A stretch of DNA of 64,000 nt from contig QHZD01000023.1 in NCBI GenBank assembly GCA_003225315.1, forward strand, positions 90,347-154,346, read 5' to 3'. Below are positions 1 to 64,000 of the stretch, one piece after another (positions within the stretch are counted from its first letter, which is position 1; each line of letters opens with the position of its first letter). The notes under the pieces are model-generated. The model made no database searches. It was not told the origin of the DNA and saw only the letters and a list, made by a program, of their open reading frames with translations. The stretch is from Acidobacteriota bacterium (GTDB lineage: Bacteria; Acidobacteriota; Terriglobia; Acidiferrales; UBA7541). Position numbers and translations under genes: made by a program.

Positions 1-1345
1 GGTACGGAACTTGACCCATTTTCGCAACTTCGTACGTGGGTGACTGCGCGAGAAGATTAAGCACCGAACCGCGAGCATATTGAAGCGCCCAGTTGTACGG
101 ATAGTAGATCGTCTGACGGAGCAAGCCGTTTGCGTTGGTCATGATCGGCGCGATGACATTGATCAATTGGGCCAGGCACGCCACCTTGACTCGGTTCGCG
201 TTGCGCAGCAGGGAGTTGAGCAGGCCACCCACGAGCAAAGCATCCTCCAGATTGTAGACCTCCTCAAGCAAGTGAGGCGCTTCCTGGTGATGCCCGTTCG
301 TGTAATCGCCGCTCCGGGCTCTATACCATACGTTCCATTCGTCAAAAGATAACCACAATTGTTTTGGCGACCGCTTATGTCCACGTACAAGGTCACAAAC
401 TGCGACGGTTTCTGCGATTTGCTGTTCCATGCTGAGGTTCATCGCGAGGAACTTTGAACTATCGCCGCCGGTGTCCGCAGGAGCATTGGTGAAATAGCGA
501 TGTAGGGAAAGACCGTCGACGTAATCGTAGCATTGTTCCAAAACTTCGCGGTCCCATTCAAGATAAGTGGGCATGAACGGGCCGCTTGATCCACAAGCAA
601 TTAATTGAAGGGAAGGATCAACGTAGCGCATCTGCCTGGCGGCGTCCTGAGCCTTCAAACCATACTCAGTCGCCGTCATGTGGCCTATTTGCCAGGGGCC
701 GTCCATCTCGTTACCCAGACACCAGCGCTTCACCTTATAAGGTTCGGCGAAGCCTTGCTTGCGGCGGAGATCGCTCCATTTTGTTCCCTGATCCAGGTTG
801 CAATATTCGACCAGAGCGGCTGCCTCTTCAGGAGTTCCCGTCCCAAGATTGAGGCCCATCAAGGGCTCAGTGCCGGCAGCCTTGCACCACGCCATGAATT
901 CATTGGTGCCGAACTGATTGGTGTTGATCGCATTCCAGGCCTTGTCAAGCACACGGGGACGGCTCACCTTGGGACCCACGCCGTCAAGCCAATTGTAGCC
1001 CGAGACAAAATTGCCCCCGGGGTAACGAACGATGGGAACTCCCATCTGGCGAATTTCACCGATGACATCTTTGCGAAACCCATTGGTGTCCGATAGCTTC
1101 GAACCGGGATCGTAAACGCCCTCGTAGATGGCACGGCCCAAGTGCTCGAGAAAGGAGCCGAAAAGATTGCGGTCGAGCGGGGCTGTAACGCGACGCGAGT
1201 CCACGTAAACGCGGGCGACGTCGTTAGCGCTCAGAGGCGAAGTTTGCGCCCGTAGAAAAGCGCCGCCAAGTAGTGAACTCGCACCCCAGGCGACGCCTGC
1301 ATTCGCAGCTTGATGCAAGAAACTGCGTCGGTCGACGGAAAACAT
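1..1345 (-). CDS. abfA: GH51 alpha-L-arabinofuranosidase, 3' end runs off the window (absent from the supplied ORF track)
   Basis: Manual translation from ATG 1345: MFSVDRRSFLHQAANAG (Tat-like), then FGSFLEHLGRAIYEG, RYPGGNFVSGYNW, WCLGNEMDGPWQIG (acid/base Glu), SFDEWNVW (nucleophile Glu), ACLAQLINVIAPI. No stop before position 1. Confidence 0.93.
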   Translation of the reverse strand, partial: MFSVDRRSFLHQAANAGVAWGASSLLGGAFLRAQTSPLSANDVARVYVDSRRVTAPLDRNLFGSFLEHLGRAIYEGVYDPGSKLSDTNGFRKDVIGEIRQMGVPIVRYPGGNFVSGYNWLDGVGPKVSRPRVLDKAWNAINTNQFGTNEFMAWCKAAGTEPLMGLNLGTGTPEEAAALVEYCNLDQGTKWSDLRRKQGFAEPYKVKRWCLGNEMDGPWQIGHMTATEYGLKAQDAARQMRYVDPSLQLIACGSSGPFMPTYLEWDREVLEQCYDYVDGLSLHRYFTNAPADTGGDSSKFLAMNLSMEQQIAETVAVCDLVRGHKRSPKQLWLSFDEWNVWYRARSGDYTNGHHQEAPHLLEEVYNLEDALLVGGLLNSLLRNANRVKVACLAQLINVIAPIMTNANGLLRQTIYYPYNWALQYARGSVLNLLAQSPTYEVAKMGQVPY

Positions 1346-1394
1346 GTAGGTATTCTCCTCGCAAGTGAAACCGTAGCCCGATTACATTTTTGAT

Positions 1395-1410
1395 TGGTAA
1401 ACGTTTACCA
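1395..1410. promoter_or_regulatory. LacI-family operator-like perfect palindrome TGGTAAACGTTTACCA
   Basis: Perfect 16-bp palindrome with central CG and the AAACGTTT core typical of LacI/GalR operators, 50 nt upstream of the GH51 start. Confidence 0.75.
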
Positions 1411-1667
1411 CACGACTGGTGACTATGGCAAGGCAGATATCGCGAGCTAGCTAAAATACCGCGAGCAGCTATCGAAACTTCTGTTTACCTATAGTTCCCG
1501 CGCCCTCTTGAATGGTGACGAGTTGGTCCGCCCCAACGTTTGGAAGCTTTTCCGCAGCGCCATCTCCCCAGCAGATTGTCAGGTTCACAGCGTTTTCAGC
1601 GCGGATTTAACTAACTATTGCGGTGCTAGCTGCGCCCTTGGATAGTGGTGATTATTGCGTCGGCTGA

Positions 1668-3359
1668 TCACTGCGCCGGCTCAATAGCCTTCAATATCTG
1701 CCCGGCCTTGACGTTCTCGAATCTCTGGACAACCCCGGACGGCCACCGGATTTCGACCAACTTGGCAATGGAATCGCTGCCGAGGCCCGCTATCAACCGT
1801 TTGTCACTAGCTGAAAGATATCCGACGGCCGTATTAACGGTGAAATATTGCGCCAACCCAGACGCGGACACAACTCTTACGCTACAGCCAGTGCCGTCAC
1901 GGTTTGATTTTCTGCCGATGGTTTGTATCCCTAACCACTTTCTGTTGTTCCCACCGTCATTTCGCAGCACGTAAGCTCTTTGACCCACGTTGCTGACCAC
2001 GATGTCGACATCACCGTCGTTGTCGATATCGCCGAACGCCGCACCCCGGCCCGCCCATTCTTTTTGAAAAACGGCGCCGGGAACTACCCTCACGAAATGG
2101 CCAGACTCGTTCCGCAACAGCAGCGGTGGCTCGAGGTATTTCATGTTGGGTGAGGTTTGCTCGATAGTGTCCATCACATGCCCCTGCGCAACGAAGAGAT
2201 CTTTCCAGCCATCATTGTCGTAATCGAACAAATGCGTACTCCAACCGGAAAAAGCGAAAGTCCAGCCGCCCATGCCGGACGGGTTGGTCACATCCTGGAA
2301 GGTGCCTTCGCCGTTGTTGTGAAAGAGGTGATAGCGTTCATTAGAAAGGTCCGTGACGACAATGTCGGGGCGACCGTCATTGTCGTAATCGCTGAAGTCG
2401 GCCCCCATCCCTGCAAACACTTTGCCGTCCTCATTGTAGGCAACGCCTGCGGGAAGGCCGACTTCGGTGAACGTGCCATTTCCGTTGTTGTGGTACAAGA
2501 AGCTAGCCACCGAATCGTTGGCGACAAAGATGTCCGTGAAGCCGTCGTCGTCATAATCGGCAAAAGATACCCCTAGTCCTTTGCCTTCAGGGTTAGCAAT
2601 GCCAGCCTTCGCGGAAACGTCGGTAAATGTTCCGTCCCCATTATTGTGATAGAGGATGTTCGCGACGCCCTTGAAATTGTCGGGGTGACAGTAGGCCCGC
2701 AAGCCGGGTTTCTGTTCTCCACAATAGCGGTTGTTCCGGAAGCTCCAATCCACATAACGGGTCACGAAGAGGTCGAGGTTGCCGTCATTGTCGTAATCGA
2801 AAAACCCGGCGCTCGCACTCCATCCGCCAGCGACAACTCCGGCGCGTTTCGTTACGTCGGTGAAAGTGCCGTCCCCATTGTTATGATAGAGCGTGTTCCC
2901 GCCATAGCCTGTTACGTAGATGTCTTCAAAACCATCATTGTCGTAGTCGCCCACCGCCACACCCATCGGATAGTAGTTCTGCGCCATCCCAGTGAGGCCG
3001 GCTTTTTCCGTCACATCCGTGAATGTGCCATCGGGGTTTTGATGATAAAGCCGGTTCCAAAACCTTCGATCGGTCTTGTCCGGAAGCTTGCCGTCCGGCA
3101 TCGGATCGTCGATCTTCGCGCCGTTGGTGAAGAAGATGTCCAGCCGCCCATCGTTGTCATAGTCCAGGAGGGCCACGCCTCCTCCCATAGTTTCCACCAA
3201 GTACTTGCTGGAAGTTGCCGAGTTTTCGTGCTTGAAATCGATGTTCGTGGACCGGGTGATATCGGTGAAATGCACCTCCGGACCGGCTGTGGCCGCGGTC
3301 ACACAGAAGAAAAGCCCAAAGGACACGACCCAGCGGCGCGCATTTGAATATCTTCCCAT
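1668..3359 (-). CDS. CRTAC1-family protein (FG-GAP/VCBS repeats + C-terminal ASPIC/UnbV), paralog 1
   Basis: Repeated DYDNDGxxD blades followed by HHNxxGTFTDV, GRGAAFGDIDNDGDVD, and C-terminal GYLSASDKRLIAGLG...VEIRWPSG. The ORF track opens at TTG 3455; ATG 3359 (MGRYSNARRWVVSFGLFFCVTAATAG, signal-like) is preferred. Confidence 0.9.
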   Translation of the reverse strand: MGRYSNARRWVVSFGLFFCVTAATAGPEVHFTDITRSTNIDFKHENSATSSKYLVETMGGGVALLDYDNDGRLDIFFTNGAKIDDPMPDGKLPDKTDRRFWNRLYHQNPDGTFTDVTEKAGLTGMAQNYYPMGVAVGDYDNDGFEDIYVTGYGGNTLYHNNGDGTFTDVTKRAGVVAGGWSASAGFFDYDNDGNLDLFVTRYVDWSFRNNRYCGEQKPGLRAYCHPDNFKGVANILYHNNGDGTFTDVSAKAGIANPEGKGLGVSFADYDDDGFTDIFVANDSVASFLYHNNGNGTFTEVGLPAGVAYNEDGKVFAGMGADFSDYDNDGRPDIVVTDLSNERYHLFHNNGEGTFQDVTNPSGMGGWTFAFSGWSTHLFDYDNDGWKDLFVAQGHVMDTIEQTSPNMKYLEPPLLLRNESGHFVRVVPGAVFQKEWAGRGAAFGDIDNDGDVDIVVSNVGQRAYVLRNDGGNNRKWLGIQTIGRKSNRDGTGCSVRVVSASGLAQYFTVNTAVGYLSASDKRLIAGLGSDSIAKLVEIRWPSGVVQRFENVKAGQILKAIEPAQ

Positions 3360-3583
3360 GGCATGCCTGTCGAATCCTCTGGTTGCTAACAATTCCTTCG
3401 CTTTCCTGCAGGACAAAAGGTGATTGGCGTGCGAGCTCAGAAAGCTCTCCTTCAAGCCAGCAGGCCACGCGAGATCTACGCTTTCTACCTTCGTGGCGCG
3501 GCCCAGACCGACTCCTGATTCAGGCTTACCGCTTTCTTAAGGCTATTTTCAGTTCCGGAATACACATGAGCATTCATGGTCAT

Positions 3584-3649
3584 GCTGCCAACGGCCAGTA
3601 TGATAACGCAGCGTCGGGATGCCACCGAAGCTAATCCTCCAAGGTTCGG
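3584..3649 (-). promoter_or_regulatory. Duplicated promoter-like block, copy A
   Basis: About 50 of ~66 aligned positions match 16861-16926, and 23/24 match in the core CCGAAGC(T/A)AATCCTCCAAGGTTCG. The minus strand reads TTCGGT-N18-TATCAT. Confidence 0.6.
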
Positions 3650-3926
3650 AACCGCCTCATTAATAATTGCGAGGACGGATCGTCCGGCCGGAGCTTTGCG
3701 GATTGGTAGGAGTTGGCTTGTCGTCTTTCGAGGATTCGCCGGGATTAGTCGTGGCGGGCTGATAGATCGCGGTATTTGATGAGACTCCGGGGAAATCCCG
3801 TTCGCGAGGAGGAACCGCCGTTTGCCAGCCGGTCCCAGTGCTGGCCTGAGGTACTCACTCGGCTTTCTTTCCAGGCAGCTTTTTCCAGGCGTGCAAGATA
3901 CTTCTTTGATCGTTCGAAAAAACTTC

Positions 3927-3988
3927 TTGACATCAGTGCTTCAGGAGGAGTATCAGTGCACGCAATGCCCTCGGGAAAACGTTTACCG
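3927..3988 (+). promoter_or_regulatory. Sigma70-like promoter with downstream LacI-type operator
   Basis: TTGACA (3927-3932)-N18-TATCAG (3951-3956); GGGAAAACGTTTACCG at 3973-3988 matches the 1395-1410 palindrome at 13/16. Confidence 0.6.
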
Positions 3989-4229
3989 GGGGCTTCAAGT
4001 TAACGGGGTGAACCTGAATCCTGCGTGAAAACGATCGAAATGGAGCTGGAACAGAGCAAATGGTGCGTTTTGAGGACTGGGCCCTTGGTTTCAAACCTCG
4101 CACTTAGGAGCGAGTGTTCCAAAGCCCGGATCAATCTCGAGACTAACTTTCAAGGCTGTTCCAAACCGCCCATCAGATGCTTTCACGCCGGAATGAGGTT
4201 GGGCGCGTAAGTTTGGGGGAGGTGTAAAG

Positions 4230-7200
4230 ATGAAGCGGCCATCAACTCTCGTGGTCCTTCTGTTGTGTGTTTTTGTCGTGTCCAGCGGGCAGAGCCTGTG
4301 TGCCCAGTTGGCCGACCGGGCTGAAATTACCGGTATCGTCACCGACGCAAGCGGTGCGGCGGTTCCCGATGCCAAGGTGTCGATCATCAACCAGGATACC
4401 GGTGCGAAAATAGTGGTGGGCACGAACAGTGCCGGAAACTACAGCACGCCCCCACTCCTCCTAGGTACCTACACTATAGAGGTCGAAAAAGAAGGCTTCA
4501 AGCATGCCACCCACCCCGGCATCATGCTGAGCGGCGCGCAGAGTTTCCGCCAGGATGTGAAGCTCGAACTCGGTTCGGTGACTCAGTCCGTCGAGGTCGA
4601 GGGTGGCGCAGCGCTGATTAACACTGAAAACTCAACGGTGTCTCACACGATTGGCGAGACCTACTATCGCGATCTTCCAGGAGTGATGGGGGCTGACATT
4701 CGTCTTGCCGAGTCCCTGCTGCAACTACAGCCGGGCTTTGTGCCCATGCAGCCGAACGGCGACGCGATTTTCCGCGGCAGCCAATTTACGTCGCGGATCA
4801 ACGGCGGCCAAACCATGGCCACGGAGAATTGGTTTGACGGCGCGGCTTTCGGCTATGCGGAAGGTCACCAAGGGACGCAGGAAAGCGCGGTGCCCTACCC
4901 CTCCGTGCAGGAAATGACAGTCGTCGAGAATACCTTTTCCGCACAGTACGGACACACTAGCGGCGGTTTTATCACCTATGCCACGAAATCCGGCACCGAC
5001 AAGCTGCATGGCAACGTCTACAATTTCTTCACCAACGATAAGCTGGACGCGGGGAACTTCTTTTTTGCCGGCATACCGACAATCCCGAATAAGAAACTGC
5101 CTTTGACCCAAGATAATTGGGGTGCTGCCGTGGGCGGGCCCGTTCCGAAGATTACCAAATGGGGCAAAACGTTCTGGTTCGTCAACGTGGACGGCCTCGA
5201 CTACCACAGCACGGTTAACACCGGTTTTGTGAACACGCTTCCGACGCCTCTCCAGAAGCAGGGCAACTTCAGCGAGTTCCTGGGAGCCCAAGCAACGGAT
5301 AAGTGTCCGGCGGGGACAGCAAATGCGGGCCTGGTTTACCCCGTCAGCGATCTTCTTGGCAATCCTATTCTTAAGGGTCAAATATACAATCCGGATCCGA
5401 CAACTTTCCAGACGGTCACAAAAACCACTGTTGACCCTTGCACGGGGAGTCCTATCACGGTGGTAAACGGTACTGTGCGCACGCCTTACGCGGGCAACAT
5501 TATCCCAGCTAATGACCCGCTGCGGAGCTCATTGGCGGCATTTATGATTCCCAACATCCCGGGGCTTGATCGCAACACATTAGCCGTTAACGGTTTTGGC
5601 GGAAGTTCGGACGATAATAACAAGATTAACGTCAGAACCTGGCTTTTCCGAATCGATCACACGTTCAACAGTAAGTTCTCCGTCAGCAACACCTACTACC
5701 AGAACAACCGGCCGCGCACCGCTCACTGCGGCGGGCCGCAGGGCTGCACCACGGTGCACAATGGACAGACGGATTCCGCGGCAAACGATACCTACATCGG
5801 CCAGGGATTCTTCCAGCGCATTACCAACCATTTCGAACACGTGCAGATGAACTGGGTGATCAAGCCGAACCTCTTCAATCACACCACACTGGCCTACGAC
5901 CGCTGGCATATGCAAGGCAACCAATTATCCGGAGGTGTAGGCTGGAATCAGAAGCTCGGACTCGGCCTGCCCAACCAAGCCATATTCAACAACGCCGGCT
6001 TTCCGTCGATTAACTTCAGTGGACCTCAAGGCTACACCGCTTACGGGACACCTTGGGCAAGCGGAGGGAGCGACATCAACAATCGCTATCAATTTCTCGA
6101 CGACATCACCTGGATTACCGGCAAGCACACGATCAAGGCCGGGCTGGAATTCCGCTATATGACTTTCCCGCAAACCGGCTGGGCCGTCAACACAGGAGGT
6201 AGTTTTAATTTCAGCGCCAACGAAACTGCCAACTACGATTTCAGAGGCGCTAACAGAAGCGATGTGAGTGGGAACGAGTTCGCCTCTCTCATATTGGGGC
6301 AAGTGAACAGTGCCAATTTCTCTGCACCGTTCAGTTATATGCCGAAGATGAGATATGGCTCTCCCTGGATCAACGACGACTTCAAGTTGACGCCCAAGCT
6401 TACGCTGACCTTGGGTATCCGCTTCGACTGGCAATCAGGGCTGTCGGAGCAGCACGGAAAGTTTTCCACATTCGATCCTACCGCTGCCAACCCTGTCGGC
6501 CATCTGGGAGCAACGGTATTCGGCGGCAGCAAGCCTATCGGGAACAGCAGTTGGAGCGTTGGTCCGCGCTTCGGCTTTGCGTATCAGATCAAGAACAAAA
6601 CCGTGATCCGCGGCGGATACGGGATGTACTATGCCGGTGCGCAGGCCGACTCGTGGGATCCTTACCCAGTGGACGGCTACCAAACCAACCCGGTGGCGCC
6701 GAATATAACCAATGGGTTATTTCCGGCGTTCTACTTCCAAGGAACCGGTAGCTGTCCGAGCGTGTATGGTCCCACCAACCCGGCTCCTTGCGGCTGGCCG
6801 ACAGGGTCCATCGTGCTCCCGCCCCAACTCAAGGCCGACGTAGCGAATGGCGGAAACCCCGTGGGCGTGGATCCCAAGACATACACGATGCCCCGCTATC
6901 AGAATTGGTCGATTTCGTTCCAGCGCCAACTGGGCCAGAACATGGCGGTCGATATAGCCTACGTGGGCAATCATGGGACGCGACTGATCGATGGCCGCAG
7001 CTCCGCCGGAGTATATGACAACATGAACCCCGGGAGTGTGCTCGCTTTGGGTAGCGTTCTCACGAACGGGCAATTCAGTAACGGTATTCCCAACCCCGCC
7101 GCGATTGCGGGGGGATTCGCGAGTCCCCCGTACCCGGGTTTCACGGGAACAGTGGCCCAGTCTTTGCGAACGTGGCCGCAGTACCGGCAGATCAATTGGC

Positions 7201-7967
7201 GCTATTTTCCAAACGGCAATAGCCACTACAACGCTCTCCAGGCTTCCTTTGACCGGCGCATGAGCCAGGGCCTGCAGCTCCGTGTTGCTTACACCTATTC
7301 CAGGCTCATGAATAACGGCTCGGAAACTGGGTTGGGAGCCGGGGGACCTCCCGTGCAGAATCCCAGCGATATGAGCGACCTATACACCGTCAGTTCCGAC
7401 GACGTGCCGCACATTTTCACTTTCGGCTGGATCTACCAGTTGCCCTTCGGCAAGAGTAAGCTGGTGGGAAGGAACGCGTCGGGGGTTTTGGACAAGCTCA
7501 TTGGCGATTGGCAAATCTCGGGGACTCAGACTTACCAATCCGGGAGACCGCTGTCCATTACCATGGCGAACAACAGCCTCGGCGGATATCTCTTTAACTA
7601 TACCGAATATCCCAATAAGGTAAGCGGCACCAAGGGATTGACCGGAAACTTCCACGACCCGAACAAGGACACTTACTTGAACTCATCAGCATGGGCCGAC
7701 CCGGGACAATTTGCCTTCGGTAATGCTCCCCGCGAGGATGCGAGCGTCCGTGGTTTTAGGTACTTTAACGAGGACTTCTCCATCTTCAAGGACACACACT
7801 TCGGCGAGGGTCGGTACGTTAGGGTCCAAGCCGACGCTGGCAACGTTCTCAACCGCGTTTTCTTTTGCCCGGTGGGCACGGCTTTAGGTAACGCCAACTT
7901 CGGGAAAACAGGCAGCCAATGCAATGTGCCGAGGCGAGTCCAGCTCGGGTTGCAAATTTTCTTCTAG
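4230..7967 (+). CDS. Acidobacterial Oar-like TonB-dependent receptor (N-terminal carboxypeptidase-regulatory-like domain)
   Basis: 1245 aa; signal peptide; ITGIVTDASGAAVPDAKV; FSAQYGHTSGG...TKSGTDKLHG plug motif; GPRFGFAY; C-terminal RRVQLGLQIFF (terminal Phe); GGAGG RBS. Confidence 0.93.
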   Translation: MKRPSTLVVLLLCVFVVSSGQSLCAQLADRAEITGIVTDASGAAVPDAKVSIINQDTGAKIVVGTNSAGNYSTPPLLLGTYTIEVEKEGFKHATHPGIMLSGAQSFRQDVKLELGSVTQSVEVEGGAALINTENSTVSHTIGETYYRDLPGVMGADIRLAESLLQLQPGFVPMQPNGDAIFRGSQFTSRINGGQTMATENWFDGAAFGYAEGHQGTQESAVPYPSVQEMTVVENTFSAQYGHTSGGFITYATKSGTDKLHGNVYNFFTNDKLDAGNFFFAGIPTIPNKKLPLTQDNWGAAVGGPVPKITKWGKTFWFVNVDGLDYHSTVNTGFVNTLPTPLQKQGNFSEFLGAQATDKCPAGTANAGLVYPVSDLLGNPILKGQIYNPDPTTFQTVTKTTVDPCTGSPITVVNGTVRTPYAGNIIPANDPLRSSLAAFMIPNIPGLDRNTLAVNGFGGSSDDNNKINVRTWLFRIDHTFNSKFSVSNTYYQNNRPRTAHCGGPQGCTTVHNGQTDSAANDTYIGQGFFQRITNHFEHVQMNWVIKPNLFNHTTLAYDRWHMQGNQLSGGVGWNQKLGLGLPNQAIFNNAGFPSINFSGPQGYTAYGTPWASGGSDINNRYQFLDDITWITGKHTIKAGLEFRYMTFPQTGWAVNTGGSFNFSANETANYDFRGANRSDVSGNEFASLILGQVNSANFSAPFSYMPKMRYGSPWINDDFKLTPKLTLTLGIRFDWQSGLSEQHGKFSTFDPTAANPVGHLGATVFGGSKPIGNSSWSVGPRFGFAYQIKNKTVIRGGYGMYYAGAQADSWDPYPVDGYQTNPVAPNITNGLFPAFYFQGTGSCPSVYGPTNPAPCGWPTGSIVLPPQLKADVANGGNPVGVDPKTYTMPRYQNWSISFQRQLGQNMAVDIAYVGNHGTRLIDGRSSAGVYDNMNPGSVLALGSVLTNGQFSNGIPNPAAIAGGFASPPYPGFTGTVAQSLRTWPQYRQINWRYFPNGNSHYNALQASFDRRMSQGLQLRVAYTYSRLMNNGSETGLGAGGPPVQNPSDMSDLYTVSSDDVPHIFTFGWIYQLPFGKSKLVGRNASGVLDKLIGDWQISGTQTYQSGRPLSITMANNSLGGYLFNYTEYPNKVSGTKGLTGNFHDPNKDTYLNSSAWADPGQFAFGNAPREDASVRGFRYFNEDFSIFKDTHFGEGRYVRVQADAGNVLNRVFFCPVGTALGNANFGKTGSQCNVPRRVQLGLQIFF

Positions 7968-7988
7968 GCTCGCCACCTGACTTAACCG

Positions 7989-8025
7989 CCGGTGGGTGGT
8001 CCGCAAAGTGCGGGCCACCTACCGG
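7989..8025. terminator. Stem-loop between convergent genes
   Basis: CCGGTGGGTGGTCCGC (7989-8004) pairs with GCGGGCCACCTACCGG (8010-8025) using two G-U pairs, 22 nt after the receptor stop. Confidence 0.65.
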
Positions 8026-8121
8026 ATTGTCTTTCTCCCTTCTATCCCGGGAGCCATCAATTTTCATATTGTGAAAGGACAACTCTTTCGGTCACCGGGA
8101 AACACCGCACGGCGGAAGTTT

Positions 8122-9996
8122 CTATCGCTTGCCAAATTGGTCGCGCCGAATTATGCCCCGGCCCTCTTGAATCACGAGCAATTGGTTCACGCTAACGTTT
8201 TTGAACGATTCCATCAGTCCCAAAGGCCATTGGACTTCAACCAAGTCTGCCTGCTTGGCCCGGCCAAGCCCAAAGTGCAGGCGAAAGTCATTTTGGGACA
8301 TGTAACTGGAACCGCTCATTACCTCATTGATTTGAGAATGCCGGCCAGTAACCACGCGCACGCGAGCGCCAACGGCGCTCCGATTGGACTTGGTACCGAT
8401 GCACTTGACCTTTAGCCAGTTGTTCCGCGAGCTGCAATCATTGCGGAGAAGCGAAGGCGCCTCGTTCATGTTTAGAACTGCGACGTCCACGTCTCCGTCG
8501 TTGTCGAAGTCTCCGAAGGCAGTCCCTCGGCTGCTGTGCGGCTGAGTTACGCCCGGTCCGGCGCTCGATGTAACATCTGTAAAGCTCCCGTTGCCGAGAT
8601 TCTTGTAGACAGTCTTTCCCTGTTTGAACGTCACGTGTAGTCTCTTCGTGTCGACGGTAGGGAAGACGTGGCCGTTGGACATGAAGATATCCGGCCAGCC
8701 GTCGTTGTCGAAATCAAAAAGTCCTACTCCCCATCCCAGATACTTCGTATTGACGCCCAATCCCGCCTGAAAGACAGCGTCATAAAATGTGCCGTCGCCG
8801 TTGTTATGGTATAGATTGGCGGTCTGGTCGGAATAGTTGGTCTTGACGATGTCGAGCCAGCCGTCGCAGTCGTAGTCGCCAACTCCCACGCCCATGCCGC
8901 CCTGGGCCGTCCCGTTCTCGTTGAGGGCACAGCCCGCGTCGCCGCCTATCTCCTGGAACGTTCCATCTTGATTGTTGTGGTAGTAACGGCTGGGGACGGA
9001 ATCGCACGCTACGTAGATGTCCGGCCAGCCGTCGTTGTCGAAGTCCGCCGCACACACTCCGAGTCCGTAAGAGCCCGCGGGCACCCACTGATTGCTGACA
9101 GAAGTCGGCGCCGTTGAGCCGCGCGGGACCGACACACCTGAGCGCTCGGAAACGTCCTCAAATGTTCCGTCGCCGCGATTGCGGTACAGGATGTTCGTCC
9201 CCCCACTCATCCCTTGCGGTCCGCATCCGACGGACAGACCATAATACCTGCAGTACTGGTTCTCGCCGGGTTGAGGCGCCACTCGAGGATCAAAATTCAC
9301 ATAGTTTGCAACAAACAAGTCGAGGTGGCCGTCACGGTCGTAGTCCACAAAACAGCAACCCGTGTTCCATCGCGGCGCTGGACCGTTTTGAACAAGGCCA
9401 GCCTTTTGCGTGACATCAGTGAATGTCCCATCTCCATTGTTGTGGTAAAGGACGATTGCACCCCAGTAAGTCACGACCAGATCGTCGTATCCGTCGTTGT
9501 CATAATCTCCGACGCAGCACCCCTGACCCCATCCCGAGCGAATCAGTCCAGTTTTCTCCGTTACGTCTGTAAAGGAGCCATCGCGGTTATTGTGAAACAA
9601 GAAGTTGGCCGGCTGATGTTGCGCCGAGATGCCTTCAAATCTCGTCCCATTGACCATAAAGATGTCCAGCCAGCCATCGTTGTCGTAGTCAAAAAGAGCG
9701 ACGCCACATCCGGTTTCCTCTAGGAGCAAGCGCTTATGCGTAACGCCGCCAAAAACGTTAATTGCTCCGCCCAAACCCGCCCTTGCGCTAATATCTGTGA
9801 AAGAAAATCTCGCCGCATGGCCAGGACTGCTCTGGGGTTTCCGGCTTGCAGGTGATGCCGGCGATCTTTGAAGTGCCGTCGCGTCATGCAGCCCTGTCAG
9901 CAGTAGAGACGCGGGCACCACGGAGCCCAAACGGCCAAGTTGGCGGAGAAAGTCACGCCGTGATCCTGAGAGATTGCTGAGCAGACGAAGGCTCAT
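8122..9996 (-). CDS. CRTAC1-family protein, paralog 2 (Tat-like signal)
   Basis: SRRDFLRQLG; repeated D(Y/F)DNDGWxD blades; SRGTAFGDFDNDGDVD; SSYMSQNDFRLHFGLG...VEVQWP. Confidence 0.92.
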   Translation of the reverse strand: MSLRLLSNLSGSRRDFLRQLGRLGSVVPASLLLTGLHDATALQRSPASPASRKPQSSPGHAARFSFTDISARAGLGGAINVFGGVTHKRLLLEETGCGVALFDYDNDGWLDIFMVNGTRFEGISAQHQPANFLFHNNRDGSFTDVTEKTGLIRSGWGQGCCVGDYDNDGYDDLVVTYWGAIVLYHNNGDGTFTDVTQKAGLVQNGPAPRWNTGCCFVDYDRDGHLDLFVANYVNFDPRVAPQPGENQYCRYYGLSVGCGPQGMSGGTNILYRNRGDGTFEDVSERSGVSVPRGSTAPTSVSNQWVPAGSYGLGVCAADFDNDGWPDIYVACDSVPSRYYHNNQDGTFQEIGGDAGCALNENGTAQGGMGVGVGDYDCDGWLDIVKTNYSDQTANLYHNNGDGTFYDAVFQAGLGVNTKYLGWGVGLFDFDNDGWPDIFMSNGHVFPTVDTKRLHVTFKQGKTVYKNLGNGSFTDVTSSAGPGVTQPHSSRGTAFGDFDNDGDVDVAVLNMNEAPSLLRNDCSSRNNWLKVKCIGTKSNRSAVGARVRVVTGRHSQINEVMSGSSYMSQNDFRLHFGLGRAKQADLVEVQWPLGLMESFKNVSVNQLLVIQEGRGIIRRDQFGKR

Positions 9997-10000
9997 TTGA

Positions 10001-11599
10001 TCAGTCGGGTAACAGCAATCGGAGTTTCAAGTCCGTCTGCGAACTCCGCTCTGCCTCAAGCTTGCGTGACTCGGCAAACTGACTATCGGACTCGGCGGTT
10101 CTGCCAAGACGGCGAAACAACAAGCCGAGCTGATAGTGGGCTTGCACGGACCCGGGATCGAGCAGAACCGCGCGTTCAAGTTCTTCCTGGGCTTCGTCAT
10201 AGTGGTGCTGTCTCAAAAGTATGCTCCCCAGCTTGACACACGAAGGCGCATGCTCGCCGTGACTCCTGAGCAGGTCGCGAAACACCACAACAGCCCGATC
10301 ATCCTCGCCAAGCGCATCATAAGTAAGGCCCAGGTAGTAGGAAGCCGCAACCTGATCGGGCTGCGCTTGCAGGCTTTGTTTGAGCAAGGACTCGGCCTCG
10401 GGGTACTTGCCCTGCAGGTAGTTCACTGCCCCGATCGAATACTTCACGACGGCATCATGCGGATGCTTTTGTAGTAGCCGTGCGAATAGCGACGCAGCTT
10501 TGGAGAGGTTGCCTCTAGCGACGTTGGCGGAAGCCAAAACATAGACGTACGGATCCCGGTCGGGTTTTAGCGCGACTGCCTTTTCGAGCGCAGGCAAAGC
10601 ATCCTCCAGCAGATTTCGCTGTAGGCACACTTTTCCGAACTCGAAAAGGATTTCAGGATCTTCAGGATCCAGTTGTTTCGCCGTGACCAGGTACGCCAAA
10701 GCCTTCTCTGTATTCCCTTGCCGCTCCGCAATCTCGGCAAGGCCCTGGTCACAAACCGTGCACGCCGGGTTCAAGTCGAGCGCGCGTTGAAAGTTCTGCT
10801 CTGCTCTGTCCATAACTCCCAGGGACAAGTAGCTTTTTCCGAGCTGCAAGGCTAGCGTGGGGGAAGGATGCTCAGCGCTCTTTACTTCTTCGGCTTCGAA
10901 AACCTGTTTCGCCTCGAGGATCATTCCGAACATCGTCAAGACATTGCCAAATTCCAGGGATGTTTCGTCGGACGCGGCGGGCAACTGCTGCCAGTTACGA
11001 ACCAGGCCCCTAAGGGCTTCTTTTTCCCCCAGCGAACCATAGTCCGTTGCCAGCAACAGAATACCGTCATCGGACTCGCTTAGTTGAGCTATGATCGGGC
11101 CTGCCACTTCCAAGGAATGCCGATAGTTATGGAGAGATGCATCAACCTTGGCCAATTCAAACCGGGCGTTGAAGTTCCCGGGATCGAGCTTCACAGCCTC
11201 CCGGAAGCTTCTCCGCGCCAAATCCGGTTTACCCTGCAATAAGTAAGCGTTTCCCAGACTCGTTCGAGCGCCCACCAAATGAGGATTAAGCGCTAAGGCC
11301 TGGGTTAGAAAGCTCGTGCTCTCTTTATATTTGCCTTCCTCCAGCCGGATCGTTCCCAGCATCGCCAAAGCCAGCGCTCGAGTGGGCGGATTTCCCAGGG
11401 CCTGGCGCGCTTCAGTTTCCGCCTGGTCCATTTGTCCCTGGCTCAGCAGACGCGCCGCCATCTCAATATGGTTGAGCTGTGCCAACCCGACGATGGGGAA
11501 AATCAGAAGTGCAAGACACAGCTTGTACCAGCAGAGTGCGGGCCCAGCCCGGCAAGCGCAGTGCCGGAGGAACTCTGCGCGCTCACCAAAACTGCGCAT
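10001..11599 (-). CDS. Exported tetratricopeptide-repeat protein
   Basis: 532 aa of TPR-like helices (ALALNPHL..ARTSLGNAY, AVLLDPGSVQAHYQLG); stop lies 4 nt before the CRTAC1 paralog 2 start. Confidence 0.88.
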   Translation of the reverse strand: MRSFGERAEFLRHCACRAGPALCWYKLCLALLIFPIVGLAQLNHIEMAARLLSQGQMDQAETEARQALGNPPTRALALAMLGTIRLEEGKYKESTSFLTQALALNPHLVGARTSLGNAYLLQGKPDLARRSFREAVKLDPGNFNARFELAKVDASLHNYRHSLEVAGPIIAQLSESDDGILLLATDYGSLGEKEALRGLVRNWQQLPAASDETSLEFGNVLTMFGMILEAKQVFEAEEVKSAEHPSPTLALQLGKSYLSLGVMDRAEQNFQRALDLNPACTVCDQGLAEIAERQGNTEKALAYLVTAKQLDPEDPEILFEFGKVCLQRNLLEDALPALEKAVALKPDRDPYVYVLASANVARGNLSKAASLFARLLQKHPHDAVVKYSIGAVNYLQGKYPEAESLLKQSLQAQPDQVAASYYLGLTYDALGEDDRAVVVFRDLLRSHGEHAPSCVKLGSILLRQHHYDEAQEELERAVLLDPGSVQAHYQLGLLFRRLGRTAESDSQFAESRKLEAERSSQTDLKLRLLLPD

Positions 11600-11772
11600 A
11601 TTCCTTCATCATAGCAAGCTGCCACAACCGGGGCAACTTCTTAGAGTTTTTGTGAACGCGCGAACACGCGAAAACATTGTGAGCGTGCGTCCGCAGGTGT
11701 AAATTCTCTTGTCAACGAGTTGGACGGTATTCTGCTGAAGTCGTGCAGCTATCTGGGGAGCTCCACAGCTTA

Positions 11773-13512
11773 ATGTTCAATCAGAGAAGGCCGCACATCC
11801 GCTCGCGCCGTGGCTTCCTGAAGCGTCTGCTCGCTGCGCTCGTCGGGGGCTATCTGCCACGCTCCCCACGACCATACTGCCTCGCAGCGCCTCAGAGCGG
11901 TGGCAAGTTTCCGTTTGAGCTTGTCCCGCCTGCGGTGAGCGGGATTACGTGGGTACACCACAACGGGCGCTCCCCGGAGATGTACTTGCCGGAAACCGTG
12001 GGTGCGGGATGCGCATTCATCGATTATGACAACGACGGCTGGATGGACATTTACCTGGTCAACAGCGGCAAGTGTGATTTCTTCGATCCCGAGTCACCGC
12101 TCCGCAATGCGCTTTACCGGAACAATCGCGACGGAACATTCACTGACGTGACCGAAAAGGCCGGCGTCGGCGGCGGCGGGTATGGGATGGGTGTGGCGGC
12201 CGGCGATTACGACGGCGACGGCTTGCCCGACCTCCTTGTGACGCAGTACAACGGCGTCATTCTCTACCACAACAACGGCGACGGCACGTTTAGCGATGTG
12301 ACCAGGAAAGCTGGCCTGCCCACCAAGGGCTGGGCATCGAGTGCCGTCTGGTTTGACTACGACAACGACGGAAAACTTGACCTCTTTATTTGCCGGTTTG
12401 TGGATTTCGACAAGTCCAAGAATAAGTTTTGCGGCAACCCTCAGACCGGCCAACGCTACTACTGCATCCCACGCGTCTACGACCCTATGCCGAGCTGGCT
12501 GTTCCACAACAATGGCGACGGCACTTTTACAGACGTCAGCCACGAGTCTGGGATCTCGAAGTCCCCCGGCAAGGCCTGGGGCGTCGTCGCCTGCGACATC
12601 AACAACGATGGGCGGATGGATTTATTCGTCGCCAATGACACAATGGCGAATTTCCTGTTTGTCAATCGTGGCAATGGGAAGTTCGAAGAGATAGGCCTTC
12701 AGGCCAACGTGGGCTACAGCGCCGAGGGGCGGCCGCGCTCCGGGATGGGGGTGGACTCCGCCGACTACGACCAGGACGGCTGGATGGACCTGTTCGTCAC
12801 CAACGTAGACCAGGAGATGTATTCGCTTTACCGCAACAATCGCGATGAGACCTTCGACGATATGGCCATTCCTTATGGCATTGGCAAGGTCACGCGCCTG
12901 ATGAGCGGCTGGGGTGTGAAATTTCTCGATTACGACAACGACGGCACGCCCGACCTCTTGCTTGCCAACGGCCACCCTGACGACAAAATCCAGGAGCATT
13001 CCAGCGAAGTGAAATACCGCGAGCCCATGTTGCTCTTTCACGGCACGGGCCGAGGATTCGAGAATGTGACGGCTGGCAGCGGTCCCGTTTTCTCAAAGCC
13101 ATATGCCGCACGCGGCATGGCGATTGGCGATTTCAATAACGATGGCGCCCTCGATGTGTTGGTCGCAATCAACAATGGGTCGCCTCTGCTGCTCAAGAAT
13201 CAGGTTGGCCGGCTAAGCCATTGGTTGGGCGTAAGACTGGTCGCGAAGGGAACCAATCCCGACGCTGTGGGTGCGCTGATTACCTGGCAGGCCGGAGACT
13301 TGAAGCGATCACACTTCAGGACGGGAGCGGGAAGTTATCTGGCCTCTCACGACCCGCGCGTGGTGTTGGGCATCGGCAGGCGCACCCAGATCGACTGGGT
13401 CGAGGTGAAGTGGCCGCTGCCAAGCGGCCGCGCGGAACGCTTCACCAATCTCCCAGTCAATCAATACATTACACTCGTGGAAGGGCAGGGGAACCCGCTG
13501 CGAAAACCTTGA
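11773..13512 (+). CDS. CRTAC1-family protein, paralog 3 (Tat-like signal)
   Basis: ATG 11773; [11 protein letters not shown]; [22 protein letters not shown]; [16 protein letters not shown]; [16 protein letters not shown]...VEVKWP. Confidence 0.92.
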
Positions 13513-13700
13513 TTAGTTCTTTGCTGCAGAGAGGTTCCAGATCTTGTAGACGGCCCGGCGACCTTCGTAGGACACAATGAGGATGTTCGCCAAACCTTCC
13601 CAAAGTGGTTTTGCGCCGCGCTACCGTCCCGCCCGAGGAATCCCTTCATCGGAATGCATCTGTAAGAAAGTTGCGGCGTGATTGCGCGCCGCGGAGTCCT

Positions 13701-16700
13701 CTAGTCGCGTTGGCTCTTCGGTTGAGGCGGGTTGGCGGAGCGATTTGCGAGATTTCGCCGCATTTCTTCCAGGTCGCTTGTTTCCTTCTCCAGGCGCGTG
13801 AACGAATCCAGAGCCTTTTGGCTATCTTCCAAGTTCCCAAGCCGCCGATAAATGTGGGCCAGAACGTAATAATACGAAGACGCTCGAGGATTTAATGAAA
13901 TGGCCCGGTTCAGGGCATCGAGAGCATCAATCAGCCCTCCCTGTGCTTCCCTGGCTTTTGCCTGCTGGAACCAGGCGCCATCAGACTTGGGATCGAGTTC
14001 CGACGCGGCCCGGGCGTACGCTAGAGCCTTTTCGGAATCACCCTTCCGATTGTAATACGCGCTGAGGTTCACATGCGCCGACGCGAACTTTCCCTTCATG
14101 GCTTCGTTGATCGCAATGGCTTTCTCATAACTCGCGACAGCTCCAGCGTCATCGCCCAGAGCCTCCTGAGCAAAACCCAGACCATCCAAACTTTCCACGT
14201 ACGAAGGGTCGATATGGAGTGCGGCTTCAAACTCCTTTCGTGCAACGCTCCAATTGTCCTGGATGGAGAATAATTTGCCCAAGTTGAAATGCATCTCAGC
14301 GGATTGCGGGTTGTACCGGATCCCCTGCTCGAACTCCGCCCGGGCGGCGTCGTACCTGCCAATGATCATCAGGTTGCGGCCGAGAATCTTGTGCGCCTCA
14401 GCATTTTGGATGTCGAGTTGGAGCGATTTCGTGAGCGCCTGAATGGATTCGCCGATTTTTCGTTGGGCGAACTGGCTGTAGCCCAAGGCATACCAACCCC
14501 AAGAGGTTTTCGGGTGCTCGTTGACATAAGCAGCCAGGAGCGGCTCAACCTCCTGGAATCGCCCCGCTCGGATGTAGCCTTCAAATTCGGCGATACCTTG
14601 GGAGTCGTCCGCAAGTGCCTGGTCCTTCGAAAGCAACTGGACTTTTTCTCTGGCGAAGACGTCGCCGGGATTGAACCCCACTGCCTTTCGATACGCCGCG
14701 GCAGCACCCTGAGCATCGCCTTCCTTTTCAAGAGCCACTCCCAAGAAATGCTGGGCGTCTGAAGATTCGGGCTGGAGCTCAACCGCGTGCCGAAATTTGG
14801 CGGCGGCTTGATCCAAATCACCTTTGTCGAGCGCCACGCGGCCTTCGACGATATCCAAATCAGCGTTCTGCCTCCGGTCGTCGGAGGAAGCCAATTCGCG
14901 GCTCTTCTGCAACTCAGCAGTGGCCTCATCCTTTTGTCCTGCCCGCGCCAGAGCCAGCCCAAGCTGGTAATGAGCCTTGGTATTCTGTGGCTCAAGCCGC
15001 GCCGCTTCCCGAAGCTCTCCGATAGATTCCTCCACTTTCCCGTCGCTGAGAAGTGCCTTACCCAAAGCGAGGCGCGCACGCGCAAAGTTTGGTTCGGTCG
15101 CGACTACCTTACGCAACTGTTCGATTTCTTTAGCCGGCCCAGAGCTCGGGTCTGACCCGTACGCCACCGCGAGATTGAACTGCGCTTTCAACAGTCCCGG
15201 GGCGAGCGCTACGGCTCGCTGGAGTTCCCGCACGGCCTCTCGACTGTCCGTAGGAATGAGGACGGTGCCTAGATTCGCGTGCGCGTCCGCATAATCGGGT
15301 CGGATGCGCAGAGCCTCACGAAACTCGGCGATAGCTGCTTTGTCCTCGTTGCCCTGCGCTAGCACCAGCCCTATGTTATTGTGTGCATCCGCGAAATCCG
15401 GGCGCAGGCGCACGGCCTCACGAAACTCCGCCAGAACATCTTTGCTGTCTGCACCCTTGCGTCCAAGCAGCAGTCCGAGCATGTTGTGCGCTTCGGCGCG
15501 GTCCGGCTTCGCAGCCAACGCTCCGCGAATGCCTGCAATCGCCATATCCCAATCGGGGCTGGGACCAGACGAAGCGGAAATATTGATCCCGGCCTCGAAT
15601 TGCGCCATCGCTTTATCGAGATCGCCTGCGCGAAGATAAACAGTTCCGAGGTCGATGTATGTGGCGGAGAAGGACGGCAGGAGCGCAATCGCGCATTGTA
15701 GGTTTCGTCGTGCGTTCTCTATCTGGCCCGTTTCGCCCAGAGCGGTTCCGAGAAAGGCGTAGCCAGCGCCTGCCGACGGATCAAGTCGAACAGCCTCTTG
15801 CAGCTCGGAAATGCCTTTGGTTTTCAAACCGCTGTACCACAGCGCAACACCAAAATTGTAGTGTGAGTCAGAAAGGTCCGGCCGGAGCGCTACGGCGCGC
15901 TCCAAGTGGACCAGCGCAGAAGGCAAATCTCCTCTTTGGCCTAGTATGAAACCGAGCAGATTGTGCGCGCCGGCGTGACTGTCATCTTTACTTAGGGCTT
16001 CGCTGAGTAGTCGTTCGGCTTCTTTCAGGTCGCCTTGTGCGGCAGTCTGCTCTCCACGCTTGTAGAGGTCGTCTGCCGGACTCGCCAGAGGCTGGCGTGG
16101 CTTGCGCAGCGATGCAGCCTGCTTCTTCAAGGCCAAGCCGAGCGCATAATAACCTTCGTGGAATTCCGGATTGATGCGCACCGAGCTCTCAAACGCTTCG
16201 ATTGCGCCCTGAAGATCTGCGCTCTGTTGTAGCGTCTGGCCGAACACGTACTGAACATCGGCGCTGTCCGGTTCGCGCTCGGCGACCAGCCGTAGATGCA
16301 CAAGAGCGCCCTTGGCATCACCTTTTTCCCGAAGAGCGACGCCCAGATTCAGGTGCGCCACTAGATTGCCAGGCTCGAGCGCGAGCGCTCTTTGAAAGGC
16401 CCCAACCGCTTCGGACAATTCGCCATTCTTGGCTAACGCCGATCCCAGGTTCGTGTACGCCCGCGCGTATTTTGGGTCAAGCGAGACGGCCTTCCTGAAT
16501 TCAGCGACGGCGCCGGGCAAATCACCTCTCTGCAATGTAGCGACACCTAACCAGTTGTGTGCCTCGGCAGAGGTGGGGCCCAACTTCACCGCGTGCTGAA
16601 AGGCTTCGAGAGCATGCAAGAAATCGTTCCGGTCCCAATACGCCAGGCCAAGCGCGACGTAGAGCTTGGGGCTGTCAGGATGTTGTTTTATTTCATCTTG

Positions 16701-16817
16701 AATCTGGCTGACCGATGCCGGCTCATTTTTACTTAGCTGTGCCCGGCCGGGCAGAATCGAACCCACCAGGAGAACGACCAAGCCTAGAGTTCGATTAACT
16801 TTCGCGCGACTGTCCAT
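13701..16817 (-). CDS. Large exported TPR protein (~1040 aa)
   Basis: More than 20 TPR-like units (AVSLDPKYARAYTNLG, AVRLRPDFADAHNNIG). The ORF track opens at 16919; ATG 16817 (MDSRAKVNRTLGLVVLLVGSILPGRAQ) gives a signal peptide and lies downstream of promoter-like block B. Confidence 0.88.
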   Translation of the reverse strand: MDSRAKVNRTLGLVVLLVGSILPGRAQLSKNEPASVSQIQDEIKQHPDSPKLYVALGLAYWDRNDFLHALEAFQHAVKLGPTSAEAHNWLGVATLQRGDLPGAVAEFRKAVSLDPKYARAYTNLGSALAKNGELSEAVGAFQRALALEPGNLVAHLNLGVALREKGDAKGALVHLRLVAEREPDSADVQYVFGQTLQQSADLQGAIEAFESSVRINPEFHEGYYALGLALKKQAASLRKPRQPLASPADDLYKRGEQTAAQGDLKEAERLLSEALSKDDSHAGAHNLLGFILGQRGDLPSALVHLERAVALRPDLSDSHYNFGVALWYSGLKTKGISELQEAVRLDPSAGAGYAFLGTALGETGQIENARRNLQCAIALLPSFSATYIDLGTVYLRAGDLDKAMAQFEAGINISASSGPSPDWDMAIAGIRGALAAKPDRAEAHNMLGLLLGRKGADSKDVLAEFREAVRLRPDFADAHNNIGLVLAQGNEDKAAIAEFREALRIRPDYADAHANLGTVLIPTDSREAVRELQRAVALAPGLLKAQFNLAVAYGSDPSSGPAKEIEQLRKVVATEPNFARARLALGKALLSDGKVEESIGELREAARLEPQNTKAHYQLGLALARAGQKDEATAELQKSRELASSDDRRQNADLDIVEGRVALDKGDLDQAAAKFRHAVELQPESSDAQHFLGVALEKEGDAQGAAAAYRKAVGFNPGDVFAREKVQLLSKDQALADDSQGIAEFEGYIRAGRFQEVEPLLAAYVNEHPKTSWGWYALGYSQFAQRKIGESIQALTKSLQLDIQNAEAHKILGRNLMIIGRYDAARAEFEQGIRYNPQSAEMHFNLGKLFSIQDNWSVARKEFEAALHIDPSYVESLDGLGFAQEALGDDAGAVASYEKAIAINEAMKGKFASAHVNLSAYYNRKGDSEKALAYARAASELDPKSDGAWFQQAKAREAQGGLIDALDALNRAISLNPRASSYYYVLAHIYRRLGNLEDSQKALDSFTRLEKETSDLEEMRRNLANRSANPPQPKSQRD

Positions 16818-16860
16818 CGACCCGCGTCCAACAGTCAAAGCTACAAATGAAAGTTGCCAA

Positions 16861-16926
16861 GCTGCCCAAGGCCTCGTATGATAGCGCATGATCGGATAAC
16901 GCCGAAGCAAATCCTCCAAGGTTCGA
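16861..16926 (-). promoter_or_regulatory. Duplicated promoter-like block, copy B
   Basis: Homologous to 3584-3649; minus strand TTCGGC-N17-TATCAT; spaced inverted repeat CCGAAGC-N11-GGTTCGA. Confidence 0.6.
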
Positions 16927-16957
16927 ATCGAAAGTCACCCTCACCCGACGAATCTTC

Positions 16958-19045
16958 ATGAAATCTGCTAGAACTAAAAGGGTGAGCCCCGCGATGAGTT
17001 TGGCTCTGTGGTCATCGTTCAGTTTTGTTCTCTGCGGTTTGTATCTCATTTGGCCTGCGCTTCGAGCCCAGCATCAACCAGGCCCGGCTGTCGCAGCAGT
17101 AGAGATCGATGCGGATCGGGTCGAGGGTCAAATAAGCCCGGTGCTCTACGGCCAATTTGATGAATTCATGTTTGAAGGTGTGAAGCGCGGACTGACCGCT
17201 GAACTGATTCGCGATCGAAGTTTCGACGAAGCACCAAATGCGATAGGGCTGCCTCGCTATTGGGAACGCGAACCAGATGACCGCAATGATGACCCAGGGC
17301 TGCACTTCTACTGGGATGACGCAGTGTATTACCCAACGCGCCACGAATTCATGAGTGAGCGAACCGAACATTCGCTGCGGGTGAATCTTGCTGAAGACGA
17401 TGGCCAGCGCCGTGGAATCCGCCAGGGAGAAATCCCCATTCGGCAGGGACTCCCTTACCATGGCTATCTGTGGATCAAGACCGATGTATTCAAGGCTCGC
17501 ATCCATGTTGCTCTGGAAGCGGACAGGACCGGCGGGGAAACCTATTCGTCTGCGGAGATCAGTGATGTTTTCGGAGATTGGAAGAAATACGATTTCACCC
17601 TGACTCCTTCAAAGAGTGATGCGCTCGCAAAGATCGTCATCCTGTTAAGCGGAAAGGGCCGCCTCTGGCTCGACCAGGTTTCTATGTTACCGGGCGATGC
17701 CGTGGATGGCGTGCGCTCCGATGTCTTCCAGAAGATCAAAGCGTTGCGCCCTGCCTTTATTCGCTGGCCAGGCGGAAACGTTGCTCAGGATTATCACTGG
17801 ATGTGGGGCATTGGTCCGCGCGATCAGCGCCTCACATGGACAAACCTTTCCTGGGGCAACGAGCCGGAGCCCAGCGATTTTGGCACTGATGAATTCGTTC
17901 GTCTCTGCCGAAATGTCAGCGCTGAACCCTCGATTACCGTGAATGTCGAGGGCCGCGGCGCAACAGCTACTGAGGCAGCGGCGTGGGTCGAGTATGCGAA
18001 CGGCCCGGTATCTTCCCGTCAAGGCGCCATGCGCGCAGCGAACGGCAACTCCAATGCGTTCAAGGTGAAGTATTGGGAAGTTGGGAACGAAATCTGGGGA
18101 GACTGGGTTCACGGGCACAGTGATGCCAATACCTATGCACAGAACTTTGAACGCTACGCCGCAGCCATGTCCGGCGTCGACCCGTCCATCCAGCTAGTCG
18201 CTGTCGGTGACAACAACATGGACTGGAACCGCACGGTCTTGCAGCTTGCGGGTCCTCATATCGACTATCTTGCGATCCATCATTATTACGGTACCAGGGA
18301 TATGATGGGTGATCCGTCAAACCTCATGGCTCACCCATTGTCCTACGAACGCTTCTACAAGCAACTTGGTGATCTCATTCATGATCTCGTTCCCGGACGC
18401 ACAATCAAACTGGCCATCAACGAATGGAACACCTCGTCGCCCGTGCCGCGCCAACACTCGATGGAGTCTGCCTTATACGCCGCGCGGCTTATGAACGTAT
18501 TCGAGCGCAGCGATATTGTGGCCATGAGCGCCGTGTCCGACATGGTGAACGGGTGGTCGGGGGGAATGGTTCAGGCCAGCCACGACAACCTATTCGTCAC
18601 CCCAACGTACCTCGTCAACGAACTTTACAATCGCCACCTTGGCGCACAACGAATCACCGCGCGCGTAAGCAGCCCTACATTCGACGCAACCAGGGAGGGC
18701 AAAGGCGTGCCTTATTTGGATGTAGTGGCGAGCCGCACTGCTGACGGTAAGCACATCTTCATTAAAGCCGTTAATACAGATCCGCAGAGAGAGCTGCGCA
18801 CCTCAGTTCACATTGATGGGGCGCAGGTCCCTTCCAGCGCCGTCATTGAGACAATCAACGCGGATTCGATGACGTCGGCCAACAGCTTCGCGACTCCGAA
18901 CGCAGTTTCACTACAGCAGAAAACGATCAAAATCGGACCGCATTTTCTGGTCGATTTCCCCCAACACTCGGTTTCCGTCATAACCCTGAATATACTGAGT
19001 CCGACTGCTTTCCGACGTAGTACCGCAGTCGTTAATTCCGATTGA
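16958..19045 (+). CDS. Secreted GH51 alpha-L-arabinofuranosidase-like protein with CBM4/9-like insert
   Basis: LYGQFDEF; ELIRDRSF; IRWPGGNVAQDYHW; FGTDEF; YWEVGNEIWG (acid/base Glu); AINEWN (nucleophile Glu); C-terminal FPQHSVSVI. Confidence 0.9.
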   Translation: MKSARTKRVSPAMSLALWSSFSFVLCGLYLIWPALRAQHQPGPAVAAVEIDADRVEGQISPVLYGQFDEFMFEGVKRGLTAELIRDRSFDEAPNAIGLPRYWEREPDDRNDDPGLHFYWDDAVYYPTRHEFMSERTEHSLRVNLAEDDGQRRGIRQGEIPIRQGLPYHGYLWIKTDVFKARIHVALEADRTGGETYSSAEISDVFGDWKKYDFTLTPSKSDALAKIVILLSGKGRLWLDQVSMLPGDAVDGVRSDVFQKIKALRPAFIRWPGGNVAQDYHWMWGIGPRDQRLTWTNLSWGNEPEPSDFGTDEFVRLCRNVSAEPSITVNVEGRGATATEAAAWVEYANGPVSSRQGAMRAANGNSNAFKVKYWEVGNEIWGDWVHGHSDANTYAQNFERYAAAMSGVDPSIQLVAVGDNNMDWNRTVLQLAGPHIDYLAIHHYYGTRDMMGDPSNLMAHPLSYERFYKQLGDLIHDLVPGRTIKLAINEWNTSSPVPRQHSMESALYAARLMNVFERSDIVAMSAVSDMVNGWSGGMVQASHDNLFVTPTYLVNELYNRHLGAQRITARVSSPTFDATREGKGVPYLDVVASRTADGKHIFIKAVNTDPQRELRTSVHIDGAQVPSSAVIETINADSMTSANSFATPNAVSLQQKTIKIGPHFLVDFPQHSVSVITLNILSPTAFRRSTAVVNSD

Positions 19046-19069
19046 GAAAAACGGCATACTACGAGAGTC

Positions 19070-19091
19070 GTTAGGTACAAGTTAGGTACAA
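19070..19091 (+). repeat. Tandem direct repeat GTTAGGTACAA x2 (integrase arm-site-like)
   Basis: Two perfect adjacent 11-bp copies (19070-19080, 19081-19091), about 70 nt upstream of a tRNA 3' fragment. Confidence 0.75.
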
Positions 19092-19161
19092 CTAAGAGGG
19101 GGAAAATAACTGCTCGTGTCCCGTAAGCGACGCCAGACAAAGCGTTTATGGGATTCAGTTG

Positions 19162-19211
19162 TCTGGTTCGGGACCAGGAGGTCGATGGTTCAAATCCATT
19201 CGCCCCGACCA
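19162..19211 (+). pseudogene. 3' fragment of tRNA-Pro(CGG), att-like remnant
   Basis: Anticodon stem TCTGG/CCAGG with loop TTCGGGA; variable AGGTC; T-arm GATGG-TTCAAAT-CCATT; acceptor 3' strand CGCCCCG-A-CCA. No complementary 5' acceptor strand (CGGGGCG) or D-arm upstream. Confidence 0.88.
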
Positions 19212-19233
19212 CTTCTCTCCGTTGAGGTTTCTT

Positions 19234-19288
19234 CCGAGCGGAATCTCCCACCACCGCGTTCGTTATTTCGCCCTTCGATTTCGCTCGG
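19234..19288. repeat. Inverted repeat downstream of the tRNA fragment
   Basis: CCGAGCGGAATC (19234-19245) vs GATTTCGCTCGG (19277-19288): 11/12 complementary, 12/12 with one G-U pair. Confidence 0.5.
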
Positions 19289-19387
19289 TAAACCGCGGGA
19301 CCTGCCTAATCAACGGATTGCGCTAGATTCACCACCGGCCGATGCCGCTTGACAGCACTACAAAAACAAAGTATCTGAAACGCAGTC

Positions 19388-21313
19388 ATGGATCACCACG
19401 CAGTCTCTCGAAGACCTACGCTGAAATACTTGGGCTTGCTAGGCGCAACTGCGATAAGTCGAATCCTCCTCCTACTGCCGCTCGCGCTAACCATGTCCGC
19501 GCAAGAATGGCGATTTTATGGTGGTGATGCCGGCGGAACGCGGTATTCGCCGCTCAAACAGATCAATCGTCAAAACGTTAAGAACTTGAAAAGAGTGTGG
19601 ACGTATCACATGCGAGAAGTGGACCGCGGAGGCAACGAAACGGATCGCCATAATATTGCGCCATTTGAATCCACGCCAATCGTGATTGACGGAGTGCTTT
19701 ACTTCTCCGCGCCTTCCAATCGTGTGATTGCTTTAGACGCGGAGACTGGTCAGGAGGTTTGGCAGTTCGATCCACAAGCGGGGCGCACCGGGCCTCGCCA
19801 GTTCTTTCAACACCGTGGCGTGGCCTACTGGCAGAGTGAGACAGGAGGAGAAGGCCGAATTCTGTACGGCACTTTCGATGCGCGCCTGATCGCCCTAGAT
19901 GCGAAAACCGGAAAACCTTGCCGGGAATTTGGAAAAGACGGCACGGTTGATCTGCGCGCAGGGGTCGCGGATGCTTATCCACGAGCGGAATATTCGGTGA
20001 CGTCGCCTCCGGCCATCTATCAAGATTTGGTCATTACAGGAGCGGCGGTTCCGGAATATCCGTCGAAAGGTCCGGGTGGTGACGTGCGCGCGTTTGACGC
20101 TCGCTCGGGCAAACTCGTATGGACTTTCCATACCATTCCCCGGACGGGAGAATTGGGACACGAGAGCTGGGAGGGAGATGCATGGAAGCAGCGCACTGGC
20201 GTGAATGTCTGGTCGATTATGAGTGTGGACGTTGAGCACGGTTTGATTTTTCTTCCTGTGGGTTCGGCTTCGTATGATTTCTACGGCGCAGACCGCAAGG
20301 GCATGGATCTGTTCAGCAACTGCCTGGTGGCGCTCGACGCCGCAACCGGCAAACTCGTCTGGCACTACCAGATGGTGCACCACGATGTCTGGGACTACGA
20401 TATGCCTGCGCAGCCCGTGCTGATCTCGGTGCGGCGCGATGGCCATGATATTCCTGCGGTTGCACAGCTAACAAAGATGGGATTTGTGTTTATCCTGGAC
20501 CGGCTTACGGGCAAACCGCTATTTCCGGTAGAAGAACGCCCGGTTCCCAAGAGTGACGTGCCCGGCGAAACCACCTGGCCGACACAGCCTTTTCCGGTCA
20601 AGCCTCCGCCCCTTGTTCGACAGTCTTTCAGCGAAAGCGAGATCAGCACAGTTACGCCGGAATCCAGCCGTTATTGCGCGCAGCTGTTTCATTCGCTCGA
20701 AAGCCACGGAATGTACACACCCTACGGCCGCAAGATGACCTTAGTGGTACCAGGCACGCTGGGCGGGGCGAACTGGTCCGGCGCTTCTTTTGATAGTGCT
20801 TCCGGCTACTTGTTTGTGAATGCAAATGAACTGGGAGCCGTTGGAGAAATGAAGCCGCAGGCCGCTGACGCGCCATTGCGATACCGGAGAGGCTCCAAAG
20901 AAGGCGAGTATGCCCGCTTCTGGGACGAGCACCAATGGCCATGCCAGAAACCGCCGTGGGGGACTCTCAATGCCGTGGACGTAAATACAGGGGAGATTGT
21001 TTGGAAGGTTCCACTTGGAGCTGTAGATGAGCTGAAGGGGAAAACTGGCACGCCTAACCTTGGTGGCACGATTGTGACGGATGGCGGGCTGGTATTTATC
21101 GGGGCAACGATTGATAGCCGTTTTCGGGGCTTCGATGCGCGAACGGGAGAGCAACTGTGGGCCGGCGAGCTGGAGGCAAGCGCGCACGCCACTCCAATCA
21201 CCTACATGGGCAAGAAGTCCGGCAAGCAGTTCGTCGTAATTGCCGCTGGAGGAGGCGGTTATTTCAAAGGGAGAGTGTCCGATGCGCTGGCGGCATTTGC
21301 GCTATCGGACTAG
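19388..21313 (+). CDS. PQQ-dependent glucose/sorbosone-type dehydrogenase (quinoprotein GDH family) lacking the N-terminal multi-TM anchor
   Basis: EWRFYGGDAGGTRYSPLKQINRQNV; FESTPIVIDGVLY; HRGVAYW; QMVHHDVWDYDMPAQP; GGANWSG; PNLGGTIVTDGGLVFIGAT; ATPITY. TTGACA-N17-TATCTG at 19349-19377. Confidence 0.9.
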   Translation: MDHHAVSRRPTLKYLGLLGATAISRILLLLPLALTMSAQEWRFYGGDAGGTRYSPLKQINRQNVKNLKRVWTYHMREVDRGGNETDRHNIAPFESTPIVIDGVLYFSAPSNRVIALDAETGQEVWQFDPQAGRTGPRQFFQHRGVAYWQSETGGEGRILYGTFDARLIALDAKTGKPCREFGKDGTVDLRAGVADAYPRAEYSVTSPPAIYQDLVITGAAVPEYPSKGPGGDVRAFDARSGKLVWTFHTIPRTGELGHESWEGDAWKQRTGVNVWSIMSVDVEHGLIFLPVGSASYDFYGADRKGMDLFSNCLVALDAATGKLVWHYQMVHHDVWDYDMPAQPVLISVRRDGHDIPAVAQLTKMGFVFILDRLTGKPLFPVEERPVPKSDVPGETTWPTQPFPVKPPPLVRQSFSESEISTVTPESSRYCAQLFHSLESHGMYTPYGRKMTLVVPGTLGGANWSGASFDSASGYLFVNANELGAVGEMKPQAADAPLRYRRGSKEGEYARFWDEHQWPCQKPPWGTLNAVDVNTGEIVWKVPLGAVDELKGKTGTPNLGGTIVTDGGLVFIGATIDSRFRGFDARTGEQLWAGELEASAHATPITYMGKKSGKQFVVIAAGGGGYFKGRVSDALAAFALSD

Positions 21314-21396
21314 AGAATCCGGCTAAACGTAAATTGAGGATGCCTCTCGTAGGGGAAACATTGCCCAACGGCTCGCTGAGAATGGAGAACTTAAAG

Positions 21397-22857
21397 ATGT
21401 TCCGGTCACCGACGAGCTTCAGATTATGCAGAGTCCGAGCACGATCGATCGCGAGAAATTGTTGCTTCGGAACGCTACTGCTGCTGGCGACCGGTGGCCT
21501 GGGATTTGCGCAATCAAATGTCGTCGTGGTTCGCCCAAAAGAAATCCACGATGTGCTTGTGAATCCTGGAATGGGCATTACCACGTTCCAGCGATTTAAT
21601 GGGCAAGAGCCAAATCCTCCTTTGAAGTGGTCCGAAGTGGGGCCAGTTGCGAAGCTTCCGCAAGCGCCGACAAAGCCGGATTTTCCTAATACTTCTATCT
21701 CGTATTGTCGCTGGTATTGGAACGTCCTTGAGACGGAACCCGGCAAGTTCCATTGGGAAATTGTGGACCTCGCCCTGGAGGAGGCGAGAGCACATGGGCA
21801 AACTCTTGCCATTCGCTTAATGCCGTACTCGAACCAGGATCCGCTCCCGGCTTGGTATAGCAACTCGGGCGCTCGGCGTGCCAACAAAGCGACAGACAAA
21901 GACGGGGAAATCTGGCAGCCGGATTTTAGCGACCCGCTATTTCTTAAGTACTGGGGCGAGCTTGTGGCTGAAGCGGGGAAACGTTACGACGGGAACCCCT
22001 ATCTGGATAGCGTAGATATTTCGTCAGTGGGCTATTGGGGAGAGGGCTGGAGTCCGTACATGCCGGCATTTGCTTATCAGAAAGAACTTATTGATATTTG
22101 GCTAGAAGCGTTTCAACGCACGCCGCTGCTGATGAATTTTGACGAGCAACAAGCCCTCACGTATGGCACGGCGCACGGCGCGGGATGGAGACTGGATTGT
22201 TTGGGGGACATGCGGACAAGTTCCACGAATCCTTACTTTCCGGCCGAGATGCTGGAGATTTACCCGCAACAAGTGGTGCGGGCGGGAATTCAGGACGTTT
22301 GGCAACACAAGCCAGTCTCACTGGAAGTCTGTTTTACAGTGGCGGGTTGGAAGGAGAGAGGCTACGACGTCGACTACATTCTCGATCAAGCACTGCGCTG
22401 GCATGTGAGCTCCGTGAACATAAAGTCGTCACCGATTCCGTCTGAATGGAAAAGTCAATTCGAGAACTTTCAGAAGAAGATGGGCTACCGTTTTATTTTG
22501 CGGCGCCTGGAATACCCGAAGACAGTTGAAGCCGGCTCGATGATGCCGCTTCACATGTGGTGGCTGAACGCGGGAGTCGCTCCCATTTACAGGGATTTCT
22601 CGCTGGCGGCGGAACTGCGATCTGCCAAGACAGCGACCATCATTCGAATTCCTGTTGACGTGCAGAAATGGCTTCCCGGAGATGCGGTATTCGATGGCAC
22701 TTTGTACGTTCCGGAAAATTTGGCAGAAGGTCCTTACGATTTTCGCGTTGCGATGCTGGACCCGAGGACGGAACAACCGGCGATTCGTTTTGCCATTGAA
22801 GGCCGGCAAGACGACGGCTGGTACGCCATGGGATCGCTCACGGTGAAAACGCGGTGA
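21397..22857 (+). CDS. DUF4832-type secreted GH-A-like (beta-galactosidase-like) TIM-barrel protein
   Basis: VLVNPGMG; YCRWYWNVLETEPGKFHWEIVD; VGYWGEGW; GWRLDCLGD; VSLEVC; KKMGYRFILR; WLNAGVAPIY. Start ATG 21397 has a GGAG RBS (ORF track opens at 21157). Confidence 0.7.
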   Translation: MFRSPTSFRLCRVRARSIARNCCFGTLLLLATGGLGFAQSNVVVVRPKEIHDVLVNPGMGITTFQRFNGQEPNPPLKWSEVGPVAKLPQAPTKPDFPNTSISYCRWYWNVLETEPGKFHWEIVDLALEEARAHGQTLAIRLMPYSNQDPLPAWYSNSGARRANKATDKDGEIWQPDFSDPLFLKYWGELVAEAGKRYDGNPYLDSVDISSVGYWGEGWSPYMPAFAYQKELIDIWLEAFQRTPLLMNFDEQQALTYGTAHGAGWRLDCLGDMRTSSTNPYFPAEMLEIYPQQVVRAGIQDVWQHKPVSLEVCFTVAGWKERGYDVDYILDQALRWHVSSVNIKSSPIPSEWKSQFENFQKKMGYRFILRRLEYPKTVEAGSMMPLHMWWLNAGVAPIYRDFSLAAELRSAKTATIIRIPVDVQKWLPGDAVFDGTLYVPENLAEGPYDFRVAMLDPRTEQPAIRFAIEGRQDDGWYAMGSLTVKTR

Positions 22858-24905
22858 AACATTTAAGAATGATCCGGCCATGCATCATTATGGTCGTGAT
22901 GGCCGGAACGATTGCCTTCTGCGCCCTAGCCGTAGACGATTCGCCGCCAGCGCAAGCTTTCTTTGTTCGTGAACAGCCTTTGCCGCCGGGGCCGCGAATA
23001 ACACCTTTCCTGCAATACCAGGCAGAGCAAGCGTGGAGCGAAGACAACGATCGGATAAAAGCCTGGGACGCCATCCATAACGAGCGAGAATTGCTGAAGA
23101 CGCAGAGCGAACTGCGGCAGAAGCTCTTGCAAATGATTGGAGGATTGCCGGAAGTAAAAACAGATCTGCGTGCACGAGTCACAGGCCGGATTCAGATGGA
23201 TGGATTCACCATTGAAAAGCTAATCTTCCAGAGTCTGCCAGGCGTCTATGTAACTGCTCTTGTTTACGTGCCGGATGATCATTCCAGGAAACATCCTGCG
23301 GTGCTGGTCCCCGCGGGGCACGCGGCGGATGGAAAATTTCATTATCAGGCATTGAGCCAGCGATTGGTGGGGCGAGGGTACGTTGTGATTTCGTGGGATC
23401 CCGTTGGGCAAGGCGAACGCAGCCAGTTCTGGTATGCGACAGCGGGCAAGAGTCGCTACAACCTGATTTGTGGCGAACACGCGGTGATGGGGAATCTGGC
23501 CTATTTGGCCGGAGCCAATCTCGCCAGGTGGGAAATATGGGATGGGATTCGCGCAGTCGATTATCTGCTCACCCGCCCCGAGGTAGATGGTGAGCGAATC
23601 AGCATCACCGGCACGAGCGGCGGCGGCACTCAGGCTGCTTTGATTGCCGCGCTCGATCAACGCATTAAAGTGGCCGTGCCTTCGTGCTATATCAGCGCGC
23701 TGCCGATGAGGATTTCCAACCGCATTTTTGCCGATCCGGACAGCGATCCCGAGCAGGATTTATTTGGCATGATTTCAAATGGCGTGGACCATCCCGGGTT
23801 GCTGCTGCTGATGTATCCGCGGCCGGTATTGGTGGCCGCCACAGTACTCGATTTTTTTCCTATTGAAGGAACGCGCAAAACCGTTCGCGAAGTTCAAAGG
23901 CTTTACGAACGTTTCGCCCATGGAGACCGTATTGCGCTGGCCGAAGGCTACCACACGCATCAATTCTCAGCGGAGAATCAGCAAGCCGCGCTCGACTTTC
24001 TCGACCACTTCAATCAAATGCCGATTCGGCATGGACTTCCAACAGTAAAGGAACTCGCGGGCAAGGCATTGCAATGCACTGAAACAGGGCAGGTCATGCT
24101 CGACTACGGCGACGCAAAATCCTTAATGTCAGTGATCAAGGAGTATTATGACGAGCACAAGTCCGGACCGGCACGCAGCCTCGCGAAGCAATACTACGGT
24201 GACCAATACAATGGAGTGAAAGACTGGCAGGTCAGTGAGTACACCGGCGTCCCGGCCGGGCGAGAGGAAATTACTTGGGAAGCCGCGGGGAACTGGAAAT
24301 CAGGCGACGTTTCGATTGACCGTTACATGCTCCGCCACAGCAAACTGCTTGAAATGCCACTGCTGCGCATTCACAAATCCGCTGCCGACAAACGAACAGT
24401 ACTCCTGTGGTTCAGTGAAAGTGGCAAAGCGACCGCAGCAAACTGGCCTGAAATCAAGAAATACATAGACGAGGGATACGATATCGTTTCGTTTGATTTC
24501 CGAGGCCTCGGTGAGAATCGAATGTCCTATACTGCCGTCTCGCCCGATGATCCGGCATTGGGTGCGTTAGATTTTGACCATGCTTATGTGAATTCCATTT
24601 CAGGCGTGCTGGCAAATCACGTGTACAACTCGCTTTTGATCGGCAGGCCGTATTTTCTCCAGATGATTGAGGACGCAGAAATCGCCGGCCGATTCGCTCA
24701 TGAAAAGTTTGGTGCGAAAGCAGAAGCCGTAACCGCGCCGGGTGATGGATATACGCTCGCTAGCGCTATTGCGGAGACGCTGCCCGGCATCAAACTCTTG
24801 CCCAGGTCGGACGCAAGAGTCTTGAAATGGTCTGAAATCGTGGAGCAGAAACGGGCAACCTGGCCAATCCAGTATCTGCTGCCATCGGGAGCCTACGTTC
24901 ATTGA
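22854..24905 (+). CDS. Secreted acetylxylan-esterase-like alpha/beta hydrolase (two-domain)
   Basis: IEKLIFQSLPGVYVTALVYVP; PAGH; WDPVGQGER; WDGIRAVDYLLTRPEVD; nucleophile elbow GTSGGG. GTG start overlaps the upstream stop (GTGA). Confidence 0.8.
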   Translation: MKHLRMIRPCIIMVVMAGTIAFCALAVDDSPPAQAFFVREQPLPPGPRITPFLQYQAEQAWSEDNDRIKAWDAIHNERELLKTQSELRQKLLQMIGGLPEVKTDLRARVTGRIQMDGFTIEKLIFQSLPGVYVTALVYVPDDHSRKHPAVLVPAGHAADGKFHYQALSQRLVGRGYVVISWDPVGQGERSQFWYATAGKSRYNLICGEHAVMGNLAYLAGANLARWEIWDGIRAVDYLLTRPEVDGERISITGTSGGGTQAALIAALDQRIKVAVPSCYISALPMRISNRIFADPDSDPEQDLFGMISNGVDHPGLLLLMYPRPVLVAATVLDFFPIEGTRKTVREVQRLYERFAHGDRIALAEGYHTHQFSAENQQAALDFLDHFNQMPIRHGLPTVKELAGKALQCTETGQVMLDYGDAKSLMSVIKEYYDEHKSGPARSLAKQYYGDQYNGVKDWQVSEYTGVPAGREEITWEAAGNWKSGDVSIDRYMLRHSKLLEMPLLRIHKSAADKRTVLLWFSESGKATAANWPEIKKYIDEGYDIVSFDFRGLGENRMSYTAVSPDDPALGALDFDHAYVNSISGVLANHVYNSLLIGRPYFLQMIEDAEIAGRFAHEKFGAKAEAVTAPGDGYTLASAIAETLPGIKLLPRSDARVLKWSEIVEQKRATWPIQYLLPSGAYVH

Positions 24906-24993
24906 AACTAGTCTGAACTAGTCTCATTAAGGCTAGATGCTTTGTCCGGCATTTTGGCGGAAGTGAGGCCAGTCGACTATCAGAAAGTCTCAA

Positions 24994-25758
24994 CTAATTC
25001 ACGAGCCGTAAGACTCCAAACCGAGTTGGCACGTGAAATGTCTTTCCTTCGGGAATGATGCTCCATGCCAGAAATTTGCGATGGTCGTCTCGGCCCTTCC
25101 CTGCCGCTCGAAAGAAATTCACCCGCCATTCCGCGCCCGGCCGAATCGCGCTGAGACTCATCGACGAGACTTGTATACGCATTTCGGCGGTCCAAATATG
25201 ATTCTTAGCGTTGATGCTCGTGGCATGCTCAAAGCCAGAATTCCAAGAAGCATCATTAAAAGGGTTTTTGGTTTTATCGATTTCAAGATCGATCCACTGA
25301 TTGTTGGGCGCTACCTCGAACTCATAGTAGTGATTCACTCGCTCCGGCTGAGGGTTCAGGAAGACTTCGGCAACATCACGATCCCAAAGGTGCCATCGCT
25401 CTACCTTTGGGTCTTCACCCTGATAGACATTCAGTGAGTGGTAGCGGCACCAAAAGAAGAAGTAGACATATGTTTCGGTCCAAACGGATGAGACACGCGT
25501 TGAAATTTCGGGAAAGTGGGAGTTGCCGGAGGCGTCAGTGTCAAATTCCACTGACTCGGCATGCTTCCAGGAAGGCTTCTCCGGAACACCGTCCGGCAGG
25601 AAATCCACCGCAGATCGTTTTGCCTGGAGTTGCATGTCGCTAGCATAGGAATGCTGAGGTATGTTCGCGATCTTGCCTTGCCCCGAAAAGGGAAGCATCG
25701 TGAATACGGCCCCCGCGAGAGCGCCGGTCAGAACGCCGATTTTCCAAAGTTCCATCAA
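24994..25758 (-). CDS. Carbohydrate-binding family 9-like protein
   Basis: W.E.YVYFFF; LWDRDVAEVFLNP; YYEFEVAPNNQWID; WTAEMRI; WRVNFFR; TFHVPTRFG. Confidence 0.8.
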   Translation of the reverse strand: MMELWKIGVLTGALAGAVFTMLPFSGQGKIANIPQHSYASDMQLQAKRSAVDFLPDGVPEKPSWKHAESVEFDTDASGNSHFPEISTRVSSVWTETYVYFFFWCRYHSLNVYQGEDPKVERWHLWDRDVAEVFLNPQPERVNHYYEFEVAPNNQWIDLEIDKTKNPFNDASWNSGFEHATSINAKNHIWTAEMRIQVSSMSLSAIRPGAEWRVNFFRAAGKGRDDHRKFLAWSIIPEGKTFHVPTRFGVLRLVN

Positions 25759-25863
25759 AAGATTTCCTTAGTGCAAGGCCGGTCCGGCCTTCTTAGGAGC
25801 GATGTCCGCCGTTTAAGTTTCCGGTCGCTTTAATAGAAGCCGAGCTCGGAGATTTATGCCACT

Positions 25864-25915
25864 TTGACAAGCGAAAGTAAACGATATAGAAGAAGGCAAA
25901 CAAAAAAAGGAAATC
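25864..25915 (+). promoter_or_regulatory. TTGACA box with adjacent AgaR-like GAAAG/A-tract motifs
   Basis: TTGACA 25864-25869 immediately followed by GCGAAAGTA (7/9 match to ACGAAAGCA found at 27222, 34944 and 34966). Confidence 0.45.
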
Positions 25916-25949
25916 GGTGACGACGCGATTGAATAACACTGGAGGACTT

Positions 25950-27158
25950 ATGAGCGGAATCGACCGAAGAAGCTGGTTGGGAAGTATTGGGATGTCTCTC
26001 GTCGCAAGCAGATTACCTCGAACCTCCATAACGTCACCGATGCCGCCGGAAGGTGCGGGGAGGCCGTTGCAGCTCGCGGACTTCCAACCACGCAGCATGT
26101 TGCACGTCCCAGAGACAAAGGTGCCCCGCTCGCGTTATCCGGTCATAGACATTCATACGCACCTTTCTTTTGCCGCCAGGACAGAGAACGGAGTCGGGAT
26201 AGGCGAAGAAATGAAGTACTTGGCACCAGTGGACGCGTTGCTGCCGATAATGGACCGAAAGAACATCCGCATAATGGTCAACCTAACGGGCGGAGTTGGA
26301 AAGGGACTCGATGAATCGATTCGCAAGTATCAGCGGCCCTATCCTGAACGCTTCATAACCTTCACGGAACCATGGTGGGACCGCACGAATCAACCGGCGT
26401 ACAGCAAATTTCAAGCCGATGAGATCGCTCGGGCACAGCAGGCAGGCGCGCGTGGACTCAAAATCCTAAAGACGTTGGGCCTTTACTTGCGCGAGGGAGT
26501 CTCGAAGGGGCCATTAGTGAAAATTGACGATCCGCGTTTCGACGCCATGTGGGAGGCATCCGGCTCGCTGGGGATGCCTGTTGCGATTCATGTTTCGGAT
26601 CCGGAGGCATTCTTCCTTCCCATTGATCGGTTCAATGAACGCTTCGAGGAACTGAATAACCATCCGGATTGGTCTTTCTACGGCGGTGATTTTCCCAGTA
26701 ACGCAGAATTGCTGGAAGCTCGCAACCGCGTATTGGCCCGCCACCCCAAGACGCAGTTCATTGTGCTTCATGTGGGCAATGACGCTGAGAATCTTCCTTA
26801 CGTTAGCGAATGCATGGACCGCTTTCCCAACATGCACGTGGAGCTTGGTGCGCGAATTGGGGAGCTGGGACGCCAGCCGCGTATGGCCAGAAAGTTCTTC
26901 GAGAAATACCAGGATCGAATTCTTTTTGGAACGGATGCCGTCCCCCATGGAACGGACACGCCTCAGCAAGTTTTCGTCGATGAACTTTACGAGATTTACT
27001 ACCGCTTTCTTGAAACCGAAGACGAATACTTCGATTATGCACCAGCACCTACACCTCCTCAGGGACGCTGGCGAATCTATGGCCTGGGATTGCCGGACGG
27101 AATCCTAAAGAAGGTTTACTATGAAAATGCCGCCAGGATCTTGCAAGTCAAGATTTAG
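25950..27158 (+). CDS. Amidohydrolase_2-family metallohydrolase with Tat-like signal
   Basis: GGAGG RBS then ATG 25950; DRRSWLG; VIDIHTH; GARGLK; PVAIHVSD; FIVLHVG; ELGARIGELGRQP; RILFGTD; KKVYYENA. Confidence 0.85.
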   Translation: MSGIDRRSWLGSIGMSLVASRLPRTSITSPMPPEGAGRPLQLADFQPRSMLHVPETKVPRSRYPVIDIHTHLSFAARTENGVGIGEEMKYLAPVDALLPIMDRKNIRIMVNLTGGVGKGLDESIRKYQRPYPERFITFTEPWWDRTNQPAYSKFQADEIARAQQAGARGLKILKTLGLYLREGVSKGPLVKIDDPRFDAMWEASGSLGMPVAIHVSDPEAFFLPIDRFNERFEELNNHPDWSFYGGDFPSNAELLEARNRVLARHPKTQFIVLHVGNDAENLPYVSECMDRFPNMHVELGARIGELGRQPRMARKFFEKYQDRILFGTDAVPHGTDTPQQVFVDELYEIYYRFLETEDEYFDYAPAPTPPQGRWRIYGLGLPDGILKKVYYENAARILQVKI

Positions 27159-27174
27159 CTCCCTTTCAAAAGAA

Positions 27175-27244
27175 TTGACAAAGCAAAGACTTTCTGCCAA
27201 AAAGAAAGCGAAGCAATGGTAACGAAAGCAAAGAAAAGAAAAAG
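27175..27244 (+). promoter_or_regulatory. Candidate AgaR operator array
   Basis: TTGACA 27175-27180; CTTTC 27190; GAAAG 27204 and 27224; ACGAAAGCA-AAGAAAAGAAAAAG with 5-nt periodicity. Confidence 0.5.
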
Positions 27245-29524
27245 ATGATCTTGTTCCTTCTTCGACTTGCCGTTGCTGCAATCCTGCTGGCTTATGGTGG
27301 CGACTCTCGCCCGGGTGATTTCAGGATCATTGGCCCCGGCGGCGGCGGAGCGATGTTCCACCCGACGATTAGTCCTCACGACTCCAACACCGTACTGGTT
27401 AGCTGCGACATGACGGGGTCCTATATCACCCATGATGCGGGCAAGTCCTGGCGCATGTTTAATCTGCGCGGAGTCGTTCAATTCTTCGTTTTCGATCCGC
27501 TGGACCGGAAAGTGATTTATGCACAATCAAATGGTCTGTGGCGTAGCCAAAACGAGGGTGAGTCTTGGAGCCTGATTTATCCAAAGCCGTTTTCCGTGAA
27601 GGGCATCAAAATGAGTTCAGATCATTCGGACGAAGATCTGATTGCGGAGCCGAACCCCCTGGGCAGCCTCACTGCGATGGCAATCGATCCATCGGATTCC
27701 AGGACTTTTTATGTTGCCGCAGGCGATAGGAGAAAAAGCACGTTTGCCCTCTTTACATCGCGGGACGGGGGCGAAAACTGGGTAAGAGAGAGGGATCTCC
27801 CGGGGCTGACCGACAAATTGTGGGTCAATCCACATTCGCCTACCGACGCGCGTATCCTTCTTCTTGCCGGTCCAAATTTTATAGCAAAAAAGACATCGTC
27901 CGGTGTGGAAAGAATATCGGGCCCCTCCGCAAAGACTTTCACAGATATCTCCGTGGGATTCTGGAAGGATGGCAAGGTGTTGATTTACGTTATCGGCGAT
28001 GAGTCCGCCTTTGTGACAGATGATGAAGGAACAACTTGGCGAAAAGGCAGCCTGGGTAAAAGTGGTGGAAAGATGCGAGCGATCGCGACGAGCTTGCGCG
28101 ATCCGGGCACGGCCTATGTTTCCTACAGAGATCTGGAAGAAGGTGGAATCAAATGGCTGGGGGTTGCCAAGACCACCGATGCAGGGCGCAATTGGCAACT
28201 GGTTTGGAAGGAGGACAGCAATCCCGCTGCCCGGGCTGCCACGAATATCCATGACGCATGGATCACGGAACGATTTGGATCGGATTGGGGAGAAAACCCC
28301 TTGGCGCTTACCGTAGCGGAGCAGGATGCCAACTTATGCTACGAGACGGATCTGGGAAGGACCATGCGCACGACGGACGGAGGCGCAAGCTGGTTCGCGG
28401 TTTACTCAAGAAAATCCAGTGAAAACGGATGGGTCTCAACGGGGCTGGATGTAACGAACGCCTACGGTTATCACTTTGATCCGTTCGATCACCACCGGCA
28501 GTTTATCTCCACGACGGACATTGGTCTTTTCCGGAGCGAAGACGGCGGGCGGTCCTGGATTAGTTCCACGCTAGGTGTGCCGAAGGAATGGATGAACACG
28601 ACGTACTGGATGGTATTTGATCCCGTAGTAAAGGGTCGGGCTTGGAGTGTGAACAGCTGGACCCATGATTTACCGCGACCGAAGATGTGGAGAAGAAAAG
28701 GAATCGGGAGTTATCGGGGCGGTGTATGCCGCAGTGATGATGGTGGAAGGACCTGGACTAAGTCGAATGACGGGATGGAGGAAACCGCGGCGACACACAT
28801 ACTCCTGGACCCGACGAGTTCGTCCACCGCGCGTGTGCTCTACGTTGCTGCCTTCGGGCGCGGAATATACAAGAGCGTAGATGGAGGCAAGACCTGGAAG
28901 CTGAAAAATACCGGCATTAATGAGAAGGAACCGTTTGCCTGGAGAATTGTGAGAGATAGCGAGGGAACACTCTACGTGCTGCTCGCGCGCCGTTCAGAAG
29001 ACGGAAGCATAGGGATGGAGGGTGACGGAGCAATTTACAAGTCCACAGATGGAGCAGAAAACTGGAGCCACGTAGCTATGCCCGAAGAAAGCAATGCTCC
29101 AAACGGCTTGGCGGTTGATCCCAATTCGCCGGATCGCCTCTATCTCGCGGCGTGGGCGAGGGACAAAGGAGAGCATGGGGAGGGTGGCGGCATCTATTTG
29201 TCGGTGGATGCAGGAAAGAGCTGGACGCGAGTCCTTGATCGAGATCGCCACGTCTACGATGTCACCATAAACCCGCGTGACGCGAAAAAACTCTACGCTT
29301 CCGGGTTTGAGTCCTCTGCATGGAAATCAAACGACCGCGGCGAAAACTGGGTGCGAATACCTGGTTTTAACTTCAAATGGGGACATCGCGTCATTCCGGA
29401 TCCCGAAGACCCAACGAAGGTTTACATCACCACGTTTGGCGGAGGCGTTTGGCATGGTTCTGTAGATGGGGAGGATCGCCCTTTAGACATCGTTACGCCT
29501 GAGCTTCAGCCGGGACGGAGGTGA
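27245..29524 (+). CDS. Secreted BNR/Asp-box (VPS10/GH74-like) double beta-propeller protein
   Basis: Many S/T-x-D-x-G-x-T/S-W Asp-boxes; GPGGGGAM; VSCDMTG and ISTTDIGLFRS motifs; VYITTFGGGVW. Confidence 0.8.
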   Translation: MILFLLRLAVAAILLAYGGDSRPGDFRIIGPGGGGAMFHPTISPHDSNTVLVSCDMTGSYITHDAGKSWRMFNLRGVVQFFVFDPLDRKVIYAQSNGLWRSQNEGESWSLIYPKPFSVKGIKMSSDHSDEDLIAEPNPLGSLTAMAIDPSDSRTFYVAAGDRRKSTFALFTSRDGGENWVRERDLPGLTDKLWVNPHSPTDARILLLAGPNFIAKKTSSGVERISGPSAKTFTDISVGFWKDGKVLIYVIGDESAFVTDDEGTTWRKGSLGKSGGKMRAIATSLRDPGTAYVSYRDLEEGGIKWLGVAKTTDAGRNWQLVWKEDSNPAARAATNIHDAWITERFGSDWGENPLALTVAEQDANLCYETDLGRTMRTTDGGASWFAVYSRKSSENGWVSTGLDVTNAYGYHFDPFDHHRQFISTTDIGLFRSEDGGRSWISSTLGVPKEWMNTTYWMVFDPVVKGRAWSVNSWTHDLPRPKMWRRKGIGSYRGGVCRSDDGGRTWTKSNDGMEETAATHILLDPTSSSTARVLYVAAFGRGIYKSVDGGKTWKLKNTGINEKEPFAWRIVRDSEGTLYVLLARRSEDGSIGMEGDGAIYKSTDGAENWSHVAMPEESNAPNGLAVDPNSPDRLYLAAWARDKGEHGEGGGIYLSVDAGKSWTRVLDRDRHVYDVTINPRDAKKLYASGFESSAWKSNDRGENWVRIPGFNFKWGHRVIPDPEDPTKVYITTFGGGVWHGSVDGEDRPLDIVTPELQPGRR

Positions 29525-29561
29525 AGGAACTAGTGCTAACGAGAAAGAGAAAAAATAACTC

Positions 29562-30785
29562 ATGGAAAGTGCATCCTTGTTGAACCAGGCGGACTGGGAA
29601 CACGGGCTGACAAACGGTCAAGCGCGGGCAGCCGAATTATTTGGCCGGGCGGAAACGGAGCAAAAACGGCTTGGCTATTTCCACACGCTTAAGGAGATCT
29701 GCCAGCAGCCTTGGACGTGGCTGCGAACTTGCGATCGAATGATTGCGTCTCGAGATAGCCTGAAAAAGGATGTGGCGGGAATTCGAAGCCTCGCACTTAC
29801 GGGATCCGGAAGTTCAGAGTACGCTGCCGAATGCGTGCGGCTCCCTCTTCAAAATGAGCTTGGGATCCACACAGAATCGATCAGCGGCGGATCATTGCTG
29901 ATGTATGGCGGAAAAGCCTTGCCTCTGGGAAGGCCTGGTTTGCTCGTTTCTTTGGCTAGATCCGGTGACAGTCCCGAGAGTAGCGGGGCCTTGGAATTGC
30001 TACTGGACACAGAGCCTGAGTACCGGCACGTTGTGGTGACGTGCAACGAGCAGGGGAGTCTGGCTAGGGCGTGGCGCAACCATGAGAAAGTGCATGTCAC
30101 CACGCTTCCCACCGAAACTCATGATAAGAGCCTGGTGATGACGAGCAGCTTTACGAACCTGCTGCTGGCGGCGCGCTTCATCGGAATGCTGGAAAGACCA
30201 GACGAATACCAGAGAGTGTGCGAGAGATTAAGCCAAATAACAAAGGACCTGATTCGGTCCTATTTCGACATCCTGGCGAAGATTGCCGCATCAGATTTTC
30301 ACCGAGCGATATTTCTCGGCAGCGGGCCGCGTTTCGCGGCGTCGCGCGAAGCGGCGTTGAAGATGCTGGAGCTAACGTCGGGCCGCGTCACGACACTCTG
30401 CGAAACGTACCTTGGATTTCGGCATGGCCCCATGAGCTACGCGCAAGATGACACTCTCATCGTTTGCAATTTATCGTGCGATTCCACGATACGCGCATAT
30501 GAATTGGATTTACTGCGCGAATTGGACCGAAAGAAACTTGGATTGTCCAAAGTCATTGTTGGAGAAAATATTCCGAATTCCGCGGTTAGGGCGGGCGATA
30601 AGGTCATCGAGTGCCGGGGACTGAGTGAACTCGGAGACGAAGAGACGCCGGTCGTGTATGTGATTGTCGCCCAACTTCTGGCCTTTTTTCGCTGCCTTGG
30701 GGAAGGACTTCAGCCGGATTCACCTTCCGAGGGGGGAATTATTAACCGTGTAGTGGAAAAGTTTCCTCTTCACACATCTTCGTGA
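29562..30785 (+). CDS. agaS: Galactosamine-6-phosphate deaminase/isomerase (double SIS)
   Basis: EICQQP; TGSGSSEY; SLARSGDSPES; VMTSSFT; EAALKMLELTSG; LGFRHGP; PDSPS..G.INRVV, all AgaS signature segments. Confidence 0.88.
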   Translation: MESASLLNQADWEHGLTNGQARAAELFGRAETEQKRLGYFHTLKEICQQPWTWLRTCDRMIASRDSLKKDVAGIRSLALTGSGSSEYAAECVRLPLQNELGIHTESISGGSLLMYGGKALPLGRPGLLVSLARSGDSPESSGALELLLDTEPEYRHVVVTCNEQGSLARAWRNHEKVHVTTLPTETHDKSLVMTSSFTNLLLAARFIGMLERPDEYQRVCERLSQITKDLIRSYFDILAKIAASDFHRAIFLGSGPRFAASREAALKMLELTSGRVTTLCETYLGFRHGPMSYAQDDTLIVCNLSCDSTIRAYELDLLRELDRKKLGLSKVIVGENIPNSAVRAGDKVIECRGLSELGDEETPVVYVIVAQLLAFFRCLGEGLQPDSPSEGGIINRVVEKFPLHTSS

Positions 30786-30902
30786 ATTGCATCAGAACGA
30801 AACTCTTTGAGTTGGATGAGCTTGGATGTCGGCATTAAACGTAATCTAGCAAGACTACTTGAAACGCTGCTAGCGAAGGTACGCGCCGCGAGGGCCACGC
30901 TA

Positions 30903-33900
30903 ATGCGATGGACGGTCCTGTTTTTATTCCTAAGTCTTACCGTCGTTCCTATTCGGGCTCAGGTGCGCGTGTGGGAAGGTGTTCTGAACCTGCCAGCATA
31001 CGAAGAGGGGGCGCCAGATCCCAATCCTCCTTTCGACGAGTTTGCGAGTGGCCGATTTAACTACCCCTATACGATGCGGAAGGAAGTCACGGACCGGCGC
31101 GCCGAACACCAATGGCGCGCAATTTATCTTGAAAACGAATATCTGAAATGTTCCGTCTTGCCGGATTTGGGCGGACATATTTATACGTGCATAGACAAAA
31201 TCAGCGGACAGCCGATGTTCTATGCCAACCCTTCCATCAAAAAGGCCAGGATCGGTTATCGCGGAGCCTGGGCTGCTTTCGGAGTCGAGTTTAACTTTCC
31301 TGTTTCCCACAATTGGGTCTCCATGTCGCCTGTGGATTTCGCCTATGCAAGCCACGAGGATGGCAGCGCATCGATCACAGTAGGGAATATCGACAGGGTT
31401 TATGGAATGGAATGGTCGGTCCAACTGACTCTGCCGCCCAGTTCCACCGTCCTCGAACAACACGTTACGCTGAGCAATCGAAGCGATATACGCCATCGTT
31501 TCTATTGGTGGAACAATGCCGCCGTCCAGGTTTGGGACGATTCTCAGATTCAATACCCCATGCGTTTTGCAGCAGCGCATGGATTTGCGGAGGTGCAGAG
31601 GTGGCCAGTCGATCCAAAAGGCAAGGATCTCAGCGTCATTCGTGACCAGACGGATGGACCAGTTTCTCTGTTTGTTCATGGAAGCCGCGAGAACTTCATG
31701 GGTGTATGGCACCCTCGAACAAATACAGGGACCGCACATTTTGCTGACTACGCCGAGCTACGCGCGAAAAAGATCTGGTCCTGGGGTGTCGACGCAGAAG
31801 GTCTTGGTTGGCGTGAAGCACTCTCCGACAACAACAGCGCCTATGTAGAGTTGCAGGCGGGACTCTTCCGAAACCAGGAGACGTATGCATTCCTTGAACC
31901 GCGTCAATCCATTTCATTCACGGAATACTGGATGCCGGTCCGCGATACGAAGGGGATCTCTCGCGCGAATCTCGCTGGCGTGGTTCATTTGGAAAGAAAG
32001 GCCGGCATGCTGGCGGTGTGCCTCAATTCCAACCGGAAGCTGTTGGACGCTACGATCCAGATTCTGGATGGAAACAGCTCCGTGCTCAACGAGAAAGAAA
32101 ATCTTGTACCAGAGCGATTGTGGAAGAGGGACATTCAGATTCCAGACGCCGGCAAAAAGTATACGTTTGAGCTAAGAAACAACGAGGGTGCGCTGCTCTT
32201 GAGGCAGACAGAGGGGAAGTATGACTGGGCGCCTGAATCCGAAATTAAGGTTGGCCCGCAAATTTCGCACAGGATACCGGAAGAGACGCGACGCACCGCG
32301 GGCGATTGGCTTCAGCAGGGCGGAACGGAAGAATTGAACGGCAATCTCCTAGCTGCTTTGCACACCTATCAAAAAGCATTAACGAAGTTCCCCACAGATC
32401 TTGAATTACTGAAGGCTGCAGGACGACTCGACACTAGTCTGATGCGTTTTGAAGAAGCTGTACCTAGACTGGCTGCCGCTCACGCGCGAAGTACTACCGA
32501 TGCCGAGACTTCCTATTATCTTGGAATCGCATACCAGGGCGTTGAGAGAGAGAACGACGGGATCGATGCATACGAGGAAGCTATGCGCTTACCGTCGTAC
32601 AGGGCGGCCGCTGCCTTGCGCCTTTCCGAACTCTTGGCTCGGCGGGGCGCCCTGAAGGAGGCGAGAGATTTCCTGACGAAAAGCCTCGAATCTGCGCCGG
32701 ATGACCTGAGAGCAGGAGAAGAGCTAGTGGCAGTATCGCGCGCAATGGGAAGTAGGGTGGACGGAGAAAAGATGGCAAGGCAACGGCTCGCGCGCTTCCC
32801 TCTGAGCGATTTTCTCCAGGAAGAACTTGGAAAGCCGAATATTTTGCATCTCGCTGCCGATCCTTATCGAGTCCTAAATATTGCATCGGAATACGCGCGG
32901 TTGGGACTATACCGCCGAGCGGTGGAGGTCCTCTCACGGGAGTATCCGTCTCCCGAGGCGGACCAGAGCGAACCCGGTGCGGTTGCCCCCCAGAAGAACC
33001 CTCTGGTGGTCTACTTTCGCGGATACTGCCGTGAGAAACTCGGTGAGTCTGGTGCAAGTGACTATTTGCAAGCTTCTCAACTTTCGACTGTAGCTGTATT
33101 TCCGAACACCATCGAAGACCAGCAGGCGCTCAAAGCTGCGATCCGCGCGAATGAAAAGGATGCAACCGCTCATTACCTGCTGGGGACGTGGTATTTTGCG
33201 CGAGAAAAAACGGAAGAGGCCATTTTGGAATGGCAACAGGCGCGAAAGCTCGATCCCCAAATACCGGTGCTGGAAGCCAGTCTCGGATTAGCACTGCTGC
33301 ACATGAAGAGGGATTTCGCGGGCGCCATGAATGTATTCGCGGAAGGAATAAGAAATGACCCATCGAACGCCGTGAACTATTCCGGTACTGTTGCGGCGAT
33401 GGCCGTACTGGAGAAATCTGCAGCGGAACGAGCGAAAGCACTTGAGCTTTATCCTGACCTGAGCCACATGCCTATTAGTTTGGTCTATGAATTGGCTTTG
33501 AATCGTGCAGAAGAAGGGAATTATGAGGGCGCGATTGATTTGTTCCAGAATCGCTTCTTTGGCAGCGAAGAAGGGGGAACGGACGTTCGCCACGTGTGGG
33601 TGGAAGTAAAACTGCAGCAAGCCATCGGGTTGGCTCGAACCGGCCACTGCGAAGAAGCCCTAGTCGCGGCGAAAGCGCTTGGTTCCCCGGTTCCAAGCCT
33701 TTCGTTCACGCAAGATGGACTAGAACCATTGTTAGATTCCGCCAGAACAAATTACCTGCTCGGGGAAGCCTATTCTGCTTGCGGTCAAAAAGAAGAGGCA
33801 CAGCGAAGGTACCGGCTTTCGGCCCAAGGGACTGACTCTTCGGATGTCGTATGGGAGTGGGCCGCAGCCAAGAAGCTAAGCGGCTATGATGCAAACCTAT

Positions 33901-34118
33901 GGCGAGAGCATCTCACCTCAGCCCTGTCACGAGCGGAGTTCAACGCACAAAACAGCGCGTACCAGGGTTGGTGGGTCTATTCCGCCGGGGTCTTGCAGAT
34001 GGCCCTTGGGCACGAAGCTCAAGGCAAGGCGTCCCTTCGCGAATCCTTGCTCTTGCCCGACAGCCGAATGTCTTACCACTTCAGCCGACTAGCAATGGAG
34101 GGTGCTACACCTCAATAA
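30903..34118 (+). CDS. DUF5107 domain + TPR protein
   Basis: YPY...LENEYLK.SVLPDLGGHI; IGYRGAWAAFGVEFNFP; RFYWWNNAAV; KKIWSWG; YVELQAG; C-terminal TPRs. ATG 30903 gives a signal-like N-terminus (ORF track opens at 30807). Stop overlaps the agaR stop region. Confidence 0.8.
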   Translation: MRWTVLFLFLSLTVVPIRAQVRVWEGVLNLPAYEEGAPDPNPPFDEFASGRFNYPYTMRKEVTDRRAEHQWRAIYLENEYLKCSVLPDLGGHIYTCIDKISGQPMFYANPSIKKARIGYRGAWAAFGVEFNFPVSHNWVSMSPVDFAYASHEDGSASITVGNIDRVYGMEWSVQLTLPPSSTVLEQHVTLSNRSDIRHRFYWWNNAAVQVWDDSQIQYPMRFAAAHGFAEVQRWPVDPKGKDLSVIRDQTDGPVSLFVHGSRENFMGVWHPRTNTGTAHFADYAELRAKKIWSWGVDAEGLGWREALSDNNSAYVELQAGLFRNQETYAFLEPRQSISFTEYWMPVRDTKGISRANLAGVVHLERKAGMLAVCLNSNRKLLDATIQILDGNSSVLNEKENLVPERLWKRDIQIPDAGKKYTFELRNNEGALLLRQTEGKYDWAPESEIKVGPQISHRIPEETRRTAGDWLQQGGTEELNGNLLAALHTYQKALTKFPTDLELLKAAGRLDTSLMRFEEAVPRLAAAHARSTTDAETSYYLGIAYQGVERENDGIDAYEEAMRLPSYRAAAALRLSELLARRGALKEARDFLTKSLESAPDDLRAGEELVAVSRAMGSRVDGEKMARQRLARFPLSDFLQEELGKPNILHLAADPYRVLNIASEYARLGLYRRAVEVLSREYPSPEADQSEPGAVAPQKNPLVVYFRGYCREKLGESGASDYLQASQLSTVAVFPNTIEDQQALKAAIRANEKDATAHYLLGTWYFAREKTEEAILEWQQARKLDPQIPVLEASLGLALLHMKRDFAGAMNVFAEGIRNDPSNAVNYSGTVAAMAVLEKSAAERAKALELYPDLSHMPISLVYELALNRAEEGNYEGAIDLFQNRFFGSEEGGTDVRHVWVEVKLQQAIGLARTGHCEEALVAAKALGSPVPSLSFTQDGLEPLLDSARTNYLLGEAYSACGQKEEAQRRYRLSAQGTDSSDVVWEWAAAKKLSGYDANLWREHLTSALSRAEFNAQNSAYQGWWVYSAGVLQMALGHEAQGKASLRESLLLPDSRMSYHFSRLAMEGATPQ

Positions 34119-34890
34119 CTTCTATGCCCTTCTTACGAAGGGCCCCAGTGAAATCCTGCGTGGCACGGTTATCCGTAATCAGGCGACGGATTCTGTCAAA
34201 GGGGCCGATCTTTGAAACGCTCCTCCGACCGAGTTTGCTGAAATCCGTGACAACATTGACCTCCTTGGCGGAGCGGATCATCACGTTGTTGAGTTGTGCT
34301 TCGAGCACGTCCGGAGTCGAAGGGCCGTTCTCGAGATCGAAACCATCGACCGCTAGGAAAAGACGGTCAGCGTGGAACTCGTTCATCATGGCTTCTGCCT
34401 GAGGTCCGACGAAGGAGCAAGCAACCGGCCGCAGCAGCCCACCGATCATTATTAAGGAAATTCCGGGAGCGTCCGCAAGCTCAACCGCAATGTTCAAGGC
34501 ATTCGTGATGACCGTAAGCGACTGAACTTTCACCCTTTTCAAGTGTCGGGCGACCTCTGCCGTAGTCGTTCCTGAATCAAGGATGATGGTTTCGCCCGGC
34601 TGCACTAACTCGGCCGCGGCTCTTCCGATCCTAATTTTTTCATCCCGGTGAAGAGTTTCTTTGGTACGGAGCGGGTAATCCTGTGTGGCTTCCAGGCGCC
34701 TTACTGCGCCGCCGTGAGAGCGCACCACTGCGCCGATAGAAGCGAGAGAGTCGAGGTCGTTGCGGACCGTGACGGCAGATATTGAGAATCGCTTAACCAT
34801 ATCCGCGACAGTTACTTGGCCCTCTTGGTCGACGAGGTCCAGCACACTCCGGCGCCGCTGTTCTGTTAGCAGACGAGGTTTGGGGGTCAT
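34105..34890 (-). CDS. agaR: DeoR-family transcriptional repressor, AgaR-like
   Basis: EQRRRSVL...SAVTVRNDL...RSHGGA HTH; IILDSGTTT; VITNALNIA; DRLFLAVDG; located beside agaS and lacD. Confidence 0.8.
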   Translation of the reverse strand: MTPKPRLLTEQRRRSVLDLVDQEGQVTVADMVKRFSISAVTVRNDLDSLASIGAVVRSHGGAVRRLEATQDYPLRTKETLHRDEKIRIGRAAAELVQPGETIILDSGTTTAEVARHLKRVKVQSLTVITNALNIAVELADAPGISLIMIGGLLRPVACSFVGPQAEAMMNEFHADRLFLAVDGFDLENGPSTPDVLEAQLNNVMIRSAKEVNVVTDFSKLGRRSVSKIGPFDRIRRLITDNRATQDFTGALRKKGIEVIEV

Positions 34891-34910
34891 GCACTGTTTC
34901 CGTATGGGAG

Positions 34911-35040
34911 AGTATAGGGCGTCACTTCAACTCGGGTCAAATGACGAAAGCATAGCGCAGGCGAATGCTTTCGTATTCTTTCTCTTTGTGTCGTTCATGC
35001 TTTGTTTGTTGTTGCGTTTGCTTTTCTACTATGGTACATC
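34911..35040. promoter_or_regulatory. Divergent promoters with AgaR-type operator
   Basis: Minus strand: TTGACC (34940-34935)-N18-TATACT (34916-34911). Plus strand: TTGCGT (35012-35017)-N17-TACATC with extended TGn. Perfect inverted repeat ACGAAAGCAT-N11-ATGCTTTCGT (34944-34974) and CTTTC-N5-CTTTC (34968-34982). Confidence 0.7.
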
Positions 35041-35072
35041 GTTCCTCTGGATTATTTTGGGGGAGGTTCGCC

Positions 35073-38000
35073 TTGAAGTACAGAGTCACGTTTGTCTGTG
35101 TTATTTGCTTGGCACTTCTATTCTGTGTGTCCGCAGCAGTATTCGGCCAGGGAACGGATCTGGGCACGATTCGAGGAACGGTGACAGACTCCACAGGGGC
35201 TGTCATTCCAAGCGCCTCGGTGACGATTACCGACGCCCTTACCAACACCGCACGGGAAACAAAAACGAATGCTCAGGGCAATTACGAAATGTTCGGGCTG
35301 AAACCCGGCACGTATAGAGTGACAATCACAGCCCCTGGAATGAACAAGAGAGAAACCACGGACATTGTCTTGAACGGCAGCGACACGGTGAGCGTCGATG
35401 CCGTGCTCAAGGTGTCTGCGGCGCAGGAAAGCGTGGTCGTTACGATGGAAGCGCCAGCCATCAATACGGAAAACCAAACCATTAGCACCGCAATTTCTAA
35501 CCAGGAAATTATTGAGCTTCCCCGCGACAGTCGCGACGTGTATTCATTCCTTTACTTGAACCCTAACATCACGCAGGGCGTTAGTGATGGCGAATTCAAG
35601 TTCCTGGGTTTCCAGAGTTACGGGGCCAATTTTACAATCGACGGCCAGCGCTCCACCAACACGATTTTCGGTTCGCCCACCACCAGTGAGCCTTCGCTGG
35701 AGGCCGTCGGCGAACTCAATGTTCTCTCCACTGATTTCAGCGCTGAATACGCTGGAATTGGCAATATTCGCATCACCACCAAGCGAGGCCAATCGCAGTT
35801 TCACGGCTCGGCTTTTTACAACAACAAGAATTCGGCCCTGGCGGCTTTGCAGATACAAGACAAACAGGGCATTGCGGATTTTGTGCCGACCCCAGGCGTC
35901 AGCAAATATCCCACTCCGTATTTCAATCTCAACGATATTGGTGGATCCCTGGGAGGACCGATTCTCGGCATCAAGAAGACCTGGTTCTTTGTGGCCTATG
36001 AACGGAACTACTCGAGGGCCTCTGTACCCATTTCGGACCAAAGGTTGCCGCATCCAGCATTTTGGGTCGGCGACTTCTCGCCGGCCATAAATCCTGCCGC
36101 AGCCAATCCCGCAAAGCTCCTCCCGGACGTGCCTGCCGGCGTAACTCTGACGCCTGCTGAAGTATTGGCAGACACCTATCTGGGCTTGGGGCAGAAGTTT
36201 GTGACCATACCTTCGCGCCTGTTGGACCCCAATGTGCAACAGCTCATTAGTACTTACTTTCCCAAGATAAGCCCATTGGTGCCGATCAATTTAGCGAACG
36301 GCCGGATTGCGAACCTATTTCAGACGCTGCTTCCGGGCAGTTCAACTCGTGATCTGGGAACACTCCGGGTGGATCACGATTTCACAGACAAAGATCACGT
36401 TTATGGAGTTTACAACGTCTCCGGTTTCGTCGGTGCCACGTCGCCGGTCAGGAACCCCTTCACAGGACTCGGCCTGGTTCAGAACGACCGCCGAAATAAT
36501 ACGGTTTCGGGCTCCTATGTGCGCACGATTCACAACAATCTGATTAATGAGGCACGCGGCGGATTCAATCGGGAATACAGCTTTCGACACAGCAACACCA
36601 CTCTGGCGGGATTCCTTTCTAGCATCGGGTTTGATTCAAATGCCATAGATGCGTATGGGGCAGTCGTAGGCCAGGCACAGTTAAGCACGCACGGACACCC
36701 TGTAATCAATTTCGGCTCTACTTACACCACCTTTGACCGAAGCGGCAATCGCACCACTGAACGGCTGTTAAGCCAGTATCTGGCGACTTTTGGAGACACG
36801 CTTACCTGGGTGATCAAAAAACACAACCTGAAAATGGGCGCGGATTTTGTGCGCAACGTGGGACAGGATGGGTTCGCGACTGCCCGTGGGAATCCACGCG
36901 GAACGATGACGTATACCGTCAGTGGGGCGCTAACCAACCCGTTCGCACACTTTCTACTCGGGCTTGCGCCCACTAGAGTCACGTACATCGCGCAGCCCCG
37001 GCCCCCCATGGACGTACACAACTGGGAGCAGGGGTACTTCTTCCAGGACGATTGGAAGGTTACGCCCAGGTTGACTGTCAATCTCGGCGTGCGCTATGAG
37101 CTGGTTTCGCCATTCGTTGACAAGAACGACATCATGCTCAATTTCGATCCGACCTTCGGAAACAATACTGGGCGTTTTATTATTGCCTCTGACAAGACTA
37201 CTCAATTCCTGGATCCCCGGATAGCTACGACTTTGCCAGTGGTCACTGCCGCCCAATCAGGGCTTGGCATCGGTCGAGGTCTGGTACGGACCGACAAGAA
37301 TAATGTTGCGCCCCGCATCGGCGTTGCCCTGGGCCTGGGGGAGAAGTCCGCGGTGCGCGGCGGATACGGGATGTACTTCCCAACTGCGGCTGCTCAGGGG
37401 ATTCGGGACCCGCTTTCAACCAACGCCTTCAATCAGGCACTTACTAAGTCGAATCTGGGCATAAACCCGCAGCAGCTCCAGCCTTGGCCGACCCCCCTGA
37501 CCGGAGGCGACGTTAATAACCTGGCTGGCCTTCTCTCATTCAATGCGGTGCCCGTTGGGCTTCACCAGCCTCTCATTCAACAGTACAACGCGACCTTCGA
37601 ACGTGAACTCGGGCTAAAAACTTCCGTACGTTTTTCTTACCTCGGCACCACTGCGCATGGGCTGATTGCGGGCACAGACCTGAACGAACTCAGACCCAGT
37701 GATGTTGGTTGGAACACCACCACAGGCGACGGAGTCACCCCCTGCGATACTGACGCTGGAGACTGCGAACCGACGCCCGCGCAAACTGCAGCGCTTCCCT
37801 ATCCCGCGCTGGGAGACTTCTTGCTAAGTTTTGGAAACTTTGGCCACAGCCAAGCGAACGCCTTCCAGACGCAGCTGGCGCGTCGCTACGGCAGCGGATT
37901 GATGTTTAATGCGTCTTACACCTATCTGGACCAGAAATCTACGGGCTTGGATGTCGGCGAATCCAGCCTTGGCGGTGTGGCTTACAATCCGTTCAATCCT

Positions 38001-38738
38001 GAACAGGATTACGGCCAAGATGGGTGGGTATCTCGCCATCGGTTCGTTCTCTACGGAGTATATGACTTGCCAGTGGGGCGGGGCAGAAAGGTCGGCAGCT
38101 CTCTTTCAAGGTGGGCCGACACTGTGATCGGAGGCTGGCAGACAACTTTTCAGATGTTTGCCAAGAGCGGCACCGGATTCACGCCGTATTGGACTTGCGA
38201 TAATTGTTTCAACAGTGACCATTACATTGGTCCGGGAAATATCGCCACAGGCTCGGTGGATGCTGTCGGGGACTTTGAGGGAGGCTACAGGCCTTTGGTC
38301 GTGGGGAACTACAAGCGCCATGTTGGAGACCAGCTCTACGATCCTGCAGCATTTGGACTTCCCCCGATGGGCGCCGACGTGTTTGATAATCCCCAGGTCG
38401 CCAAACGAAACCTGTTGTGGGGGCCCGGTGCCTGGGGAGTGAATTTTGGTCTGCACAAAGACTTTAGATTCGGCGAGCGAGTCAACGCCACCCTTGGGGC
38501 AGACTTTAACAATGTTTTCAATCACCCGCTGCGAGCGCCGAATCACGATGGCGGAGACACCTTCTCCAACCTCGGCAGCTTCAGCGTCGAGGTAGATCCG
38601 GCCACATTGAAACTGCGGCCCTCAACTGTCGATCCGGTTGTTCCTAATCCGGATTTCGCAAATCCGCGCCAGACTTTCTCGCAGGAGGGCGTGGACAGCA
38701 GGCGTACCGTGCGATTGAGGCTGCGGATCACGTTCTAA
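35073..38738 (+). CDS. Acidobacterial Oar-like TonB-dependent receptor
   Basis: TTG 35073 after GGGGAGG; IRGTVTDSTGAVIPSASV; ELPRDSRD; DFSAEYAGIG...TTKRG; APRIGVA; C-terminal RLRLRITF. Confidence 0.92.
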   Translation: MKYRVTFVCVICLALLFCVSAAVFGQGTDLGTIRGTVTDSTGAVIPSASVTITDALTNTARETKTNAQGNYEMFGLKPGTYRVTITAPGMNKRETTDIVLNGSDTVSVDAVLKVSAAQESVVVTMEAPAINTENQTISTAISNQEIIELPRDSRDVYSFLYLNPNITQGVSDGEFKFLGFQSYGANFTIDGQRSTNTIFGSPTTSEPSLEAVGELNVLSTDFSAEYAGIGNIRITTKRGQSQFHGSAFYNNKNSALAALQIQDKQGIADFVPTPGVSKYPTPYFNLNDIGGSLGGPILGIKKTWFFVAYERNYSRASVPISDQRLPHPAFWVGDFSPAINPAAANPAKLLPDVPAGVTLTPAEVLADTYLGLGQKFVTIPSRLLDPNVQQLISTYFPKISPLVPINLANGRIANLFQTLLPGSSTRDLGTLRVDHDFTDKDHVYGVYNVSGFVGATSPVRNPFTGLGLVQNDRRNNTVSGSYVRTIHNNLINEARGGFNREYSFRHSNTTLAGFLSSIGFDSNAIDAYGAVVGQAQLSTHGHPVINFGSTYTTFDRSGNRTTERLLSQYLATFGDTLTWVIKKHNLKMGADFVRNVGQDGFATARGNPRGTMTYTVSGALTNPFAHFLLGLAPTRVTYIAQPRPPMDVHNWEQGYFFQDDWKVTPRLTVNLGVRYELVSPFVDKNDIMLNFDPTFGNNTGRFIIASDKTTQFLDPRIATTLPVVTAAQSGLGIGRGLVRTDKNNVAPRIGVALGLGEKSAVRGGYGMYFPTAAAQGIRDPLSTNAFNQALTKSNLGINPQQLQPWPTPLTGGDVNNLAGLLSFNAVPVGLHQPLIQQYNATFERELGLKTSVRFSYLGTTAHGLIAGTDLNELRPSDVGWNTTTGDGVTPCDTDAGDCEPTPAQTAALPYPALGDFLLSFGNFGHSQANAFQTQLARRYGSGLMFNASYTYLDQKSTGLDVGESSLGGVAYNPFNPEQDYGQDGWVSRHRFVLYGVYDLPVGRGRKVGSSLSRWADTVIGGWQTTFQMFAKSGTGFTPYWTCDNCFNSDHYIGPGNIATGSVDAVGDFEGGYRPLVVGNYKRHVGDQLYDPAAFGLPPMGADVFDNPQVAKRNLLWGPGAWGVNFGLHKDFRFGERVNATLGADFNNVFNHPLRAPNHDGGDTFSNLGSFSVEVDPATLKLRPSTVDPVVPNPDFANPRQTFSQEGVDSRRTVRLRLRITF

Positions 38739-38769
38739 CTCGCGAGTGCAAATAATTGACAGCGGAAAG

Positions 38770-38799
38770 AGGGGCGGGGCCAGGATTCGCCCCTTTTTT
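38770..38799 (+). terminator. Rho-independent terminator
   Basis: AGGGGCG...CGCCCCT followed by TTTTT, 32 nt after the receptor stop. Confidence 0.75.
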
Positions 38800-38930
38800 A
38801 TCTGGGACTATGCTTGCCGTGCAGATTCTTGGCACTTTGGCATCGTCTAGGTGATGAAATAGGCGATAGAAGATATGCCTGTGGATTCCGCACATTCGAT
38901 TCGTAATCGTCCTTGGAGCGGAGGATTGGA

Positions 38931-39932
38931 GTGAGGCTGTCGCCCGGCAAGCGAAAAAGGCTCGAAGGTGTCTCGGATCCTCGCGGCGTCATTGGCGCTC
39001 TTGCGATTGACCAACGCGACGCGTTGCGCCGTCTTTTCTCCGCCAAATTGAAGATTGAAAAGAGTTCGGTTCCACGAGACCAGCTTGAGGAATTCAAATC
39101 CATTGTCGTTCGCGTGCTCTCCCCGCATGCCAGCGCCGTCCTGCTTGAGCCCGAGTACGGCTTGCAGGCTGCCGGTCAGCGTGCTCCATCCGCAGGCTTG
39201 CTGATGGCTTATGAAGTTAGTGGGTATGATCCTGCCGTTCCTTCCCGCCTTCCTCGGCTTCTTGAGAACTGGTCCGTGCGTAGATTGGTCGATGCGGGCG
39301 CGCAGTGCGTAAAGGCTCTTTTGTACTATGCCTTGTCCGACCCACGTGAAATACAGGAACGCAAACGCGTTTGGGTCGAACGTGTCGGCTCGGAATGCGC
39401 CGGCTGTGACGTGCCCTTCTTCCTGGAAATTGTTCCATACCAGGATGGACTGGACGAAAAAAGTCCTCAATTTGCGCGCCGCAAGCCGGCTATTCTCGTC
39501 AGCGCAATGCAAGAATTCTCAAAACCTCACTATTGCGTGGATGTTTTGAAAGTTGGTGTGCCTGTAACTATGGCCTATGTCGAAGGTTCTTCGGATTCTT
39601 CGGGTGTGTTCGTGCATACACGCGCCGAAGCTCTAGAGCTTTTTCGAAATACTGCGGCGGCAACTGACAAACCGTTCTTGTTTCTCTCTGCGGGAGTTAG
39701 CAATCGCGCGTTCAATGAGGCCCTCGCACTGGCCTCGGAAGCGGGCGTCCATTTTTGTGGAGTGCTCTGCGGACGCGCAACGTGGAAGGATGGTGTAAGC
39801 GTGTTCGTCCGCGGAGGAGCGGATGCGCTTCGGGAATGGCTAGAGACCCAGGGCGCGCAAAACATGCGAAGTATCAACGAAAGCCTGAAAGCTGCCACGT
39901 CTTGGTGGGAAAATTATCCCGCAGATGAATAA
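38931..39932 (+). CDS. lacD: Tagatose-1,6-bisphosphate aldolase (class I)
   Basis: ALAIDQR; LLEPEYG; LLMAYE.SGYD; VKALLYY; ERVGSEC...PFFLE; DVLKV (Schiff-base Lys); FLSAGVS; GVLCGRATW. GTG 38931 after GGAGG. Confidence 0.9.
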   Translation: MRLSPGKRKRLEGVSDPRGVIGALAIDQRDALRRLFSAKLKIEKSSVPRDQLEEFKSIVVRVLSPHASAVLLEPEYGLQAAGQRAPSAGLLMAYEVSGYDPAVPSRLPRLLENWSVRRLVDAGAQCVKALLYYALSDPREIQERKRVWVERVGSECAGCDVPFFLEIVPYQDGLDEKSPQFARRKPAILVSAMQEFSKPHYCVDVLKVGVPVTMAYVEGSSDSSGVFVHTRAEALELFRNTAAATDKPFLFLSAGVSNRAFNEALALASEAGVHFCGVLCGRATWKDGVSVFVRGGADALREWLETQGAQNMRSINESLKAATSWWENYPADE

Positions 39933-40911
39933 TCCAGCTGCCCAACCCAATCAACGCGCAGTCGCATTTTTTTGCGTGAGCTTGAATCCCGCGATCGACA
40001 CGCGACTGACAGTGAAGGGATTAATTCCAGGCCGAGTCAATCGCGCCGTGGAAGTTTGTCGAACCCCGGGAGGCAAGGCTGCTCACGTTGCCATGGCACT
40101 CAAGGGCTTGGGAGCGACTCCGACCTGGATTGGTTTCTCCGGCGGTGCCACAGGCGGCGAGTTGGTTGCTGGGCTGGGCCTCTTGGAGATAGCAACTATG
40201 CCGGTGTCCACTGGCGAAGCATCTCGCGTCAATCTGGAAATCTTGGACACAGAGGGAGGAGTCACTGAAGTGCTTGAGCCGGGAGGAACAATTACTCCGT
40301 CCGAATGGTCAGAATTTCAGCAAGTTTGTGCCAGCGCCTTTCAAATTGCAGTCAGCAAGAAAATCGTGCTGATCTCTGGAAGCCTGCCTCCCGGCGTTCC
40401 AACCGAGGCTTACGCCGCAATCGCCAGCTCAGCCCGATCAGCGGACTGTCTGGCGTTTGTCGATTCCAGTGGCTTACCACTCTCTAAAGCGTTGGCCGCC
40501 GGACCAGACCTGGTCAAGATTAATCGGGAGGAAGCGGAGTTTGTCACTGAGGTTGCCATACGGGATCCTATTTCCGCGGCGCAAGCCGCGCGCAGGCTGC
40601 TTGACCTGGGTGCGAACTCCGCCGCTGTCAGCCTCGGCGATCGCGGCATTGTCGGTATTCGAAAACCTGGGCAGCTGGCAATTCACGCCTGGACCGCTCC
40701 CGTGCACGGAAAATCCACCGTCGGCTGTGGTGATTCCGCGCTGGCGGGATTAGCCTTTGCTGCAGCAACTGATCTTTCATTCGAACAAAGCCTGGCACTC
40801 GCCGTTGCTTGCGCAGCGTCGAATTGCCTGGCCGCGCTCCCCGGCCGCATCGTGCGGGGGGATGTTTCGCGCTTTGAGCAAAGCGTTCACATGGAACGGT
40901 TGCAAGTCTAA
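39925..40911 (+). CDS. 1-phosphofructokinase-family hexose kinase (LacC/tagatose-6-phosphate kinase-like)
   Basis: VSLNPAID; PGGKAAHVA; ISGSLPPGV; FVDSSG; VKINREE; STVGCGDSALAG; overlaps the lacD stop. Confidence 0.85.
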   Translation: MNNPAAQPNQRAVAFFCVSLNPAIDTRLTVKGLIPGRVNRAVEVCRTPGGKAAHVAMALKGLGATPTWIGFSGGATGGELVAGLGLLEIATMPVSTGEASRVNLEILDTEGGVTEVLEPGGTITPSEWSEFQQVCASAFQIAVSKKIVLISGSLPPGVPTEAYAAIASSARSADCLAFVDSSGLPLSKALAAGPDLVKINREEAEFVTEVAIRDPISAAQAARRLLDLGANSAAVSLGDRGIVGIRKPGQLAIHAWTAPVHGKSTVGCGDSALAGLAFAAATDLSFEQSLALAVACAASNCLAALPGRIVRGDVSRFEQSVHMERLQV

Positions 40912-40923
40912 GGAGACAGGTCG

Positions 40924-41859
40924 GTGAAGCGTTTTGATATCAGCGTTCTTGGTGAACTGAACTGCGATTTGATCCTCTACGGTCTTCCCCCAGGGCTTGA
41001 ACCCGAGAGAGAGCACTTGGCCAGTGATTTTGCGCTGACGCTCGGCAGCTCCTCTGCAATTTTCGCCCACAATATTTCTCTTCTCGGTAGCCGTGTTGGC
41101 TTCACTTCCTGCATTGGAGGCGACCCGCTCGGCAAGTTTTGTGTAGAGCGCTTGTCAGAGAGCGGCGTTGACGTTTCGGGCGTGAAACGCCTTCCGAGCA
41201 GGAATACCGGCGTAACTGTGATCCTTCCTATCGCCGAGAAGCGGCATATTCTGACTTATCCGGGCACGACTTTTGATTTGGACCAAACGCATCTTGACTT
41301 GGACTATCTGCGGGACGCGGCGCATTTTCACCTTTCCTCCTTTTTTCTGTTACGCAGGCTCCGTCCCAAACTGCCTGAACTGTTTTTTCAAATGAAGCAG
41401 GGTGGCCTTACCACGTCACTCGATACCAACGATGACCCGGATAATCTTTGGGCCGATGACGTCAAGGCCGTGCTCAAAAGCGTCGATGTTTTTCTGCCGA
41501 ATGAACACGAAGCTTGTAAAGTCGCAGGCACAGGAGACGTTAATACTGCGCTCGATATCTTGTCGCATCTCGTTCCCGTCATTGTCATCAAGTGCGGTGC
41601 GCAAGGCGTGCTCGCCAAACGCGGGAAAGAGCGCTTTCGCGCTGCTTCACTCCCCGTTCAGCCCGTCGATGCTGTTGGGGCAGGAGACAGTTTTAACGCT
41701 GGCTTCCTGCACAAATTCATTCGCAGAGCAGGCCTTCAAGATTGCCTTGAATTCGGCAGCGTGAGTGCCGGCCTCTCTACCACCCGAGCCGGCGGCACGG
41801 AAGCTTTTCGCGATCGCGAGCACCGCGCAGAGTTTCTGCAGCGCCACGTGAGGGCGTAG
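40924..41859 (+). CDS. PfkB-family carbohydrate kinase
   Basis: VLGELNCDL; LGSSSAI; IGGDPLG; SLDTNDD; FLPNEHE; DAVGAGDSFNAGF. Confidence 0.88.
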   Translation: MKRFDISVLGELNCDLILYGLPPGLEPEREHLASDFALTLGSSSAIFAHNISLLGSRVGFTSCIGGDPLGKFCVERLSESGVDVSGVKRLPSRNTGVTVILPIAEKRHILTYPGTTFDLDQTHLDLDYLRDAAHFHLSSFFLLRRLRPKLPELFFQMKQGGLTTSLDTNDDPDNLWADDVKAVLKSVDVFLPNEHEACKVAGTGDVNTALDILSHLVPVIVIKCGAQGVLAKRGKERFRAASLPVQPVDAVGAGDSFNAGFLHKFIRRAGLQDCLEFGSVSAGLSTTRAGGTEAFRDREHRAEFLQRHVRA

Positions 41860-41887
41860 AGACTTGAGCCAGGCGGTTGCAGGCGGT

Positions 41888-43192
41888 TCATATGCGCCGT
41901 ACCAAGCCTTGATCGGTTGCACGCGTATTGCGGACGAGTAGCAGGACCAGGATCATCCCAATAAATGGAATAAGTCCGGCGACGACCACAATCGGGTCGA
42001 AAGTATGAGTGCCCGACGCCTGGCGCGCATCGGAAAAGTGTCCGATCAGTTCGAACGCGATGATGGTACCGATTCCCGCCCCGGTTCCGCTCAGGCCGCT
42101 CACCGTAGCAACGGAATCGCTGGCATAGAGGTCCGTAGGCAGCACGTTTGCGATTGTCGAAAAGGATGCGTAGGAAAACGTGGCGAGCGCGAAAAGCATC
42201 GCAATCAAGTACAGATTTACGGTGAAAATTGTCGGGATAAGAAGCAATACGCCGACGCCGCCAAAGACAACCAGCGCTTTACGCGCAGCGCCGAGCGACC
42301 AGCCACGCCGAATCAAATACCCAGAAACGCCACCGCCAAAAAAATTGCCCAAGTCCGCAGCGAGAAAGGGAACCCAAACAGCCAGAAGGCCGCTCTTGAG
42401 CGAAATCCCTTTCGCGACCAGGTAAATGGGAAACCAATCGGTGACGAAAAACCAAACGGGATCGGTAAGGCCTTTCGAAATGATCGTTCCCCAAGTCTGG
42501 GGCAGCTTCAAAAGGTCGCGCCAACGCAACCGCGGTTTTCTCGGGTTTTGTGCCTCCAGCGTCTCGGCAAGAATCATGTTTCGCTCAGCATCGCTGATAC
42601 GCGGATGATCCTGAGGAAGGTGATACATCCGGCGCCACGCGATCAGCCACAAGAATCCGAGCAGACCCGGAATGACAAACGCAACGCGCCATCCCCAGCG
42701 AAAGTACACCGGCAAAATCAGGAAAGGCGCAACCGCGCCCCCGACGGATGAGCCACTGTCGTAGAACGCCGCCGCCAGTCCGCGCTCGCGTTTAGGAAAC
42801 CATTCCGAAACAGCCTTGCTCGCGCCGGGCCAGTTAGCGGATTCGCCCGCCCCGAGCAGAAAGCGAAACACGGAAAAGCTCGAAAAGCCATTCGCGAGCG
42901 AAGTCATAAGGGAGACGATCGAATACCACGTAACGCTGATGGTCAGTCCGCGCCGCGTGCCGACGCGATCCATGAGCCGCCCGCACACAGTTTGTCCGAG
43001 GGAATAGGCGATGCGGAAGGCGATGGCGATGTTGGCGTAGTCCACATTGGTCCAGTGATAGTCCTGCTTCAAATAAGGTGCAAGAATGGAGAGTGTCTGC
43101 CGGTCGATGTAATTAATTACGGTCGAGGCGAACAGAATTCCGCCGATCCACCAGCGCAAGGAGGGAATAGACCGAGGCTCCGCCGTATTCAT
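41888..43192 (-). CDS. MFS transporter (ExuT/ACS-like)
   Basis: [10 protein letters not shown]; [12 protein letters not shown]; [13 protein letters not shown]; EWFPKRERG; DPVWFF..W.P.YL; 12-TM pattern. Confidence 0.9.
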
Positions 43193-43267
43193 TTGTCCGC
43201 TATCGCCACAGAAATCCTATGTAAGCTAATGTGAGTAACATGGTCAGGAAAGTCATGCGGTCACGCA

Positions 43268-44032
43268 TCAAGCGGGCGCAGCAAGCGCAATGAGCGCCCC
43301 GGGACTAAGCAAACTGGCTGATCCCCGGTCTAGATAAACCGTGGCCGCCGAATGTGTCCGCAGAATGGAAGCCGGCGCCATCGGACTGACTTCTCCATCG
43401 AAACACAACTTGACCGCTGGAGCTTTGCGCGCGTCAGGAACGACGCAAATAATCTCCTTTGCTTTCAGGATCTGTCTTATCGACATGGAGATGGCTTGCC
43501 GAGGGACTTCCGAAATACTTGCAAACCAGCCCTCTCCGACTTGCTGGCGCAGGCAAGCGTCATCGAGTTCGACGATGAGGTACGGCTCTTCTGTCTGGAA
43601 ATTCGCCGGAGGATCGTTAAACGCCAGATGCCCGTTCTCTCCGATGCCGACGAAGGCAACATCGACGGGCGCTGATCGCAGAGCTTTGCCAACGCGGCGG
43701 ACAACTTCAGCAGGATCACCGTCGCCGTCAAGCAGGTGATACTTCGCAATCCCCACCTTGTGAATCAAACGTACCAGAAGATACTTGCGGAAGCTGGCGG
43801 GATGAGTGATTGGAAGCCCAACGTACTCATCGAGGTGAAACATCTCCACTCGCTGCCAGTCGATGTTTCTCGCATTGGTTAGCGCGTCCAAAAAATCCAA
43901 TTGGGATGTTCCCGTCGCGGCAATGATCCGGGCGTAGCCGCGATCGTGGATCGCACTGCGCACTGCGGCGGACGCTTGCTCGGCAGCGGCCTTGCTGAGA
44001 GAAAGCTCATCTTCAAAAACTCTAACGATCAT
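43268..44032 (-). CDS. nagB: Glucosamine-6-phosphate deaminase family (NagB/AgaI-like)
   Basis: ATGTSQ; FHLDEYVGL...HPASF; [13 protein letters not shown]; VPRQAISM; [11 protein letters not shown] 44032 after GGAGA. Confidence 0.82.
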
Positions 44033-44163
44033 GCTGGTATTCTCTCCGTGGCCGCAGACATACAAGTGCTTTGTACCCGCTTCATAGAAAGAGTTTTATA
44101 TCACAGCCTGTGACTGTAACAATGGATTTGACATTCACGGCAATCGACTGCCGGGCGCAGTTG

Positions 44164-44178
44164 CTTTGCGGTTCTTTG
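44164..44178. promoter_or_regulatory. Possible AgaR-type site CTTTG-N5-CTTTG
   Basis: Direct repeat with 10-bp period in the nagB/oxidoreductase divergent spacer; TTGACA at 44128-44133. Confidence 0.35.
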
Positions 44179-44312
44179 CTGTGCGGTTGTCATTTCCGAT
44201 ACGCCATCTGACATCAATTGAGTACATTCTGTCGGTATTGCAAATGGACGTAGAATCGCGAGTTAGAAAGAGACTGAGCTCTGCGACAACTTCAAATCCC
44301 GAGGAGAAACCG

Positions 44313-45647
44313 ATGGACAGACCAGACACAAAGACCAACCGGAGGGAGTTCTTGCAGAAAGGTGCATTTGTGGCGGCCGGAAGCGCGACATTGAGCACCA
44401 CGGCGTTGTCATATGCGCGTATTGCCGGAGCAAATGACCGGATTTCACTTGGGCACATCGGTATTGGCAATCGTGGCAGGGAGCTCGACGGCATAGTCAC
44501 GTTGCTCAAAGACAAAAAAAACGTGGAAGTGACGGCGGTCTGCGACTTATGGGCTCACAATCGCGAACAAGCGGTTGCCGCCAACCAAAAGTATTTCGGT
44601 AAAACGCCCCGCTCGCTTCAACATCCGCAAGAGCTACTGGCCCTAAAGGATGTGGACGCGGTGATGATTTCCACTCCCGAGCACTCGCACTCGCCGCTGC
44701 TGCAAATGACAGTCGAAGCGGGCAAGGACGCCTACTGCGAGAAGCCCATGGGCAATATTCTTGAAGAGGTCAAAGCGGCGCGCGATGCAGTCGTTGCCCG
44801 GAATCTCATCGTCCAGATTGGCACCCAGCACCGCAGCGAACCATATCAGATTGCCGTGCGTGATCTGGTACTTTCCGGCGTGCTCGGCGAAGTCACAAAG
44901 TACGAAATTGAATGGAACTATCATGGGCCTCGCTGGCGCGGTCGTCCCGAAGTGAAGATGATTCGCGAACAGGATACGGACTGGCATGCCTGGCTAGTGA
45001 ACAAGCCGCACCGCCCGTTTGATCCACAGCTTTATTTTGAATTTCGTCTCTACAAGGAGTTTTCCAGCGGCATCTCTGACCAGTGGATGAGCCATGGCAT
45101 TGATCTATGTCACTACTTCATGGACGAGAGCTTTCCGCAGTCGGTCGTGACAAATGGCGGCATTTTCGCTTGGCATGACGGCCGCGAGAATCCCGATACC
45201 TTCCATGCCCTATTCACCTATCCAAAAGGTTTTCTGGTGAGCTATGCCACGAGCTTCGGCAATGATGCGCCCAGTTTCACGCGCATCATGGGAAAGAAAG
45301 CCACAATGATCAATCACGGTGGAGAAGGCAGCCCGCGCTGGCAAATGGTGGAAGAGAAGGGAAATCATGAAGATGACACCGAAGTCGACAAGCAGCGCGC
45401 CGTCAAAGACATCCTGCTACCCGGCAATAAGACGCTTCCCCCAATGGGAATAGGCGACGAGGATCCGTCGCACATGGTTAACTGGCTGGATTGTTTGCGC
45501 AGCCGGACACAGCCGAACGCCACCGTGCACAACGGGTTTTCGCACTCCGTAGCCTGCATGATGGCCGCGCGCGCCTATTGGTCCGGGAAGAAGATTTATT
45601 GGGATACGAAGACTGAGGCGATTCTCGACCATCCACCAGGGGCATAG
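44313..45647 (+). CDS. Gfo/Idh/MocA-family NAD-binding oxidoreductase with Tat signal
   Basis: GAGGAG RBS; NRREFL; GHIGIGNRG; DVDAVMISTPEHSH; AYCEKPM; QIGTQHRS; WMSHGID. Confidence 0.9.
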   Translation: MDRPDTKTNRREFLQKGAFVAAGSATLSTTALSYARIAGANDRISLGHIGIGNRGRELDGIVTLLKDKKNVEVTAVCDLWAHNREQAVAANQKYFGKTPRSLQHPQELLALKDVDAVMISTPEHSHSPLLQMTVEAGKDAYCEKPMGNILEEVKAARDAVVARNLIVQIGTQHRSEPYQIAVRDLVLSGVLGEVTKYEIEWNYHGPRWRGRPEVKMIREQDTDWHAWLVNKPHRPFDPQLYFEFRLYKEFSSGISDQWMSHGIDLCHYFMDESFPQSVVTNGGIFAWHDGRENPDTFHALFTYPKGFLVSYATSFGNDAPSFTRIMGKKATMINHGGEGSPRWQMVEEKGNHEDDTEVDKQRAVKDILLPGNKTLPPMGIGDEDPSHMVNWLDCLRSRTQPNATVHNGFSHSVACMMAARAYWSGKKIYWDTKTEAILDHPPGA

Positions 45648-45676
45648 CCCCAACAGCGCGAGCAGAAAACTTTACA

Positions 45677-48178
45677 TCACGGTCGCGCTCCCTTGGGTTG
45701 CTGATAACGCTGCTTTTCTGCAGGGGCAAACCTCGTCGACACTGAACCGGCTACCGTGAGGCTGAAGTGCTCTTCTGTCGAAAGACCTCCCAGACCGGCT
45801 GCAGTTACGACGACCTGATACGTTCCCGGTTTTGTATAAGCATGAGAAACTTCTGGGCCCTCTAGCGTGACACCGTCCCCAAAATTCCAACTAAAGCTAA
45901 CCACAGTGTCGTTGGAAGTCGCTGGCTGAGCACGAAAGGTTGCGACCGCTACTGTCTTAATGCTTGGCATATTGTCAACTTTGATAATCGGTGACTGTGC
46001 GGGAGCACCCGTGTTTACGATCTTGAGCACGCGAGCTGAATGAGGAGGCAGGTCCACAACGACGGAGTTCGGATTCGGAGTTGCTATGGCTTTGCCATCG
46101 AACACATCCGAGACCGTGTACTGACCTGAAGGTGGTAAGCCCAGCCTGGAGAACTCGATGGAACGCGAATGATGTTGGTCGGTCCAGTTGAAGATTGTCA
46201 GCATGCCCTGGCGACGATCTTCCTCAAGCCAAAAAATGCTTGGCTGGCTATCCTCGGGCGAATAGCTCATGAGGTCTAGCGGTTTCGAGGCCCTGCCCAA
46301 TTTAATCGTCTCGATCAGGTCTTGATTCTGAATCAACGCCAGGCGTTGCGGATCTCCTCCGAGAGTAGGGAGATCGTCACCGATTTCGTACATTCCGCCT
46401 GAAACTGCGGAAAGAGCGATGGACGCTTTGGCCTCGTCAAGAGTGAGGGGAACTTTGCCGCCATGCCAGGGCTGATCCGTCACAATCTGCGTGGAAACGG
46501 AAAAAGCATCGGGATCGCTGACAAAGAAATTTCGGTTCATATAGTATCTTGCCGCTATTCCCGGAGCGGCATCTCTCGTTGCCTCGAAAGTGTGGCCGGT
46601 GTCGAGAGAAATGCGCCCGGTGTCAACGATACCGACGGGATTGAGCATCGGGCTGCCGTCTTTATCTAGAAGCACATGTTCTCCGACGGTTTGCCGAATG
46701 ATTTGTAGACCGATTTTTTGAGCTTCGAGTGCTGTAGTATTGGGCCGGTAATAGCGACCTTCGACGGCTGTATCTTCCATGAAATCCAATTTGATATATC
46801 CGATGCTCCATTCGTTTACCAGCGTCGAGTAAGTCTTGCGCAAGTATTCCTGGGCGCCGGGATTCGTCGCATCTAGCACGAATAACTGGTCCTTGCCAGC
46901 AACCTGTCCGATGCGGATCGGCTCACCTTTCGTGTTGCGCACCAGCCAGTCGCGATGATTTTCGTAGACCCAAGACCGGTCGGCAACCTCGAACGGCGCA
47001 GTCCACACGCCTGGAATCAAACCTTCGCTGCGAATCTTTCGTTCCATCGCAGCCATCCCATTCGGGAAAAGTGCGGAATCTGGAGTAGCGTATTCGCCGC
47101 GGGCGTACTGATAACCCTCGTCAATGTGGAAGAACCGGTATCCCACGGACTTCAAATGTTGAGCCAGCCAGTGAGCGTTGGTAAGTGCGCTTCCCTCGTT
47201 GAGGCCGAAATAATAAGCCGTCCAGCTCCACCAGCCCATCGGAGAGGGAAACGAAATCCGCGCGTGATGGAGCACACGGATCAATGAACCATACATTTCC
47301 AATTGAGAGTGGTAGTCGCCGCTAACCCCGAAAAAGAGTTTCTCGGAATCCAAAGCTCCACCTGGCGGAAGAACAAGGCTCAGTTCCATTTGATCTTCGG
47401 GCGGCGACTGTTTCAGGGAGTTCTCTTTAGTCAATTCGGTCGTACCAGTGGAGTCAACCTCGAATGCTTGGATTTGCGGGGCGTTTAATGAGCCGCCGAC
47501 GTGAACACGGGACACGGTCAGAAAGCGATTGGAAGTGAGTACCCCGACAAAAAAACTAAGGCGACTTTCCCGATTGTACAAGAGCTGGCTGCCGACTCCG
47601 CGATGAACACTTTCCCCATCTCCAAGGTCGCGTATTTTCAAGGCGGGGCGGTCTTCGCTATAGCTGTCAGAGAGAACCCGGTCTAAAGCAACTGGCCCGC
47701 CCAAATCGAGAATCTTGCCTTGTCTCGCTTCGATTGGACGAATGGCCTCGATATGGATTGTCCGGCCAGCGCTATCGACGACGCGAACTTGGATGTCGCC
47801 GAATGGTTTGTCCGCATAAGAATGCAGTGTACAAATCAGCTCGGGAGCGCCTTTTAGTCCTGAGTGCCTCACCGTCCATTCATGGGCCATTCCCAAATCG
47901 TCGTTTGCGGTGGACTCTGTGATTGAATGTCGCGGATAATCGCGAGCGTGAAGCCACTGCCCATCTACCTTAGCTGCGACATTGGCGGTCAATACGCCCC
48001 CAACGTTGTCTGCTTGTCCGATGGCATAGTCTCCCGTCGTAGGACTAACCGTTACGCGCAAACCCCGTGAGGCTGACGTCGTATCCTCAGCCAGGATCGC
48101 GTAATTTACCGAGCCCAAGAGAAGTCCCAGGACACCGATCGAAGTCACCGATCGACAATAAATGAATGACAGATTCAT
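45677..48178 (-). CDS. Clan-D (GH36/GH27-like) alpha-galactosidase with C-terminal PKD domain
   Basis: GWWSWTAYY; IDEGY; FPNGM; PGVWTAPF; LDATNPGA; IKLDF (nucleophile Asp); RISLDT; WNFGDG...SHAYTKPGTY (PKD). Confidence 0.85.
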   Translation of the reverse strand: MNLSFIYCRSVTSIGVLGLLLGSVNYAILAEDTTSASRGLRVTVSPTTGDYAIGQADNVGGVLTANVAAKVDGQWLHARDYPRHSITESTANDDLGMAHEWTVRHSGLKGAPELICTLHSYADKPFGDIQVRVVDSAGRTIHIEAIRPIEARQGKILDLGGPVALDRVLSDSYSEDRPALKIRDLGDGESVHRGVGSQLLYNRESRLSFFVGVLTSNRFLTVSRVHVGGSLNAPQIQAFEVDSTGTTELTKENSLKQSPPEDQMELSLVLPPGGALDSEKLFFGVSGDYHSQLEMYGSLIRVLHHARISFPSPMGWWSWTAYYFGLNEGSALTNAHWLAQHLKSVGYRFFHIDEGYQYARGEYATPDSALFPNGMAAMERKIRSEGLIPGVWTAPFEVADRSWVYENHRDWLVRNTKGEPIRIGQVAGKDQLFVLDATNPGAQEYLRKTYSTLVNEWSIGYIKLDFMEDTAVEGRYYRPNTTALEAQKIGLQIIRQTVGEHVLLDKDGSPMLNPVGIVDTGRISLDTGHTFEATRDAAPGIAARYYMNRNFFVSDPDAFSVSTQIVTDQPWHGGKVPLTLDEAKASIALSAVSGGMYEIGDDLPTLGGDPQRLALIQNQDLIETIKLGRASKPLDLMSYSPEDSQPSIFWLEEDRRQGMLTIFNWTDQHHSRSIEFSRLGLPPSGQYTVSDVFDGKAIATPNPNSVVVDLPPHSARVLKIVNTGAPAQSPIIKVDNMPSIKTVAVATFRAQPATSNDTVVSFSWNFGDGVTLEGPEVSHAYTKPGTYQVVVTAAGLGGLSTEEHFSLTVAGSVSTRFAPAEKQRYQQPKGARP

Positions 48179-48342
48179 CGAATCACCTCAGCTTGATCGC
48201 TGCGACTCGTTTCTGCAGGCTTGCATGAGGAGTCTACCTCACACTTATATGCCGTAAGATTGGAGTAGCCTGTCGAAACTACAGGACACAAATTTGTCGG
48301 TACTGAAATAGCCGGATTGGCAGGCTTTTCTTCAATTGAGGA

Positions 48343-50727
48343 CTACTCTCCGTAGGGAACCCAAATGTTTTTCACTTGGACGGAGTGGTCGAGGAACCAG
48401 CGGCCTTCGCCTTGTTTGACGTCGAACCAGTTGATGGCGCGGCCTTCATTTGTAAAAACCTGCTTCAGATTGCCGACCGAAAGAGCTTTCACCGCCGCGG
48501 CGCTGGCCTCATCCGTGAAACACCAGAGGGCGTCGACGTCATCGTGTTCCGCCAGCGTCTTCATCAGTTCCGCGGCGCGGCCAGTGACGATGTTAACCGC
48601 GCCATCCGGCAAATCGCTGGTTTCGAAAACCTGATAAAGATCGGCAGTAATCAGCGGATATTTTTCCGAAGGGATGGCGATGACCGTGTTGCCTGTCGCA
48701 ATGGCCGGCATCACGAGAGAAAGGAACCCAAGCAAGGGTGCGTCAGCGGGACAGATCACTCCTACCGTGCCAATCGGCTCCTTCATCGCCAAGGCGACGT
48801 TGCGGAACGGCGGGTTATGCACCGCGCCGTCGTACTTGTCGGCCCACGCGGCATAGGAAAAGATGCGCTCGATGCCGAGGCTGATTTCGGCCTCCGCTTG
48901 CTTCTTTCCAACCACATCGGACAAGCGGCTGGCAATTTCTTCGCCACGCTGGGAAAGATTCTCCGCAATATAGTAGAGCACCTGCGCGCGATTGTGCGCG
49001 GTTACTTTGCTCCAGCCTTCTGCTTTGCGCGCCGCTTCGACGGCGTTGCGAATGTCCTTGCGGTTTCCAAGCGGCGCTTCCCCGAGTAAGCGCCCGTCTG
49101 CACCGTGCACCGCCATGCTGTAACCCGAGTCCGGCCGCGCCTGCTTCCCGGCGATATAGAGTTTCACCGTGCGGTCGATCGGAGGAGCCGCGAAGTTTAC
49201 CCGCTGCTCGGGCGGCTGATCGATGGCTAGCGGTTTGGCGCGAAGAGGCGGCGCCTGCTTGAACCACGCGGGCTCCAGATATTCGACCAGACCTTCGCGT
49301 CCGCCTTCGCGTCCGAAGCCGCTTTCCCGATAGCCACCGAAGCCGCACGCAGCGTCGAAGAGATTCGTGCAGTTGACCCAAACGACGCCGGCTTTGAGCT
49401 GTGCCGCAACGTGCAGTGAAACATTGATGCTTTCGCTCCATACGCACGCGGCCAGTCCATACACCGTATTGTTGGCGAGTTCCACGGCTTCCTGCGGAGT
49501 GCGGAAAGTCATCGTCGCAAGTACCGGTCCGAAAATCTCCTGCTGCGCCACGACGGAAGTCGGATGAACATTGCTTAGCAATGTCGGCGGAAAATACAAG
49601 CCACGCGAAGGTACAGGAATGGACGGTTGCCAGCACGTCGCGCCCTCTGCCACACCTTGATCGACCAGTCGTTGAATGCGCTCGAGCTGTACGCGCGCGA
49701 CGATGGCGCCAATGTCGATTGCTTTATCGAGCGGTGGACCGATTCGCAGCGTGTTCATGCGGTCCTGAATCTTGCCGATCAACCTTTCCGCGATGCTCTC
49801 TTGCATCAGCAGCCGTGAACCCGCGCAGCAAACCTGTCCCTGATTGAACCAGATGCCATCGACAAGGCCTTCCACGGCGCTGTCCAGATCGGCATCCTCA
49901 AAAATGACGAAAGGAGACTTTCCGCCAAGTTCGAGCGAAAGTTTTTTGTGGCCCTGTGCCGTGACTCTGCGAATCGCGCGGCCTACTTCCGTCGAACCAG
50001 TGAACGCAATCTTGTCAACGTCGAGATGCTGCACCAGTGCTTCGCCGGTCGATCCATCGCCGGTGATGATGTTTACGACGCCAGCGGGGAGGCCGACCTC
50101 CTGGCAGATATGCGCAAAAGCGAGCGCCGTCAGGGGCGTGAACTCCGCGGGCTTCAGCACGACGGTATTCCCAGTGGCGAGCGCGGGCGCAATCTTCCAT
50201 GCCAGCATGAGTAATGGAAAATTCCACGGAATGATTTGGCCCACGACGCCGCATGCGGTGTATCCCGGAAATTCCTGTTCAAGCAACTGCGCCCAGCCCG
50301 CATGGTGATAAAAATGACGTGCGACCAGAGGAATGTCGATGTCGCGGCTTTCGCGAATCGGCTTGCCGTTGTCCAGCGTTTCGAGCACCGCGAGCCAGCG
50401 AGAATGTTTCTGTACCTGGCGGGCCAGCGCATAAAGATATCGAGCACGCGCATGAGGAGTGAGGGATTGCCATCCAGGTAAAGCAGCGCGCGCGGCTTTC
50501 ACCGCGCTATCAACATCCGCGGCCGAACCTTGTGCCACCGTCGCAAGTTTTTCACCAGTGGAAGGATCTGTGGTGTCGAAATAAGCGCCTTCAGCGGGCG
50601 CCTGCCATGTGCCGTTGATGAAGTGTCCGAAGCGCCGGCCATTGCGGTCCAGCCACGCAAGAGCTTCGCGCGGGTCCTCTGGCGCAGGGCCATACTCCAT
50701 GGTTATGAATTTTTCGACAATGCTCAT
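48343..50727 (-). CDS. ALDH16-type aldehyde dehydrogenase (complete ALDH + extra non-catalytic domain)
   Basis: ATG 50727 (MSIVEKFITMEYGPAPE); IIPWNFP; LKPAEFT; FTGSTEVG; LELGGKS; GQVCCAGSR; EIFGPV. Second Rossmann-like half (YAAWADK, GNTVI) lacks the catalytic Cys domain. ~794 aa. Confidence 0.88.
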   Translation of the reverse strand: MSIVEKFITMEYGPAPEDPREALAWLDRNGRRFGHFINGTWQAPAEGAYFDTTDPSTGEKLATVAQGSAADVDSAVKAARAALPGWQSLTPHARARYLYALARQVQKHSRWLAVLETLDNGKPIRESRDIDIPLVARHFYHHAGWAQLLEQEFPGYTACGVVGQIIPWNFPLLMLAWKIAPALATGNTVVLKPAEFTPLTALAFAHICQEVGLPAGVVNIITGDGSTGEALVQHLDVDKIAFTGSTEVGRAIRRVTAQGHKKLSLELGGKSPFVIFEDADLDSAVEGLVDGIWFNQGQVCCAGSRLLMQESIAERLIGKIQDRMNTLRIGPPLDKAIDIGAIVARVQLERIQRLVDQGVAEGATCWQPSIPVPSRGLYFPPTLLSNVHPTSVVAQQEIFGPVLATMTFRTPQEAVELANNTVYGLAACVWSESINVSLHVAAQLKAGVVWVNCTNLFDAACGFGGYRESGFGREGGREGLVEYLEPAWFKQAPPLRAKPLAIDQPPEQRVNFAAPPIDRTVKLYIAGKQARPDSGYSMAVHGADGRLLGEAPLGNRKDIRNAVEAARKAEGWSKVTAHNRAQVLYYIAENLSQRGEEIASRLSDVVGKKQAEAEISLGIERIFSYAAWADKYDGAVHNPPFRNVALAMKEPIGTVGVICPADAPLLGFLSLVMPAIATGNTVIAIPSEKYPLITADLYQVFETSDLPDGAVNIVTGRAAELMKTLAEHDDVDALWCFTDEASAAAVKALSVGNLKQVFTNEGRAINWFDVKQGEGRWFLDHSVQVKNIWVPYGE

Positions 50728-50771
50728 TCGCTTTTTCTCAGTCTCTCGCCACGAAATCAAGATTCCGAAGC

Positions 50772-51833
50772 TCACGCAATCGGATGGCGATAGTCCGCCG
50801 AATAGCGTCCCGTTACATGATGCTCCAGTTGCCGCTCGATATCGGCCAACATGCCACTCGCGCCAAACCGGAACAATTCCGCTTTTAGCCAGGAGTCGCC
50901 GAGTTCTTCTTTCATCAGCGCAAGCCACTCGAGCGATTGTTTCGCGGTACGAATGCCGCCCGCCGGCTTGAAGCCCACCGCCATTCCGGTTTCCTGCGCG
51001 TATTCGCGAATGGCGCGCGTCATAACCAAACTCACAGGCAGCGTCGCGTTCACCGCTTCTTTGCCAGTGGACGTCTTGATGAAGTCTGCTCCGGCCATCA
51101 TGGCAACGAAACTGGCGCGCGCAACGTTGCGCAGGGTCATCAAATCACCAGTGCCTAGAATCACCTTCAGATGCGCGGGTCCACAAGCGTTCTTGAACGC
51201 GGCGATCTCATCGTACAGCGCTTGCCATTTCGCGCCGAAGACGTGCGCGCGTGTAATGACCACGTCAATCTCGTCCGCGCCGGCTTCCACCGAGCGGCGA
51301 ATTTCCGCGACGCGCTCTTCAAACGGAGAAAGACCGGCGGGGAATCCCGTGGACACTGCTGCCACATGAATGCCGCTGCCTTCAATGGCGCGCCGCGCGG
51401 TTTCGACGAAGGTATGATAAACGCACACGGCTGCGACCTTGATGTCTAGACTCTCGATAGCAAGCTTCTGCACGAGTTCCTGCTGAAGCGGCTGCCGCGC
51501 CTTCGCACACAAGCGCCGCACACGCTCGTCCGTGTCGTCTCCGGAGAGCGTCGTCAAATCCATGCAGGTGATGGCGCGCAGGAGCCAAGCCGCTTGCCAT
51601 TCCTTCTTTACCGTTCGCCGCGTTCCGATGGTTTGCGCGCGGCGCTCGACGGCGCTCGTGTTCACGCGTACCGCGTTTACCCAATCTAAATTGAGCGGTA
51701 CGCCGCGGTTGGGCTGGAGATCACGCCCCGCGTAATTGGCAATGGCGGTATCGGAAGGTGAAATCGGTGCACGAAGAACGGGGCGATCCAGACTTGACGG
51801 GCTGCCGATTCGCGGATTGTCGCGCAGAGTCAT
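50772..51833 (-). CDS. deoC: Deoxyribose-phosphate aldolase (long, eukaryote-like type)
   Basis: RRTVKKEWQAAWLL; MDLTTLSGDDT; AAVCVY; STGFPAG; EIDVVI; HLKVIL; FIKTSTGK; GFKPAGGIR; RFGAS. ATG 51833 preferred over the ORF-track start. Confidence 0.93.
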   Translation of the reverse strand: MTLRDNPRIGSPSSLDRPVLRAPISPSDTAIANYAGRDLQPNRGVPLNLDWVNAVRVNTSAVERRAQTIGTRRTVKKEWQAAWLLRAITCMDLTTLSGDDTDERVRRLCAKARQPLQQELVQKLAIESLDIKVAAVCVYHTFVETARRAIEGSGIHVAAVSTGFPAGLSPFEERVAEIRRSVEAGADEIDVVITRAHVFGAKWQALYDEIAAFKNACGPAHLKVILGTGDLMTLRNVARASFVAMMAGADFIKTSTGKEAVNATLPVSLVMTRAIREYAQETGMAVGFKPAGGIRTAKQSLEWLALMKEELGDSWLKAELFRFGASGMLADIERQLEHHVTGRYSADYRHPIA

Positions 51834-51898
51834 GAGATGGTCACCACAAGTGATAAAGCAATCAGGAACCTCCATCTTAGCACTTAGACAAAGCCGGT

Positions 51899-52837
51899 TT
51901 ACAGGCGCCCTCCGCGATTCCGCCACTCCTTCTCGAATTCCTGCCGGCTGTAGAAGGATTTCTGCGTCCCTACTTTGGTTGTGGACAGAGAGGCGTAAAG
52001 ATTTGCGCGTGGCAATGCTTCCTCCTCCGACAAGCCTTTGCTCAAAAAAACCGCCAGGCTGCCAATGAAGGCGTCGCCCGCGCCGGTAGTGTCCACGGCT
52101 TGGACCTGGAATGCCGGAATGAGCTCCATGCGATCCGCTCCTGCTGCCAAGCAACCGCGCTCGCCAAGAGTAATGACCACGCGCTGCATTCCCTGGCGCA
52201 GAAGAAACTCGGCGCACTTTTTTGCATCGTCGATCGAGTGAACTGGTATTCCCGTAATGACTTCAGCTTCGCTCTCATTGGGGATGAAATAATCTGCGGT
52301 GCCTACTTGCTTGAAGTCAACCGGCTGTGCCGGAGCGGGATTCACGATACAGCGAATCCCGTTGGCCTTCGCGAACTTCACGGTGTGATAGACGGTTCGC
52401 AGCGGGACCTCAAACTGCAGGATGATGGCGTGCGCCTTGCGGAGCAGCGGCGCGGCAGCGTCCACGTCTTCTGGCGAAAGCGTGTCGTTCGCGCCCTTCA
52501 CGACGATGATGCGATTTTGGCCGCTCGGATCCACGAAGATTGGAGCGACCCCGCTGGAGACGCCTTCGGCGATGCGCACGTACGTCGCGTCAATCCCTAG
52601 CGATTCAAAGTTTTTAATCGTGGCTGGGCCGAAAAGGTCACTCCCGACTTTCGCTACCATTCCTACGTTCGCGCCGCAGAGACGTGCCGCAACCGCCTGA
52701 TTCGCGCCTTTGCCGCCGAACCCAAGATCGAACTTCTTGCCGAAGATGGTTTCTCCCGGCCGCGGGAAGACGTCATTGAACGTTGTAAGGTCCACGTTTG
52801 CGCTGCCCACCACCGCAATCAAAGGTCGCTCGGTCAT
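51899..52837 (-). CDS. rbsK: Ribokinase/deoxyribokinase
   Basis: GSANVD; GGKGANQAVAA; SSGVAPIFV; KGAN; NPAPA; IPNESE; VTLGERG; DTTGAGDAFIG. Confidence 0.9.
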   Translation of the reverse strand: MTERPLIAVVGSANVDLTTFNDVFPRPGETIFGKKFDLGFGGKGANQAVAARLCGANVGMVAKVGSDLFGPATIKNFESLGIDATYVRIAEGVSSGVAPIFVDPSGQNRIIVVKGANDTLSPEDVDAAAPLLRKAHAIILQFEVPLRTVYHTVKFAKANGIRCIVNPAPAQPVDFKQVGTADYFIPNESEAEVITGIPVHSIDDAKKCAEFLLRQGMQRVVITLGERGCLAAGADRMELIPAFQVQAVDTTGAGDAFIGSLAVFLSKGLSEEEALPRANLYASLSTTKVGTQKSFYSRQEFEKEWRNRGGRL

Positions 52838-52886
52838 TTTTTCAGCTTTGATCAGTCCGACAAACGCCAGACACTCGGTATGGCTG

Positions 52887-53816
52887 CTATCCAGTGAAAA
52901 CGTTGCGCACTATGAACCATAAATTCGCCGGCCGTTCCGCAAGCCTCCGCACAAACCACGGATACCAGTAGCTGCCGTAAGCGACTAGCACAATGGAAGT
53001 GCAGCCCTCGCTGGCGAGGCGTTCCTGCTCGGCGCCCTGGATGCCGTAGAGCATTTGCACCTCAAATTCCTTTTTTGCGAAGCCTTCCTCGGATGCGCAA
53101 TTGGCCAGCCGCCGGATCAGCGTCACATCATGTGTGCCGAAAGCGGCGCGCATACAACGATTTTCCTTCTTGGCTCGCAGCATCTGCCTTCCAAGTTGGA
53201 AATAGTTTTTGTCGACGTCCTGTTTGCGCGGGAACGCGATTGTTGGCGGCTCGTTGTATGCGCCTTTCACCAAACGTATCGAAGGCCGCAGTGGAAGAAG
53301 TGTCCCCAGGTCATCCTTCGTCCGATACAGGTAGGCTTGCAGGCAGATGCCGACATTGGGATGCGCCATCAGTGCGCGGCGATAGAGATCCAGTGTCGAG
53401 TCCACATAGTTACTGGCCTCCATGTCCACCCAGACGATGGAGTCTTTTGCCGCCCGCTCGATAATGGCGTTCAAATGCTCGAAGCAGAGATCCGCCGAGA
53501 GATCCAGCCCGAGTTGCGTCAATTTGACGGATATCTCTGCTTGCAGACTTTTTTCTCTGATACGCTTCAATACTTCGAGATAATGTTCAGCAACCTGCTG
53601 CGCCTCCCCGCGGTCTTTGATATTTTCTCCGAGGTGCGTGAATACCGTCCCAATCCTATTGCTTCGCAGCGTCTCCGCCGCTCCAAGCGCGTCGTCCAGC
53701 GTTTCTCCGGGCATAAACCGCAACACTGTGCCGCGTACAAAGGAGTATTGCGTGGCATGATCACGGAGCCATCGATTCTGCGAGGCAGCCAGCAACAGGG
53801 AACGCATCAAACCCAT
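52887..53816 (-). CDS. putB: Monofunctional proline dehydrogenase
   Basis: RFMPGETLDDA; HLGEN; ISVKLTQLGL; VWVDME; GICLQAYL; RLVKGAYNE; FGTHD; FEVQMLYGI; YGSYWYPWFVRRLAERPAN. Confidence 0.9.
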   Translation of the reverse strand: MGLMRSLLLAASQNRWLRDHATQYSFVRGTVLRFMPGETLDDALGAAETLRSNRIGTVFTHLGENIKDRGEAQQVAEHYLEVLKRIREKSLQAEISVKLTQLGLDLSADLCFEHLNAIIERAAKDSIVWVDMEASNYVDSTLDLYRRALMAHPNVGICLQAYLYRTKDDLGTLLPLRPSIRLVKGAYNEPPTIAFPRKQDVDKNYFQLGRQMLRAKKENRCMRAAFGTHDVTLIRRLANCASEEGFAKKEFEVQMLYGIQGAEQERLASEGCTSIVLVAYGSYWYPWFVRRLAERPANLWFIVRNVFTG

Positions 53817-53856
53817 CCTCTTCTCCACTCCTGTTTAACCGAAGATTTCGCTTACT

Positions 53857-54594
53857 TCAGGAAATTGCGAGCAGCCGCAGAAGCACACCGGCCAGCACGC
53901 CGCCGACGAGCGGTCCAACCACGGGAATCGGCGCATAGCCCCAATCCGAGCCGCCTTTCCCCGCAATCGGTAGAATGGCGTGCACGATGCGCGGCCCGAG
54001 GTCTCGTGCCGGGTTGATAGCGTATCCGGTGGTAGCTCCAAGAGACAGACCGATGCCCCAGACCAGGCTTCCTACGAGATACGGGCCGAGACCCGCTGCA
54101 GGACCAGACGCAGAAACGCTCTTTGAGAAAATCGCGCCAACCACGAAAACAAGCACGAAGGTTCCAATGACTTCGCTCAGCAAATTCGCCACAGTATTGC
54201 GAATCGCCGGTGCCGTGCAAAAGCATGCTAGCTTCGCAGCAGCATCCGGCGTTTCTTTCCAGTGCGGAAAGTAGTGCAGCCACACGAGCGCTGCCCCCAC
54301 GATTGCTCCAAGCACTTGCGCTGCAATGTAGGAAGCAAGCTTGGCAAAACTGCCGTCCCGCATCGCGAAGCCGATCGTCACCGCGGGATTCAGATGCGCA
54401 TCGTTGCTCCCACAGGCAATTGCCGTGAACACGCCCGCCATCACCGCGAACGCCCAGCCGGCGGTGATCACCATCCAGCCGCTCCCTTCCGCTTTCGATC
54501 GCTTGAGCAGCACGGCCGCGACAACTCCATCGCCGAGCAGTATGAGAATCATCGTGCCGAAAAATTCACCAGCCAGCGGTGAGGTCATAAGCAA
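53857..54594 (-). CDS. glpF: Aquaglyceroporin / glycerol uptake facilitator
   Basis: GEFFGT; HLNPAVT; GYAINPARDLGPR (the NPARD GlpF signature). Confidence 0.9.
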   Translation of the reverse strand: MLMTSPLAGEFFGTMILILLGDGVVAAVLLKRSKAEGSGWMVITAGWAFAVMAGVFTAIACGSNDAHLNPAVTIGFAMRDGSFAKLASYIAAQVLGAIVGAALVWLHYFPHWKETPDAAAKLACFCTAPAIRNTVANLLSEVIGTFVLVFVVGAIFSKSVSASGPAAGLGPYLVGSLVWGIGLSLGATTGYAINPARDLGPRIVHAILPIAGKGGSDWGYAPIPVVGPLVGGVLAGVLLRLLAIS

Positions 54595-54603
54595 GCGCCT
54601 CCA

Positions 54604-56106
54604 TCAGGATTCCATCCAGTCAAAGGATCGTGTGACTGCTTTCTTCCATTGCTTATGCAATTGCTCACGTTCCGTTTCGGCAAGATGCGGCTTCCAGGTG
54701 CGATCGACGGCCCAATTGGCTCGCAACTCCTCCAGGCCGGAAAAGAATTTCACAGCCAAGCCGGCAGCATAAGCCGCGCCCAGCGCCGTCGTCTCTTGAA
54801 TCACCGGTCGCACGACTTCACGGTTCAAAATATCCGCCTGAAATTGCATCAACAAATCGTTAGCAACCATGCCCCCATCCACGCGAAGACTGGCGAGGCT
54901 GATATGCGAATCTTTCTCCATCGCCTCGACCACTTCCCGCGTCTGAAATGCCGTGGCCTCCAGCACGGAGCGGGCGATGTGCCCTTTGTTTGCGTAGCGT
55001 GTCAAGCCGGCAACCACGCCGCGCGCATTCTCCTTCCAATAGGGCGCGTACAACCCGGAAAACGCTGGAACGAAGTAGACGCCGCCATTATCATTAACGG
55101 TTCGCGCCAGCGCCTCGACGTCGGAACTCTTCTCAATCATTCCTAGATTGTCGCGAAGCCACTGCACCAGCGCCCCGGCAATCGCAACGCCGCCTTCCAG
55201 TGCGTAGTTTGCAGCCCCATCGCCTAATTTGTACGCGACCGTAGTGAGCAGGCCAAAACTCGAGGGTACCATCCGCTCCCCGGTGTTCATCAGCAGAAAG
55301 CAACCTGTGCCATATGTGTTTTTGACTTCGCCCGGGCGAAAGCACGCTTGGCCGACCAGCGCCGCTTGTTGATCGCCCAGGATTCCAGTGACAGGAACTC
55401 CCCCGATCGCTTTGAGAGTTGCTTCCCCATAGACTTCGCTGCTCGAACGCACCTTCGGCAGTACCGCACGCGGAATGTCAAACGCCGCGAGCAACTTTTC
55501 GTCCCAATCCAGTGTTAACAAATTCAGGAGTTGCGTTCGACTCGCGTTGGTCACGTCTGTCACGTGCACGCCGCCTTGTGGGCCTCCTGTTAAGTTCCAG
55601 AGGAGAAACGTATCGATATTTCCGAACAGCAACTCGCCCGCGGTTGCCTTTTCCCGCGCCTCCGGAACATTTTCGAGCAGCCAGCGCAACTTCAAACTGC
55701 TGAAGTACGTGCTCAGCGGCAATCCCGTCTGGGGCCGGAAACGGTCTTGTCCGCCGTTGCTGGCAAAGCGCCCGACATCTTCCGTAACCCGCGTGTCCTG
55801 CCAAACAATCGCATTGGCAACCGGCTTGCCGGTTTTGCGCTCCCACAGGACCGTGGTTTCCCGCTGATTGGTGATTCCGATCGCGGCCAAATCCGCAGCG
55901 CGCAACCCTCTCTGCTCCAGGGCCGAGGCAATCACTTCTTCCGTGCGCCGCTGAATTTCCAGCGGATCGTGCTCCACCCAGCCCGGCTTCGAAAAGATCT
56001 GTTCGTGCTCTTTTTGCGCCACGGCCGCGATACGCGCCGACTGATCAAAAACCATGAATCGCGTGCTGGTCGTGCCTTGGTCGATTGCTCCAATGTAGTT
56101 TTTCAC
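54604..56106 (-). CDS. glpK: Glycerol kinase
   Basis: IDQGTTSTR; PGWVEHDP; GITNQRET; AIVWQDTR; DVTNASRT; GDQQAAL; KNTYGTGCF; YALEG; [11 protein letters not shown]; LRVDGGM; ETTALGAA. Confidence 0.95.
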
Positions 56107-56293
56107 CGCGCCGGTCCTCTTTGCAGACGCAGCAGCATACTACGCAATTGCCGCGCCGTGCTTCACGCAAATGGCTCCCATCACCTGTAACAGCAAACGC
56201 CTTGCTCGCGCTCAACCGGGAATCGGCTCCTTATACGTCCGCCGGGCCGATTGTTGCATCTAAGAGTAAGGGGATAGGTAAGAGGAAAAAACA

Positions 56294-57223
56294 ATGATCA
56301 AGAAAATAAAGTCCAACCGTATCGCCGGGATGATCGGGGCATTCGTCGTGGTATCCGGACTATTTGTTACAAATGTCACCGCCGCCGCACCGGGAACCGT
56401 CAGCATGACGGTAACCGCCGTCGGTAAGAAAGACACCAGTCCGCCGCTCGTTACTAAAGACGATGTCCAGCTTTACCTAAACAAAGAGCGCACCCAAATT
56501 GCCGACTGGAAGCACGGCGGAAAACTATATCTAGCCGTTCTAATTGACGATTCGCTGGCCGCGAGCATCGCCAATCAGTGGAACGATCTGAAGGCGTTTC
56601 TCACCAGCCAGCCTGACACCACTTATGTTTCTGTGTCCTATGCGCGCAATGGCACGGCCATGCTCGTCCAGGATTTTACTAATGACCACGAACTTGCGAC
56701 TAAAGCGCTGCGCATCCCGCTCGGCGGCGGGGGGGCGTTCTCAAGCCCCTATCTCACGCTTCTGGACCTGATGAAGCGTTGGCCCGCTTCCGCGGATAGG
56801 CGCTCCATCCTCTTGATCTCTTCCGGCATCGATTATTTTCGCGGCGGTTTTGACTTTAGGAGCCCGGATCTCGATTCCACTATCAGCCGCGCGCAAAAGC
56901 AAAATATCAACGTTTGGACAATCTATGCTCCGGATGCGGGGCACCGTGGGCGCGGATTCTTCATCGCCAACCGAGCGCAATCGAATCTCAGCCAGCTATC
57001 CGACGAAACGGGCGCCGAATCCTTTTACCTTGGTACTGGTGCTCCCGTCACGCTCAAGCCCTATTTTGATGAGCTCTCCACGCATCTCAGCAACCAGTAC
57101 CTTCTGACGTTCAAAGCCAGTGGGAGTGCGAAAGGACGCTTCGAGCGTGTCCGCGTTGCAACCGAGCTGCCTTACGTTGAATTTTTGGTGGCTTCCCAGG
57201 CTTTTTTGCCAGCAGCGAAATGA
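56294..57223 (+). CDS. Secreted acidobacterial VWA-like hypothetical protein
   Basis: Signal peptide; LAVLIDDS; RSILLISSGID; WTIY; LSQLSDETG; L..QYLLTF, a VWFA-like pattern with a degenerate MIDAS. Confidence 0.6.
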   Translation: MIKKIKSNRIAGMIGAFVVVSGLFVTNVTAAAPGTVSMTVTAVGKKDTSPPLVTKDDVQLYLNKERTQIADWKHGGKLYLAVLIDDSLAASIANQWNDLKAFLTSQPDTTYVSVSYARNGTAMLVQDFTNDHELATKALRIPLGGGGAFSSPYLTLLDLMKRWPASADRRSILLISSGIDYFRGGFDFRSPDLDSTISRAQKQNINVWTIYAPDAGHRGRGFFIANRAQSNLSQLSDETGAESFYLGTGAPVTLKPYFDELSTHLSNQYLLTFKASGSAKGRFERVRVATELPYVEFLVASQAFLPAAK

Positions 57224-57250
57224 GCAGTTGAATCAATTCAGCGTAGAAAC

Positions 57251-57285
57251 AAAAGAGAGCGGACCATTCAGTCCGCTCTCTTTTT
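57251..57285. terminator. Bidirectional rho-independent terminator
   Basis: Perfect 14-bp inverted repeat AAAAGAGAGCGGAC-CATTCA-GTCCGCTCTCTTTT between convergent genes. Confidence 0.88.
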
Positions 57286-57355
57286 ATGACTTAGATCGTT
57301 GTCATGCGCAATTCTGCCCGGGCGAAGTGATTTTGACGTTGAAGGGACGTAATCT

Positions 57356-58477
57356 TCAATCGTCAGAACTGCTCAGAACCGCCGCTTGCGTGGAATCGCG
57401 GATCACCAGTTCCGGGTTCATCTTGTGGCGCGAAATGCTCCAGTCGCGTTTCTCGAGCCCGGCGTTGACGCCTTCCATAACGATATTCACGGCCAGATTT
57501 CCCATCGCTTCCAGCGGCTGCCTGACCGTTGTCAATGACGGTGCGGACAACGAAGATAGCGGCACGTCATCAAAACCTACGACTGAACAGTTCTCCGGCA
57601 CTTTCACGCCCGCTTTCGTCAGCGCTCGAATCGCGCCGAGGGCCGTCAAGTCGTCGAAGGCCATCAAAGCCGTGAAGCGTTTTTTTCTCTGCAGCAATTC
57701 TTCGGTGAACCGGTATCCGCCTTCGAAGCCGGAATTGGGGTCGAACGAATCCGGCAGTTGCAGCACCAGTGCCGGATCGATCTCCAGTCCGGCCGAGTGC
57801 GCGAATTTCTGGATGCCTTTCCAGCGCGGTGCACTGTCAATCAACATTTTAGGCCCGCGGATGAACGCGATCTTGCGATGCCCCAAGTGGTGAAGATGCT
57901 CTAGCGCGAGCCGCCCTCCCGCTTCGTTGTCCACCATCACCGAGCTGACGTCGTTGCCGGGCATCTCCCACCCGATGGTCGCCGCCGTGATGTTTCGCTT
58001 GCTGAGGTCCGCGAGCAGTTGGATGTCCACGAAGAGCCAATTGGCTACCACGATCAACGCCTCGACGTGATGCTCCAGCAGCATTTCCAGGTACCGTTCG
58101 AACCGGTTTCTCTGGTTGTGGGCGTCGGCGAAAATCGGGACATACGATGATTGATAAAGCGCGTTCTCGATGCCCCGCAAAACCGGCGTGCAAAAAGGGT
58201 CCGTGATATCGAAGAACATCACTCCGACGCTATGGCTTCGTTTGCTGCGAAGAAAACGTGCCATCGCATTTGGCCGGTAGCCGAGTTTCTTGGCCACTTC
58301 TTCAATTCGTTTTTTTGTGGTTGGTGCGATGTACCGGGCCAACGGCGCATTGTTCAGCACAATGGAAACCGTCGCCGGTGAGAAGCCGCTGGAATTCGCG
58401 ACATCCCGCATCGTGATGGTTTGGTTCTTTCCGCTATGACGTTTCACCAAGACGGGGTTCTCCGATTGCATCATCAT
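57356..58477 (-). CDS. LacI-family transcriptional regulator
   Basis: TMRDVA...SPATVSIVLN; LGYRPNAMARFL; LGHRKIAF; DDLTALGAI; SVVGFDDV; LTTVRQP; LVIRDST. Start about ATG 58477. Confidence 0.93.
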   Translation of the reverse strand: MMMQSENPVLVKRHSGKNQTITMRDVANSSGFSPATVSIVLNNAPLARYIAPTTKKRIEEVAKKLGYRPNAMARFLRSKRSHSVGVMFFDITDPFCTPVLRGIENALYQSSYVPIFADAHNQRNRFERYLEMLLEHHVEALIVVANWLFVDIQLLADLSKRNITAATIGWEMPGNDVSSVMVDNEAGGRLALEHLHHLGHRKIAFIRGPKMLIDSAPRWKGIQKFAHSAGLEIDPALVLQLPDSFDPNSGFEGGYRFTEELLQRKKRFTALMAFDDLTALGAIRALTKAGVKVPENCSVVGFDDVPLSSLSAPSLTTVRQPLEAMGNLAVNIVMEGVNAGLEKRDWSISRHKMNPELVIRDSTQAAVLSSSDD

Positions 58478-58523
58478 CTGTCCTGAGCCACCGATATGCA
58501 AACGCCCTTTCCTCGCCGAGTCG

Positions 58524-59867
58524 TTATTCCACAGGTACTTCAAAAGAGAGCTGTTCCCGGAACCCGCGCGTTTTCCACACTCCGAACGCAATTCCCGCGG
58601 TCATCCAGATGGCCCCGATAATCTGTGCCATGTGATCGAGGCTTAGCCACAGGCCAAAGCAGATTAAGAAACCGAAAATTGGCGGGATCAGATTGCCCAA
58701 TTGCTTTTCCGGATTGCGAACGTAGTAGCGCAGCAAGGCCGCCACGTTCACGCCCATGAACGCGATCAATGCGCCAAAGTTCAAGAGATTCAATCCCCGC
58801 TCGTAGGTGAGGAAAAAGGAGCCGACGAGAGCAATTGCACCTACAAAGAGGACGCTGTTTCGCGGGATGTGATGTTTCGGATCCACGGCACCGAAAAACG
58901 ATTTTGGAAGAGCATTGCTCCGGCCCATTCCGTAGAGTAGCCGTGCAGCTCCAAGCTGCGCACCCAAGCCCGATCCAAAGTTCGCGACAATCAACGTAAT
59001 TCCCACAATCTTAAAAAGTGGCAGCCACGCGCGTGCGGCAACGAAGACATAAGCCGTATCCGGATTTTGAAACGGTTCGGAGACCGGCCAGATCAGTTGC
59101 GCGACATACACTTCCAGTGCTGAGAGCAGGCCGATCACCACGCACGTCAGCACCGTCGCCAGCATGATGTTTCGCCGCGGATTTTCAGCCTCCTCGGAGA
59201 GCGTGGAAATGCCATCGAAGCCTATGTACGTCAGGACGGCAATCGATGTGCAGCCAAAGAGTCGCGCGTAAGTGAATGTTTGCGGATCGTAGAACGGGCG
59301 CGCAAAGAACATGGGGTCGTTATGTGGGTGGCCAAGTATGTAGCGAGCCGCCGCGACGAATACGATTACGATTACAGCGCTCATTGCCGCAGCCATCCCC
59401 GCGTTTACCCGCGCCGACGTCTTAACGCCGCGGATGTTCAGCAGAGTAAAAATACTCGCAAAGAAAATCTGCCATCCCCATACCGGAAGGCCGGGGGCAA
59501 AGTCATGGGCCTGCTGCGCGCACCAGATCGTGCAGATAAGTGGATTGAGCATGTAGTCCATCACCATGCTCCACCCCGTAACGTATCCTGCGGCGGGATG
59601 AATTTCCTGGGCCACATACGTGAAGGCAGAACCAGCACTCGGATAGGCGCGTGCCATGCGTCCGTAGCTGATCCCCGTGAACAGCATGCCCACCATGGCA
59701 ATGAGAATGGCTGTGACCACGTGGCCATGACCGCGATCGCTGAGCGCGCCGAACGAGGACATTGGCGCCACCGGCTGAATCACAATCACGCCGTACAGAA
59801 TCAGGTCCCAGAGCGTCAGAGTGCGCCGCAGACATGGCGCGGAACTCGCCGTGCCTTCCTCGCTCAC
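58524..59867 (-). CDS. APC-family amino acid/polyamine permease (PuuP/PlaP-like)
   Basis: LRRTLTLWDLILYG; YGRMARAYPSAGSAFTY; GWSMVMDY; YIGFDGISTLSEE; RLLYGMGR; NFGALIAF. Confidence 0.88.
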   Translation of the reverse strand: MSEEGTASSAPCLRRTLTLWDLILYGVIVIQPVAPMSSFGALSDRGHGHVVTAILIAMVGMLFTGISYGRMARAYPSAGSAFTYVAQEIHPAAGYVTGWSMVMDYMLNPLICTIWCAQQAHDFAPGLPVWGWQIFFASIFTLLNIRGVKTSARVNAGMAAAMSAVIVIVFVAAARYILGHPHNDPMFFARPFYDPQTFTYARLFGCTSIAVLTYIGFDGISTLSEEAENPRRNIMLATVLTCVVIGLLSALEVYVAQLIWPVSEPFQNPDTAYVFVAARAWLPLFKIVGITLIVANFGSGLGAQLGAARLLYGMGRSNALPKSFFGAVDPKHHIPRNSVLFVGAIALVGSFFLTYERGLNLLNFGALIAFMGVNVAALLRYYVRNPEKQLGNLIPPIFGFLICFGLWLSLDHMAQIIGAIWMTAGIAFGVWKTRGFREQLSFEVPVE

Positions 59868-59942
59868 GCAATTCTCCTTTTCCTGGGGAACTATCGTTCG
59901 AATGCGGCGTCACTGTAACATGCATGTGGCGCAAGCAGACTC

Positions 59943-59998
59943 TTGCAATCGTTTGGCCTGCCTCGCATGTTCATTCGGCCTTATTCAATCGTTTCAAT
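59943..59998. promoter_or_regulatory. Pair of LacI-like operator candidates
   Basis: CAATCGTTT at 59946-59954 and 59986-59994 (exactly 40 bp apart), each CG-centred and pseudo-palindromic, upstream of the permease-LacI genes. Confidence 0.45.
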
Positions 59999-60243
59999 GT
60001 TCAATAGTGTGCGCAATCCAACCGCGCCGCGCAACTGCAAAAGCTTCCTTGTCCGCCCAAACTTCCAACTTGAATTGCGCCTGCGCATTTTGTCCTGTCC
60101 TTTCGTACAGGGCGTAAATTTTCCACAGAACGTTATCTTTTGTCTAACCCCATCCTCGAATCTCGGCAACGGCGAAACCTCCTGCGTAGTCTAATTAAGT
60201 AGACGCTCAGTCGCGAAAACAAAGGAAAGTTGCGAATACCCCT

Positions 60244-61554
60244 ATGGGGGAGGCCCCTCTCACACACCGTCGCAGCAACGCCAAGGTCTTCTTGGCGCAT
60301 GTCAGTGCCTTTCTTTTAGTGGTTCTAGCTGCTTACTGGCTTCGTCGCATTGCTCTTCAGCCGGATGCCATTCTTCAAGGCTACCTGCAGGTCATTGGCG
60401 CTCTTCTTGCCTTTGTTTTCGCCGCTGTTACCCTGGTCCGTTTCCAGGGGACTCAGGACCGCATCTCGCTGATACTCGGCGCTGGATTTCTTCTCTCCGG
60501 TGCTGTACTAACCGCCACCAGCATTCTCTTTTTTCAAATTTTTCCAGAAGCTCCTTTTCGCCTGCTCTGGGCGCCTCTCGCCTGGTGGCTTGGCCGCCTG
60601 GCTCTGGCGCTTCTGCTCGTGGTGGCGCTTCTCGTCGAGCACTTCCTGCCGCGTTCGCGTCATCCACGTCGTGAAATCGCCGGCGCTTTGCTCACTGTAG
60701 TTGCTCTCACTTATGTTGTCTCCGCCGCCCTTCGCCGCCTGCCGCCGGAAGTTTCTCACCATCCCAGTGCCTTTTTCCCGTATCCGGAGCAATTGCTGCC
60801 CGGCGCGATTTTCCTTGTGAGCCTCATCTGGTTCCGTCGCCGCTTGTCCGTCGAGGATTCCTCTTTCGATCGCACGATCTATGCTGCCACCTGGCTGAAT
60901 CTGGCCGCTCAGCTTTCCGCAGCCCAATCCACGCGCTTGCTGGACGCTCCGTTTGTCTTCGCACAGGCGCTCATGGTTTTGGGCTACACCGTCGCGCTGT
61001 GCGGAGCCCTTCTCGACAATGCGCGGCTCTTTGAACAGGTGCGCCATCTTGCCGTGAGTGATCCGCTCACCGGACTCGCTAACTACCGCCGCCTGCTCGA
61101 CGTCCTGGAAGCCGAGACTGACCGCACCGATCGCAACGGTCGGCCGTTCTCTGTTTTGCTGCTTGATCTCGATGGCCTGAAAAAAATCAACGATAACTTT
61201 GGCCATCTCGTCGGCAGCCGCGCCATCTGCCGTCTTGCCGATGCCCTCCGCATCCACTGCCGGGCAGTCGATACCGCCGCGCGATATGGCGGCGACGAAT
61301 TCGCCCTGGTTCTTCCAGAGTCTCAGGAGGACGAAGCGCGTCGTGTCGCCAACCGCATCCGCGAAGTCCTTGCTAGCGACACGGAACAGCCGGTCCTTTC
61401 TGCGAGCATTGGCATTTCCACGTACTGCGGCGACGGCGAGCGCATCGAAAAATTGCTCTCGGAAGCGGACCACGATCTCTATGCGGAAAAGGCTCGCAGG
61501 GTTAGACGAGCCGCCGCTGCGGCTAATCCCCGCCGTCATACCCCGAAATCCTGA
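60244..61554 (+). CDS. Membrane (MASE3-like) diguanylate cyclase
   Basis: About 7 hydrophobic segments, then DPLTGLANYRR, DLDGLKKINDNFGHLVG, RAVD (RxxD I-site) five residues before GGDEF, SASIGIS, ADHDLY. Confidence 0.9.
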   Translation: MGEAPLTHRRSNAKVFLAHVSAFLLVVLAAYWLRRIALQPDAILQGYLQVIGALLAFVFAAVTLVRFQGTQDRISLILGAGFLLSGAVLTATSILFFQIFPEAPFRLLWAPLAWWLGRLALALLLVVALLVEHFLPRSRHPRREIAGALLTVVALTYVVSAALRRLPPEVSHHPSAFFPYPEQLLPGAIFLVSLIWFRRRLSVEDSSFDRTIYAATWLNLAAQLSAAQSTRLLDAPFVFAQALMVLGYTVALCGALLDNARLFEQVRHLAVSDPLTGLANYRRLLDVLEAETDRTDRNGRPFSVLLLDLDGLKKINDNFGHLVGSRAICRLADALRIHCRAVDTAARYGGDEFALVLPESQEDEARRVANRIREVLASDTEQPVLSASIGISTYCGDGERIEKLLSEADHDLYAEKARRVRRAAAAANPRRHTPKS

Positions 61555-61568
61555 ACTGTTCAGGCTGT

Positions 61569-62972
61569 CTATTTGTTCGAATCGCTCGTCGTTGCGTAAG
61601 GCGCTAGTTGTTCGCTAATTTTCGCTTTGTCTCCCACCACCACGATCGTCATTTGCTCCGGCTTGATGTACTGCGCGGTCATGCGCTGCACGTCGGCTGG
61701 CGTGACAGCGTTGACTTTCTGCACGTAGGTTTTCAGGTATCCTTCGCCCAGCCCCTGCAGGTCTACGTAACGAAGCTGTCCGATCAACGCTCCGCGCGTA
61801 GAATTCTGAATCACGAAGAGGCCCGACAGATAACTCTGGATGCCCTGCAATTCCGCCGCGCCTGGCGCTTCTTTCTGCAATCGCTCCACCTCGCCGAAAA
61901 TTTCCTTCAGCGAAGGCCCGGTCGCCGCCGTCGTCACATCCGCCGTTTCCACCCAGTACGCGTCGTGCAAACGCCGCGAAATCTGGCTGCTCGGCGAGTA
62001 TGTGTAGCCCTTCTGCTCGCGGATGTTCGAGGTAATGCGCGACCCAAATGATCCTCCCAGCAAGGTGTTCATCACGCTCAGGGGAATATTGTCCGGGCTG
62101 TTTGCCGGAGGCACTGGCAGTCCCACATAGATCGTCGATTGCGCCGCACCCGGCCGGTCCGTCACGTCCAGCAAGTGCTTTGCCTGTGCCTTCGGCGGCG
62201 CGTTCGCCGCTGGCGCGCCCTTTGCCCAGCCTGCGAAGCTTTCGGCAATCGCCTTCTTCACCGCTGCGCTGTCAAACCGCCCTGCAACATAAAGATGCGC
62301 CCGCGCCGCGACGAAATTTCCTTGATAGAACGCCCTGGCATTCTCGATACTCTGTTTCTGGATGTCCTCAGGCGTGGGCAGAACGCGCCCGTAAGGATGA
62401 TCCGGATAGAGTATCTTGCGGAATCGTTCGTTTGCGATTTGCTGCGGGATCGACCGCGCAATCGTCACCTGCCGCACTGCATCGTTCTTCAGCCGAGCGA
62501 GCTCGGATTCCGGCAGCAGCGGATGTTGTGCAACATCAGCCAGCAGCTTCACCGCCTCCGGACCGAATTCGCTCAGCACGTCTGTCGTGAAGGAACTCTC
62601 ATCCTCGCCAACGCCCACGTTCAAGTCGCCGCCCATCTGCGCGAATTCCTCCGCGAGCTGCTTGGCGCTTCGCGTGGCAGTACCTTCCTTCAGCAAATTT
62701 CCCAGGATCGATGCCACCCCGTATTGTTCCGCCGCCTGGTTCGCGCTTCCGGCTCGCACCACCAGGCTCGCCGTAACTTTTGGAATCGCCCCGTACGGCA
62801 CCAGCGTCACCTGGAATCCGTTCGGCAGGGTGTAACTCTCGTGCGCGGGCAACGTAAATGCCTTCGGCGGACCTCCGGCGGGTGGCGTCTGCTTCTGTGC
62901 AAACGATGGGGCAGCGGCAAGAGTCATCGCCGCGAAAACCAGCAAGAACCTCTGTATGGATGTCCGATTCAT
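61569..62972 (-). CDS. M16 (insulinase-family) peptidase, non-catalytic-type subunit
   Basis: Signal peptide; TLPNGFQV; no HxxEH motif (GVASILGNLL); LGGSFGSRI...REQKGYTYS (R/Y pair); VTPADVQ; IVVVGD. Confidence 0.9.
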   Translation of the reverse strand: MNRTSIQRFLLVFAAMTLAAAPSFAQKQTPPAGGPPKAFTLPAHESYTLPNGFQVTLVPYGAIPKVTASLVVRAGSANQAAEQYGVASILGNLLKEGTATRSAKQLAEEFAQMGGDLNVGVGEDESSFTTDVLSEFGPEAVKLLADVAQHPLLPESELARLKNDAVRQVTIARSIPQQIANERFRKILYPDHPYGRVLPTPEDIQKQSIENARAFYQGNFVAARAHLYVAGRFDSAAVKKAIAESFAGWAKGAPAANAPPKAQAKHLLDVTDRPGAAQSTIYVGLPVPPANSPDNIPLSVMNTLLGGSFGSRITSNIREQKGYTYSPSSQISRRLHDAYWVETADVTTAATGPSLKEIFGEVERLQKEAPGAAELQGIQSYLSGLFVIQNSTRGALIGQLRYVDLQGLGEGYLKTYVQKVNAVTPADVQRMTAQYIKPEQMTIVVVGDKAKISEQLAPYATTSDSNK

Positions 62973-62988
62973 GTTTTCTCCGTTCCTC

Positions 62989-64000
62989 TCACTGGTTCTT
63001 GGCAGGCGCGGCGAGCGCTCCTGCGGGCGTTTGAGCTTGCGGATTCAAAACAATCACCGTTCGATTTCCTGGACGCAGATATTCCTCTGCTGTCTTCTGG
63101 ACGAGTGCCGGAGTGACCTTTCCAAATTCAATCGTCAAACAGCGCAAAGCTCGCCAACAGATCTACAAGTCCGAACCCGCCCTGGCTCCCGATCGTGTCG
63201 TACAAATCCGAACGCAGCTTCACCAGCGCGCGATCCAGCGTCTTTTGGTCTACAGGCTTCATGCGCAGAGGTTCCACGACTCCATCAATCGCCCCCAGGA
63301 TCGCGTCCGGGTTCGTCGATAAGTCATACACGAAGTTGGTGATGAACAGCATCGGCCCGTTGTAGTCGTACGCGTTGCCCAGCAGGTTGATCCCGCCATT
63401 GACGCTGCCCGTCATCCCGCGTTTCTGCACCAGTTCCTGATGCAGCAGGCTGTCGTCGCCTTCGATCAGCATCGAATCGATCGCCGCCATCGCATAGTAT
63501 TCCGGCGTGTTGCGTTCCGGCATGTGGTAACCCACGGCGATCGCCGGCCTCTTCGCCAGCGGATCGGTCTTGGTTATGCGCTTTTCTTTTTCCTGCCGCG
63601 GTTCACTCAAGCCCGGTTGCGGGGGAAGATTTGATGCCTTCAGCGGCCCGAAGTATTTCTCCACAAATTTTTTCGCTTCCGTGGCGTCAAAATCTCCCAC
63701 AATCGCCAGCGCCGCGTTATTCGGCGCATAGTACGTTTTGAAAAACGCCTGCACGTCCGTGAGCGTCGCCGCTTCGATGTCCTTCAGGTCTCCGTAGAAG
63801 TTGTGCGCGTTGTACCAGTTGGTGTTCGCGGCCATCGGCATGTCAATCCACGGGAAGCCACCATATGGACGGTTCAGCACGTTCACTTTCACTTCGTTCC
63901 CGACTACGCCCTGCTGGTTCTTCAAATTGTCTTCATTCACCGCCAGCCCGCCCATGCGGTCTGCTTCGGCCCACAGCGCGGTCTCCAGTTTGTTTGCAGG
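62989..64000 (-). pseudogene. M16 peptidase (catalytic-type partner), 5' end outside the window, frameshifted near the 3' end
   Basis: LETALWAEADRMGGL..NEDNLKNQQGVVGNEVK; FFKTYYAPNNA. Frame stops at TGA 63130-63128 after SFALFDD, while the expected C-terminus EFGKVTPALVQKTAEEYLRPGNRTVI...KNQ* continues in the +1 frame (63129-62989). Confidence 0.8.

Follow-up and report, generated by a model that had tools for sequence, protein, structure and literature searches.

Acidobacteriota rank with the most abundant bacteria of soil and are major degraders of plant polymers, and their glycan uptake is poorly understood because they lack SusD. In the CUT loci of Proteobacteria (Xanthomonas, Caulobacter), a TonB-dependent receptor (TBDR) without SusD is clustered with GH genes and a LacI-type repressor; to our knowledge, no TPR+CRTAC1 cassette has been described in such loci. 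The PULs of Bacteroidota keep a CarboxypepD_reg TonB-dependent transporter as constant core, with variable CAZymes and a sugar-responsive regulator around it. The Oar protein of Myxococcus xanthus is reportedly connected with development and the export of proteins rather than with CAZyme loci, and is said to be required for secretion of the PopC protease. For bacterial CRTAC1 proteins, a full-text literature search returned no paper giving them a function.

Here we describe a module of a soil acidobacterium of the Terriglobia, located in a 64 kb window (the whole stretch of DNA that was analyzed), with the gene order GH51a - CRT1 - Oar-type TonB-dependent transporter - CRT2-TPR1 - CRT3 - TPR2 - GH51b (Table 1). 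Every gene named in an earlier note on this DNA was found where the note had placed it. Its statement that no SusD-like gene lies between the two GH51 genes was upheld by a Pfam scan of the ORFs: no SusD family (PF07980, PF12741, PF12771, PF14322) was detected in the module ORFs or the rest of the window scanned, and the same search does find SusD in Hymenobacter. The translation of GH51a shows a TAT-type signal (RRSFL); the 3' part of the gene extends beyond the window edge. GH51b has an N-terminal extension and a signal peptide and reaches 188 bits with the NCBIfam ArfA model, which is below the cut-off. CRT1 has a Sec-type signal; its longest ORF extends to 3455, and that of TPR2 to 16919.

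Table 1. Features of the module; positions are counted from the first nucleotide of the window.
Feature	Position	Strand	Evidence and remarks
GH51a, alpha-L-arabinofuranosidase (ArfA-like)	<1-1345	(-)	NCBIfam NF051901 ArfA, 580 bits, residues 44-448
Operator O1, TGGTAAACGTTTACCA	1395-1410	no strand	Palindrome, LacI-type, 51 nt 5' of GH51a start codon
CRT1, CRTAC1-family propeller	1668-3362	(-)	Pfam FG-GAP_3 1e-58, UnbV_ASPIC 1.4e-14; seven DxDxDG loops
Promoter/leader block, copy 1	3561-3648	(+)	Inside CRT1/receptor divergent region; TATGAT + 23-nt core
Operator O2, GGGAAAACGTTTACCG	3973-3988	no strand	Palindrome, LacI-type, 243 nt 5' of receptor start codon
Receptor, Oar-type TonB-dependent transporter	4230-7967	(+)	Pfam CarboxypepD_reg + OMP_b-brl_4 (E 5e-167)
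CRT2, CRTAC1-family propeller	8122-9996	(-)	Pfam; TAT signal SRRDFL; Foldseek best match murine CRTAC1 9ETN
TPR1, exported TPR superhelix, 14 repeats	10001-11599	(-)	Pfam; AF2 model
CRT3, CRTAC1-family propeller	11743-13512	(+)	Pfam FG-GAP_3 3e-66 + UnbV_ASPIC; TAT signal SRRGFL; divergent from TPR1
TPR2, exported TPR protein, ~1038 aa	13701-16817	(-)	Pfam
Promoter/leader block, copy 2	16842-16925	(+)	33 nt 5' of GH51b
GH51b, divergent GH51-type arabinofuranosidase	16958-19045	(+)	Pfam Alpha-L-AF_C 7.7e-22, ASD1_dom

The module resembles CUT loci in its SusD-free receptor with GH genes (here a GH51 pair) and in its LacI-type control, with operators before the receptor and a GH gene; the LacI gene itself lies outside the window and is seen in the related locus L090, where it follows GH51a. 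Unlike CUT loci, it contains no inner-membrane sugar transporter: no permease was found within 1-19 kb, and the nearest MFS gene of the window lies at 41888-43192.

O1 and O2 are near-identical palindromes and the sole two such sites in the intergenic DNA of the window. They are located upstream of GH51a and the receptor only (perhaps also serving CRT1), and no operator site was found at the TPR1-CRT2 or CRT3 promoters. The proposal of shared operators thus holds for the receptor and GH51a, but not for all genes of the module. Relatives keep the operators in front of the transporter, GH51a and LacI genes: counterparts of O1 precede GH51a in both L090 (by 65 nt) and L091, and counterparts of O2 precede the module receptor by 243 nt in L090, 224 nt in L082 and 80 nt in L068. 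A LacI-family repressor, encoded just past the left window edge in close relatives, is likely to control the transporter and GH51a via the two operators. The shared promoter block was also recovered, as two copies of a ~90-nt block in which a TATGAT -10-like hexamer accompanies a 23-nt core (0 matches expected by chance); the core is conserved in L090, and the block would tie the transporter to GH51b. Judged by sequence, CAZymes and a regulator are clustered, and probably co-regulated, with the transporter as in PULs, given the flanking GH51 genes, the operators, the LacI gene of L090 and the local GH enrichment (odds ratio (OR) 13).

The receptor comprises a signal peptide, a CarboxypepD_reg domain (33-113), a plug (~130-250) and a large barrel (251-1238) assigned to PF25183 OMP_b-brl_4, with a weak match to PF00593. 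The Pfam Plug domain itself was undetected in the receptor, and a profile of 30 receptor-family members matched the plug regions of FusA (4ZGV, E 3e-6), PqqU (9C4O) and YncD (6V81). The protein therefore has the N-terminal plug in a large beta-barrel that defines a TonB-dependent transporter. It does not belong to the SusC/RagA subfamily, with which only the N-terminal CarboxypepD_reg domain is common, and no NCBIfam model, SusC/RagA included, matched at E ≤ 1e-5. Judged by Pfam families, its combination of CarboxypepD_reg with a large barrel resembles that of M. xanthus Oar. The transporters adjoining TPR+CRTAC1 cassettes are highly diverse.

CRT1, CRT2 and CRT3, which share 41-46% pairwise identity, each combine six FG-GAP_3 repeats (1e-56 to 3e-66) with UnbV_ASPIC (1e-14 to 1e-22, both Pfam) and seven D-x-D/N-x-D/N-G loops; CRT2 orthologues are 66-96% identical, and relatives are named 'CRTAC1 family protein' at NCBI. 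An AF2 model of CRT2 (pLDDT 82, pTM 0.85) gave murine CRTAC1 (9ETN) as best Foldseek match (E 1.1e-30, TM 0.64/0.72), and a sequence profile matched vertebrate CRTAC1 over the last blades and the UnbV/ASPIC domain (E 1.5e-26). Both marks of the CRTAC1 family, FG-GAP/VCBS repeats with a C-terminal UnbV_ASPIC domain and the fold of solved CRTAC1, are hence present. The bacterial proteins share the FG-GAP propeller and UnbV/ASPIC beta-sandwich of vertebrate CRTAC1 (cartilage acidic protein 1 / LOTUS), but they have no EGF-like domain, each of their seven blades bears a Ca-type loop, and they carry TAT/Sec signals and are encoded alongside TPR, TonB-dependent transporter and CAZyme genes. The next-best folds were the GlcNAc-binding, PVL-type fungal lectins (Psathyrella velutina lectin, PAL, AAL2; E ~1e-10, target TM ~0.5), which are likewise seven-blade integrin-like propellers; the likeness is in fold only, at ~18-20% identity, and unlike the CRTs these lectins have no UnbV/ASPIC domain. 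Aldos-2-ulose dehydratase was also among the top fold matches, with poorer E-values and target TM-scores than the lectins. As modeled, these neighbors (Ca-propeller lectins and a sugar dehydratase) are compatible with a 'glycan-binding or catalytic' role.

Hydrophobic signal-like segments are present at the N-termini of TPR1 and TPR2, neither of which contains a lipobox; among 91 TPR homologues, 4 gave a lipobox-like match. The AF2 model of TPR1 (pLDDT 88.7) is a 14-repeat OGT-like superhelix, matched by Foldseek to the TPR domains of OGT, Ctr9 and APC; SusD was absent from its top 50 PDB fold matches, and no SusD Pfam match was found either. TPR1 and TPR2 are thus not lipoprotein partners with a TPR-like core and a ligand-binding insertion, as SusD is. 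As SusD equivalents the TPR proteins failed every SusD feature tested (lipobox, fold, Pfam/Foldseek). The suggestion that they form a SusD-like lid for the receptor is not supported, also because they are coupled to CRTAC1 and not demonstrably to the receptor. The TPR1 stop codon lies 4 nt before the CRT2 start, making this a translationally coupled pair. TPR2 orthologues in loci L003 and L028 are fused with a CRT2-like propeller in a single ORF (997-1049 bits to TPR2, 772-801 bits to CRT2), and six of nine long family representatives are TPR-CRT or CRT-TPR fusions.

The order TPR2-CRT3-TPR1-CRT2-TBDR-CRT1-GH51a(-LacI) is fully syntenic in relatives whose CRT2 is 92% and 89% identical, the core is kept at 75-80% identity, and synteny reaches from 92% down to ~50% identity, including MAGs labeled as other phyla. 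The GH51a orthologues of L090 and L091 are followed by LacI and GH43 or by GH127. For neighborhood statistics, 80 loci were used that are the top matches to a CRT2-like query, so that the sample is biased to Acidobacteriota; their ORFs were called crudely and include some antisense artefacts. What these loci conserve as their core is a TPR->CRTAC1 cassette with translational coupling: in 40% of cases a TPR gene occupies position -1 relative to the CRT, 41 of 44 such pairs share a strand, the median gap is 13 nt, and -4 overlaps are frequent. Comparing genes near and far from a CRT, enrichment was detected for TPR (OR 15, p 1e-14), CRT (OR 20, p 2e-8) and TBDR (OR 3, p 0.012). The transporter link is weaker than the TPR link. 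Among loci with full flanks (n=47), a TPR is present in 79%, a TBDR in 60% and the two together in 57%; 40% of clusters are without an adjacent transporter, and the operon order TPR>CRT>TBDR occurs in at least 10 loci.

GHs account for at least 44 of the 157 genes flanking the core (GH127 15, GH13 6), the flanking families being GH127, GH13, GH31, GH63-like and GH51. Five GH families together contribute 14-15% of the non-core genes found at offsets 1-2, a share that drops to 0-2% from offset 4 onward (OR 13, p 8e-9); among distal genes (n=134), GH29 (2 members) is the sole GH among families with at least two members. MFS permeases in 8 related loci and sugar-catabolic genes are likewise recurrent neighbors. 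The same picture is given by the RefSeq loci of Granulicella tundricola and Acidisarcina polymorpha, cultured and sequenced carriers in which TBDR>TPR>CRTAC1 or TBDR>CRTAC1>TPR lies beside GH, LacI and MFS genes. Synteny in close relatives and near-versus-far enrichment show that the genes are clustered far beyond chance. Neighborhood statistics of the kind proposed in the earlier note as a check came out in favor of co-occurrence across these 80 loci, and the note's view of a single functional unit tied to glycan use is supported by synteny at 75-92% identity, mutual local enrichment, GH-rich flanks and the RefSeq loci. Enclosure by GH51 genes did not hold up as a hallmark of such loci: just 3 of the 47 full-flank loci have GH51 nearby, GH127 is the commonest neighbor, and the enclosure is specific to the lineage of the window.

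Outside Acidobacteriota, two Bacteroidota plasmids carry SusC>SusD>VCBS (FG-GAP+UnbV_ASPIC). Here the CRTAC1 module comes directly after genuine SusC/SusD and is therefore an additional component and no SusD substitute, which leaves the idea that CRTAC1 replaces SusD unsupported. The Hymenobacter CRTAC1-module locus contains GH127 and LacI, that of Chondrinema GH92 and ECF sigma/FecR, and the Chondrinema protein carries a lipobox. TPR+CRTAC1 is a very widespread exported pair, present in Bacteroidota sugar loci too. The acidobacterial locus resembles Bacteroidota PULs in its CarboxypepD_reg transporter core amid variable CAZymes and a sugar-responsive regulator; TBDR>TPR>CRTAC1 of some Acidobacteria mirrors SusC>SusD>VCBS of Hymenobacter and Chondrinema, and GH127 and LacI are neighbors in both phyla. 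It differs in having no SusD, an OMP_b-brl_4 (Oar) barrel, and a TPR partner that is a long canonical, non-lipoprotein superhelix coupled or fused to CRTAC1; the commoner acidobacterial order is TPR>CRTAC1>TBDR.

From the gene content, synteny, local enrichment, fusions, operators and folds established here, we propose a PUL-like (CUT-like) glycan-utilization locus with CRTAC1 as lectin-like accessory and TPR as scaffold, a reading to which we give about an even chance. The Oar-type transporter would import oligosaccharides, probably from arabinose-containing plant glycans that the two GH51 arabinofuranosidases may release or trim. The three CRTs and two TPRs would be members of an ancient, widespread TPR+CRTAC1 cassette, in which the TPR superhelix presumably binds its CRTAC1 partner and the seven-blade Ca-loop propeller is the likely working part. 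CRTAC1 would most likely be lectin-like, capturing glycan and handing it to the transporter like the surface glycan-binding proteins encoded after SusD. Since both proteins are exported by TAT/Sec and are non-lipoproteins, they would form periplasmic, or secreted or outer-membrane-associated, soluble complexes. The tight and specific wiring of CRTAC1 and its TPR partner into transporter/CAZyme loci of Acidobacteriota, the CRTAC1 modules behind genuine SusC/SusD in two Bacteroidota plasmids and the availability of cultured carriers make a testable system out of what was a vague annotation. Models of TonB-dependent glycan uptake could thereby gain a component, and CAZyme-cluster prediction outside Bacteroidota could improve.

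Within a glycan locus, CRTAC1 could instead be a periplasmic enzyme that depends on a metal or cofactor (an oxidoreductase, dehydratase or lyase) and works on imported or extracellular sugars, with the TPR protein docking a multihaem cytochrome c onto it for electron transfer; we regard this as rather unlikely, but as an alternative to be taken seriously. TAT-type signals were found in 64 of 107 CRTs (~60%) and 12 of 91 TPRs with the same permissive pattern, which is weak evidence for an enzyme because GH51a has a TAT-type signal too and hydrolases are TAT-exported in some other bacteria. In five loci (L011, L021, L022, L026, L035), the gene immediately upstream of a CRT encodes a TPR partner with 5-7 CXXCH motifs (Cytochrome_C554, Paired_CXXCH), the Granulicella loci encode a 'cytochrome c', a 'multiheme c-type cytochrome' and a TPR protein of 780 aa with 5 CXXCH, and P0349 is a direct CXXCH-CRT fusion; TPR1 and TPR2 of the window, however, contain no CXXCH. 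A lectin-like role leaves the TAT signals, the cytochrome fusions and neighbors and the recurrent AhpC/TSA-type and redoxin genes next to CRTs unexplained, and these features, above all the recurrent multihaem-cytochrome fusions, hint at a redox enzyme. An invariant C280xxC283 in TPR1 orthologues, an invariant pair of Cys residues together with His443, located outside the putative Ca loops of the CRTs, and the dehydratase fold match point the same way, but known catalytic motifs and cofactor-binding signatures were not detected, the lectins are closer than the dehydratase by E-value and target TM-score, and the Bacteroidota homologue occupies a position typical of glycan-binding lipoproteins. 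Also on the side of an enzyme, CRTAC1 genes of other bacteria lie between genes of haem-containing HZS-like subunits (PMC12758564).

The Oar architecture (CarboxypepD_reg + OMP_b-brl_4), the export of CRT and TPR without lipoprotein anchors and the TPR>CRT>TBDR order would also suit a transporter that works outward, delivering TAT/Sec-exported CRTAC1-TPR complexes to the surface or medium to act on polymers. This is improbable, as transporter diversity is what is expected of substrate-specific importers, LacI operators precede the transporter, MFS sugar permeases and sugar-catabolic genes recur nearby, and 40% of cassettes have no adjacent transporter. We consider it more improbable still that TPR and CRTAC1 are assembly or stability factors for the very large barrel, without substrate handling: many Oar-type receptors have no cassette, including the second one of the window at 34965-38738, many cassettes have no receptor, loci often hold several CRT paralogues, CRT and TPR are non-lipoproteins, and the cytochrome fusions and GH adjacency would go unexplained. 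The analogy to BAM, where a barrel is served by a TPR lipoprotein (BamD) and a propeller lipoprotein (BamB), and the protein-binding scaffold fold of TPR1 speak for it. That the three families have no joint function, being expanded in Acidobacteria and adjacent by chance or local duplication, is hardly credible and already contradicted by the enrichment statistics. Candidatus Solibacter usitatus does count ASPIC/UnbV, 'CnaB-type' and TonB-receptor proteins among its expanded paralogue families (PMC3174227), and the window also holds a second Oar-type receptor, with no cassette nearby, and another TPR protein; yet all three families and the GHs decay steeply with distance from the CRT, start/stop codons overlap, fusions occur in both orders, the locus is syntenic from 92% to ~50% identity, in MAGs labeled as other phyla too, and the module recurs in Bacteroidota PULs.

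A broader and tentative possibility is that TPR+CRTAC1 is a cross-phylum accessory of TonB-dependent glycan systems, and that CRTAC1 is a Ca-dependent glycan binder or a cytochrome-coupled sugar-modifying enzyme of a new carbohydrate-active class. The partner in this case would be Oar-type transporters in Acidobacteriota and SusC/SusD in Bacteroidota. If true, this would also indicate which biochemical activity was ancestral to vertebrate CRTAC1, and it could suggest what the vertebrate propeller originally bound. The CRTAC1 family comprises 13,477 clusters at 50% identity (E ≤ 1e-30, representative library).

The gene content of the window was mapped by ORF listing, translation and Pfam/NCBIfam scans (see table). 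The map agrees with the earlier note, which had placed a TonB-dependent receptor, three CRTAC1-family FG-GAP propeller proteins (CRT1 to CRT3) and two exported TPR proteins (TPR1 and TPR2) between two GH51 arabinofuranosidase genes (GH51a and GH51b), without a SusD-like gene; no SusD family was detected in any window ORF scanned. Each of the three CRT proteins, which share 41-46% pairwise identity, harbors six FG-GAP_3 matches, UnbV_ASPIC and seven D-x-D/N-x-D/N-G loops. Outside the module, the window forms a sugar-catabolic island (PQQ dehydrogenase, DUF4832, AXE1-like esterase, CBM9, BNR/sortilin and DUF5107-TPR proteins, DeoR, a second Oar-type receptor, DeoC, PfkB kinases, MFS, melibiase and FGGY kinase). 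Within it, the PQQ-dependent dehydrogenase propeller lies directly downstream of GH51b and is followed by the DUF4832 gene. The longest ORF of the latter shares 157 nt with the dehydrogenase gene, so that its start is probably mis-set. The esterase and CBM9 genes come next, after which the island continues. An Rfam scan of 1-20 kb revealed no RNA families.

Features of the window and of related loci (L-numbers, fetched for comparison)
Feature	Position	Strand	Remarks
GH51a	<1-1345	-	ArfA-like, 580 bits; TAT-type RRSFL signal; truncated by window edge
Palindromic operator TGGTAAACGTTTACCA	1395-1410		51 nt upstream of GH51a
CRT1	1668-3362	-	CRTAC1 family; Sec-like signal
CRT1-transporter divergent intergenic region	3363-4229		867 nt
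Shared block, copy	3561-3648		far upstream of transporter
Palindromic operator GGGAAAACGTTTACCG	3973-3988		243 nt upstream of transporter
Oar-type TonB-dependent transporter	4230-7967	+	CarboxypepD_reg 33-113; OMP_b-brl_4 251-1238, E 5e-167
CRT2	8122-9996	-	CRTAC1 family; twin-arginine signal SRRDFL
TPR1	10001-11599	-	Sec-like signal; stop codon 4 nt ahead of CRT2 start
CRT3	11743-13512	+	CRTAC1 family; twin-arginine signal SRRGFL
TPR2	13701-16817	-	Sec-like signal
Shared block, copy	16842-16925		33 nt upstream of GH51b
GH51b	16958-19045	+
PQQ-dependent dehydrogenase	19388-21313	+	PF01011, E 1.5e-223
DUF4832 protein	21157-22857	+
Second transporter locus	30807-38738		DUF5107+TPR protein (1103 aa), DeoR, receptor
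DeoR regulator	34105-34890	-
Second Oar-type receptor	34965-38738
L068 GH54-type alpha-L-arabinofuranosidase	15595-18732	+	1045 aa; ArabFuran-catal, E 1e-122
L011 cytochrome-TPR	4573-6264	-
L011 cytochrome-TPR	14010-16277	+
L021 cytochrome-TPR	7739-10000
L022 cytochrome-TPR	7778-9973
L026 cytochrome-TPR
L035 cytochrome-TPR	7381-9291
L084 cytochrome-TPR	16420-18762	-
L021 ORF after CRT	11859-12320
L022 ORF after CRT	11851-12294
L026 ORF after CRT

The gene neighbourhood was analyzed in 80 loci around CRT homologues (46-59% identity) on one-genome-per-species contigs, a sample biased to CRT2-like Acidobacteriota proteins and drawn mostly from Acidobacteriota MAGs, whose taxonomic labels may contain binning errors. 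ORFs were obtained by simple calls of our own and classified by the window's proteins, and signals were assigned in a similarly simple way. The gene directly upstream of CRT encodes a TPR protein in 40% of cases, decreasing to 7% by offset -4, and 41 of 44 upstream TPR genes share the strand of the CRT gene; the median gap is 13 nt, and overlaps of 4 nt are common. When genes near CRT (offset 2 or less) were compared with those far from it (5 or more), TPR genes (OR 15, p 1e-14), further CRT genes (OR 20, p 2e-8) and transporters (OR 3.0, p 0.012) were all enriched, as the earlier note had anticipated. Among the 47 loci with full flanks, the cluster contains a TPR gene in 79%, a transporter in 60%, both in 57% and more than one CRT in 40%, CRT counts being slight underestimates because some CRT genes were mis-called as long antisense ORFs (cluster 6). 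Enclosure by GH51, which had been read as part of the module, was not borne out as a defining feature, as GH51 occurs anywhere in only three of these 47 loci.

Two operon types recur, namely TPR (~500 aa) > CRT (~590 aa, TAT) > TBDR (~1100 aa), in which TBDR denotes the TonB-dependent transporter, and TBDR > TPR > CRT. The transporters adjoining the TPR-CRTAC1 pair (hereafter the cassette) belong to the Oar-type family and differ widely from one another, the pattern expected if importers specific for their substrates share a generic accessory. A single dedicated transporter subfamily was rejected, since these transporters score low against the window's receptor and about equally against the unrelated second one. 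The latter is followed by DeoC and two PfkB kinases in a locus free of CRTAC1 genes, showing that Oar-type receptors also exist without the cassette. A distinct locus type (L004, L005, L007, L008, L010, L024, L055 and L061) combines a TAT-signal CRT with a convergent Sec-signal CRT; genes for a GH13 alpha-amylase and a GH63-like (MGH1/GDE_C) protein of ~890 aa adjoin them, usually without TPR or receptor inside two genes.

Physical coupling of the two accessory proteins is seen in L003 and L028, where single ORFs of 1633 and 1706 aa encode TPR-CRT fusions, with N-terminal parts that match TPR2 (1049 and 997 bits) and C-terminal parts that match CRT2 (801 and 772 bits). CRT-like proteins bearing C-terminal TPRs are found in L006, L013 and L015. 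Among nine long family representatives scanned there were three TPR-CRT, three CRT-TPR, one CXXCH-CRT and one tandem CRT architecture. This Rosetta-stone pattern argues that TPR binds CRTAC1. TPR repeats seldom need cysteines; in TPR1, the CxxC pair C280 and C283 (residues 280-283) and C325 are invariant in 34 orthologues, and TPR2 has a single Cys.

Co-occurrence with CAZymes, likewise proposed earlier, was borne out by an unbiased Pfam scan of 157 non-core genes inside clusters or at most two genes away. Among the top 25 families, GH127 (15), GH13 (6), MGH1/GH63-like (6), GH2 (4), GH51 (3) and GH31 (3) were listed; GH130, GH43/32, GH97, GH42, trehalase, LacI and MFS are also present. Glycoside hydrolases thus account for at least 44 of the 157 genes (28%). 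In a control set of 134 genes at least four genes from the cluster edge, GH29 (2 members) was the only GH among families with two or more members. Five GH families, traced through BLAST clusters with Pfam labels, supply 14-15% of non-core genes at offsets 1-2; their share drops to 7% at offset 3 and to 0-2% from offset 4 onwards (OR 13, p 8e-9). Combining an unchanging core for transport and accessory functions with enzymes that vary is the logic of a PUL. The GH54 gene of L068 is divergent from the receptor of a TPR > CRT cassette. Taken with the GH127, GH51, GH43 and GH39 neighbours of other loci, it suggests that glycans containing arabinose are a common theme in the CRT2-like branch.

A similar layout is present in cultured strains, at loci annotated in RefSeq and reached by tblastn against plasmids. 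On Granulicella tundricola pACIX901, trehalase and alpha-glucosidase genes adjoin receptor > TPR > CRTAC1 > CRTAC1, continued by cytochrome c, a 780-aa TPR protein with 5 CXXCH and CRTAC1, and then by GH88, a sugar-binding protein and an MFS porter. Plasmid pACIX902 carries LacI, an alginate-lyase-family protein, GH88, TPR, a multihaem cytochrome and receptor > CRTAC1 > esterase > GH30 > GH28, and Acidisarcina polymorpha has GH172 beside receptor > CRTAC1 > TPR, followed by DUF2961, LacI and FucP.

CRT2 and TPR1 each belong to a well-defined series of orthologues (66-96% and 62-100% identity, respectively), and the two series share their metagenomic contigs. In relatives at 92% and 89% identity the full order TPR2-CRT3-TPR1-CRT2-TBDR-CRT1-GH51a is preserved, with LacI and GH43 or GH127 after GH51a. 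At 75-80% the core (TPR1 > CRT2, transporter, TPR2, extra CRTs) persists among differing neighbours, which are GH127/GH39/GH51/LacI in one locus, housekeeping genes in a second and an ECF sigma factor and kinase in a third; at 68% TPR > CRT alone is left.

In 1-20 kb, most direct and inverted repeats reflect coding sequence for FG-GAP blades that recurs among the three CRT paralogues, and they were rejected as regulatory elements. Two non-coding features were judged real. One is a near-identical pair of palindromes conforming to the LacI-type operator motif GGTAAACGTTTACC; no other site of this kind occurs between genes anywhere in the window. In L090, the 92% relative, this operator precedes the transporter by 243 nt and GH51a by 65 nt, and a slightly degenerate copy stands 78 nt upstream of the LacI gene (15215-16240 in L090) that comes after GH51a. 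The module's transporter is likewise preceded by the operator in L082 and in L068, where it lies between the GH54 gene and the receptor. From this conservation and the LacI gene of L090, the likely regulator is a LacI-family repressor whose gene would sit just beyond the left edge of the window. The second feature is a ~90-nt block; it includes the -10-like hexamer TATGAT and a core of 23 nt, with 0 chance matches expected for the latter. The hexamer was the sole useful outcome of sigma-70 promoter and terminator scans, whose matches were no more numerous than in shuffled sequence. The core was absent from 83 loci searched and later seen in L090 only, and is thus lineage-specific rather than a general feature of the module. 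The view that shared elements unite the module holds for the transporter, which shares the operator with GH51a and the block with GH51b, and fails for the TPR1-CRT2 and CRT3 promoters, which have neither. The unusually long CRT1-transporter intergenic region contains both elements; if the block is the promoter, the transporter leader would be ~620 nt.

We consider it very probable that the module serves TonB-dependent glycan utilisation under LacI control and that the TPR+CRTAC1 cassette is its conserved accessory part. The analogy to SusC/SusD drawn in the earlier note does not extend to SusD itself. On two Bacteroidota plasmids, a genuine SusC > SusD pair (PF07980 confirmed) is followed by a ~1100-aa 'VCBS' protein whose N-terminal half is a CRTAC1 module (FG-GAP_3 + UnbV_ASPIC); the Hymenobacter locus additionally has GH127 and LacI, and the Chondrinema locus GH92 and ECF sigma/FecR, its VCBS protein bearing a lipobox. 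CRTAC1 hence coexists with SusD there and is no substitute for it. The position after SusC/SusD is where Bacteroidota usually encode extra surface glycan-binding proteins. A lid function of TPR is not supported either, since the TPR1 model (pLDDT 88.7) is a 14-repeat superhelix like the TPR domains of OGT, Ctr9 and APC, with no SusD in the best 50 fold matches, and lipobox-like matches occur in four of 91 TPRs (and three of 107 CRTs; permissive pattern, crude N-termini).

For CRTAC1 we favour a lectin-like role, in which it would bind glycans as an accessory and be held by the TPR scaffold; the grounds are its fold neighbours, its place in the PULs of Bacteroidota and the presence of several paralogues in a locus. 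The AF2 model of CRT2 (pLDDT 82, pTM 0.85) best matches murine CRTAC1 (9ETN, E 1e-30, TM 0.64/0.72), followed by the seven-blade GlcNAc lectins PVL, PAL and AAL2 (E ~1e-10) and then by aldos-2-ulose dehydratase; the CRT sequence profile matches CRTAC1 (E 1.5e-26) and integrin alpha. The main rival, a redox or otherwise catalytic role, appears rather unlikely, yet several observations point to it: invariant Cys and His residues, AhpC/TSA neighbours, CRTAC1 genes between haem-containing HZS-like genes (PMC12758564), and TAT-like motifs in 64 of 107 CRTs and 12 of 91 TPRs (permissive pattern, crude N-termini). The TAT signal is weakened as evidence for a cofactor, however, as GH51a carries one like CRT2 and CRT3, and several of the locus's exported proteins may take the TAT route. 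A variant TPR partner with an N-terminal multihaem cytochrome c domain (5-7 CXXCH; Cytochrome_C554, Paired_CXXCH) lies directly upstream of a TAT-signal CRTAC1 gene, and in library protein P0349 CXXCH is joined directly to a CRTAC1 module; these fusions also point to the catalytic rival and suggest electron transfer to or from the propeller.

The transporter had no PDB sequence homologue by phmmer and no detectable Pfam Plug, and only a 30-member family profile reached solved TonB transporters, namely the plug domains of FusA, PqqU and YncD. Oar-style export and a BAM-like assembly role are considered less likely for the module, and so is chance clustering when set beside the neighbourhood statistics. 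Full-text literature searches yielded no account of a CRTAC1/TPR/transporter module in bacteria, the only mention of ASPIC/UnbV found being an expanded paralogue family in Solibacter (PMC3174227). The TonB-transporter-centred glycan locus is therefore the known part and the accessory pair the new, undescribed one, within a very large CRTAC1 family (13,477 50%-identity clusters at E<=1e-30).

In cytochrome-TPR cassettes a conserved ORF of ~145-155 aa, without a Pfam match, follows CRT. Antisense ORFs of ~590-650 aa, which a longest-ORF caller can pick, lie on FG-GAP/CRTAC1 genes in L038, L045, L075 and cluster 6 and are a possible source of mis-annotation in MAGs.

Follow-up and report, generated by a model that had tools for sequence, protein, structure and literature searches.

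Two similar intergenic blocks, one upstream of a CRTAC1-like gene and one upstream of a gene for a large TPR protein, are by sequence comparison the decayed 3' coding end of a lost TPR gene of ~530 aa. A TATCAT hexamer that appears to have been derived in this relic most likely serves as the promoter of the genes downstream, and we consider the combined reading, a gene relic with a putative second function, highly probable. The initial annotation of this DNA had explained the likeness of the two blocks by selection on a promoter shared by both genes and dependent on an activator. Translated comparisons with related loci point to a different origin.

Two copies of a block in divergent intergenic regions

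The window, i.e., the whole 64-kb stretch of DNA analysed here, comes from a soil acidobacterium and covers a region for carbohydrate utilisation. Its products include three CRTAC1-like proteins (FG-GAP/UnbV_ASPIC), TPR proteins of 532 and 1038 aa, CarboxypepD_reg outer-membrane receptors, glycoside hydrolases, sugar kinases and a DeoR-family regulator, whose gene (34105-34890) is the only regulator gene found in the window. The sequence is found in many soil metagenomes and is near-identical to 'Acidobacteria bacterium 13_2_20CM_57_17' (L023).

Copy A of the block (3580-3649, minus strand) lies between CRTAC1-like gene 1 (1668-3359, minus strand; FG-GAP/UnbV_ASPIC), which most likely starts at ATG 3359 (MGRYSNARRWVV...), and a divergent CarboxypepD_reg/OMP beta-barrel receptor gene (4230-7967, plus strand). 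Copy B (16857-16926, minus strand) is located within the 140 nt that separate the gene of the 1038-aa TPR protein (TPR1038; 13701-16817, minus strand) from a divergent arabinofuranosidase-like gene (16958-19045, plus strand). Because both copies occupy divergent intergenic regions, the strand served by the block is not obvious from the window alone. The window further contains an intact 532-aa TPR gene (TPR532; 10001-11599, minus strand), which directly precedes CRTAC1-like gene 2 (8122-9996), and a third CRTAC1-like gene at 11743.

Just downstream of the arabinofuranosidase-like gene, the segment 19135-19211 resembles the 3' part of a tRNA (GGTTCAAATCC...CGCCCCGACCA). ARAGORN finds no tRNA at this position, the Rfam tRNA model scores 21 bits against a threshold of 29, and many tRNA contigs from the RNA runs pile up at 19163-19200. 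The fragment may be an integration or rearrangement scar. Such a scar may also fit the arabinofuranosidase-like gene having replaced the GH39 neighbour of other strains.

The presence of two intergenic copies in the same orientation, as initially annotated, is borne out by blastn of copy A against the window, which aligns the copies at 79.7% identity over 69 nt (copy B side 16858-16925, E 2.9e-10). The core CCGAAGCNAATCCTCCAAGGTTCG has exactly two sites in the 64 kb (3625-3648 and 16902-16925), with 0 expected from 100 shuffles. The two core copies differ at the N alone, and an exact count thus returns the 23/24 identity first reported. Likewise, the minus-strand motifs had been read correctly, with TTCGGT-N18-TATCAT in copy A and TTCGGC-N17-TATCAT in copy B, and an inverted repeat is present as CCGAAGC-N11-GGTTCGG in copy A (3625-3649) and as CCGAAGC-N11-GGTTCGA in copy B (16902-16926). 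The extent of ~65 bp holds for the block itself, but the homologous unit is longer, reaching ~190 nt in copy A (3470-3661) and ~330 nt in close relatives of copy B. The blocks are the best-preserved parts of these longer units, as judged by blastn, profile and core count.

With a profile of the block family, the window yields these two sites only (next match E 0.73), and no further copies were found there or in any related locus retrieved. Searches for extra relic sequence upstream of copy A or downstream of the CRTAC1-like gene found none. The block does not behave like a dispersed repeat or MITE, with two copies in 64 kb, one per related locus, and always the same gene junctions.

Descent from the 3' end of a TPR gene

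The coding ancestry of the block is seen most clearly at a more distant TPR1038 orthologue locus (L075, 65% identity). Here, the preceding TPR gene is intact (528 aa; 918-2504) and shares an ATGA overlap with the start of the 1036-aa TPR orthologue. The block profile matches inside the coding region of this 528-aa gene (2216-2282, E 0.002), and the final 112 codons of the gene can be aligned to block and leader sequence in close relatives. In tblastn searches, the C-terminus of the L075 protein matches the region 5' of the TPR1038 orthologue in L072 (61.6% over 112 aa, E 1e-42) and in L010 (63.9% over 83 aa, E 7e-33) as well as the region 5' of the CRTAC1 orthologue in L042 (46% over 71 aa, E 3e-13). 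The initial annotation had itself named a coding relic as an outcome that would speak against a selected shared promoter, and a coding relic is what the L072 and L010 matches reveal. Hence, the two copies are alike because they descend from one coding sequence, namely the 3'-terminal codons of a TPR gene of ~530 aa, and not because they share a transcription-factor site.

Both relics in the window carry the marks of decay. Relic A, a C-terminal coding remnant delimited by tblastn and alignments (3470-3661, minus strand), reads RTLED*LRWHPDAALS from 3648 to 3601 and AVGSMTMNAHVYSGTENSLKKAVSLNQESVWA from 3595 to 3500. It contains an in-frame TAG stop and a frameshift, and weaker similarity continues towards the CRTAC1 start. 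The segment AVGSMTMNAHVYSGTENSLKKAVSLNQESVWA matches P0121, a coding-state homologue, at 53% over 32 aa (tblastn, E 1.3e-5). Relic B is a short form (16818-16940, minus strand; alignments and translated match) that reads IRTLEDLLRRYP from 16928 to 16893 and, after a 1-nt frameshift, DHALSYEALGSL from 16893 to 16858; P0121 reads IRTLEELLHRYPDHAPSCEALGGL at this motif. In the translated comparison, the two 12-aa pieces of copy B match at 83% and 75% identity. Beyond the block, relic B has undergone an internal deletion of ~205 nt and then continues with the last ~35 nt of the old gene to the former ATGA overlap. In the codon-level alignment, the former stop/start junction with TPR1038 survives in the relics as CAATGA or CGATGG. 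In the L072 relic, the last ~112 codons alone remain. Taken together, the relics combine significant translated similarity, a broken or truncated frame and the position of the intact gene in L075.

The type of operon from which the relics derive, with a ~530-aa TPR gene preceding a CRTAC1 or TPR gene, still stands in this genome as TPR532 and CRTAC1-like gene 2. TPR532 is a distant paralogue of the relic-source gene, and its 3' end (10339-10004) matches the L075 C-terminus at 44% over 112 aa (E 3e-26). Homology and synteny show the ancestral arrangement to be an operon, in which a ~530-residue TPR gene was located immediately upstream of the ~1040-residue TPR gene and of CRTAC1-like genes. The front of the ~530-aa gene was then lost, and its tail of ~60-110 codons gained a stop, frameshifts and internal deletions. 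The decayed tail now forms the 5' flank of the downstream gene.

A search with the relic translation for closer intact homologues returned three short proteins only. P0121 (L076:649-954), located upstream of a TPR1038 orthologue, is an independently truncated tail whose 101-codon frame is still open. P0122 and P0123, which correspond to the relic region (as L072:~800-1000), are public 101-aa 'hypothetical proteins' that represent genes called within the relic and terminate at its internal stop.

The relic also bears on gene starts in the window. Orthologues of TPR1038 align from ATG 16817, which equals the called start in L075, in agreement with the start proposed initially. An extension of the gene to TTG 16919 was rejected, as the added part is relic sequence whose frame differs between strains. 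A 46-aa ORF at 3485-3625 was likewise rejected as a real gene, its frames differing between strains.

Related loci were collected with degenerate-pattern scans, which yielded 4 true loci from genomes and 42 from metagenomes, falling into five types. With a loose pattern, the genome scan gave 25 loci, comprising the 4 real ones and 21 chance matches in unrelated phyla. The relic is situated upstream of CRTAC1 in type A and in type D (L042), upstream of TPR1038 in type B, with a long or a short leader, and upstream of a CRTAC1-TPR1100 pair in type C (L034, L035). Type E comprises Candidatus Acidoferrum loci with the relic upstream of TPR1038 (L024, L066, L070).

The same soil populations are polymorphic for the TPR1038 leader, which measures ~230 nt (L010 type, 5530-5740) or ~55 nt (window type, 16857/16858). 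The two forms differ by the ~205-nt deletion inside the relic, and the extra ~205 nt of the long-leader relatives of copy B resemble the leader of copy A. Within the block, copy A and the long form of copy B are 79% identical, and the remaining relic sequence gives 69%. Nearly the same relic segment has been lost through independent deletions in L074 and in the Acidoferrum type. Both loci also occur, at 95% protein identity to the window, on contigs (L010 and L016, DATHIB01) of a metagenome-assembled genome (MAG) labelled 'Candidatus Limnocylindria bacterium' (Chloroflexota); this label is probably a binning or labelling error.

A candidate -10 box for the downstream genes

Consensus scans detect sigma-70-like sites on the plus strand only in both copies, so the direction of the block was settled by cross-genome comparison. 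In 46/46 related loci, the relic lies directly 5' of a minus-side gene for a ~1040-aa TPR or CRTAC1-like protein. In L010, L024 and L066, a GH39 gene co-oriented with the TPR gene has its 3' end on the plus side of the block. The minus-side gene is the sole neighbour that remains linked throughout, including at loci flanked by GH39, and the assignment of the block to the minus-strand genes made in the initial annotation therefore stands.

The candidate -10 box of CRTAC1-like gene 1 is TATCAT at 3600-3605 (minus strand), which lies inside the conserved TGCGTTATCATAC, and that of TPR1038 is TATCAT at 16878-16883 (minus strand). Together with a poor -35, these boxes would most likely drive transcription from ~3593 into the CRTAC1-like gene and from ~16871 into the TPR gene. 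The hexamer matches TATAAT at 5/6 positions in both copies and in all relic types, with TATGAT in L074. The -35 elements TTCGGT and TTCGGC match TTGACA at 2/6 positions, and the consensus scan finds no minus-strand sigma-70 site passing 9/12 in either copy. Spacings typical of sigma-54 or ECF-type promoters, inspected by eye, are not conserved in the block.

Conservation within the relic is focused on the box. The 13-nt stretch TGCGYTATSATAC holds 11 of the 23 columns that are invariant across eight relic types (permutation P 0.0002; P 0.004-0.013 with stricter column sets), and the 16-mer upstream of the box varies in L072 and L074. Thus, the conservation peak described initially is real insofar as TATCAT lies inside the most conserved stretch, but its supposed concentration in the palindrome is not seen when block and remaining relic are compared. 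The block as a whole is barely more conserved than neutral sites, with identities of 0.97, 0.86 and 0.66, vs. 0.93, 0.82 and 0.57 at fourfold sites in the neighbouring TPR gene.

Homologues in the coding state lack the box. L075 has TCGTCCTGT and L076 has CCGTCCTGT, which at the position of the box corresponds to (C/T)CGTCCTGT in both, and TPR532 encodes PSC. The (P/S)-S-C codons of these homologues would have become L-S-Y (TTA TCA TAC) in the relic, creating the -10-like TATCAT. The hexamer therefore looks derived in the relic lineage, on the evidence of three coding-state homologues only, so that L-S-Y could predate the loss of the gene. A birth of the -10 box in the relic is plausible from these comparisons, and the extra conservation of the box suggests a second life of the relic as a promoter.

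Deletions point in the same direction. Three of them, with different end points (window type, L074 and Acidoferrum type), remove the interior of the relic, and all three spare the block through TATCATACGAG as well as the last ~35 nt before the ATG. Moreover, the promoter of TPR1038 must lie inside the relic because the window offers just 140 nt of divergent intergenic DNA. This spacer is almost entirely relic, and TATCAT is the sole good -10 candidate in it.

The main competing view holds that the blocks are functionless, decaying relics, that the downstream genes are transcribed by read-through or from another start, and that the box is due to chance or to a mutational cold spot. The near-neutral conservation of the block overall fits this view, as does the operon as the ancestral state. 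Furthermore, some TPR orthologues have exchanged the relic for a LacI gene and a new TTGACA-N17-TACACT promoter, and an RNA contig from run X32 extends unbroken from the 3' end of GH39 through the relic into the 5' end of the TPR gene. In the window, however, the downstream genes diverge from their neighbours, which makes read-through impossible, and TPR1038 has no more than the 140 nt to house a start of its own. The clustering of invariant columns on the -10-like box and its survival through three independent deletions also argue against the absence of function, which we regard as unlikely.

RNA data are sparse and contradictory and consist of assembled, unstranded, low-depth contigs from ten metatranscriptome runs. 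A 411-nt contig from X22 on L010 ends at 5742, ~10 nt downstream of the predicted start, and leaves the palindrome uncovered. For relic A, an RNA contig spans 3362-3512. The X32 contig (594 nt) crosses the whole block and reaches the upstream GH39 gene, and contigs from X30 and X33 lie over sequence upstream of the box. The coverage from these three runs reflects either read-through transcription or DNA in the library.

The plus-strand sites found by the consensus scan lead to another interpretation, in which the block would combine a plus-strand sigma-70 promoter with a leader hairpin exposing a CCUCC loop and would serve the receptor and arabinofuranosidase genes or a small RNA. The sites read TGGTCA-16-TATGAT in copy A (3577-3604, 9/12) and TTGCCA-17-TATGAT in copy B (16854-16882, 10/12). 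The former shares a near-palindromic TATSATA box with the minus strand, and in copy B, too, such a box (16878-16883 on the minus strand) gives a -10-like hexamer on both strands. Besides the restriction of scan hits to the plus strand, this interpretation can draw on the arabinofuranosidase-like gene starting 32 nt after the block, and the site at 16854-16882 may indeed serve that gene (16958). In most related loci, however, the 3' end of a minus-strand GH39 gene occupies this side and leaves nothing to drive. The -35 is not conserved (AGGCCA in L010), and the hairpin is no more stable than shuffles and has no Rfam match. The receptor gene at 4230 has a nearer candidate, TTGACA-N18-TATCAG at 3927-3956, ~270 nt upstream, and contigs from X30 start at 3973; this site is probably the receptor gene's own promoter with a long 5' UTR. 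A plus-strand role as the general explanation of the block is thus very improbable.

Finally, the long leader derived from the relic in copy A and in long-leader strains could be a structured cis-regulatory RNA. RNAalifold predicts an 8-bp long-range helix between 3578-3585 and 3501-3509 that is 96% paired, whereas slid controls collapse to 15-47%. Compensatory changes occur at two positions (C-G to U-A and G-C to A-U), in four clades only and thus as few independent events, and the sequences that show them are those from which the structure was predicted. The segment has been deleted without obvious harm in window copy B, in L074 and in the Acidoferrum type. Rfam yields nothing at gathering thresholds over the whole window and, for both leader regions, chance-level matches only at relaxed E-values. 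We therefore give a regulatory leader RNA hardly any credence.

The inverted repeat and relation to known systems

The inverted repeat of the block corresponds to the codons R-T-L-E-D-L-L-R and has one internal G.G mismatch. In L072 its 5' arm has degenerated, and in the Acidoferrum type (L024, L066, L070) this arm is displaced by 2 bp, i.e., the repeat is not conserved across relic types. Folded as an RNA hairpin for four types and for either strand, it does not exceed shuffled sequence in stability (z -0.8 to +0.6). The activator proposed initially is unsupported because the repeat is neither conserved nor a stable hairpin.

According to that proposal, the block is an activator-dependent promoter, the repeat over the -35 binds an activator that co-regulates the CRTAC1 and TPR genes, and selection explains the similarity of the copies. 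Several features do fit. The -35 is weak and the -10 good, the repeat would centre near -43, and it is present in types A, B and D and in L074 and improved to a perfect 6+6 in type C (L034). In addition, GGAGGATTTGCTTCGG is identical in the window type and the Acidoferrum type despite a fourfold-site identity of 57%. Yet coding ancestry accounts for the similarity, and the codons account for the repeat. The loss or displacement of the 5' arm in the types named above extends to a further copy in the soil runs X14 and X17, from which this arm is apparently absent. Half-sites 18 bp apart, centre to centre, are unusual for dimeric helix-turn-helix proteins, and no candidate regulator gene was found near either copy in the window. 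The notion of a motif common to CRTAC1/TPR operons fails within the window itself, as the block is absent from both the operon at 8122-11599 and the CRTAC1-like gene at 11743 and so is no regulon-wide motif there. A literature search on CRTAC1/ASPIC-UnbV proteins with TPR proteins in Acidobacteria found nothing on their regulation. Overall, nothing points to an activator, and we judge this explanation very unlikely.

A broader variant would see the relic as a domesticated regulatory cassette. It would combine a codon-born -10, a putative factor on GGAGGATTNGCTTCGG, a leader-RNA helix tuning the CRTAC1 and TPR genes (in long-leader strains), and a bidirectional box at copy B that also drives the arabinofuranosidase-like gene. 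Such a combination strikes us as rather improbable.

The result warns against misreading similar intergenic blocks before related genes as a regulon motif, since the blocks here are leftovers of a lost gene. It also fixes the start of TPR1038 and flags P0122 and P0123 as gene calls over a relic. If the -10 box is confirmed, the relic would represent a natural, datable birth of a promoter from coding sequence in uncultured soil Acidobacteriota, whose stages (intact, freshly truncated, long leader, short leader) can all be seen in public metagenomes.

Gene relics are a known kind of element, of which those in the window are a new example. As in other bacterial gene remnants, translated similarity to an intact homologue persists, a stop, frameshifts and deletions break the frame, the position matches that of the intact gene in a related genome, and the length varies between strains. 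Unlike in such remnants, the -10-like box outdoes the rest in conservation and carries substitutions absent from the coding-state homologues.

The upstream region of the TPR1038 gene is evolutionarily plastic. In orthologues at 81-84% identity (L068:2779-3000, L069:2870-3000, L073:2317-2500), a divergent LacI-family gene replaces the relic. These loci have a promoter-like TTGACA-N17-TACACT site, as seen in L069, and a palindrome ACCAAACG...CGTTTGGT (ACCAAAC(G)...(C)GTTTGGT), which is clear in L068 and L069 and degenerate in L073. To judge from the sequence, this looks like a classic repressor/operator arrangement for the TPR1038 orthologue. L074 (76% identity) has both a LacI gene and a modified block. 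The window resembles these Terriglobia loci with their putative LacI control in the orthologous gene and its arabinofuranosidase/CRTAC1/TPR neighbourhood, whereas L068, L069 and L073 are without the block and the window is without the LacI gene and that palindrome.

The block shares a weak -35, a good -10 and a repeat that overlaps the -35 with its centre near -43 with class II activator-dependent promoters (CRP/FNR, site near -41.5). It differs from them in that its arms are 18 bp apart, are not conserved in all relic types and are explained by codons. Another parallel is offered by sigma-70 promoters that arise from non-promoter DNA by few substitutions (Yona et al., 2018; PMC5906472). Similarly, few changes here, from (C/T)CGTCCTGT to TTATCATAC, would give a 5/6 -10 hexamer in former coding sequence. 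In contrast to those de novo promoters, the one proposed here is deduced from sequence comparison.

Follow-up and report, generated by a model that had tools for sequence, protein, structure and literature searches.

This locus raises the question of what a partial tRNA gene, preceded by a short tandem repeat, marks at the boundary between two carbohydrate loci. The window analyzed here is a stretch of 64,000 nucleotides from genome G000 of an uncultured member of the Acidobacteriota (G000:C20:90347-154346). At window positions 19163-19211 lies a piece of tRNA-Pro(CGG). It starts in the anticodon stem, takes in the T-arm and the 3′ acceptor strand, and ends with CCA. Its anticodon arm (TCTGG-TTCGGGA-CCAGG) is followed by the variable loop, the T-arm (GATGG-TTCAAAT-CCATT), and a 3′ end made up of the acceptor strand CGCCCCG, the discriminator A, and CCA; the 5′ acceptor strand and the D-arm are absent from the piece. 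A functional tRNA gene with a complete cloverleaf is ruled out, as ARAGORN made no tRNA call in the window and the match to Rfam RF00005 was partial (21 bits, below the gathering score of 29, and covering model positions 9-63 only).

About 70 nt upstream of the tRNA piece, GTTAGGTACAA stands twice in tandem on the forward strand (19070-19091). With up to one mismatch allowed, this sequence occurs at only two places in the 64 kb, both of them the tandem units, against 0.21 expected, and chance does not explain the repeat. It is followed on the same strand by the motif CTAAGAGGGGGAA (19092-19104), which alignments place after the tandem repeats in most subfamilies, and by the arm block CCCGTAAGCG-ACGCCAGACAAAG-CGTTTATGGG (19120-19152), in which a GACGCCA core (19129-19135) is flanked by an imperfect inverted repeat. 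By their Pfam matches, the genes on one side of the fragment form an arabinose/arabinan block and those on the other side a DeoR/AgaR-type amino-sugar block. A first-pass annotation made from the letters alone had described this arrangement (a tRNA-Pro reduced to the anticodon arm through CCA, the upstream tandem repeat, and arabinose and AgaR blocks on either side), and the sequence and the Pfam matches bear it out.

The fragment has an intact counterpart on the same contig. A whole-genome search matched it over 54 nt, at 100% identity (E = 1.7e-21), to G000:C20:74846-74899, the 3′ end of a tRNA-Pro(CGG) gene that ARAGORN, run on the genome, places at C20:74817-74894, 15.5 kb before the start of the window. 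The first-pass annotation had anticipated such a gene, upstream and outside the window, as the partner of an attachment-site scar. The downstream copy of the repeat (C20:109509-109562; window 19163-19216, forward strand) lies in direct orientation, 34.6 kb from the intact gene, and consists of tRNA positions 30-78 (19163-19211) plus CTTCT. Identity thus begins at the second base of the anticodon stem and runs to the tRNA 3′ end, with the anticodon stem-loop forming the 5′ edge; across the genus, fragments start mostly at tRNA positions 27-34.

In tDNA islands, a regenerated gene and a displaced 3′ fragment mark the two ends, and a class of attachment sites centered on the anticodon is known (Williams 2002; Hudson et al. 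2015, PMC4383910). C20 carries the Islander signature, that is, an intact tDNA and its cognate 3′ fragment on one replicon in direct orientation, and the start of the repeat at tRNA position 30 is that of an anticodon-centered (class A) site. The fragment is very probably the attR scar of a tyrosine-integrase island, here called island A, that has decayed to a CIME-like state within a tandem array.

Island A spans G000:C20:74895-109508 (34.6 kb) and begins 15.5 kb to the left of the window, which holds its right 19.2 kb (1-19162). Pfam matches to all large ORFs identify two GH127 β-L-arabinofuranosidases, two GH51-like α-L-arabinofuranosidases, and the L-arabinose isomerase AraA, together with a LacI regulator, two CarboxypepD_reg/OMP_b-brl_4 TonB-dependent receptors, four FG-GAP/ASPIC proteins, and four TPR proteins. 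No integrase, relaxase, or other mobility domain was found among its ORFs, using Pfam on the large ORFs and a six-frame PF00589 search. The latter returned 10 integrase-like genes in G000 and none on C20, which extends to the whole contig the earlier remark that the window lacks an integrase. The GC content of island A is 55.6%, compared with a genome value of 57.1% (SD 0.9, 30-kb windows), and its tetranucleotide distance falls in the 98th percentile.

To the right of the fragment lies a second sugar locus, segment B (about 19217-48290; ~29 kb), which is likewise atypical (GC 54.4%, tetranucleotide distance in the 97th percentile); the flanks outside A and B have typical composition. Its Pfam matches comprise a PQQ dehydrogenase, DUF4832, an esterase, CBM9, a BNR protein, SIS, DUF5107-TPR, a DeoR regulator, a TonB-dependent OMP, a LacD-like aldolase, two PfkB kinases, an MFS transporter, a NagB-like protein, a GFO oxidoreductase, and a GH27-like protein, with no mobility genes among them. 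Segment B has no att repeat at its right edge, where local alignment scores for a leftover tRNA-Pro fragment were those of background. At its left edge, 23 nt past the fragment, is a 12-bp inverted repeat (CCGAGCGGAATC...GATTTCGCTCGG, window 19234-19288), which is kept with one extra T in G126, an independent species-level MAG with a backbone identity of 94-95%.

Beyond segment B, a gene for a double-domain aldehyde dehydrogenase (ALDH; 48343-50928, reverse strand) is taken as the first native gene of the right flank, and the homology of G065 and G106 to G000 begins exactly here. In G013, a distant relative whose genome is 56% complete, an intact tRNA-Pro(CGG) (contig C22) and a 3′ fragment (C23) each lie 78 nt from the stop codon of an ALDH homolog; in G000, 63.7 kb separate the ALDH gene from the tRNA. 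The protein encoded by the left-flank gene is 92% identical between the two genomes. Because tRNA and ALDH are 78 nt apart in G013 versus 63.7 kb in G000, we read the fragment as the point where two successive insertions meet. G126 also carries the insertion. The idea that tRNA-Pro(CGG) has ALDH as its right neighbor throughout the genus was rejected: the arrangement was seen in G013 only, and in most other relatives tRNA and ALDH are unlinked, on different contigs or far apart. From G013 and composition we infer that segment B is an inserted island whose own right-hand repeat is gone.

The tandem repeats, the GACGCCA block, and the tRNA fragment recur together as a module. The 151 nt from 19072 to just beyond the fragment have a counterpart in G012, 87% identical, that lies behind unrelated cargo. 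A search for GACRCCA-N25-40-TTCGGGACCAGGAGGT gave 80 matches in 54 of 260 Candidatus Acidoferrum genomes and none for the reversed control pattern. Among the genomes of 185,579 species, the module was found at 94 loci, almost all of them labeled Candidatus Acidoferrum, Acidoferrales, or Acidobacteria gp2. In 81% of 109 distinct copies, a unit is repeated in tandem ~57 nt before GACRCCA with a period of 10-11 and a match at 8 or more of 9 positions; the figure for controls is 3.4%. The repeat unit itself varies by arm subfamily (e.g., TAGGTACAA, CTTGTCCAA, TTAGGTTCAA, GTTGGCCAA, TTCGGTCCAA, and GGTTGCGAA), and its position and tandem layout are constant. A fixed position with a subfamily-specific sequence is what would be expected of arm-type sites coevolving with their integrase, and across the 109 related copies the repeats behave like the arm-type sites that the first-pass annotation took them for. 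Those of the window, conserved in G012, G126, G106, and many other genomes, are accordingly proposed as arm-type integrase sites on the right (P) arm of the island. GACGCCA and TAAG...CTTA are near-invariant in alignments of the module.

G000 itself contains a 238-nt repeat with one mismatch between copies (C37:133-370 and C16:1-238, the latter at the start of its contig). It belongs to another arm subfamily, with GGTTGCGAA/GGTTGTGAA repeats and a GACGCCAGGACGATGG block, and its tRNA-Pro(CGG) fragment stops after the T-loop. Acidoferrum-type modules also occur in MAGs labeled Planctomycetota, Limnocylindrales, Elarobacter, or Eremiobacteraceae (loci L159, L180, L195, L196, and L222); the odd labels, including that of G126, which is close to G000 and labeled Elarobacter, likely reflect mis-binning or mislabeling.

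Candidate integrases come from relatives. In G005, a 505-amino-acid tyrosine integrase is encoded on the opposite strand immediately after an intact tRNA-Pro(CGG), the neighborhood in which the first-pass annotation suggested looking for one; in G000 the place next to the intact gene holds none. A complete element lies on one contig in G107 and consists of a fragment, an integrase, cargo, AGGTACAG/GTTAAGTACAAG repeats, a GACACCA block, and a second fragment. Its integrase (a 473-amino-acid ORF with PF00589 and a SAM-like N-terminal domain, on the opposite strand 20 nt after the fragment) is 65% identical to that of G005, so a cognate tyrosine-integrase family, as invoked in the first-pass annotation, is present in relatives. 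An N-terminal extension precedes the SAM-like core-binding domain of the candidate integrase; Pfam detected no arm-binding domain in it. In five of the 86 modules with enough downstream sequence, an integrase of this family follows at 20-160 nt; all five are on the opposite strand, and two are truncated remnants. An integrase ahead of the arm, at the right end of the element, was seen in 0 of the 91 modules checked upstream. The G107 layout and these positions indicate that the full element reads attL, int, cargo, arm repeats, GACGCCA block, attR, and int appears to have been lost from most members of the arrays. Elsewhere, short segments without an integrase contain toxin-antitoxin pairs or small numbers of ORFs; toxin-antitoxin genes and the like commonly survive in decayed islands. 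No homolog of the cognate integrase above 31% identity was found in G000, and there is no remnant on C20, so that integrase and island are linked here by homology of the att arms only.

Integrase genes also adjoin tRNAs elsewhere in G000. Tyrosine integrases at C29:322102-323362, C3:48756-50064, C19:18689-20112, and C21:64337-64953 lie next to tRNA-Leu(TAA), tRNA-Ile(GAT), tRNA-Ser(GCT), and tRNA-Thr(CGT), respectively, which makes other tDNA islands likely in this genome. A degenerate 3′ fragment of tRNA-Pro(TGG) (C14:41659-41697), 7.5 kb downstream of the intact gene (C14:34039-34115), is probably the mark of another small island. One tRNA in the ARAGORN output, at C34:105890-105965, has a two-base anticodon, "(cc)", and no assigned identity.

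We propose the following course of events. An element would have entered tRNA-Pro(CGG) by tyrosine-integrase recombination centered on the anticodon loop, and the displaced 3′ part of the gene would have stayed behind at attR. Its attP would have borne the tRNA sequence from the anticodon stem onward, 3′ end included, such that the gene was regenerated at attL. The two GTTAGGTACAA units and the GACGCCA block would represent the element-side (P) arm, with the repeats as putative arm-type sites; by analogy, they may be bound by the N-terminal domain of the integrase. An integrase of the G107/G005 type probably made the insertion, judging from att-arm homology. Island A would then have lost this gene, which in intact relatives sits right behind the tRNA on the opposite strand, and become a CIME-like relic in tandem with segment B, a second inserted sugar locus whose right-hand repeat is gone. 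The model predicts that excision would join tRNA-Pro...CTTCT to CTCCGTTGAGG in the empty site and that the circular junction of island A would read ...CAGTTGT-CTGG...CTTCT-TTTAGAACC.

At the left end of island A, directly after the intact tRNA, is a 21-nt motif, TTTAGAACCAGCAATTTACAG, that is also found behind tRNA-Pro or its fragments in other genomes. Next comes a 465-nt stretch that is missing in G126. A tblastn search with the cognate integrase (E = 10) found no match on C20, this spacer included, and an integrase pseudogene in the spacer or elsewhere on the contig was rejected. Between tRNA-Pro(CGG) and the first island gene, C20:75139-75243 is an 88.6% identical copy of the last 41 nt of tRNA-Gly(GCC) and 62 nt of its downstream flank (source, C9:307914-308016), with an ATTAAGTACAA site ~68 nt before it. 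The pair looks like a second att scar, left by an element that targeted another tRNA. Two same-orientation GTTAGGTACAA-like sites in the spacer, each with two mismatches, were considered as the left arm of island A and rejected, since one of them lies ~68 nt upstream of the tRNA-Gly fragment and probably belongs to that scar. Inverted arm-type sites like the TTG(A/G)GTCC triplet at the attL of G107, itself our own reading of the sequence, are not recognizable at the left end of island A. The integration module is deleted from this end, and because the end holds unrelated debris and no clear arm sites, attL and attR as they now stand may be the ends of two distinct array members fused by deletion.

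Relatives show the same junctions and how the scar is changing. All genomes compared are MAGs, with G000 at 97.6% completeness in 57 contigs. G126 shares three junctions with G000: fragment to 21-nt left motif to GH127; GH51 to arm to fragment to PQQ dehydrogenase; and segment B to ALDH. Its fragment differs at 4 of 54 positions, two of them in the anticodon stem-loop, and has an altered acceptor end, and its tandem repeat is changed at 3 of 22 positions. Such divergence suggests that the scar in the G126 lineage is evolving like neutral DNA, at a rate that equals or exceeds the local neutral one. For the G000 repeat, the expected number of changes is about one; its perfection thus fits chance preservation and is no evidence of recent integration.

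The cargo has a wider history. The GH51-like gene was found in 5 of 150 other genomes sampled from the genus, and G065 matches the right half of island A collinearly. Between G000 and G065 or G106 the arabinan cluster is 92-96% identical and the ALDH-deoC backbone ~85%, a contrast based on few loci. Both relatives have arm remnants, consisting of one or two degenerate repeat units and CTAAG(AGGGGGA), without the GACGCCA block and without the fragment. The remnants and the difference in identity indicate that the arabinan cluster traveled with the arm, and it was probably exchanged between species, as these sequence comparisons suggest; the lack of an att core in G065 and G106 leaves room for other routes of movement. 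At window 16850-16947, between the TPR and GH51-like genes, G065, G106, and G126 have an extra ~2.3 kb that is missing in G000 and that encodes a GH39 glycosidase in G065.

The strongest competing explanation makes the module a working part rather than a scar. Here, a tRNA-Pro(CGG) integrase encoded in trans would excise, reshuffle, and reinsert at the tRNA live but nonautonomous cassettes that lack an integrase, whole glycan loci included, and the ~150-nt module would act like an attC site. It accommodates the rarity of integrases next to modules both downstream and upstream, segments as small as 0.9-2 kb that hold one toxin-antitoxin pair or just a few ORFs, arrays in which up to four modules follow one another (G005, G008, and G149), the near-identical arms beside unrelated cargo in G000 and G012, and the two intact att cores of island A. 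Against it, the orthologous module is decaying in G126, which speaks against functional selection; a cognate integrase is missing from G000, and recognizable arm sites are missing from the left end; and accretion usually yields tandem arrays of decayed elements (PMC5704250). We consider live cassettes unlikely. The first-pass annotation had offered a related alternative, a small nonautonomous tRNA-derived element that shuffles glycan-utilization modules: the recurrence of a ~150-nt module beside unrelated cargo without an integrase agrees with it, and decayed CIME-like islands in tandem arrays are the simpler account. The findings that it had named as counting against an att scar were not made: the module is multicopy, a cognate intact tRNA and integrase exist, and the flanking genes were not found to be syntenic in relatives without the fragment.

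A second possibility is that arm and fragment are transcribed together as a tRNA-like or otherwise structured RNA, in which a hairpin or pseudoknot replaces the missing 5′ half. A 10-bp imperfect hairpin (19120-19129 with 19143-19152) does precede an intact anticodon arm, T-arm, and CCA, and the GACGCCA block is kept in more than 100 copies. Nevertheless, CGCCCCG has no 5′ acceptor partner, neither ARAGORN nor Rfam accepts the sequence as a tRNA, and the G126 substitutions break the anticodon stem and change the acceptor end. Over the 109 copies, in-register hairpin pairing averages 7.17 pairs, barely above the 6.96 ± 0.06 obtained with shuffled partners (shuffled maximum, 7.23), and conservation lies in sequence blocks rather than in covarying pairs. 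Given this weak covariation, the GACGCCA block is treated as a conserved DNA site rather than an RNA structure. Att-site geometry fully accounts for the position and orientation of the fragment, and a structured RNA here is highly improbable. Equally hard to credit is an assembly or binning artifact, in which a chimeric contig was joined through tRNA-Pro-related repeats: G000 is a MAG in many contigs, related modules lie at contig ends (C16 and C37), and several module-bearing MAGs have implausible taxon labels, but both junctions of island A and the B-ALDH junction recur in G126, an independent MAG of another species, G065 is collinear with the right half of the island, and a 54-nt repeat alone would not mislead an assembler into a 164-kb contig.

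An attR scar of a decayed island therefore remains the best explanation. On this reading, it is the right-hand scar of an ordinary kind of mobile relic, and the family to which it belongs was previously undescribed and is very abundant in uncultured soil Acidobacteriota. What is new is a candidate integrase apparently specific for tRNA-Pro(CGG) and a defined, putative ~150-nt att module in Candidatus Acidoferrum, together with the observation that the mostly integrase-less members of the family include whole glycan-utilization loci. In this abundant lineage of uncultured soil bacteria, whole polysaccharide-utilization loci appear as cargo where a tRNA gene serves as an integration hot spot. 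The att module, with its arm repeats, GACGCCA block, and tRNA-Pro fragment, could be used to map islands in such MAGs, and tools that demand an internal integrase would miss islands like island A. There is a small chance that the tRNA-Pro(CGG) locus is a gene-capture platform, at which a trans-acting integrase stacks, excises, and exchanges integrase-less segments by way of the modular site. If so, it would amount to an integron-like system built on a tRNA att site, with contents from toxin-antitoxin cassettes up to 35-kb glycan loci.

Among known systems, integrons resemble the module arrays in having short integrase-less segments that each end in a conserved ~150-nt module and in commonly carrying toxin-antitoxin cassettes. 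Unlike integrons, the arrays lack IntI, attI, and Pc, their sites are tRNA derived with arm-type repeats instead of attC hairpins, and their segments reach 35 kb, hold many genes, and lie in both orientations; membership was rejected on the grounds that no integrase is nearby, the sites derive from a tRNA, and hairpin covariation is weak. With lambda-type att sites (P1/P2 and P′1-3) the module shares tandem direct repeats ~70 nt from the core, a repeat sequence that shifts with subfamily, and an N-terminal extension of the integrase. It differs in its additional conserved GACGCCA block and in an integrase without a Pfam arm-binding domain, and its sites are known here from sequence.

Islander-type tDNA islands are closer. 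Like them, island A combines an intact tDNA with a direct 3′ fragment, a start in the anticodon stem, a tandem arrangement at one tDNA, and atypical composition. Island A differs in that its interval contains no integrase, on which ground the Islander filter would reject it, and in that its cargo is a large glycan-utilization locus rather than phage or conjugation genes. CIMEs and site-specific accretion are known from ICESt1 and CIME19258 of Streptococcus thermophilus (Pavlovic 2004; Bellanger 2011; reviewed in PMC5704250). As in a CIME, attL and attR are retained in island A (the 54-nt cores are perfect and the right-arm tandem repeats match the family consensus, with left-arm sites unrecognizable), and the integration and transfer genes are lost. 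Island A departs from them in showing no remnants of a conjugation module that would point to ICE or IME descent, in left-arm sites that look eroded, and in its host, an uncultured member of the Acidobacteriota. Like CIMEs, it occupies the 3′ end of a tRNA gene as one of several elements in tandem and has integrase-bearing kin in the same genus, and its mechanism is a textbook one, with no departure from known tyrosine-integrase biology.

Follow-up and report, generated by a model that had tools for sequence, protein, structure and literature searches.

A receptor-linked locus for predicted galactosamine catabolism in an acidobacterium, with a candidate PfkB-family galactosamine kinase

A region of DNA from a soil bacterium of the Acidobacteriota is best read, with moderate confidence, as a receptor-linked catabolic locus for galactosamine (GalN) from alpha-linked amino-galactans, operating via a kinase of the PfkB family (PfkB2) and tagatose-6-phosphate. 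Gene context suggests that PfkB2 is probably a galactosamine kinase that supplies the missing phosphorylation step of this route. Candidate sources of the sugar include galactosaminogalactan from fungi, Pel-like polymers from bacteria, and further GalN-rich necromass. Among the amino sugars of soils, galactosamine ranks second in abundance, yet its use by soil bacteria is poorly understood; Acidobacteria are among the dominant soil phyla. If the reading is correct, it would supply the missing first cytoplasmic step in the soil turnover of galactosamine, galactosaminogalactan, and Pel-type polymers, close an annotation gap for thousands of proteins now labeled just 'ribokinase', give metagenome surveys a marker gene for the turnover of amino-galactans, and join acidobacterial receptor loci and streptomycete GH114 clusters in one catabolic route.

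Organization of the locus

The window, i.e. the whole 64-kb stretch of DNA analyzed, contains the following features, with positions counted from its first nucleotide:

25917..27158, + strand, secreted Amidohydro_2 (PF04909) metal hydrolase, first gene of an apparent Amido2-BNR-AgaS-DUF5107 operon
27245..29524, + strand, secreted BNR/sortilin-type beta-propeller, glycosylhydrolase-like, with signal peptide; 37 nt upstream of agaS
29562..30785, + strand, AgaS-family double-SIS protein, predicted GalN-6-P deaminase/isomerase yielding tagatose-6-P
30807..34118, + strand, DUF5107 + TPR protein with N-terminal signal or anchor (PF17128, 1.9e-67)
34105..34890, - strand, DeoR-family repressor, AgaR type (NF040755)
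34945..34973, candidate AgaR operator, inverted repeat CGAAAG-N17-CTTTCG with a third CTTTC 10 bp downstream
34965..38738, + strand, TonB-dependent outer-membrane receptor of acidobacterial type with N-terminal CarboxypepD_reg domain
38913..39932, + strand, class I tagatose-1,6-bisphosphate aldolase, LacD type (PRK12858)
39925..40911, + strand, 1-PFK/LacC-family hexose-phosphate kinase, predicted tagatose-6-phosphate kinase
40924..41859, + strand, PfkB2, PfkB kinase, predicted ATP-dependent galactosamine (amino-sugar) 6-kinase
41888..43192, - strand, MFS protein of the anion:cation symporter family (DgoT/ExuT-like), the locus's only inner-membrane transporter
43268..44065, - strand, NagB/AgaI-family deaminase, second candidate amino-sugar-6-phosphate deaminase, co-directional with the MFS gene
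44166..45647, + strand, GFO/IDH/MocA oxidoreductase, glycoside 3-dehydrogenase-like, peripheral to the pathway
45677..48178, - strand, secreted GH36-like (TmGalA-type) glycosidase with PKD domain, candidate alpha-galactosidase or alpha-galactosaminidase
51899-52837, third PfkB, a true ribokinase adjoining DeoC and unrelated to the GalN pathway

The named cluster genes were all confirmed as ORFs at these positions by ORF and domain profile searches, which bears out the coordinates of agaS, agaR, the receptor, lacD, the 1-PFK-family gene, PfkB2, and the MFS gene in a preliminary description of this DNA. Its statement that PTS, ROK, and class II aldolase genes are absent also holds, as a domain scan of window ORFs of at least 200 aa returned none of these domains. 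The NagB/AgaI-family deaminase, Amidohydro_2, BNR propeller, GH36-like glycosidase, and third PfkB genes had gone unmentioned there. The LacD and 1-PFK genes share 8 nt and the spacing from 1-PFK to PfkB2 is 12 nt, indicating that the three form a single operon. The window's agaS belongs to a separate operon, 10 kb upstream of PfkB2, and the Amidohydro_2 and BNR genes appear to be co-transcribed with it.

The PfkB2 kinase

PfkB2 belongs to the PfkB/ribokinase family: it matches PF00294 (3.3e-49; 168.3 bits against a gathering score of 25.8) and carries the GxGD and NxxE signatures as GAGD (residues 252-255) and N193-x-x-E196, both invariant in 81 of 81 locus members. It reaches the cut-off of no curated NCBIfam, and its nearest solved structures are the T. 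thermophilus KDG kinase 1v19 and E. coli YdjH 3h49 (4.6e-24 to 1.2e-18). Within the motif S-L-D-T-N-D-D-P, Asp171 aligns with Arg167 of 1v19, the substrate-binding, carboxylate-binding Arg of a D-x-N-x-R motif. The KDG kinase/fructokinase branch thus shares its fold and its GAGD and NxxE motifs with PfkB2 but has a substrate-binding Arg in D-x-N-x-R, where the PfkB2 subfamily has a near-invariant Asp (78 of 81 locus members; 124 of 125 diverse subfamily representatives). Three fructokinase-like paralogues that share PfkB2 loci have N-L-R at the Asp171 position. To judge from the alignment, the Asp that takes the place of Arg at this substrate-contact position would be well matched to a protonated amine.

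The subfamily comprises at least 379 clusters at 50% identity (E<=1e-30) from Acidobacteriota and Actinomycetota. As a tentative extension, it may represent dedicated galactosamine kinases of PTS-less bacteria, marked by the Arg-to-Asp change, whose recurrent Amidohydro_2 partners would be amino-sugar de-N-acetylases of a new kind.

Established assignments were rejected for PfkB2. Membership of the KDG kinase/fructokinase subgroup is contradicted by Asp in place of Arg and by the scores (KDG/KDGal kinase, 73 vs 400; fructokinase, 66 vs 450). Assignment as FrlD fails at 66 vs 247 (PRK09813), with the SIS partner in locus L008 scoring 35 vs 430 as FrlB (PRK11382), and assignment as tagatose kinase fails at 86 bits against a cut-off of 420 (NF049991).

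Neighborhoods of PfkB2 homologues

The genomic context was surveyed in 80 genome loci encoding PfkB2 homologues at 54-88% identity. A SIS deaminase (GlmS/AgaS-type) accompanies PfkB2 in 55-57 of these loci, within 10 kb and usually as the adjoining upstream gene. The co-occurrence of PfkB and deaminase genes in other genomes, on which the preliminary description had in part staked its kinase proposal, is borne out: 57 of the 80 loci have a SIS gene no more than 10 kb away, far beyond chance. Direct adjacency is confined to relatives at 54-61% identity, where the SIS protein is another subtype than AgaS. Overall, three deaminase types partner with PfkB2 (AgaS-type, GlmD/GlmS-C-type, and NagB-type), and the SIS partners score 114-136 bits with the GlmD, GlmS, and AgaS models against 35 bits with FrlB.

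Other recurrent neighbors are a DeoR gene (60-66 of 80 loci), a TonB-dependent receptor (46), LacD (35-38), 1-PFK (32-34), Amidohydro_2 (30-32), and GatZ/KbaZ (19). A ~770-aa lipoprotein related to the GH36-like glycosidase is encoded directly 3' of PfkB2 in 52 of 80 loci. Among the 50 loci with full flanks, 17 encode LacD with 1-PFK, 6 encode LacD with GatZ, and 10 encode GatZ alone; GatZ/KbaZ takes the place of 1-PFK in the 6 LacD-containing loci. In roughly 16 of the 50, DeoR, PfkB2, and a periplasmic-binding-protein gene stand alone, and tagatose-pathway genes are absent within 10 kb. Because different enzyme families swap at the same position, the tagatose-6-P route is robust, and these interchangeable downstream enzymes strongly support tagatose-6-P as the common intermediate.

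Actinobacterial homologues, at 37-40% identity, occur with SIS, 1-PFK, and class II aldolase genes. An Arthrobacter plasmid carries, in this order, genes for a PfkB2-like kinase, SIS, a hypothetical protein, 1-PFK, and a class II aldolase, with DeoR and an ABC transporter alongside; in Streptomycetaceae, the order is GH114, ABC transporter, PfkB2-like kinase, and GH4. The GH114 genes adjoining these homologues point to polygalactosamine and lend independent support to the earlier proposal that aminogalactans are the substrate.

Proposed pathway

In the pathway that we propose, oligosaccharides would cross the outer membrane via the TonB-dependent receptor, as its family and position suggest. 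Periplasmic trimming may then be carried out by the GH36-like glycosidase, the BNR propeller, the DUF5107 protein, and Amidohydro_2, all of putative specificity. The GH36-like glycosidase combines Pfam Melibiase and PKD domains (PDB 1zy9, 1.6e-32), and the BNR propeller protein matches Pfam Sortilin-Vps10/BNR and scores 124 bits with NF045728, under the cut-off of 175. Amidohydro_2 (Pfam 6.9e-22) has a twin-arginine-like signal, RRSWL, and its HxH, H, H, D metal ligands are readable in the sequence; a search for a solved relative returned none. It is possibly a periplasmic de-N-acetylase, or else a lactonase, and may strip N-acetyl groups in the periplasm. Beside PfkB2, the family takes three forms: a secreted ~400-aa protein in 30 loci; a cytoplasmic 283-286-aa protein in 6, where it is the gene directly 3' of PfkB2; and a protein with a TAT signal in L002 and L005.

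Free galactosamine would next be carried into the cytoplasm, with the MFS protein a doubtful candidate for this step. The MFS protein scores 228 bits with TIGR00893 (cut-off, 395) and matches DgoT 6e9n at 9.5e-40. The anion:H+ residues of DgoT, D46/R47 in TM1 and E133 in TM4, are kept as D30/R31/E118, in line with a symporter of this type, and the protein's substrate is probably an anionic sugar. Only about 9 of the 80 loci have the MFS gene; in L001, L002, L004, L066, and L088 the NagB-like gene is its partner. Given the retained anion-binding residues and this rarity, the uptake of GalN/GalNAc by the MFS protein, as first suggested, is doubtful.

In the cytoplasm, PfkB2 is predicted to phosphorylate GalN at O6 with ATP, a role suggested by gene context and the Arg-to-Asp change. 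AgaS, and possibly the NagB-like enzyme too, would convert GalN-6-P to tagatose-6-P and ammonium; the family is clear and the substrate is predicted. The AgaS-family protein has two SIS domains, and its best family is TIGR02815 agaS_fam (262 bits, under the 529 cut-off). Its top three PDB matches are all AgaS-family proteins (3odp, 3c3j, and 3i0z; 4.5e-58 to 1e-42), and counterparts of GlmS K485/E488 and H504, including the catalytic Glu and His, lie in REAALKMLE and FRHGP. The NagB-like protein matches PF01182 (2.8e-20) and falls short of TIGR00502 (117.6 vs 236.9) and AgaI PRK09762 (89.6 vs 271). Its PDB matches are exclusively GlcN-6-P deaminases, including B. subtilis NagB 2bkv (2e-27), and LDEY and a 13-letter motif are kept.

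The 1-PFK-family kinase would then form tagatose-1,6-bisphosphate from tagatose-6-P, a substrate suggested by gene context. It passes TIGR03168 (219.7 vs 216.4) but misses the lacC equivalog TIGR01231 (88 vs 410), and its PDB matches are FruK, Pfk-2, and LacC (1e-32 to 1e-29). Finally, class I LacD, an assignment made at the family level, would cleave the bisphosphate to DHAP and GAP. This aldolase passes PRK12858 (385 vs 184) but misses the equivalog TIGR01232 (320 vs 432), and it seems to stand in for the class II AgaY, as the preliminary description had supposed.

Alternative readings

PfkB2 could instead be a GalNAc kinase, with a deacetylase (a NagA/AgaA protein encoded elsewhere, or an Amidohydro_2) then yielding GalN-6-P for AgaS. 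Natural polymers are mostly N-acetylated, Amidohydro_2 recurs beside PfkB2 in its three forms, and nagA occurs in 6 of 7 acidobacterial MAGs of Hausmann et al. (bioRxiv 10.1101/197269). We nonetheless consider a GalNAc kinase unlikely: the window's Amidohydro_2 is secreted and so cannot act on a cytoplasmic sugar phosphate, Amidohydro_1 NagA/AgaA proteins are absent from window ORFs of at least 200 aa and from the recurrent neighbors of PfkB2 loci, and the extra Asp at the substrate-contact position is easier to reconcile with a free amine than with an acetamido group. With no cytoplasmic NagA/AgaA-type deacetylase among these ORFs, the locus cannot be called complete for GalNAc, and the earlier label of a 'complete' locus is overstated in this respect. 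Because a GH4 gene adjoins the streptomycete homologues, those kinases may take a disaccharide instead of free GalN. GH4 enzymes often require 6-phosphorylated glycosides, and in four Streptomycetaceae/Nonomuraea loci an oligosaccharide-type ABC transporter precedes the kinase and GH4 directly follows it, with GH114 in three. Extended to PfkB2, this would mean phosphorylation of an imported GalN-containing di- or oligosaccharide, its cleavage by a phospho-glycosidase, and no physiological role for free GalN as a substrate; such a scheme is quite unlikely, as neither GH4 nor any other cytoplasmic glycosidase turned up in the window or in the genes that recur around PfkB2 in acidobacteria; the glycosidases there carry signal peptides or lipoboxes.

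A neutral or Amadori-type substrate for PfkB2, such as D-tagatose, galactose (at O6), or a compound resembling fructosamine or tagatosamine, with the SIS partner serving as a plain isomerase or an FrlB/FrlD-type deglycase, appears very unlikely. Pairs of PfkB and SIS proteins are known for fructoselysine and fructose-asparagine, and AgaS proteins were initially annotated as tagatose-6-P ketose/aldose isomerases (PDB titles). PfkB2 does show weak NCBIfam likenesses, scoring 86 bits as a tagatose kinase and 66 bits as a fructoselysine kinase, yet both values lie far under the cut-offs of 420 and 247, and the SIS partners favor the GlmD/GlmS/AgaS models (114-136 bits) over FrlB (35 bits). A deglycase would moreover release galactose-6-P, yet the LacAB isomerase is absent; a tagatose kinase would leave the conserved adjoining SIS and NagB-type deaminases without a role; and the GH114 linkage favors galactosamine. 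Loss of the carboxylate-binding Arg of KDG kinase also weighs against a sugar-acid kinase resembling KDG kinase, which together with the MFS and NagB-like proteins would serve an anionic amino-sugar acid (e.g. galactosaminate or glucosaminate) formed by periplasmic oxidation. This highly improbable scheme draws on the DgoT-type anion:H+ residues of the MFS protein, on PQQ dehydrogenases and members of Amidohydro_2, to which lactonases also belong, close by in the window as well as in L031, and on L066, with its Amidohydro_3 and N-acylglucosamine 2-epimerase-family genes. An aldonate would not serve GlmS-type SIS enzymes, however, which require the phosphate of an aldose or ketose; KDPG/KDPGal aldolase is absent, few of the 80 loci have PQQ genes, and the partners kept in most loci are tagatose-6-P enzymes.

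Relation to known galactosamine pathways

The galactosamine locus proposed here shares with the E. coli aga/kba regulon its predicted chemistry from GalN-6-P onward (tagatose-6-P, tagatose-1,6-bisphosphate, triose phosphates), an AgaS-type deaminase, a candidate NagB/AgaI-type paralogue, and an AgaR-type repressor. In contrast, it has no Aga/Gam PTS, so phosphorylation must come from a soluble kinase, and no AgaA deacetylase. A LacD-type class I aldolase replaces class II AgaY/KbaY; AgaZ gives way to a 1-PFK/LacC-type kinase in the window, with GatZ/KbaZ in 19 related loci; and the locus, unlike that of E. coli, comes with genes for a TonB-dependent receptor and for secreted hydrolases. An E. 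coli-type aga regulon was rejected as an identification, given the absence of PTS, AgaA, and class II AgaY/KbaY from window ORFs of at least 200 aa. Firmicutes (Lacticaseibacillus casei) metabolizing GalNAc or GNB/LNB likewise form tagatose-6-P with a GalN-6-P deaminase and pass it to a LacC-like kinase and class I LacD, but they phosphorylate during PTS uptake; the acidobacterial LacC- and LacD-like proteins pass only broader subfamily models and lie under the lacC and lacD equivalog cut-offs.

The Shewanella-type non-PTS GalNAc pathway, as outlined in PMC12118421 after Leyn et al. 2012, comprises the permease AgaP, the kinase AgaK, AgaA-II, AgaS, AgaZ, and AgaY. In both systems, the place of the PTS upstream of AgaS would be taken by transport through the outer membrane, a permease, and a kinase in the cytoplasm; the present locus differs in its absent deacetylase, class I aldolase, MFS protein of an anion-transporter family, and PfkB-family kinase, the comparison with AgaK being one of descriptions.

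The closest conceptual precedent is the S. meliloti pSymB operon smb21216-smb21221, which is induced by GalN and in which a kinase (smb21217) adjoins a GlmS-like SIS protein (smb21218) (diCenzo et al. 2016, PMC4961836). A ribokinase-family "sugar amine kinase" and a SIS isomerase were predicted there for galactosamine, i.e. GalN to GalN-6-P to tagatose-6-P (Supplementary Note 1), and SM_b21217 is required for growth on glucosamine (Price & Arkin, bioRxiv 10.1101/2024.04.15.589591). Support for the kinase prediction comes solely from induction and fitness measurements. An ABC transporter handles uptake in S. meliloti, and the genes of the tagatose pathway are found at other places on the replicon. 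By sequence comparison, smb21217 is an analogue, not an orthologue, of PfkB2: the two share 28% identity (68 bits; the window's own ribokinase scores 62 bits), and smb21217 has Pro (LDTGWPLD) where PfkB2 has Asp171. In acidobacterial MAGs, Hausmann et al. (bioRxiv 10.1101/197269) found AgaS, PfkB, and LacD scattered and PTS and AgaK absent, and had already flagged the missing GalN/GalNAc phosphorylation step. The view that the system was undescribed is therefore half right, since both the missing kinase (Hausmann et al.) and a kinase-SIS pair (diCenzo et al.) were in print; the locus is a new variant of a known galactosamine pathway.

Regulation and peripheral genes

The DeoR repressor passes the AgaR model NF040755 marginally (264.5 against a cut-off of 260) and would control the receptor operon via the conserved CGAAAG/CTTTCG operator. 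This inverted repeat is the sole such pair in the 64-kb window, 9 of 200 shuffles yielding one anywhere, and it is kept in the DeoR-receptor spacers of L002, L004, L054, and L088, where the flanks diverge. CGAAAGYA occurs 13 times against 5.5 expected. The receptor (PF25183, 2.6e-148, and PF13620) probably has its true start codon downstream of 34965, and a terminator-like hairpin lies 3' of its gene at 38776-38793.

The DUF5107 gene is kept only in the closest (subdivision 2) loci and is syntenic in L002, L004, L054, and L088. The oxidoreductase at 44166-45647 was rejected as a GH109 enzyme: its best PDB matches are the glycoside 3-dehydrogenases 8tdf and 8tdh and DgpA, and GH109 accounts for 0 of 28 matches. 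The gene is conserved in L002 and L054.

Gene Content of the Locus

The genes between 25.9 and 48.2 kb of the window form six apparent transcription units. PfkB2, the second PfkB kinase and a predicted galactosamine (GalN) 6-kinase, is coupled to the genes for LacD and a LacC-like kinase of the 1-PFK family.

Genes of the 25.9-48.2 kb region (window positions)
25917-27158 (+): Amidohydro_2 protein; first gene of a unit with the BNR, AgaS-type SIS and DUF5107-TPR genes
27245-29524 (+): BNR propeller protein; 86-nt gap from the Amidohydro_2 gene
29562-30785 (+): AgaS-type SIS protein, a predicted amino-sugar-6-phosphate deaminase/isomerase; 37-nt gap from the BNR gene
30807-34118 (+): DUF5107-TPR protein; 21-nt gap from the agaS gene
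34105-34890 (-): DeoR/AgaR regulator; divergent
34965-38738 (+): TonB-dependent receptor; 3' terminator-like hairpin at 38776-38793
38913-39932 (+): LacD; 8-nt overlap with the 1-PFK gene
39925-40911 (+): 1-PFK-family kinase; 12-nt gap to PfkB2
40924-41859 (+): PfkB2
41888-43192 (-): MFS transporter; convergent, same unit as the NagB-like gene
43268-44065 (-): NagB-like gene; same unit as the MFS gene
44166-45647 (+): GFO/IDH/MocA oxidoreductase
45677-48178 (-): GH36-like glycosidase with a PKD domain

All genes named in the preliminary description, which had read a non-PTS galactosamine locus from the sequence, were found, and the absences it had reported were borne out: window ORFs of at least 200 aa revealed no PTS, ROK or class II aldolase domain. 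Curated models were passed by the DeoR protein (AgaR, 264.5 vs. 260) and, at the subfamily level, by LacD (385 vs. 184) and the 1-PFK-family kinase (219.7 vs. 216.4). The window AgaS missed the agaS_fam cut-off (262 vs. 529), but AgaS-family structures make up its three best solved matches. PfkB2 passed none of the curated families; the solved structures nearest to it are those of E. coli YdjH, an uncharacterised "ribokinase II," ribokinases, and 2-keto-3-deoxygluconate (KDG) kinase. By its closest homologues and loci, the window belongs among the subdivision-2 Acidobacteriota of soil. A GH109 alpha-GalNAc-ase assignment for the GFO/IDH/MocA protein was rejected, its nearest structures being glycoside 3-dehydrogenases and DgpA.

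The spacer between the DeoR and receptor genes carries the only window copy of CGAAAG-N17-CTTTCG (34945-34973), a candidate AgaR operator that is kept in four diverged loci. This repeat extends over the first ATG in the receptor ORF, so the true start of the receptor is probably downstream. A third CTTTC accompanies the inverted repeat (34945-34988), and four or five GAAAG/CTTTC pentamers lie in the gap before the BNR-agaS genes (27159-27244).

Genomic Neighbourhood of PfkB2

Scanning a PfkB2 alignment against one genome per species yielded 80 loci (54-88% identity), nearly all from Acidobacteriota MAGs. Neighbours were counted by tblastn of the window proteins against these loci and by clustering of all locus ORFs.

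Neighbours of PfkB2 (number of the 80 loci)
DeoR regulator: 60-66
SIS protein: 55-57
GH36-like lipoprotein of ~770 aa: 52
TonB-dependent receptor: 46
LacD: 35-38
1-PFK: 32-34
Secreted protein without a Pfam match: 31
Secreted Amidohydro_2 protein: 30-32
GatZ/KbaZ-family protein: 19

The commonest order is receptor, (unknown), LacD, 1-PFK, DeoR, SIS and PfkB2, with the GH36-like and Amidohydro_2 genes then following on the opposite strand. Co-occurrence of the PfkB kinase with agaS, on which the preliminary description had staked its kinase assignment, holds at the level of the SIS family; in most loci the SIS protein is no AgaS orthologue, being 23-30% identical to the window AgaS and scoring highest on GlmD and GlmS isomerase-domain models. 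One locus, L050, encodes an AgaS-type protein 50% identical to that of the window, and the closest relatives of the window locus (L001, L002, L004 and L088) also pair a NagB-type deaminase with PfkB2. The kinase therefore accompanies three kinds of amino-sugar-6-phosphate deaminase: AgaS-type, GlmD/GlmS-type and NagB-type. Within the window, 10 kb separate PfkB2 from agaS on its upstream side, and the proposed link between the two draws on the shared locus, synteny in the related locus L054 and the candidate AgaR operator.

Two loci carry further gene sets. Beside SIS-PfkB2, L066 (126-8672) holds a NagB-like gene and genes for a DUF4832 protein, an ACS-type MFS, an N-acylglucosamine 2-epimerase-family protein, a pectate-lyase-like protein and an Amidohydro_3 (D-aminoacylase-like) protein, a different amino-sugar toolkit, in which N-acetylated or acidic amino sugars may be involved. 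In L088 (13139-17588), a NagB-like gene is followed by genes for secreted Peptidase_S15, RidA-like and SelA-like (TAT-signal) proteins, a set of which only a SelA-like gene, in L044, recurs elsewhere. A DgaE-type glucosaminate route was rejected for these SelA-like, RidA and peptidase genes, given their signal peptides and lack of conservation.

Tagatose-6-Phosphate as a Probable Common Intermediate

The strongest argument that tagatose-6-phosphate is the product of the SIS-PfkB2 pair comes from the interchange of the enzymes around it. Among 50 loci with full 10-kb flanks, 17 contain LacD and 1-PFK, six contain LacD and GatZ without 1-PFK, ten contain GatZ alone, and 16 have none within reach. 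A constant SIS-PfkB2 core beside interchangeable families of tagatose-6-phosphate and tagatose-1,6-bisphosphate enzymes implies that the core would make tagatose-6-phosphate. To make tagatose-6-phosphate, a GlmS-type SIS enzyme requires galactosamine-6-phosphate.

Other routes fit this gene content poorly. If the SIS partner were an FrlB-type deglycase, its product would be galactose-6-phosphate, but a LacAB isomerase is absent. An oxidative galactosaminate route, prompted by the anion-type MFS and by the PQQ and Amidohydro_2 genes, is at odds with the SIS and tagatose-6-phosphate partners. The third PfkB kinase of the window and a second aldolase of the DeoC/LacD family were rejected as alternative pathway enzymes, as they proved to be a bona fide ribokinase and DeoC. 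Comparative genomics lends good support to the predicted tagatose-6-phosphate pathway, whose input would come from a soluble PfkB kinase acting on galactosamine.

On the agaZ_gatZ model, the GatZ protein reaches 539 bits (cut-off 569). In seven loci with LacD and GatZ (L016, L020, L021, L025, L029, L030 and L042), GatZ lies beside class I LacD in place of the 1-PFK-type kinase; another seven (L012, L015, L017, L018, L036, L055 and L060) have GatZ with neither kinase nor aldolase. These arrangements bear on whether AgaZ/GatZ proteins are tagatose-6-phosphate kinases, epimerases or aldolase subunits.

Sequence Signature of the Kinase Subfamily

The most interesting element of the locus is a kinase subfamily that is widespread and had not been recognised before. 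A HMMER alignment places S-L-D-T-N-D-D-P of PfkB2 over S-L-D-V-N-Y-R of Thermus thermophilus KDG kinase (1v19), so that Asp171 takes the position of Arg167, which contacts the substrate carboxylate in that enzyme. Of the 81 locus-set members, 78 carry Asp171; the other three, which read N-L-R, are fructokinase-like second copies. Exhaustive searching of cluster representatives, 1.84 billion in all, returned 379 clusters at E<=1e-30; 124 of 125 full-length representatives (31-56% identity) carry Asp171, within S-L-D-[TP]-[GNQ]-x-D-P...W. Such a reversed charge at a position that contacts the substrate would fit a protonated amine.

Actinobacterial Homologues

A tblastn search of a plasmid and chromid collection uncovered PfkB2 homologues at 37-40% identity. 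On a plasmid of Arthrobacter sp. ERGS1:01, one strand encodes, in annotated order, DeoR, a 2-hydroxyacid dehydrogenase and three ABC transporter genes, and the other the PfkB2 homologue (NZ_CP012478, 93701-94690), an SIS protein, a hypothetical gene, a 1-PFK-family kinase and a class II ketose-bisphosphate aldolase. In Streptantibioticus, an SIS gene and a class II aldolase gene lie 4-5 kb from the PfkB2-like kinase, with a weaker GH114-like match (31% identical) upstream. In Embleya and Streptomyces mirabilis, a gene for a secreted GH114 protein is followed by ABC transporter genes and a PfkB2-like kinase. A GH4 gene lies directly 3' of the kinase in Embleya, Streptomyces, Streptantibioticus and Nonomuraea. 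Characterised GH114 members cut polygalactosamine (PMC12054363). Judged by gene content, the actinobacterial loci are independent support for the predicted pathway: phylum, aldolase class and transporter differ, the kinase subfamily is the same, and the GH114 family is added.

[quoted passage not shown] It looks like a polygalactosamine utilisation system, of which no description was found in the literature searched.

Relation to Previous Work

The pathway, which the preliminary description did not recognise as previously described, is not wholly new. Hausmann et al. reported that three acidobacterial MAGs carry AgaS, three different ones PfkB and most of them LacD; neither a GalNAc PTS nor agaK was found, and unspecific sugar kinases were suggested as gap-fillers (bioRxiv 10.1101/197269). 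For Sinorhizobium meliloti, diCenzo et al. (2016) predicted the route from GalN through GalN-6-phosphate to tagatose-6-phosphate (PMC4961836, Supplementary Note 1, COG table); in the galactosamine-induced operon smb21216-21221, smb21217 (COG0524 ribokinase family) is the "sugar amine kinase" and smb21218 (COG2222) the "sugar isomerase." Price and Arkin found a specific requirement for SM_b21217 on glucosamine (bioRxiv 10.1101/2024.04.15.589591). Neighbouring genes place smb21217 and smb21218 on pSymB near 780 kb; another Sinorhizobium kinase match, beside a GH4 gene at 1.389 Mb of pSymB, differs from smb21217. Orthology of SM_b21217 with PfkB2 was rejected, since the two are only 28% identical and the score of 68 bits barely exceeds the 62 bits reached by the ribokinase of the window itself. 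The S. meliloti pair is thus a conceptual precedent for the PfkB2 route, with smb21217 an analogue from a different subfamily. Searches of full-text literature found nothing further on a PfkB-family galactosamine kinase.

Transport and Deacetylation

Uptake of GalN or GalNAc by the MFS protein, as initially suggested, is disfavoured. The protein matches the D-galactonate:H+ symporter DgoT (9.5e-40) and keeps D46, R47 and E133, the residues with which anion:cation symporters couple protons and bind carboxylates; it occurs in only about 9 of the 80 PfkB2 loci, each time near a NagB-like gene. An anionic sugar is the more likely substrate.

The locus had also been described as complete. As no cytoplasmic NagA/AgaA-type deacetylase was found at the window locus, it is at best complete for GalN, and not for GalNAc. 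The secreted Amidohydro_2 protein could de-N-acetylate in the periplasm, although we know of no such activity in this family. Sequence and profile searches of the PDB found no solved relative, and the AlphaFold2 model (mean pLDDT 44; 15-sequence alignment, 85-95% identity) was unusable. Six loci encode a short cytoplasmic form directly 3' of PfkB2 (283-286 aa without a signal peptide, vs. ~400 aa for the secreted form), and the repeated association with PfkB2 suggests a pathway role for the family.

Amidohydro_2 genes directly 3' of PfkB2 (locus positions)
Short form: L046, 5190-6041; L049, 4829-5665; L058, L065, L066 and L075, about 10945-11890
TAT-signal form: L002, 10819-11922; L005, 2990-3610

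Other Modules of the Window

A separate ribose or deoxyribose module occupies 48343-52837 on the - strand. Its PfkB protein is a true ribokinase (51899-52837, -; TIGR02152, 342 vs. 299.65), and the ORF at 50772-52217 (-) contains a DeoC deoxyribose-phosphate aldolase (TIGR00126, 165 vs. 117); since this ORF overlaps the ribokinase gene by 318 nt, the true start of DeoC must lie further downstream. The aldehyde dehydrogenase of the module (861 aa; 48343-50928, -) is extended at its N terminus. An aquaglyceroporin (MIP) and an FGGY kinase of the GlpF/GlpK glycerol-uptake type (53857-56106, -) lie beside a proline dehydrogenase.

Upstream, carbohydrate-active genes at 16958-25758 encode a GH51-like arabinofuranosidase, a DUF4832 protein, an AXE1-like esterase, a CBM9-like protein and a PQQ dehydrogenase of the glucose/quinate family (19388-21313); 10 PfkB2 loci encode a TAT-signal protein with weak similarity to the DUF4832 one. 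A separate cluster at 1668-16919 comprises three FG-GAP/ASPIC(UnbV) proteins (1668-3455, 8122-9996 and 11743-13512), two long TPR proteins (10001-11599 and 13701-16919) and a second acidobacterial TonB-dependent receptor (4230-7967).
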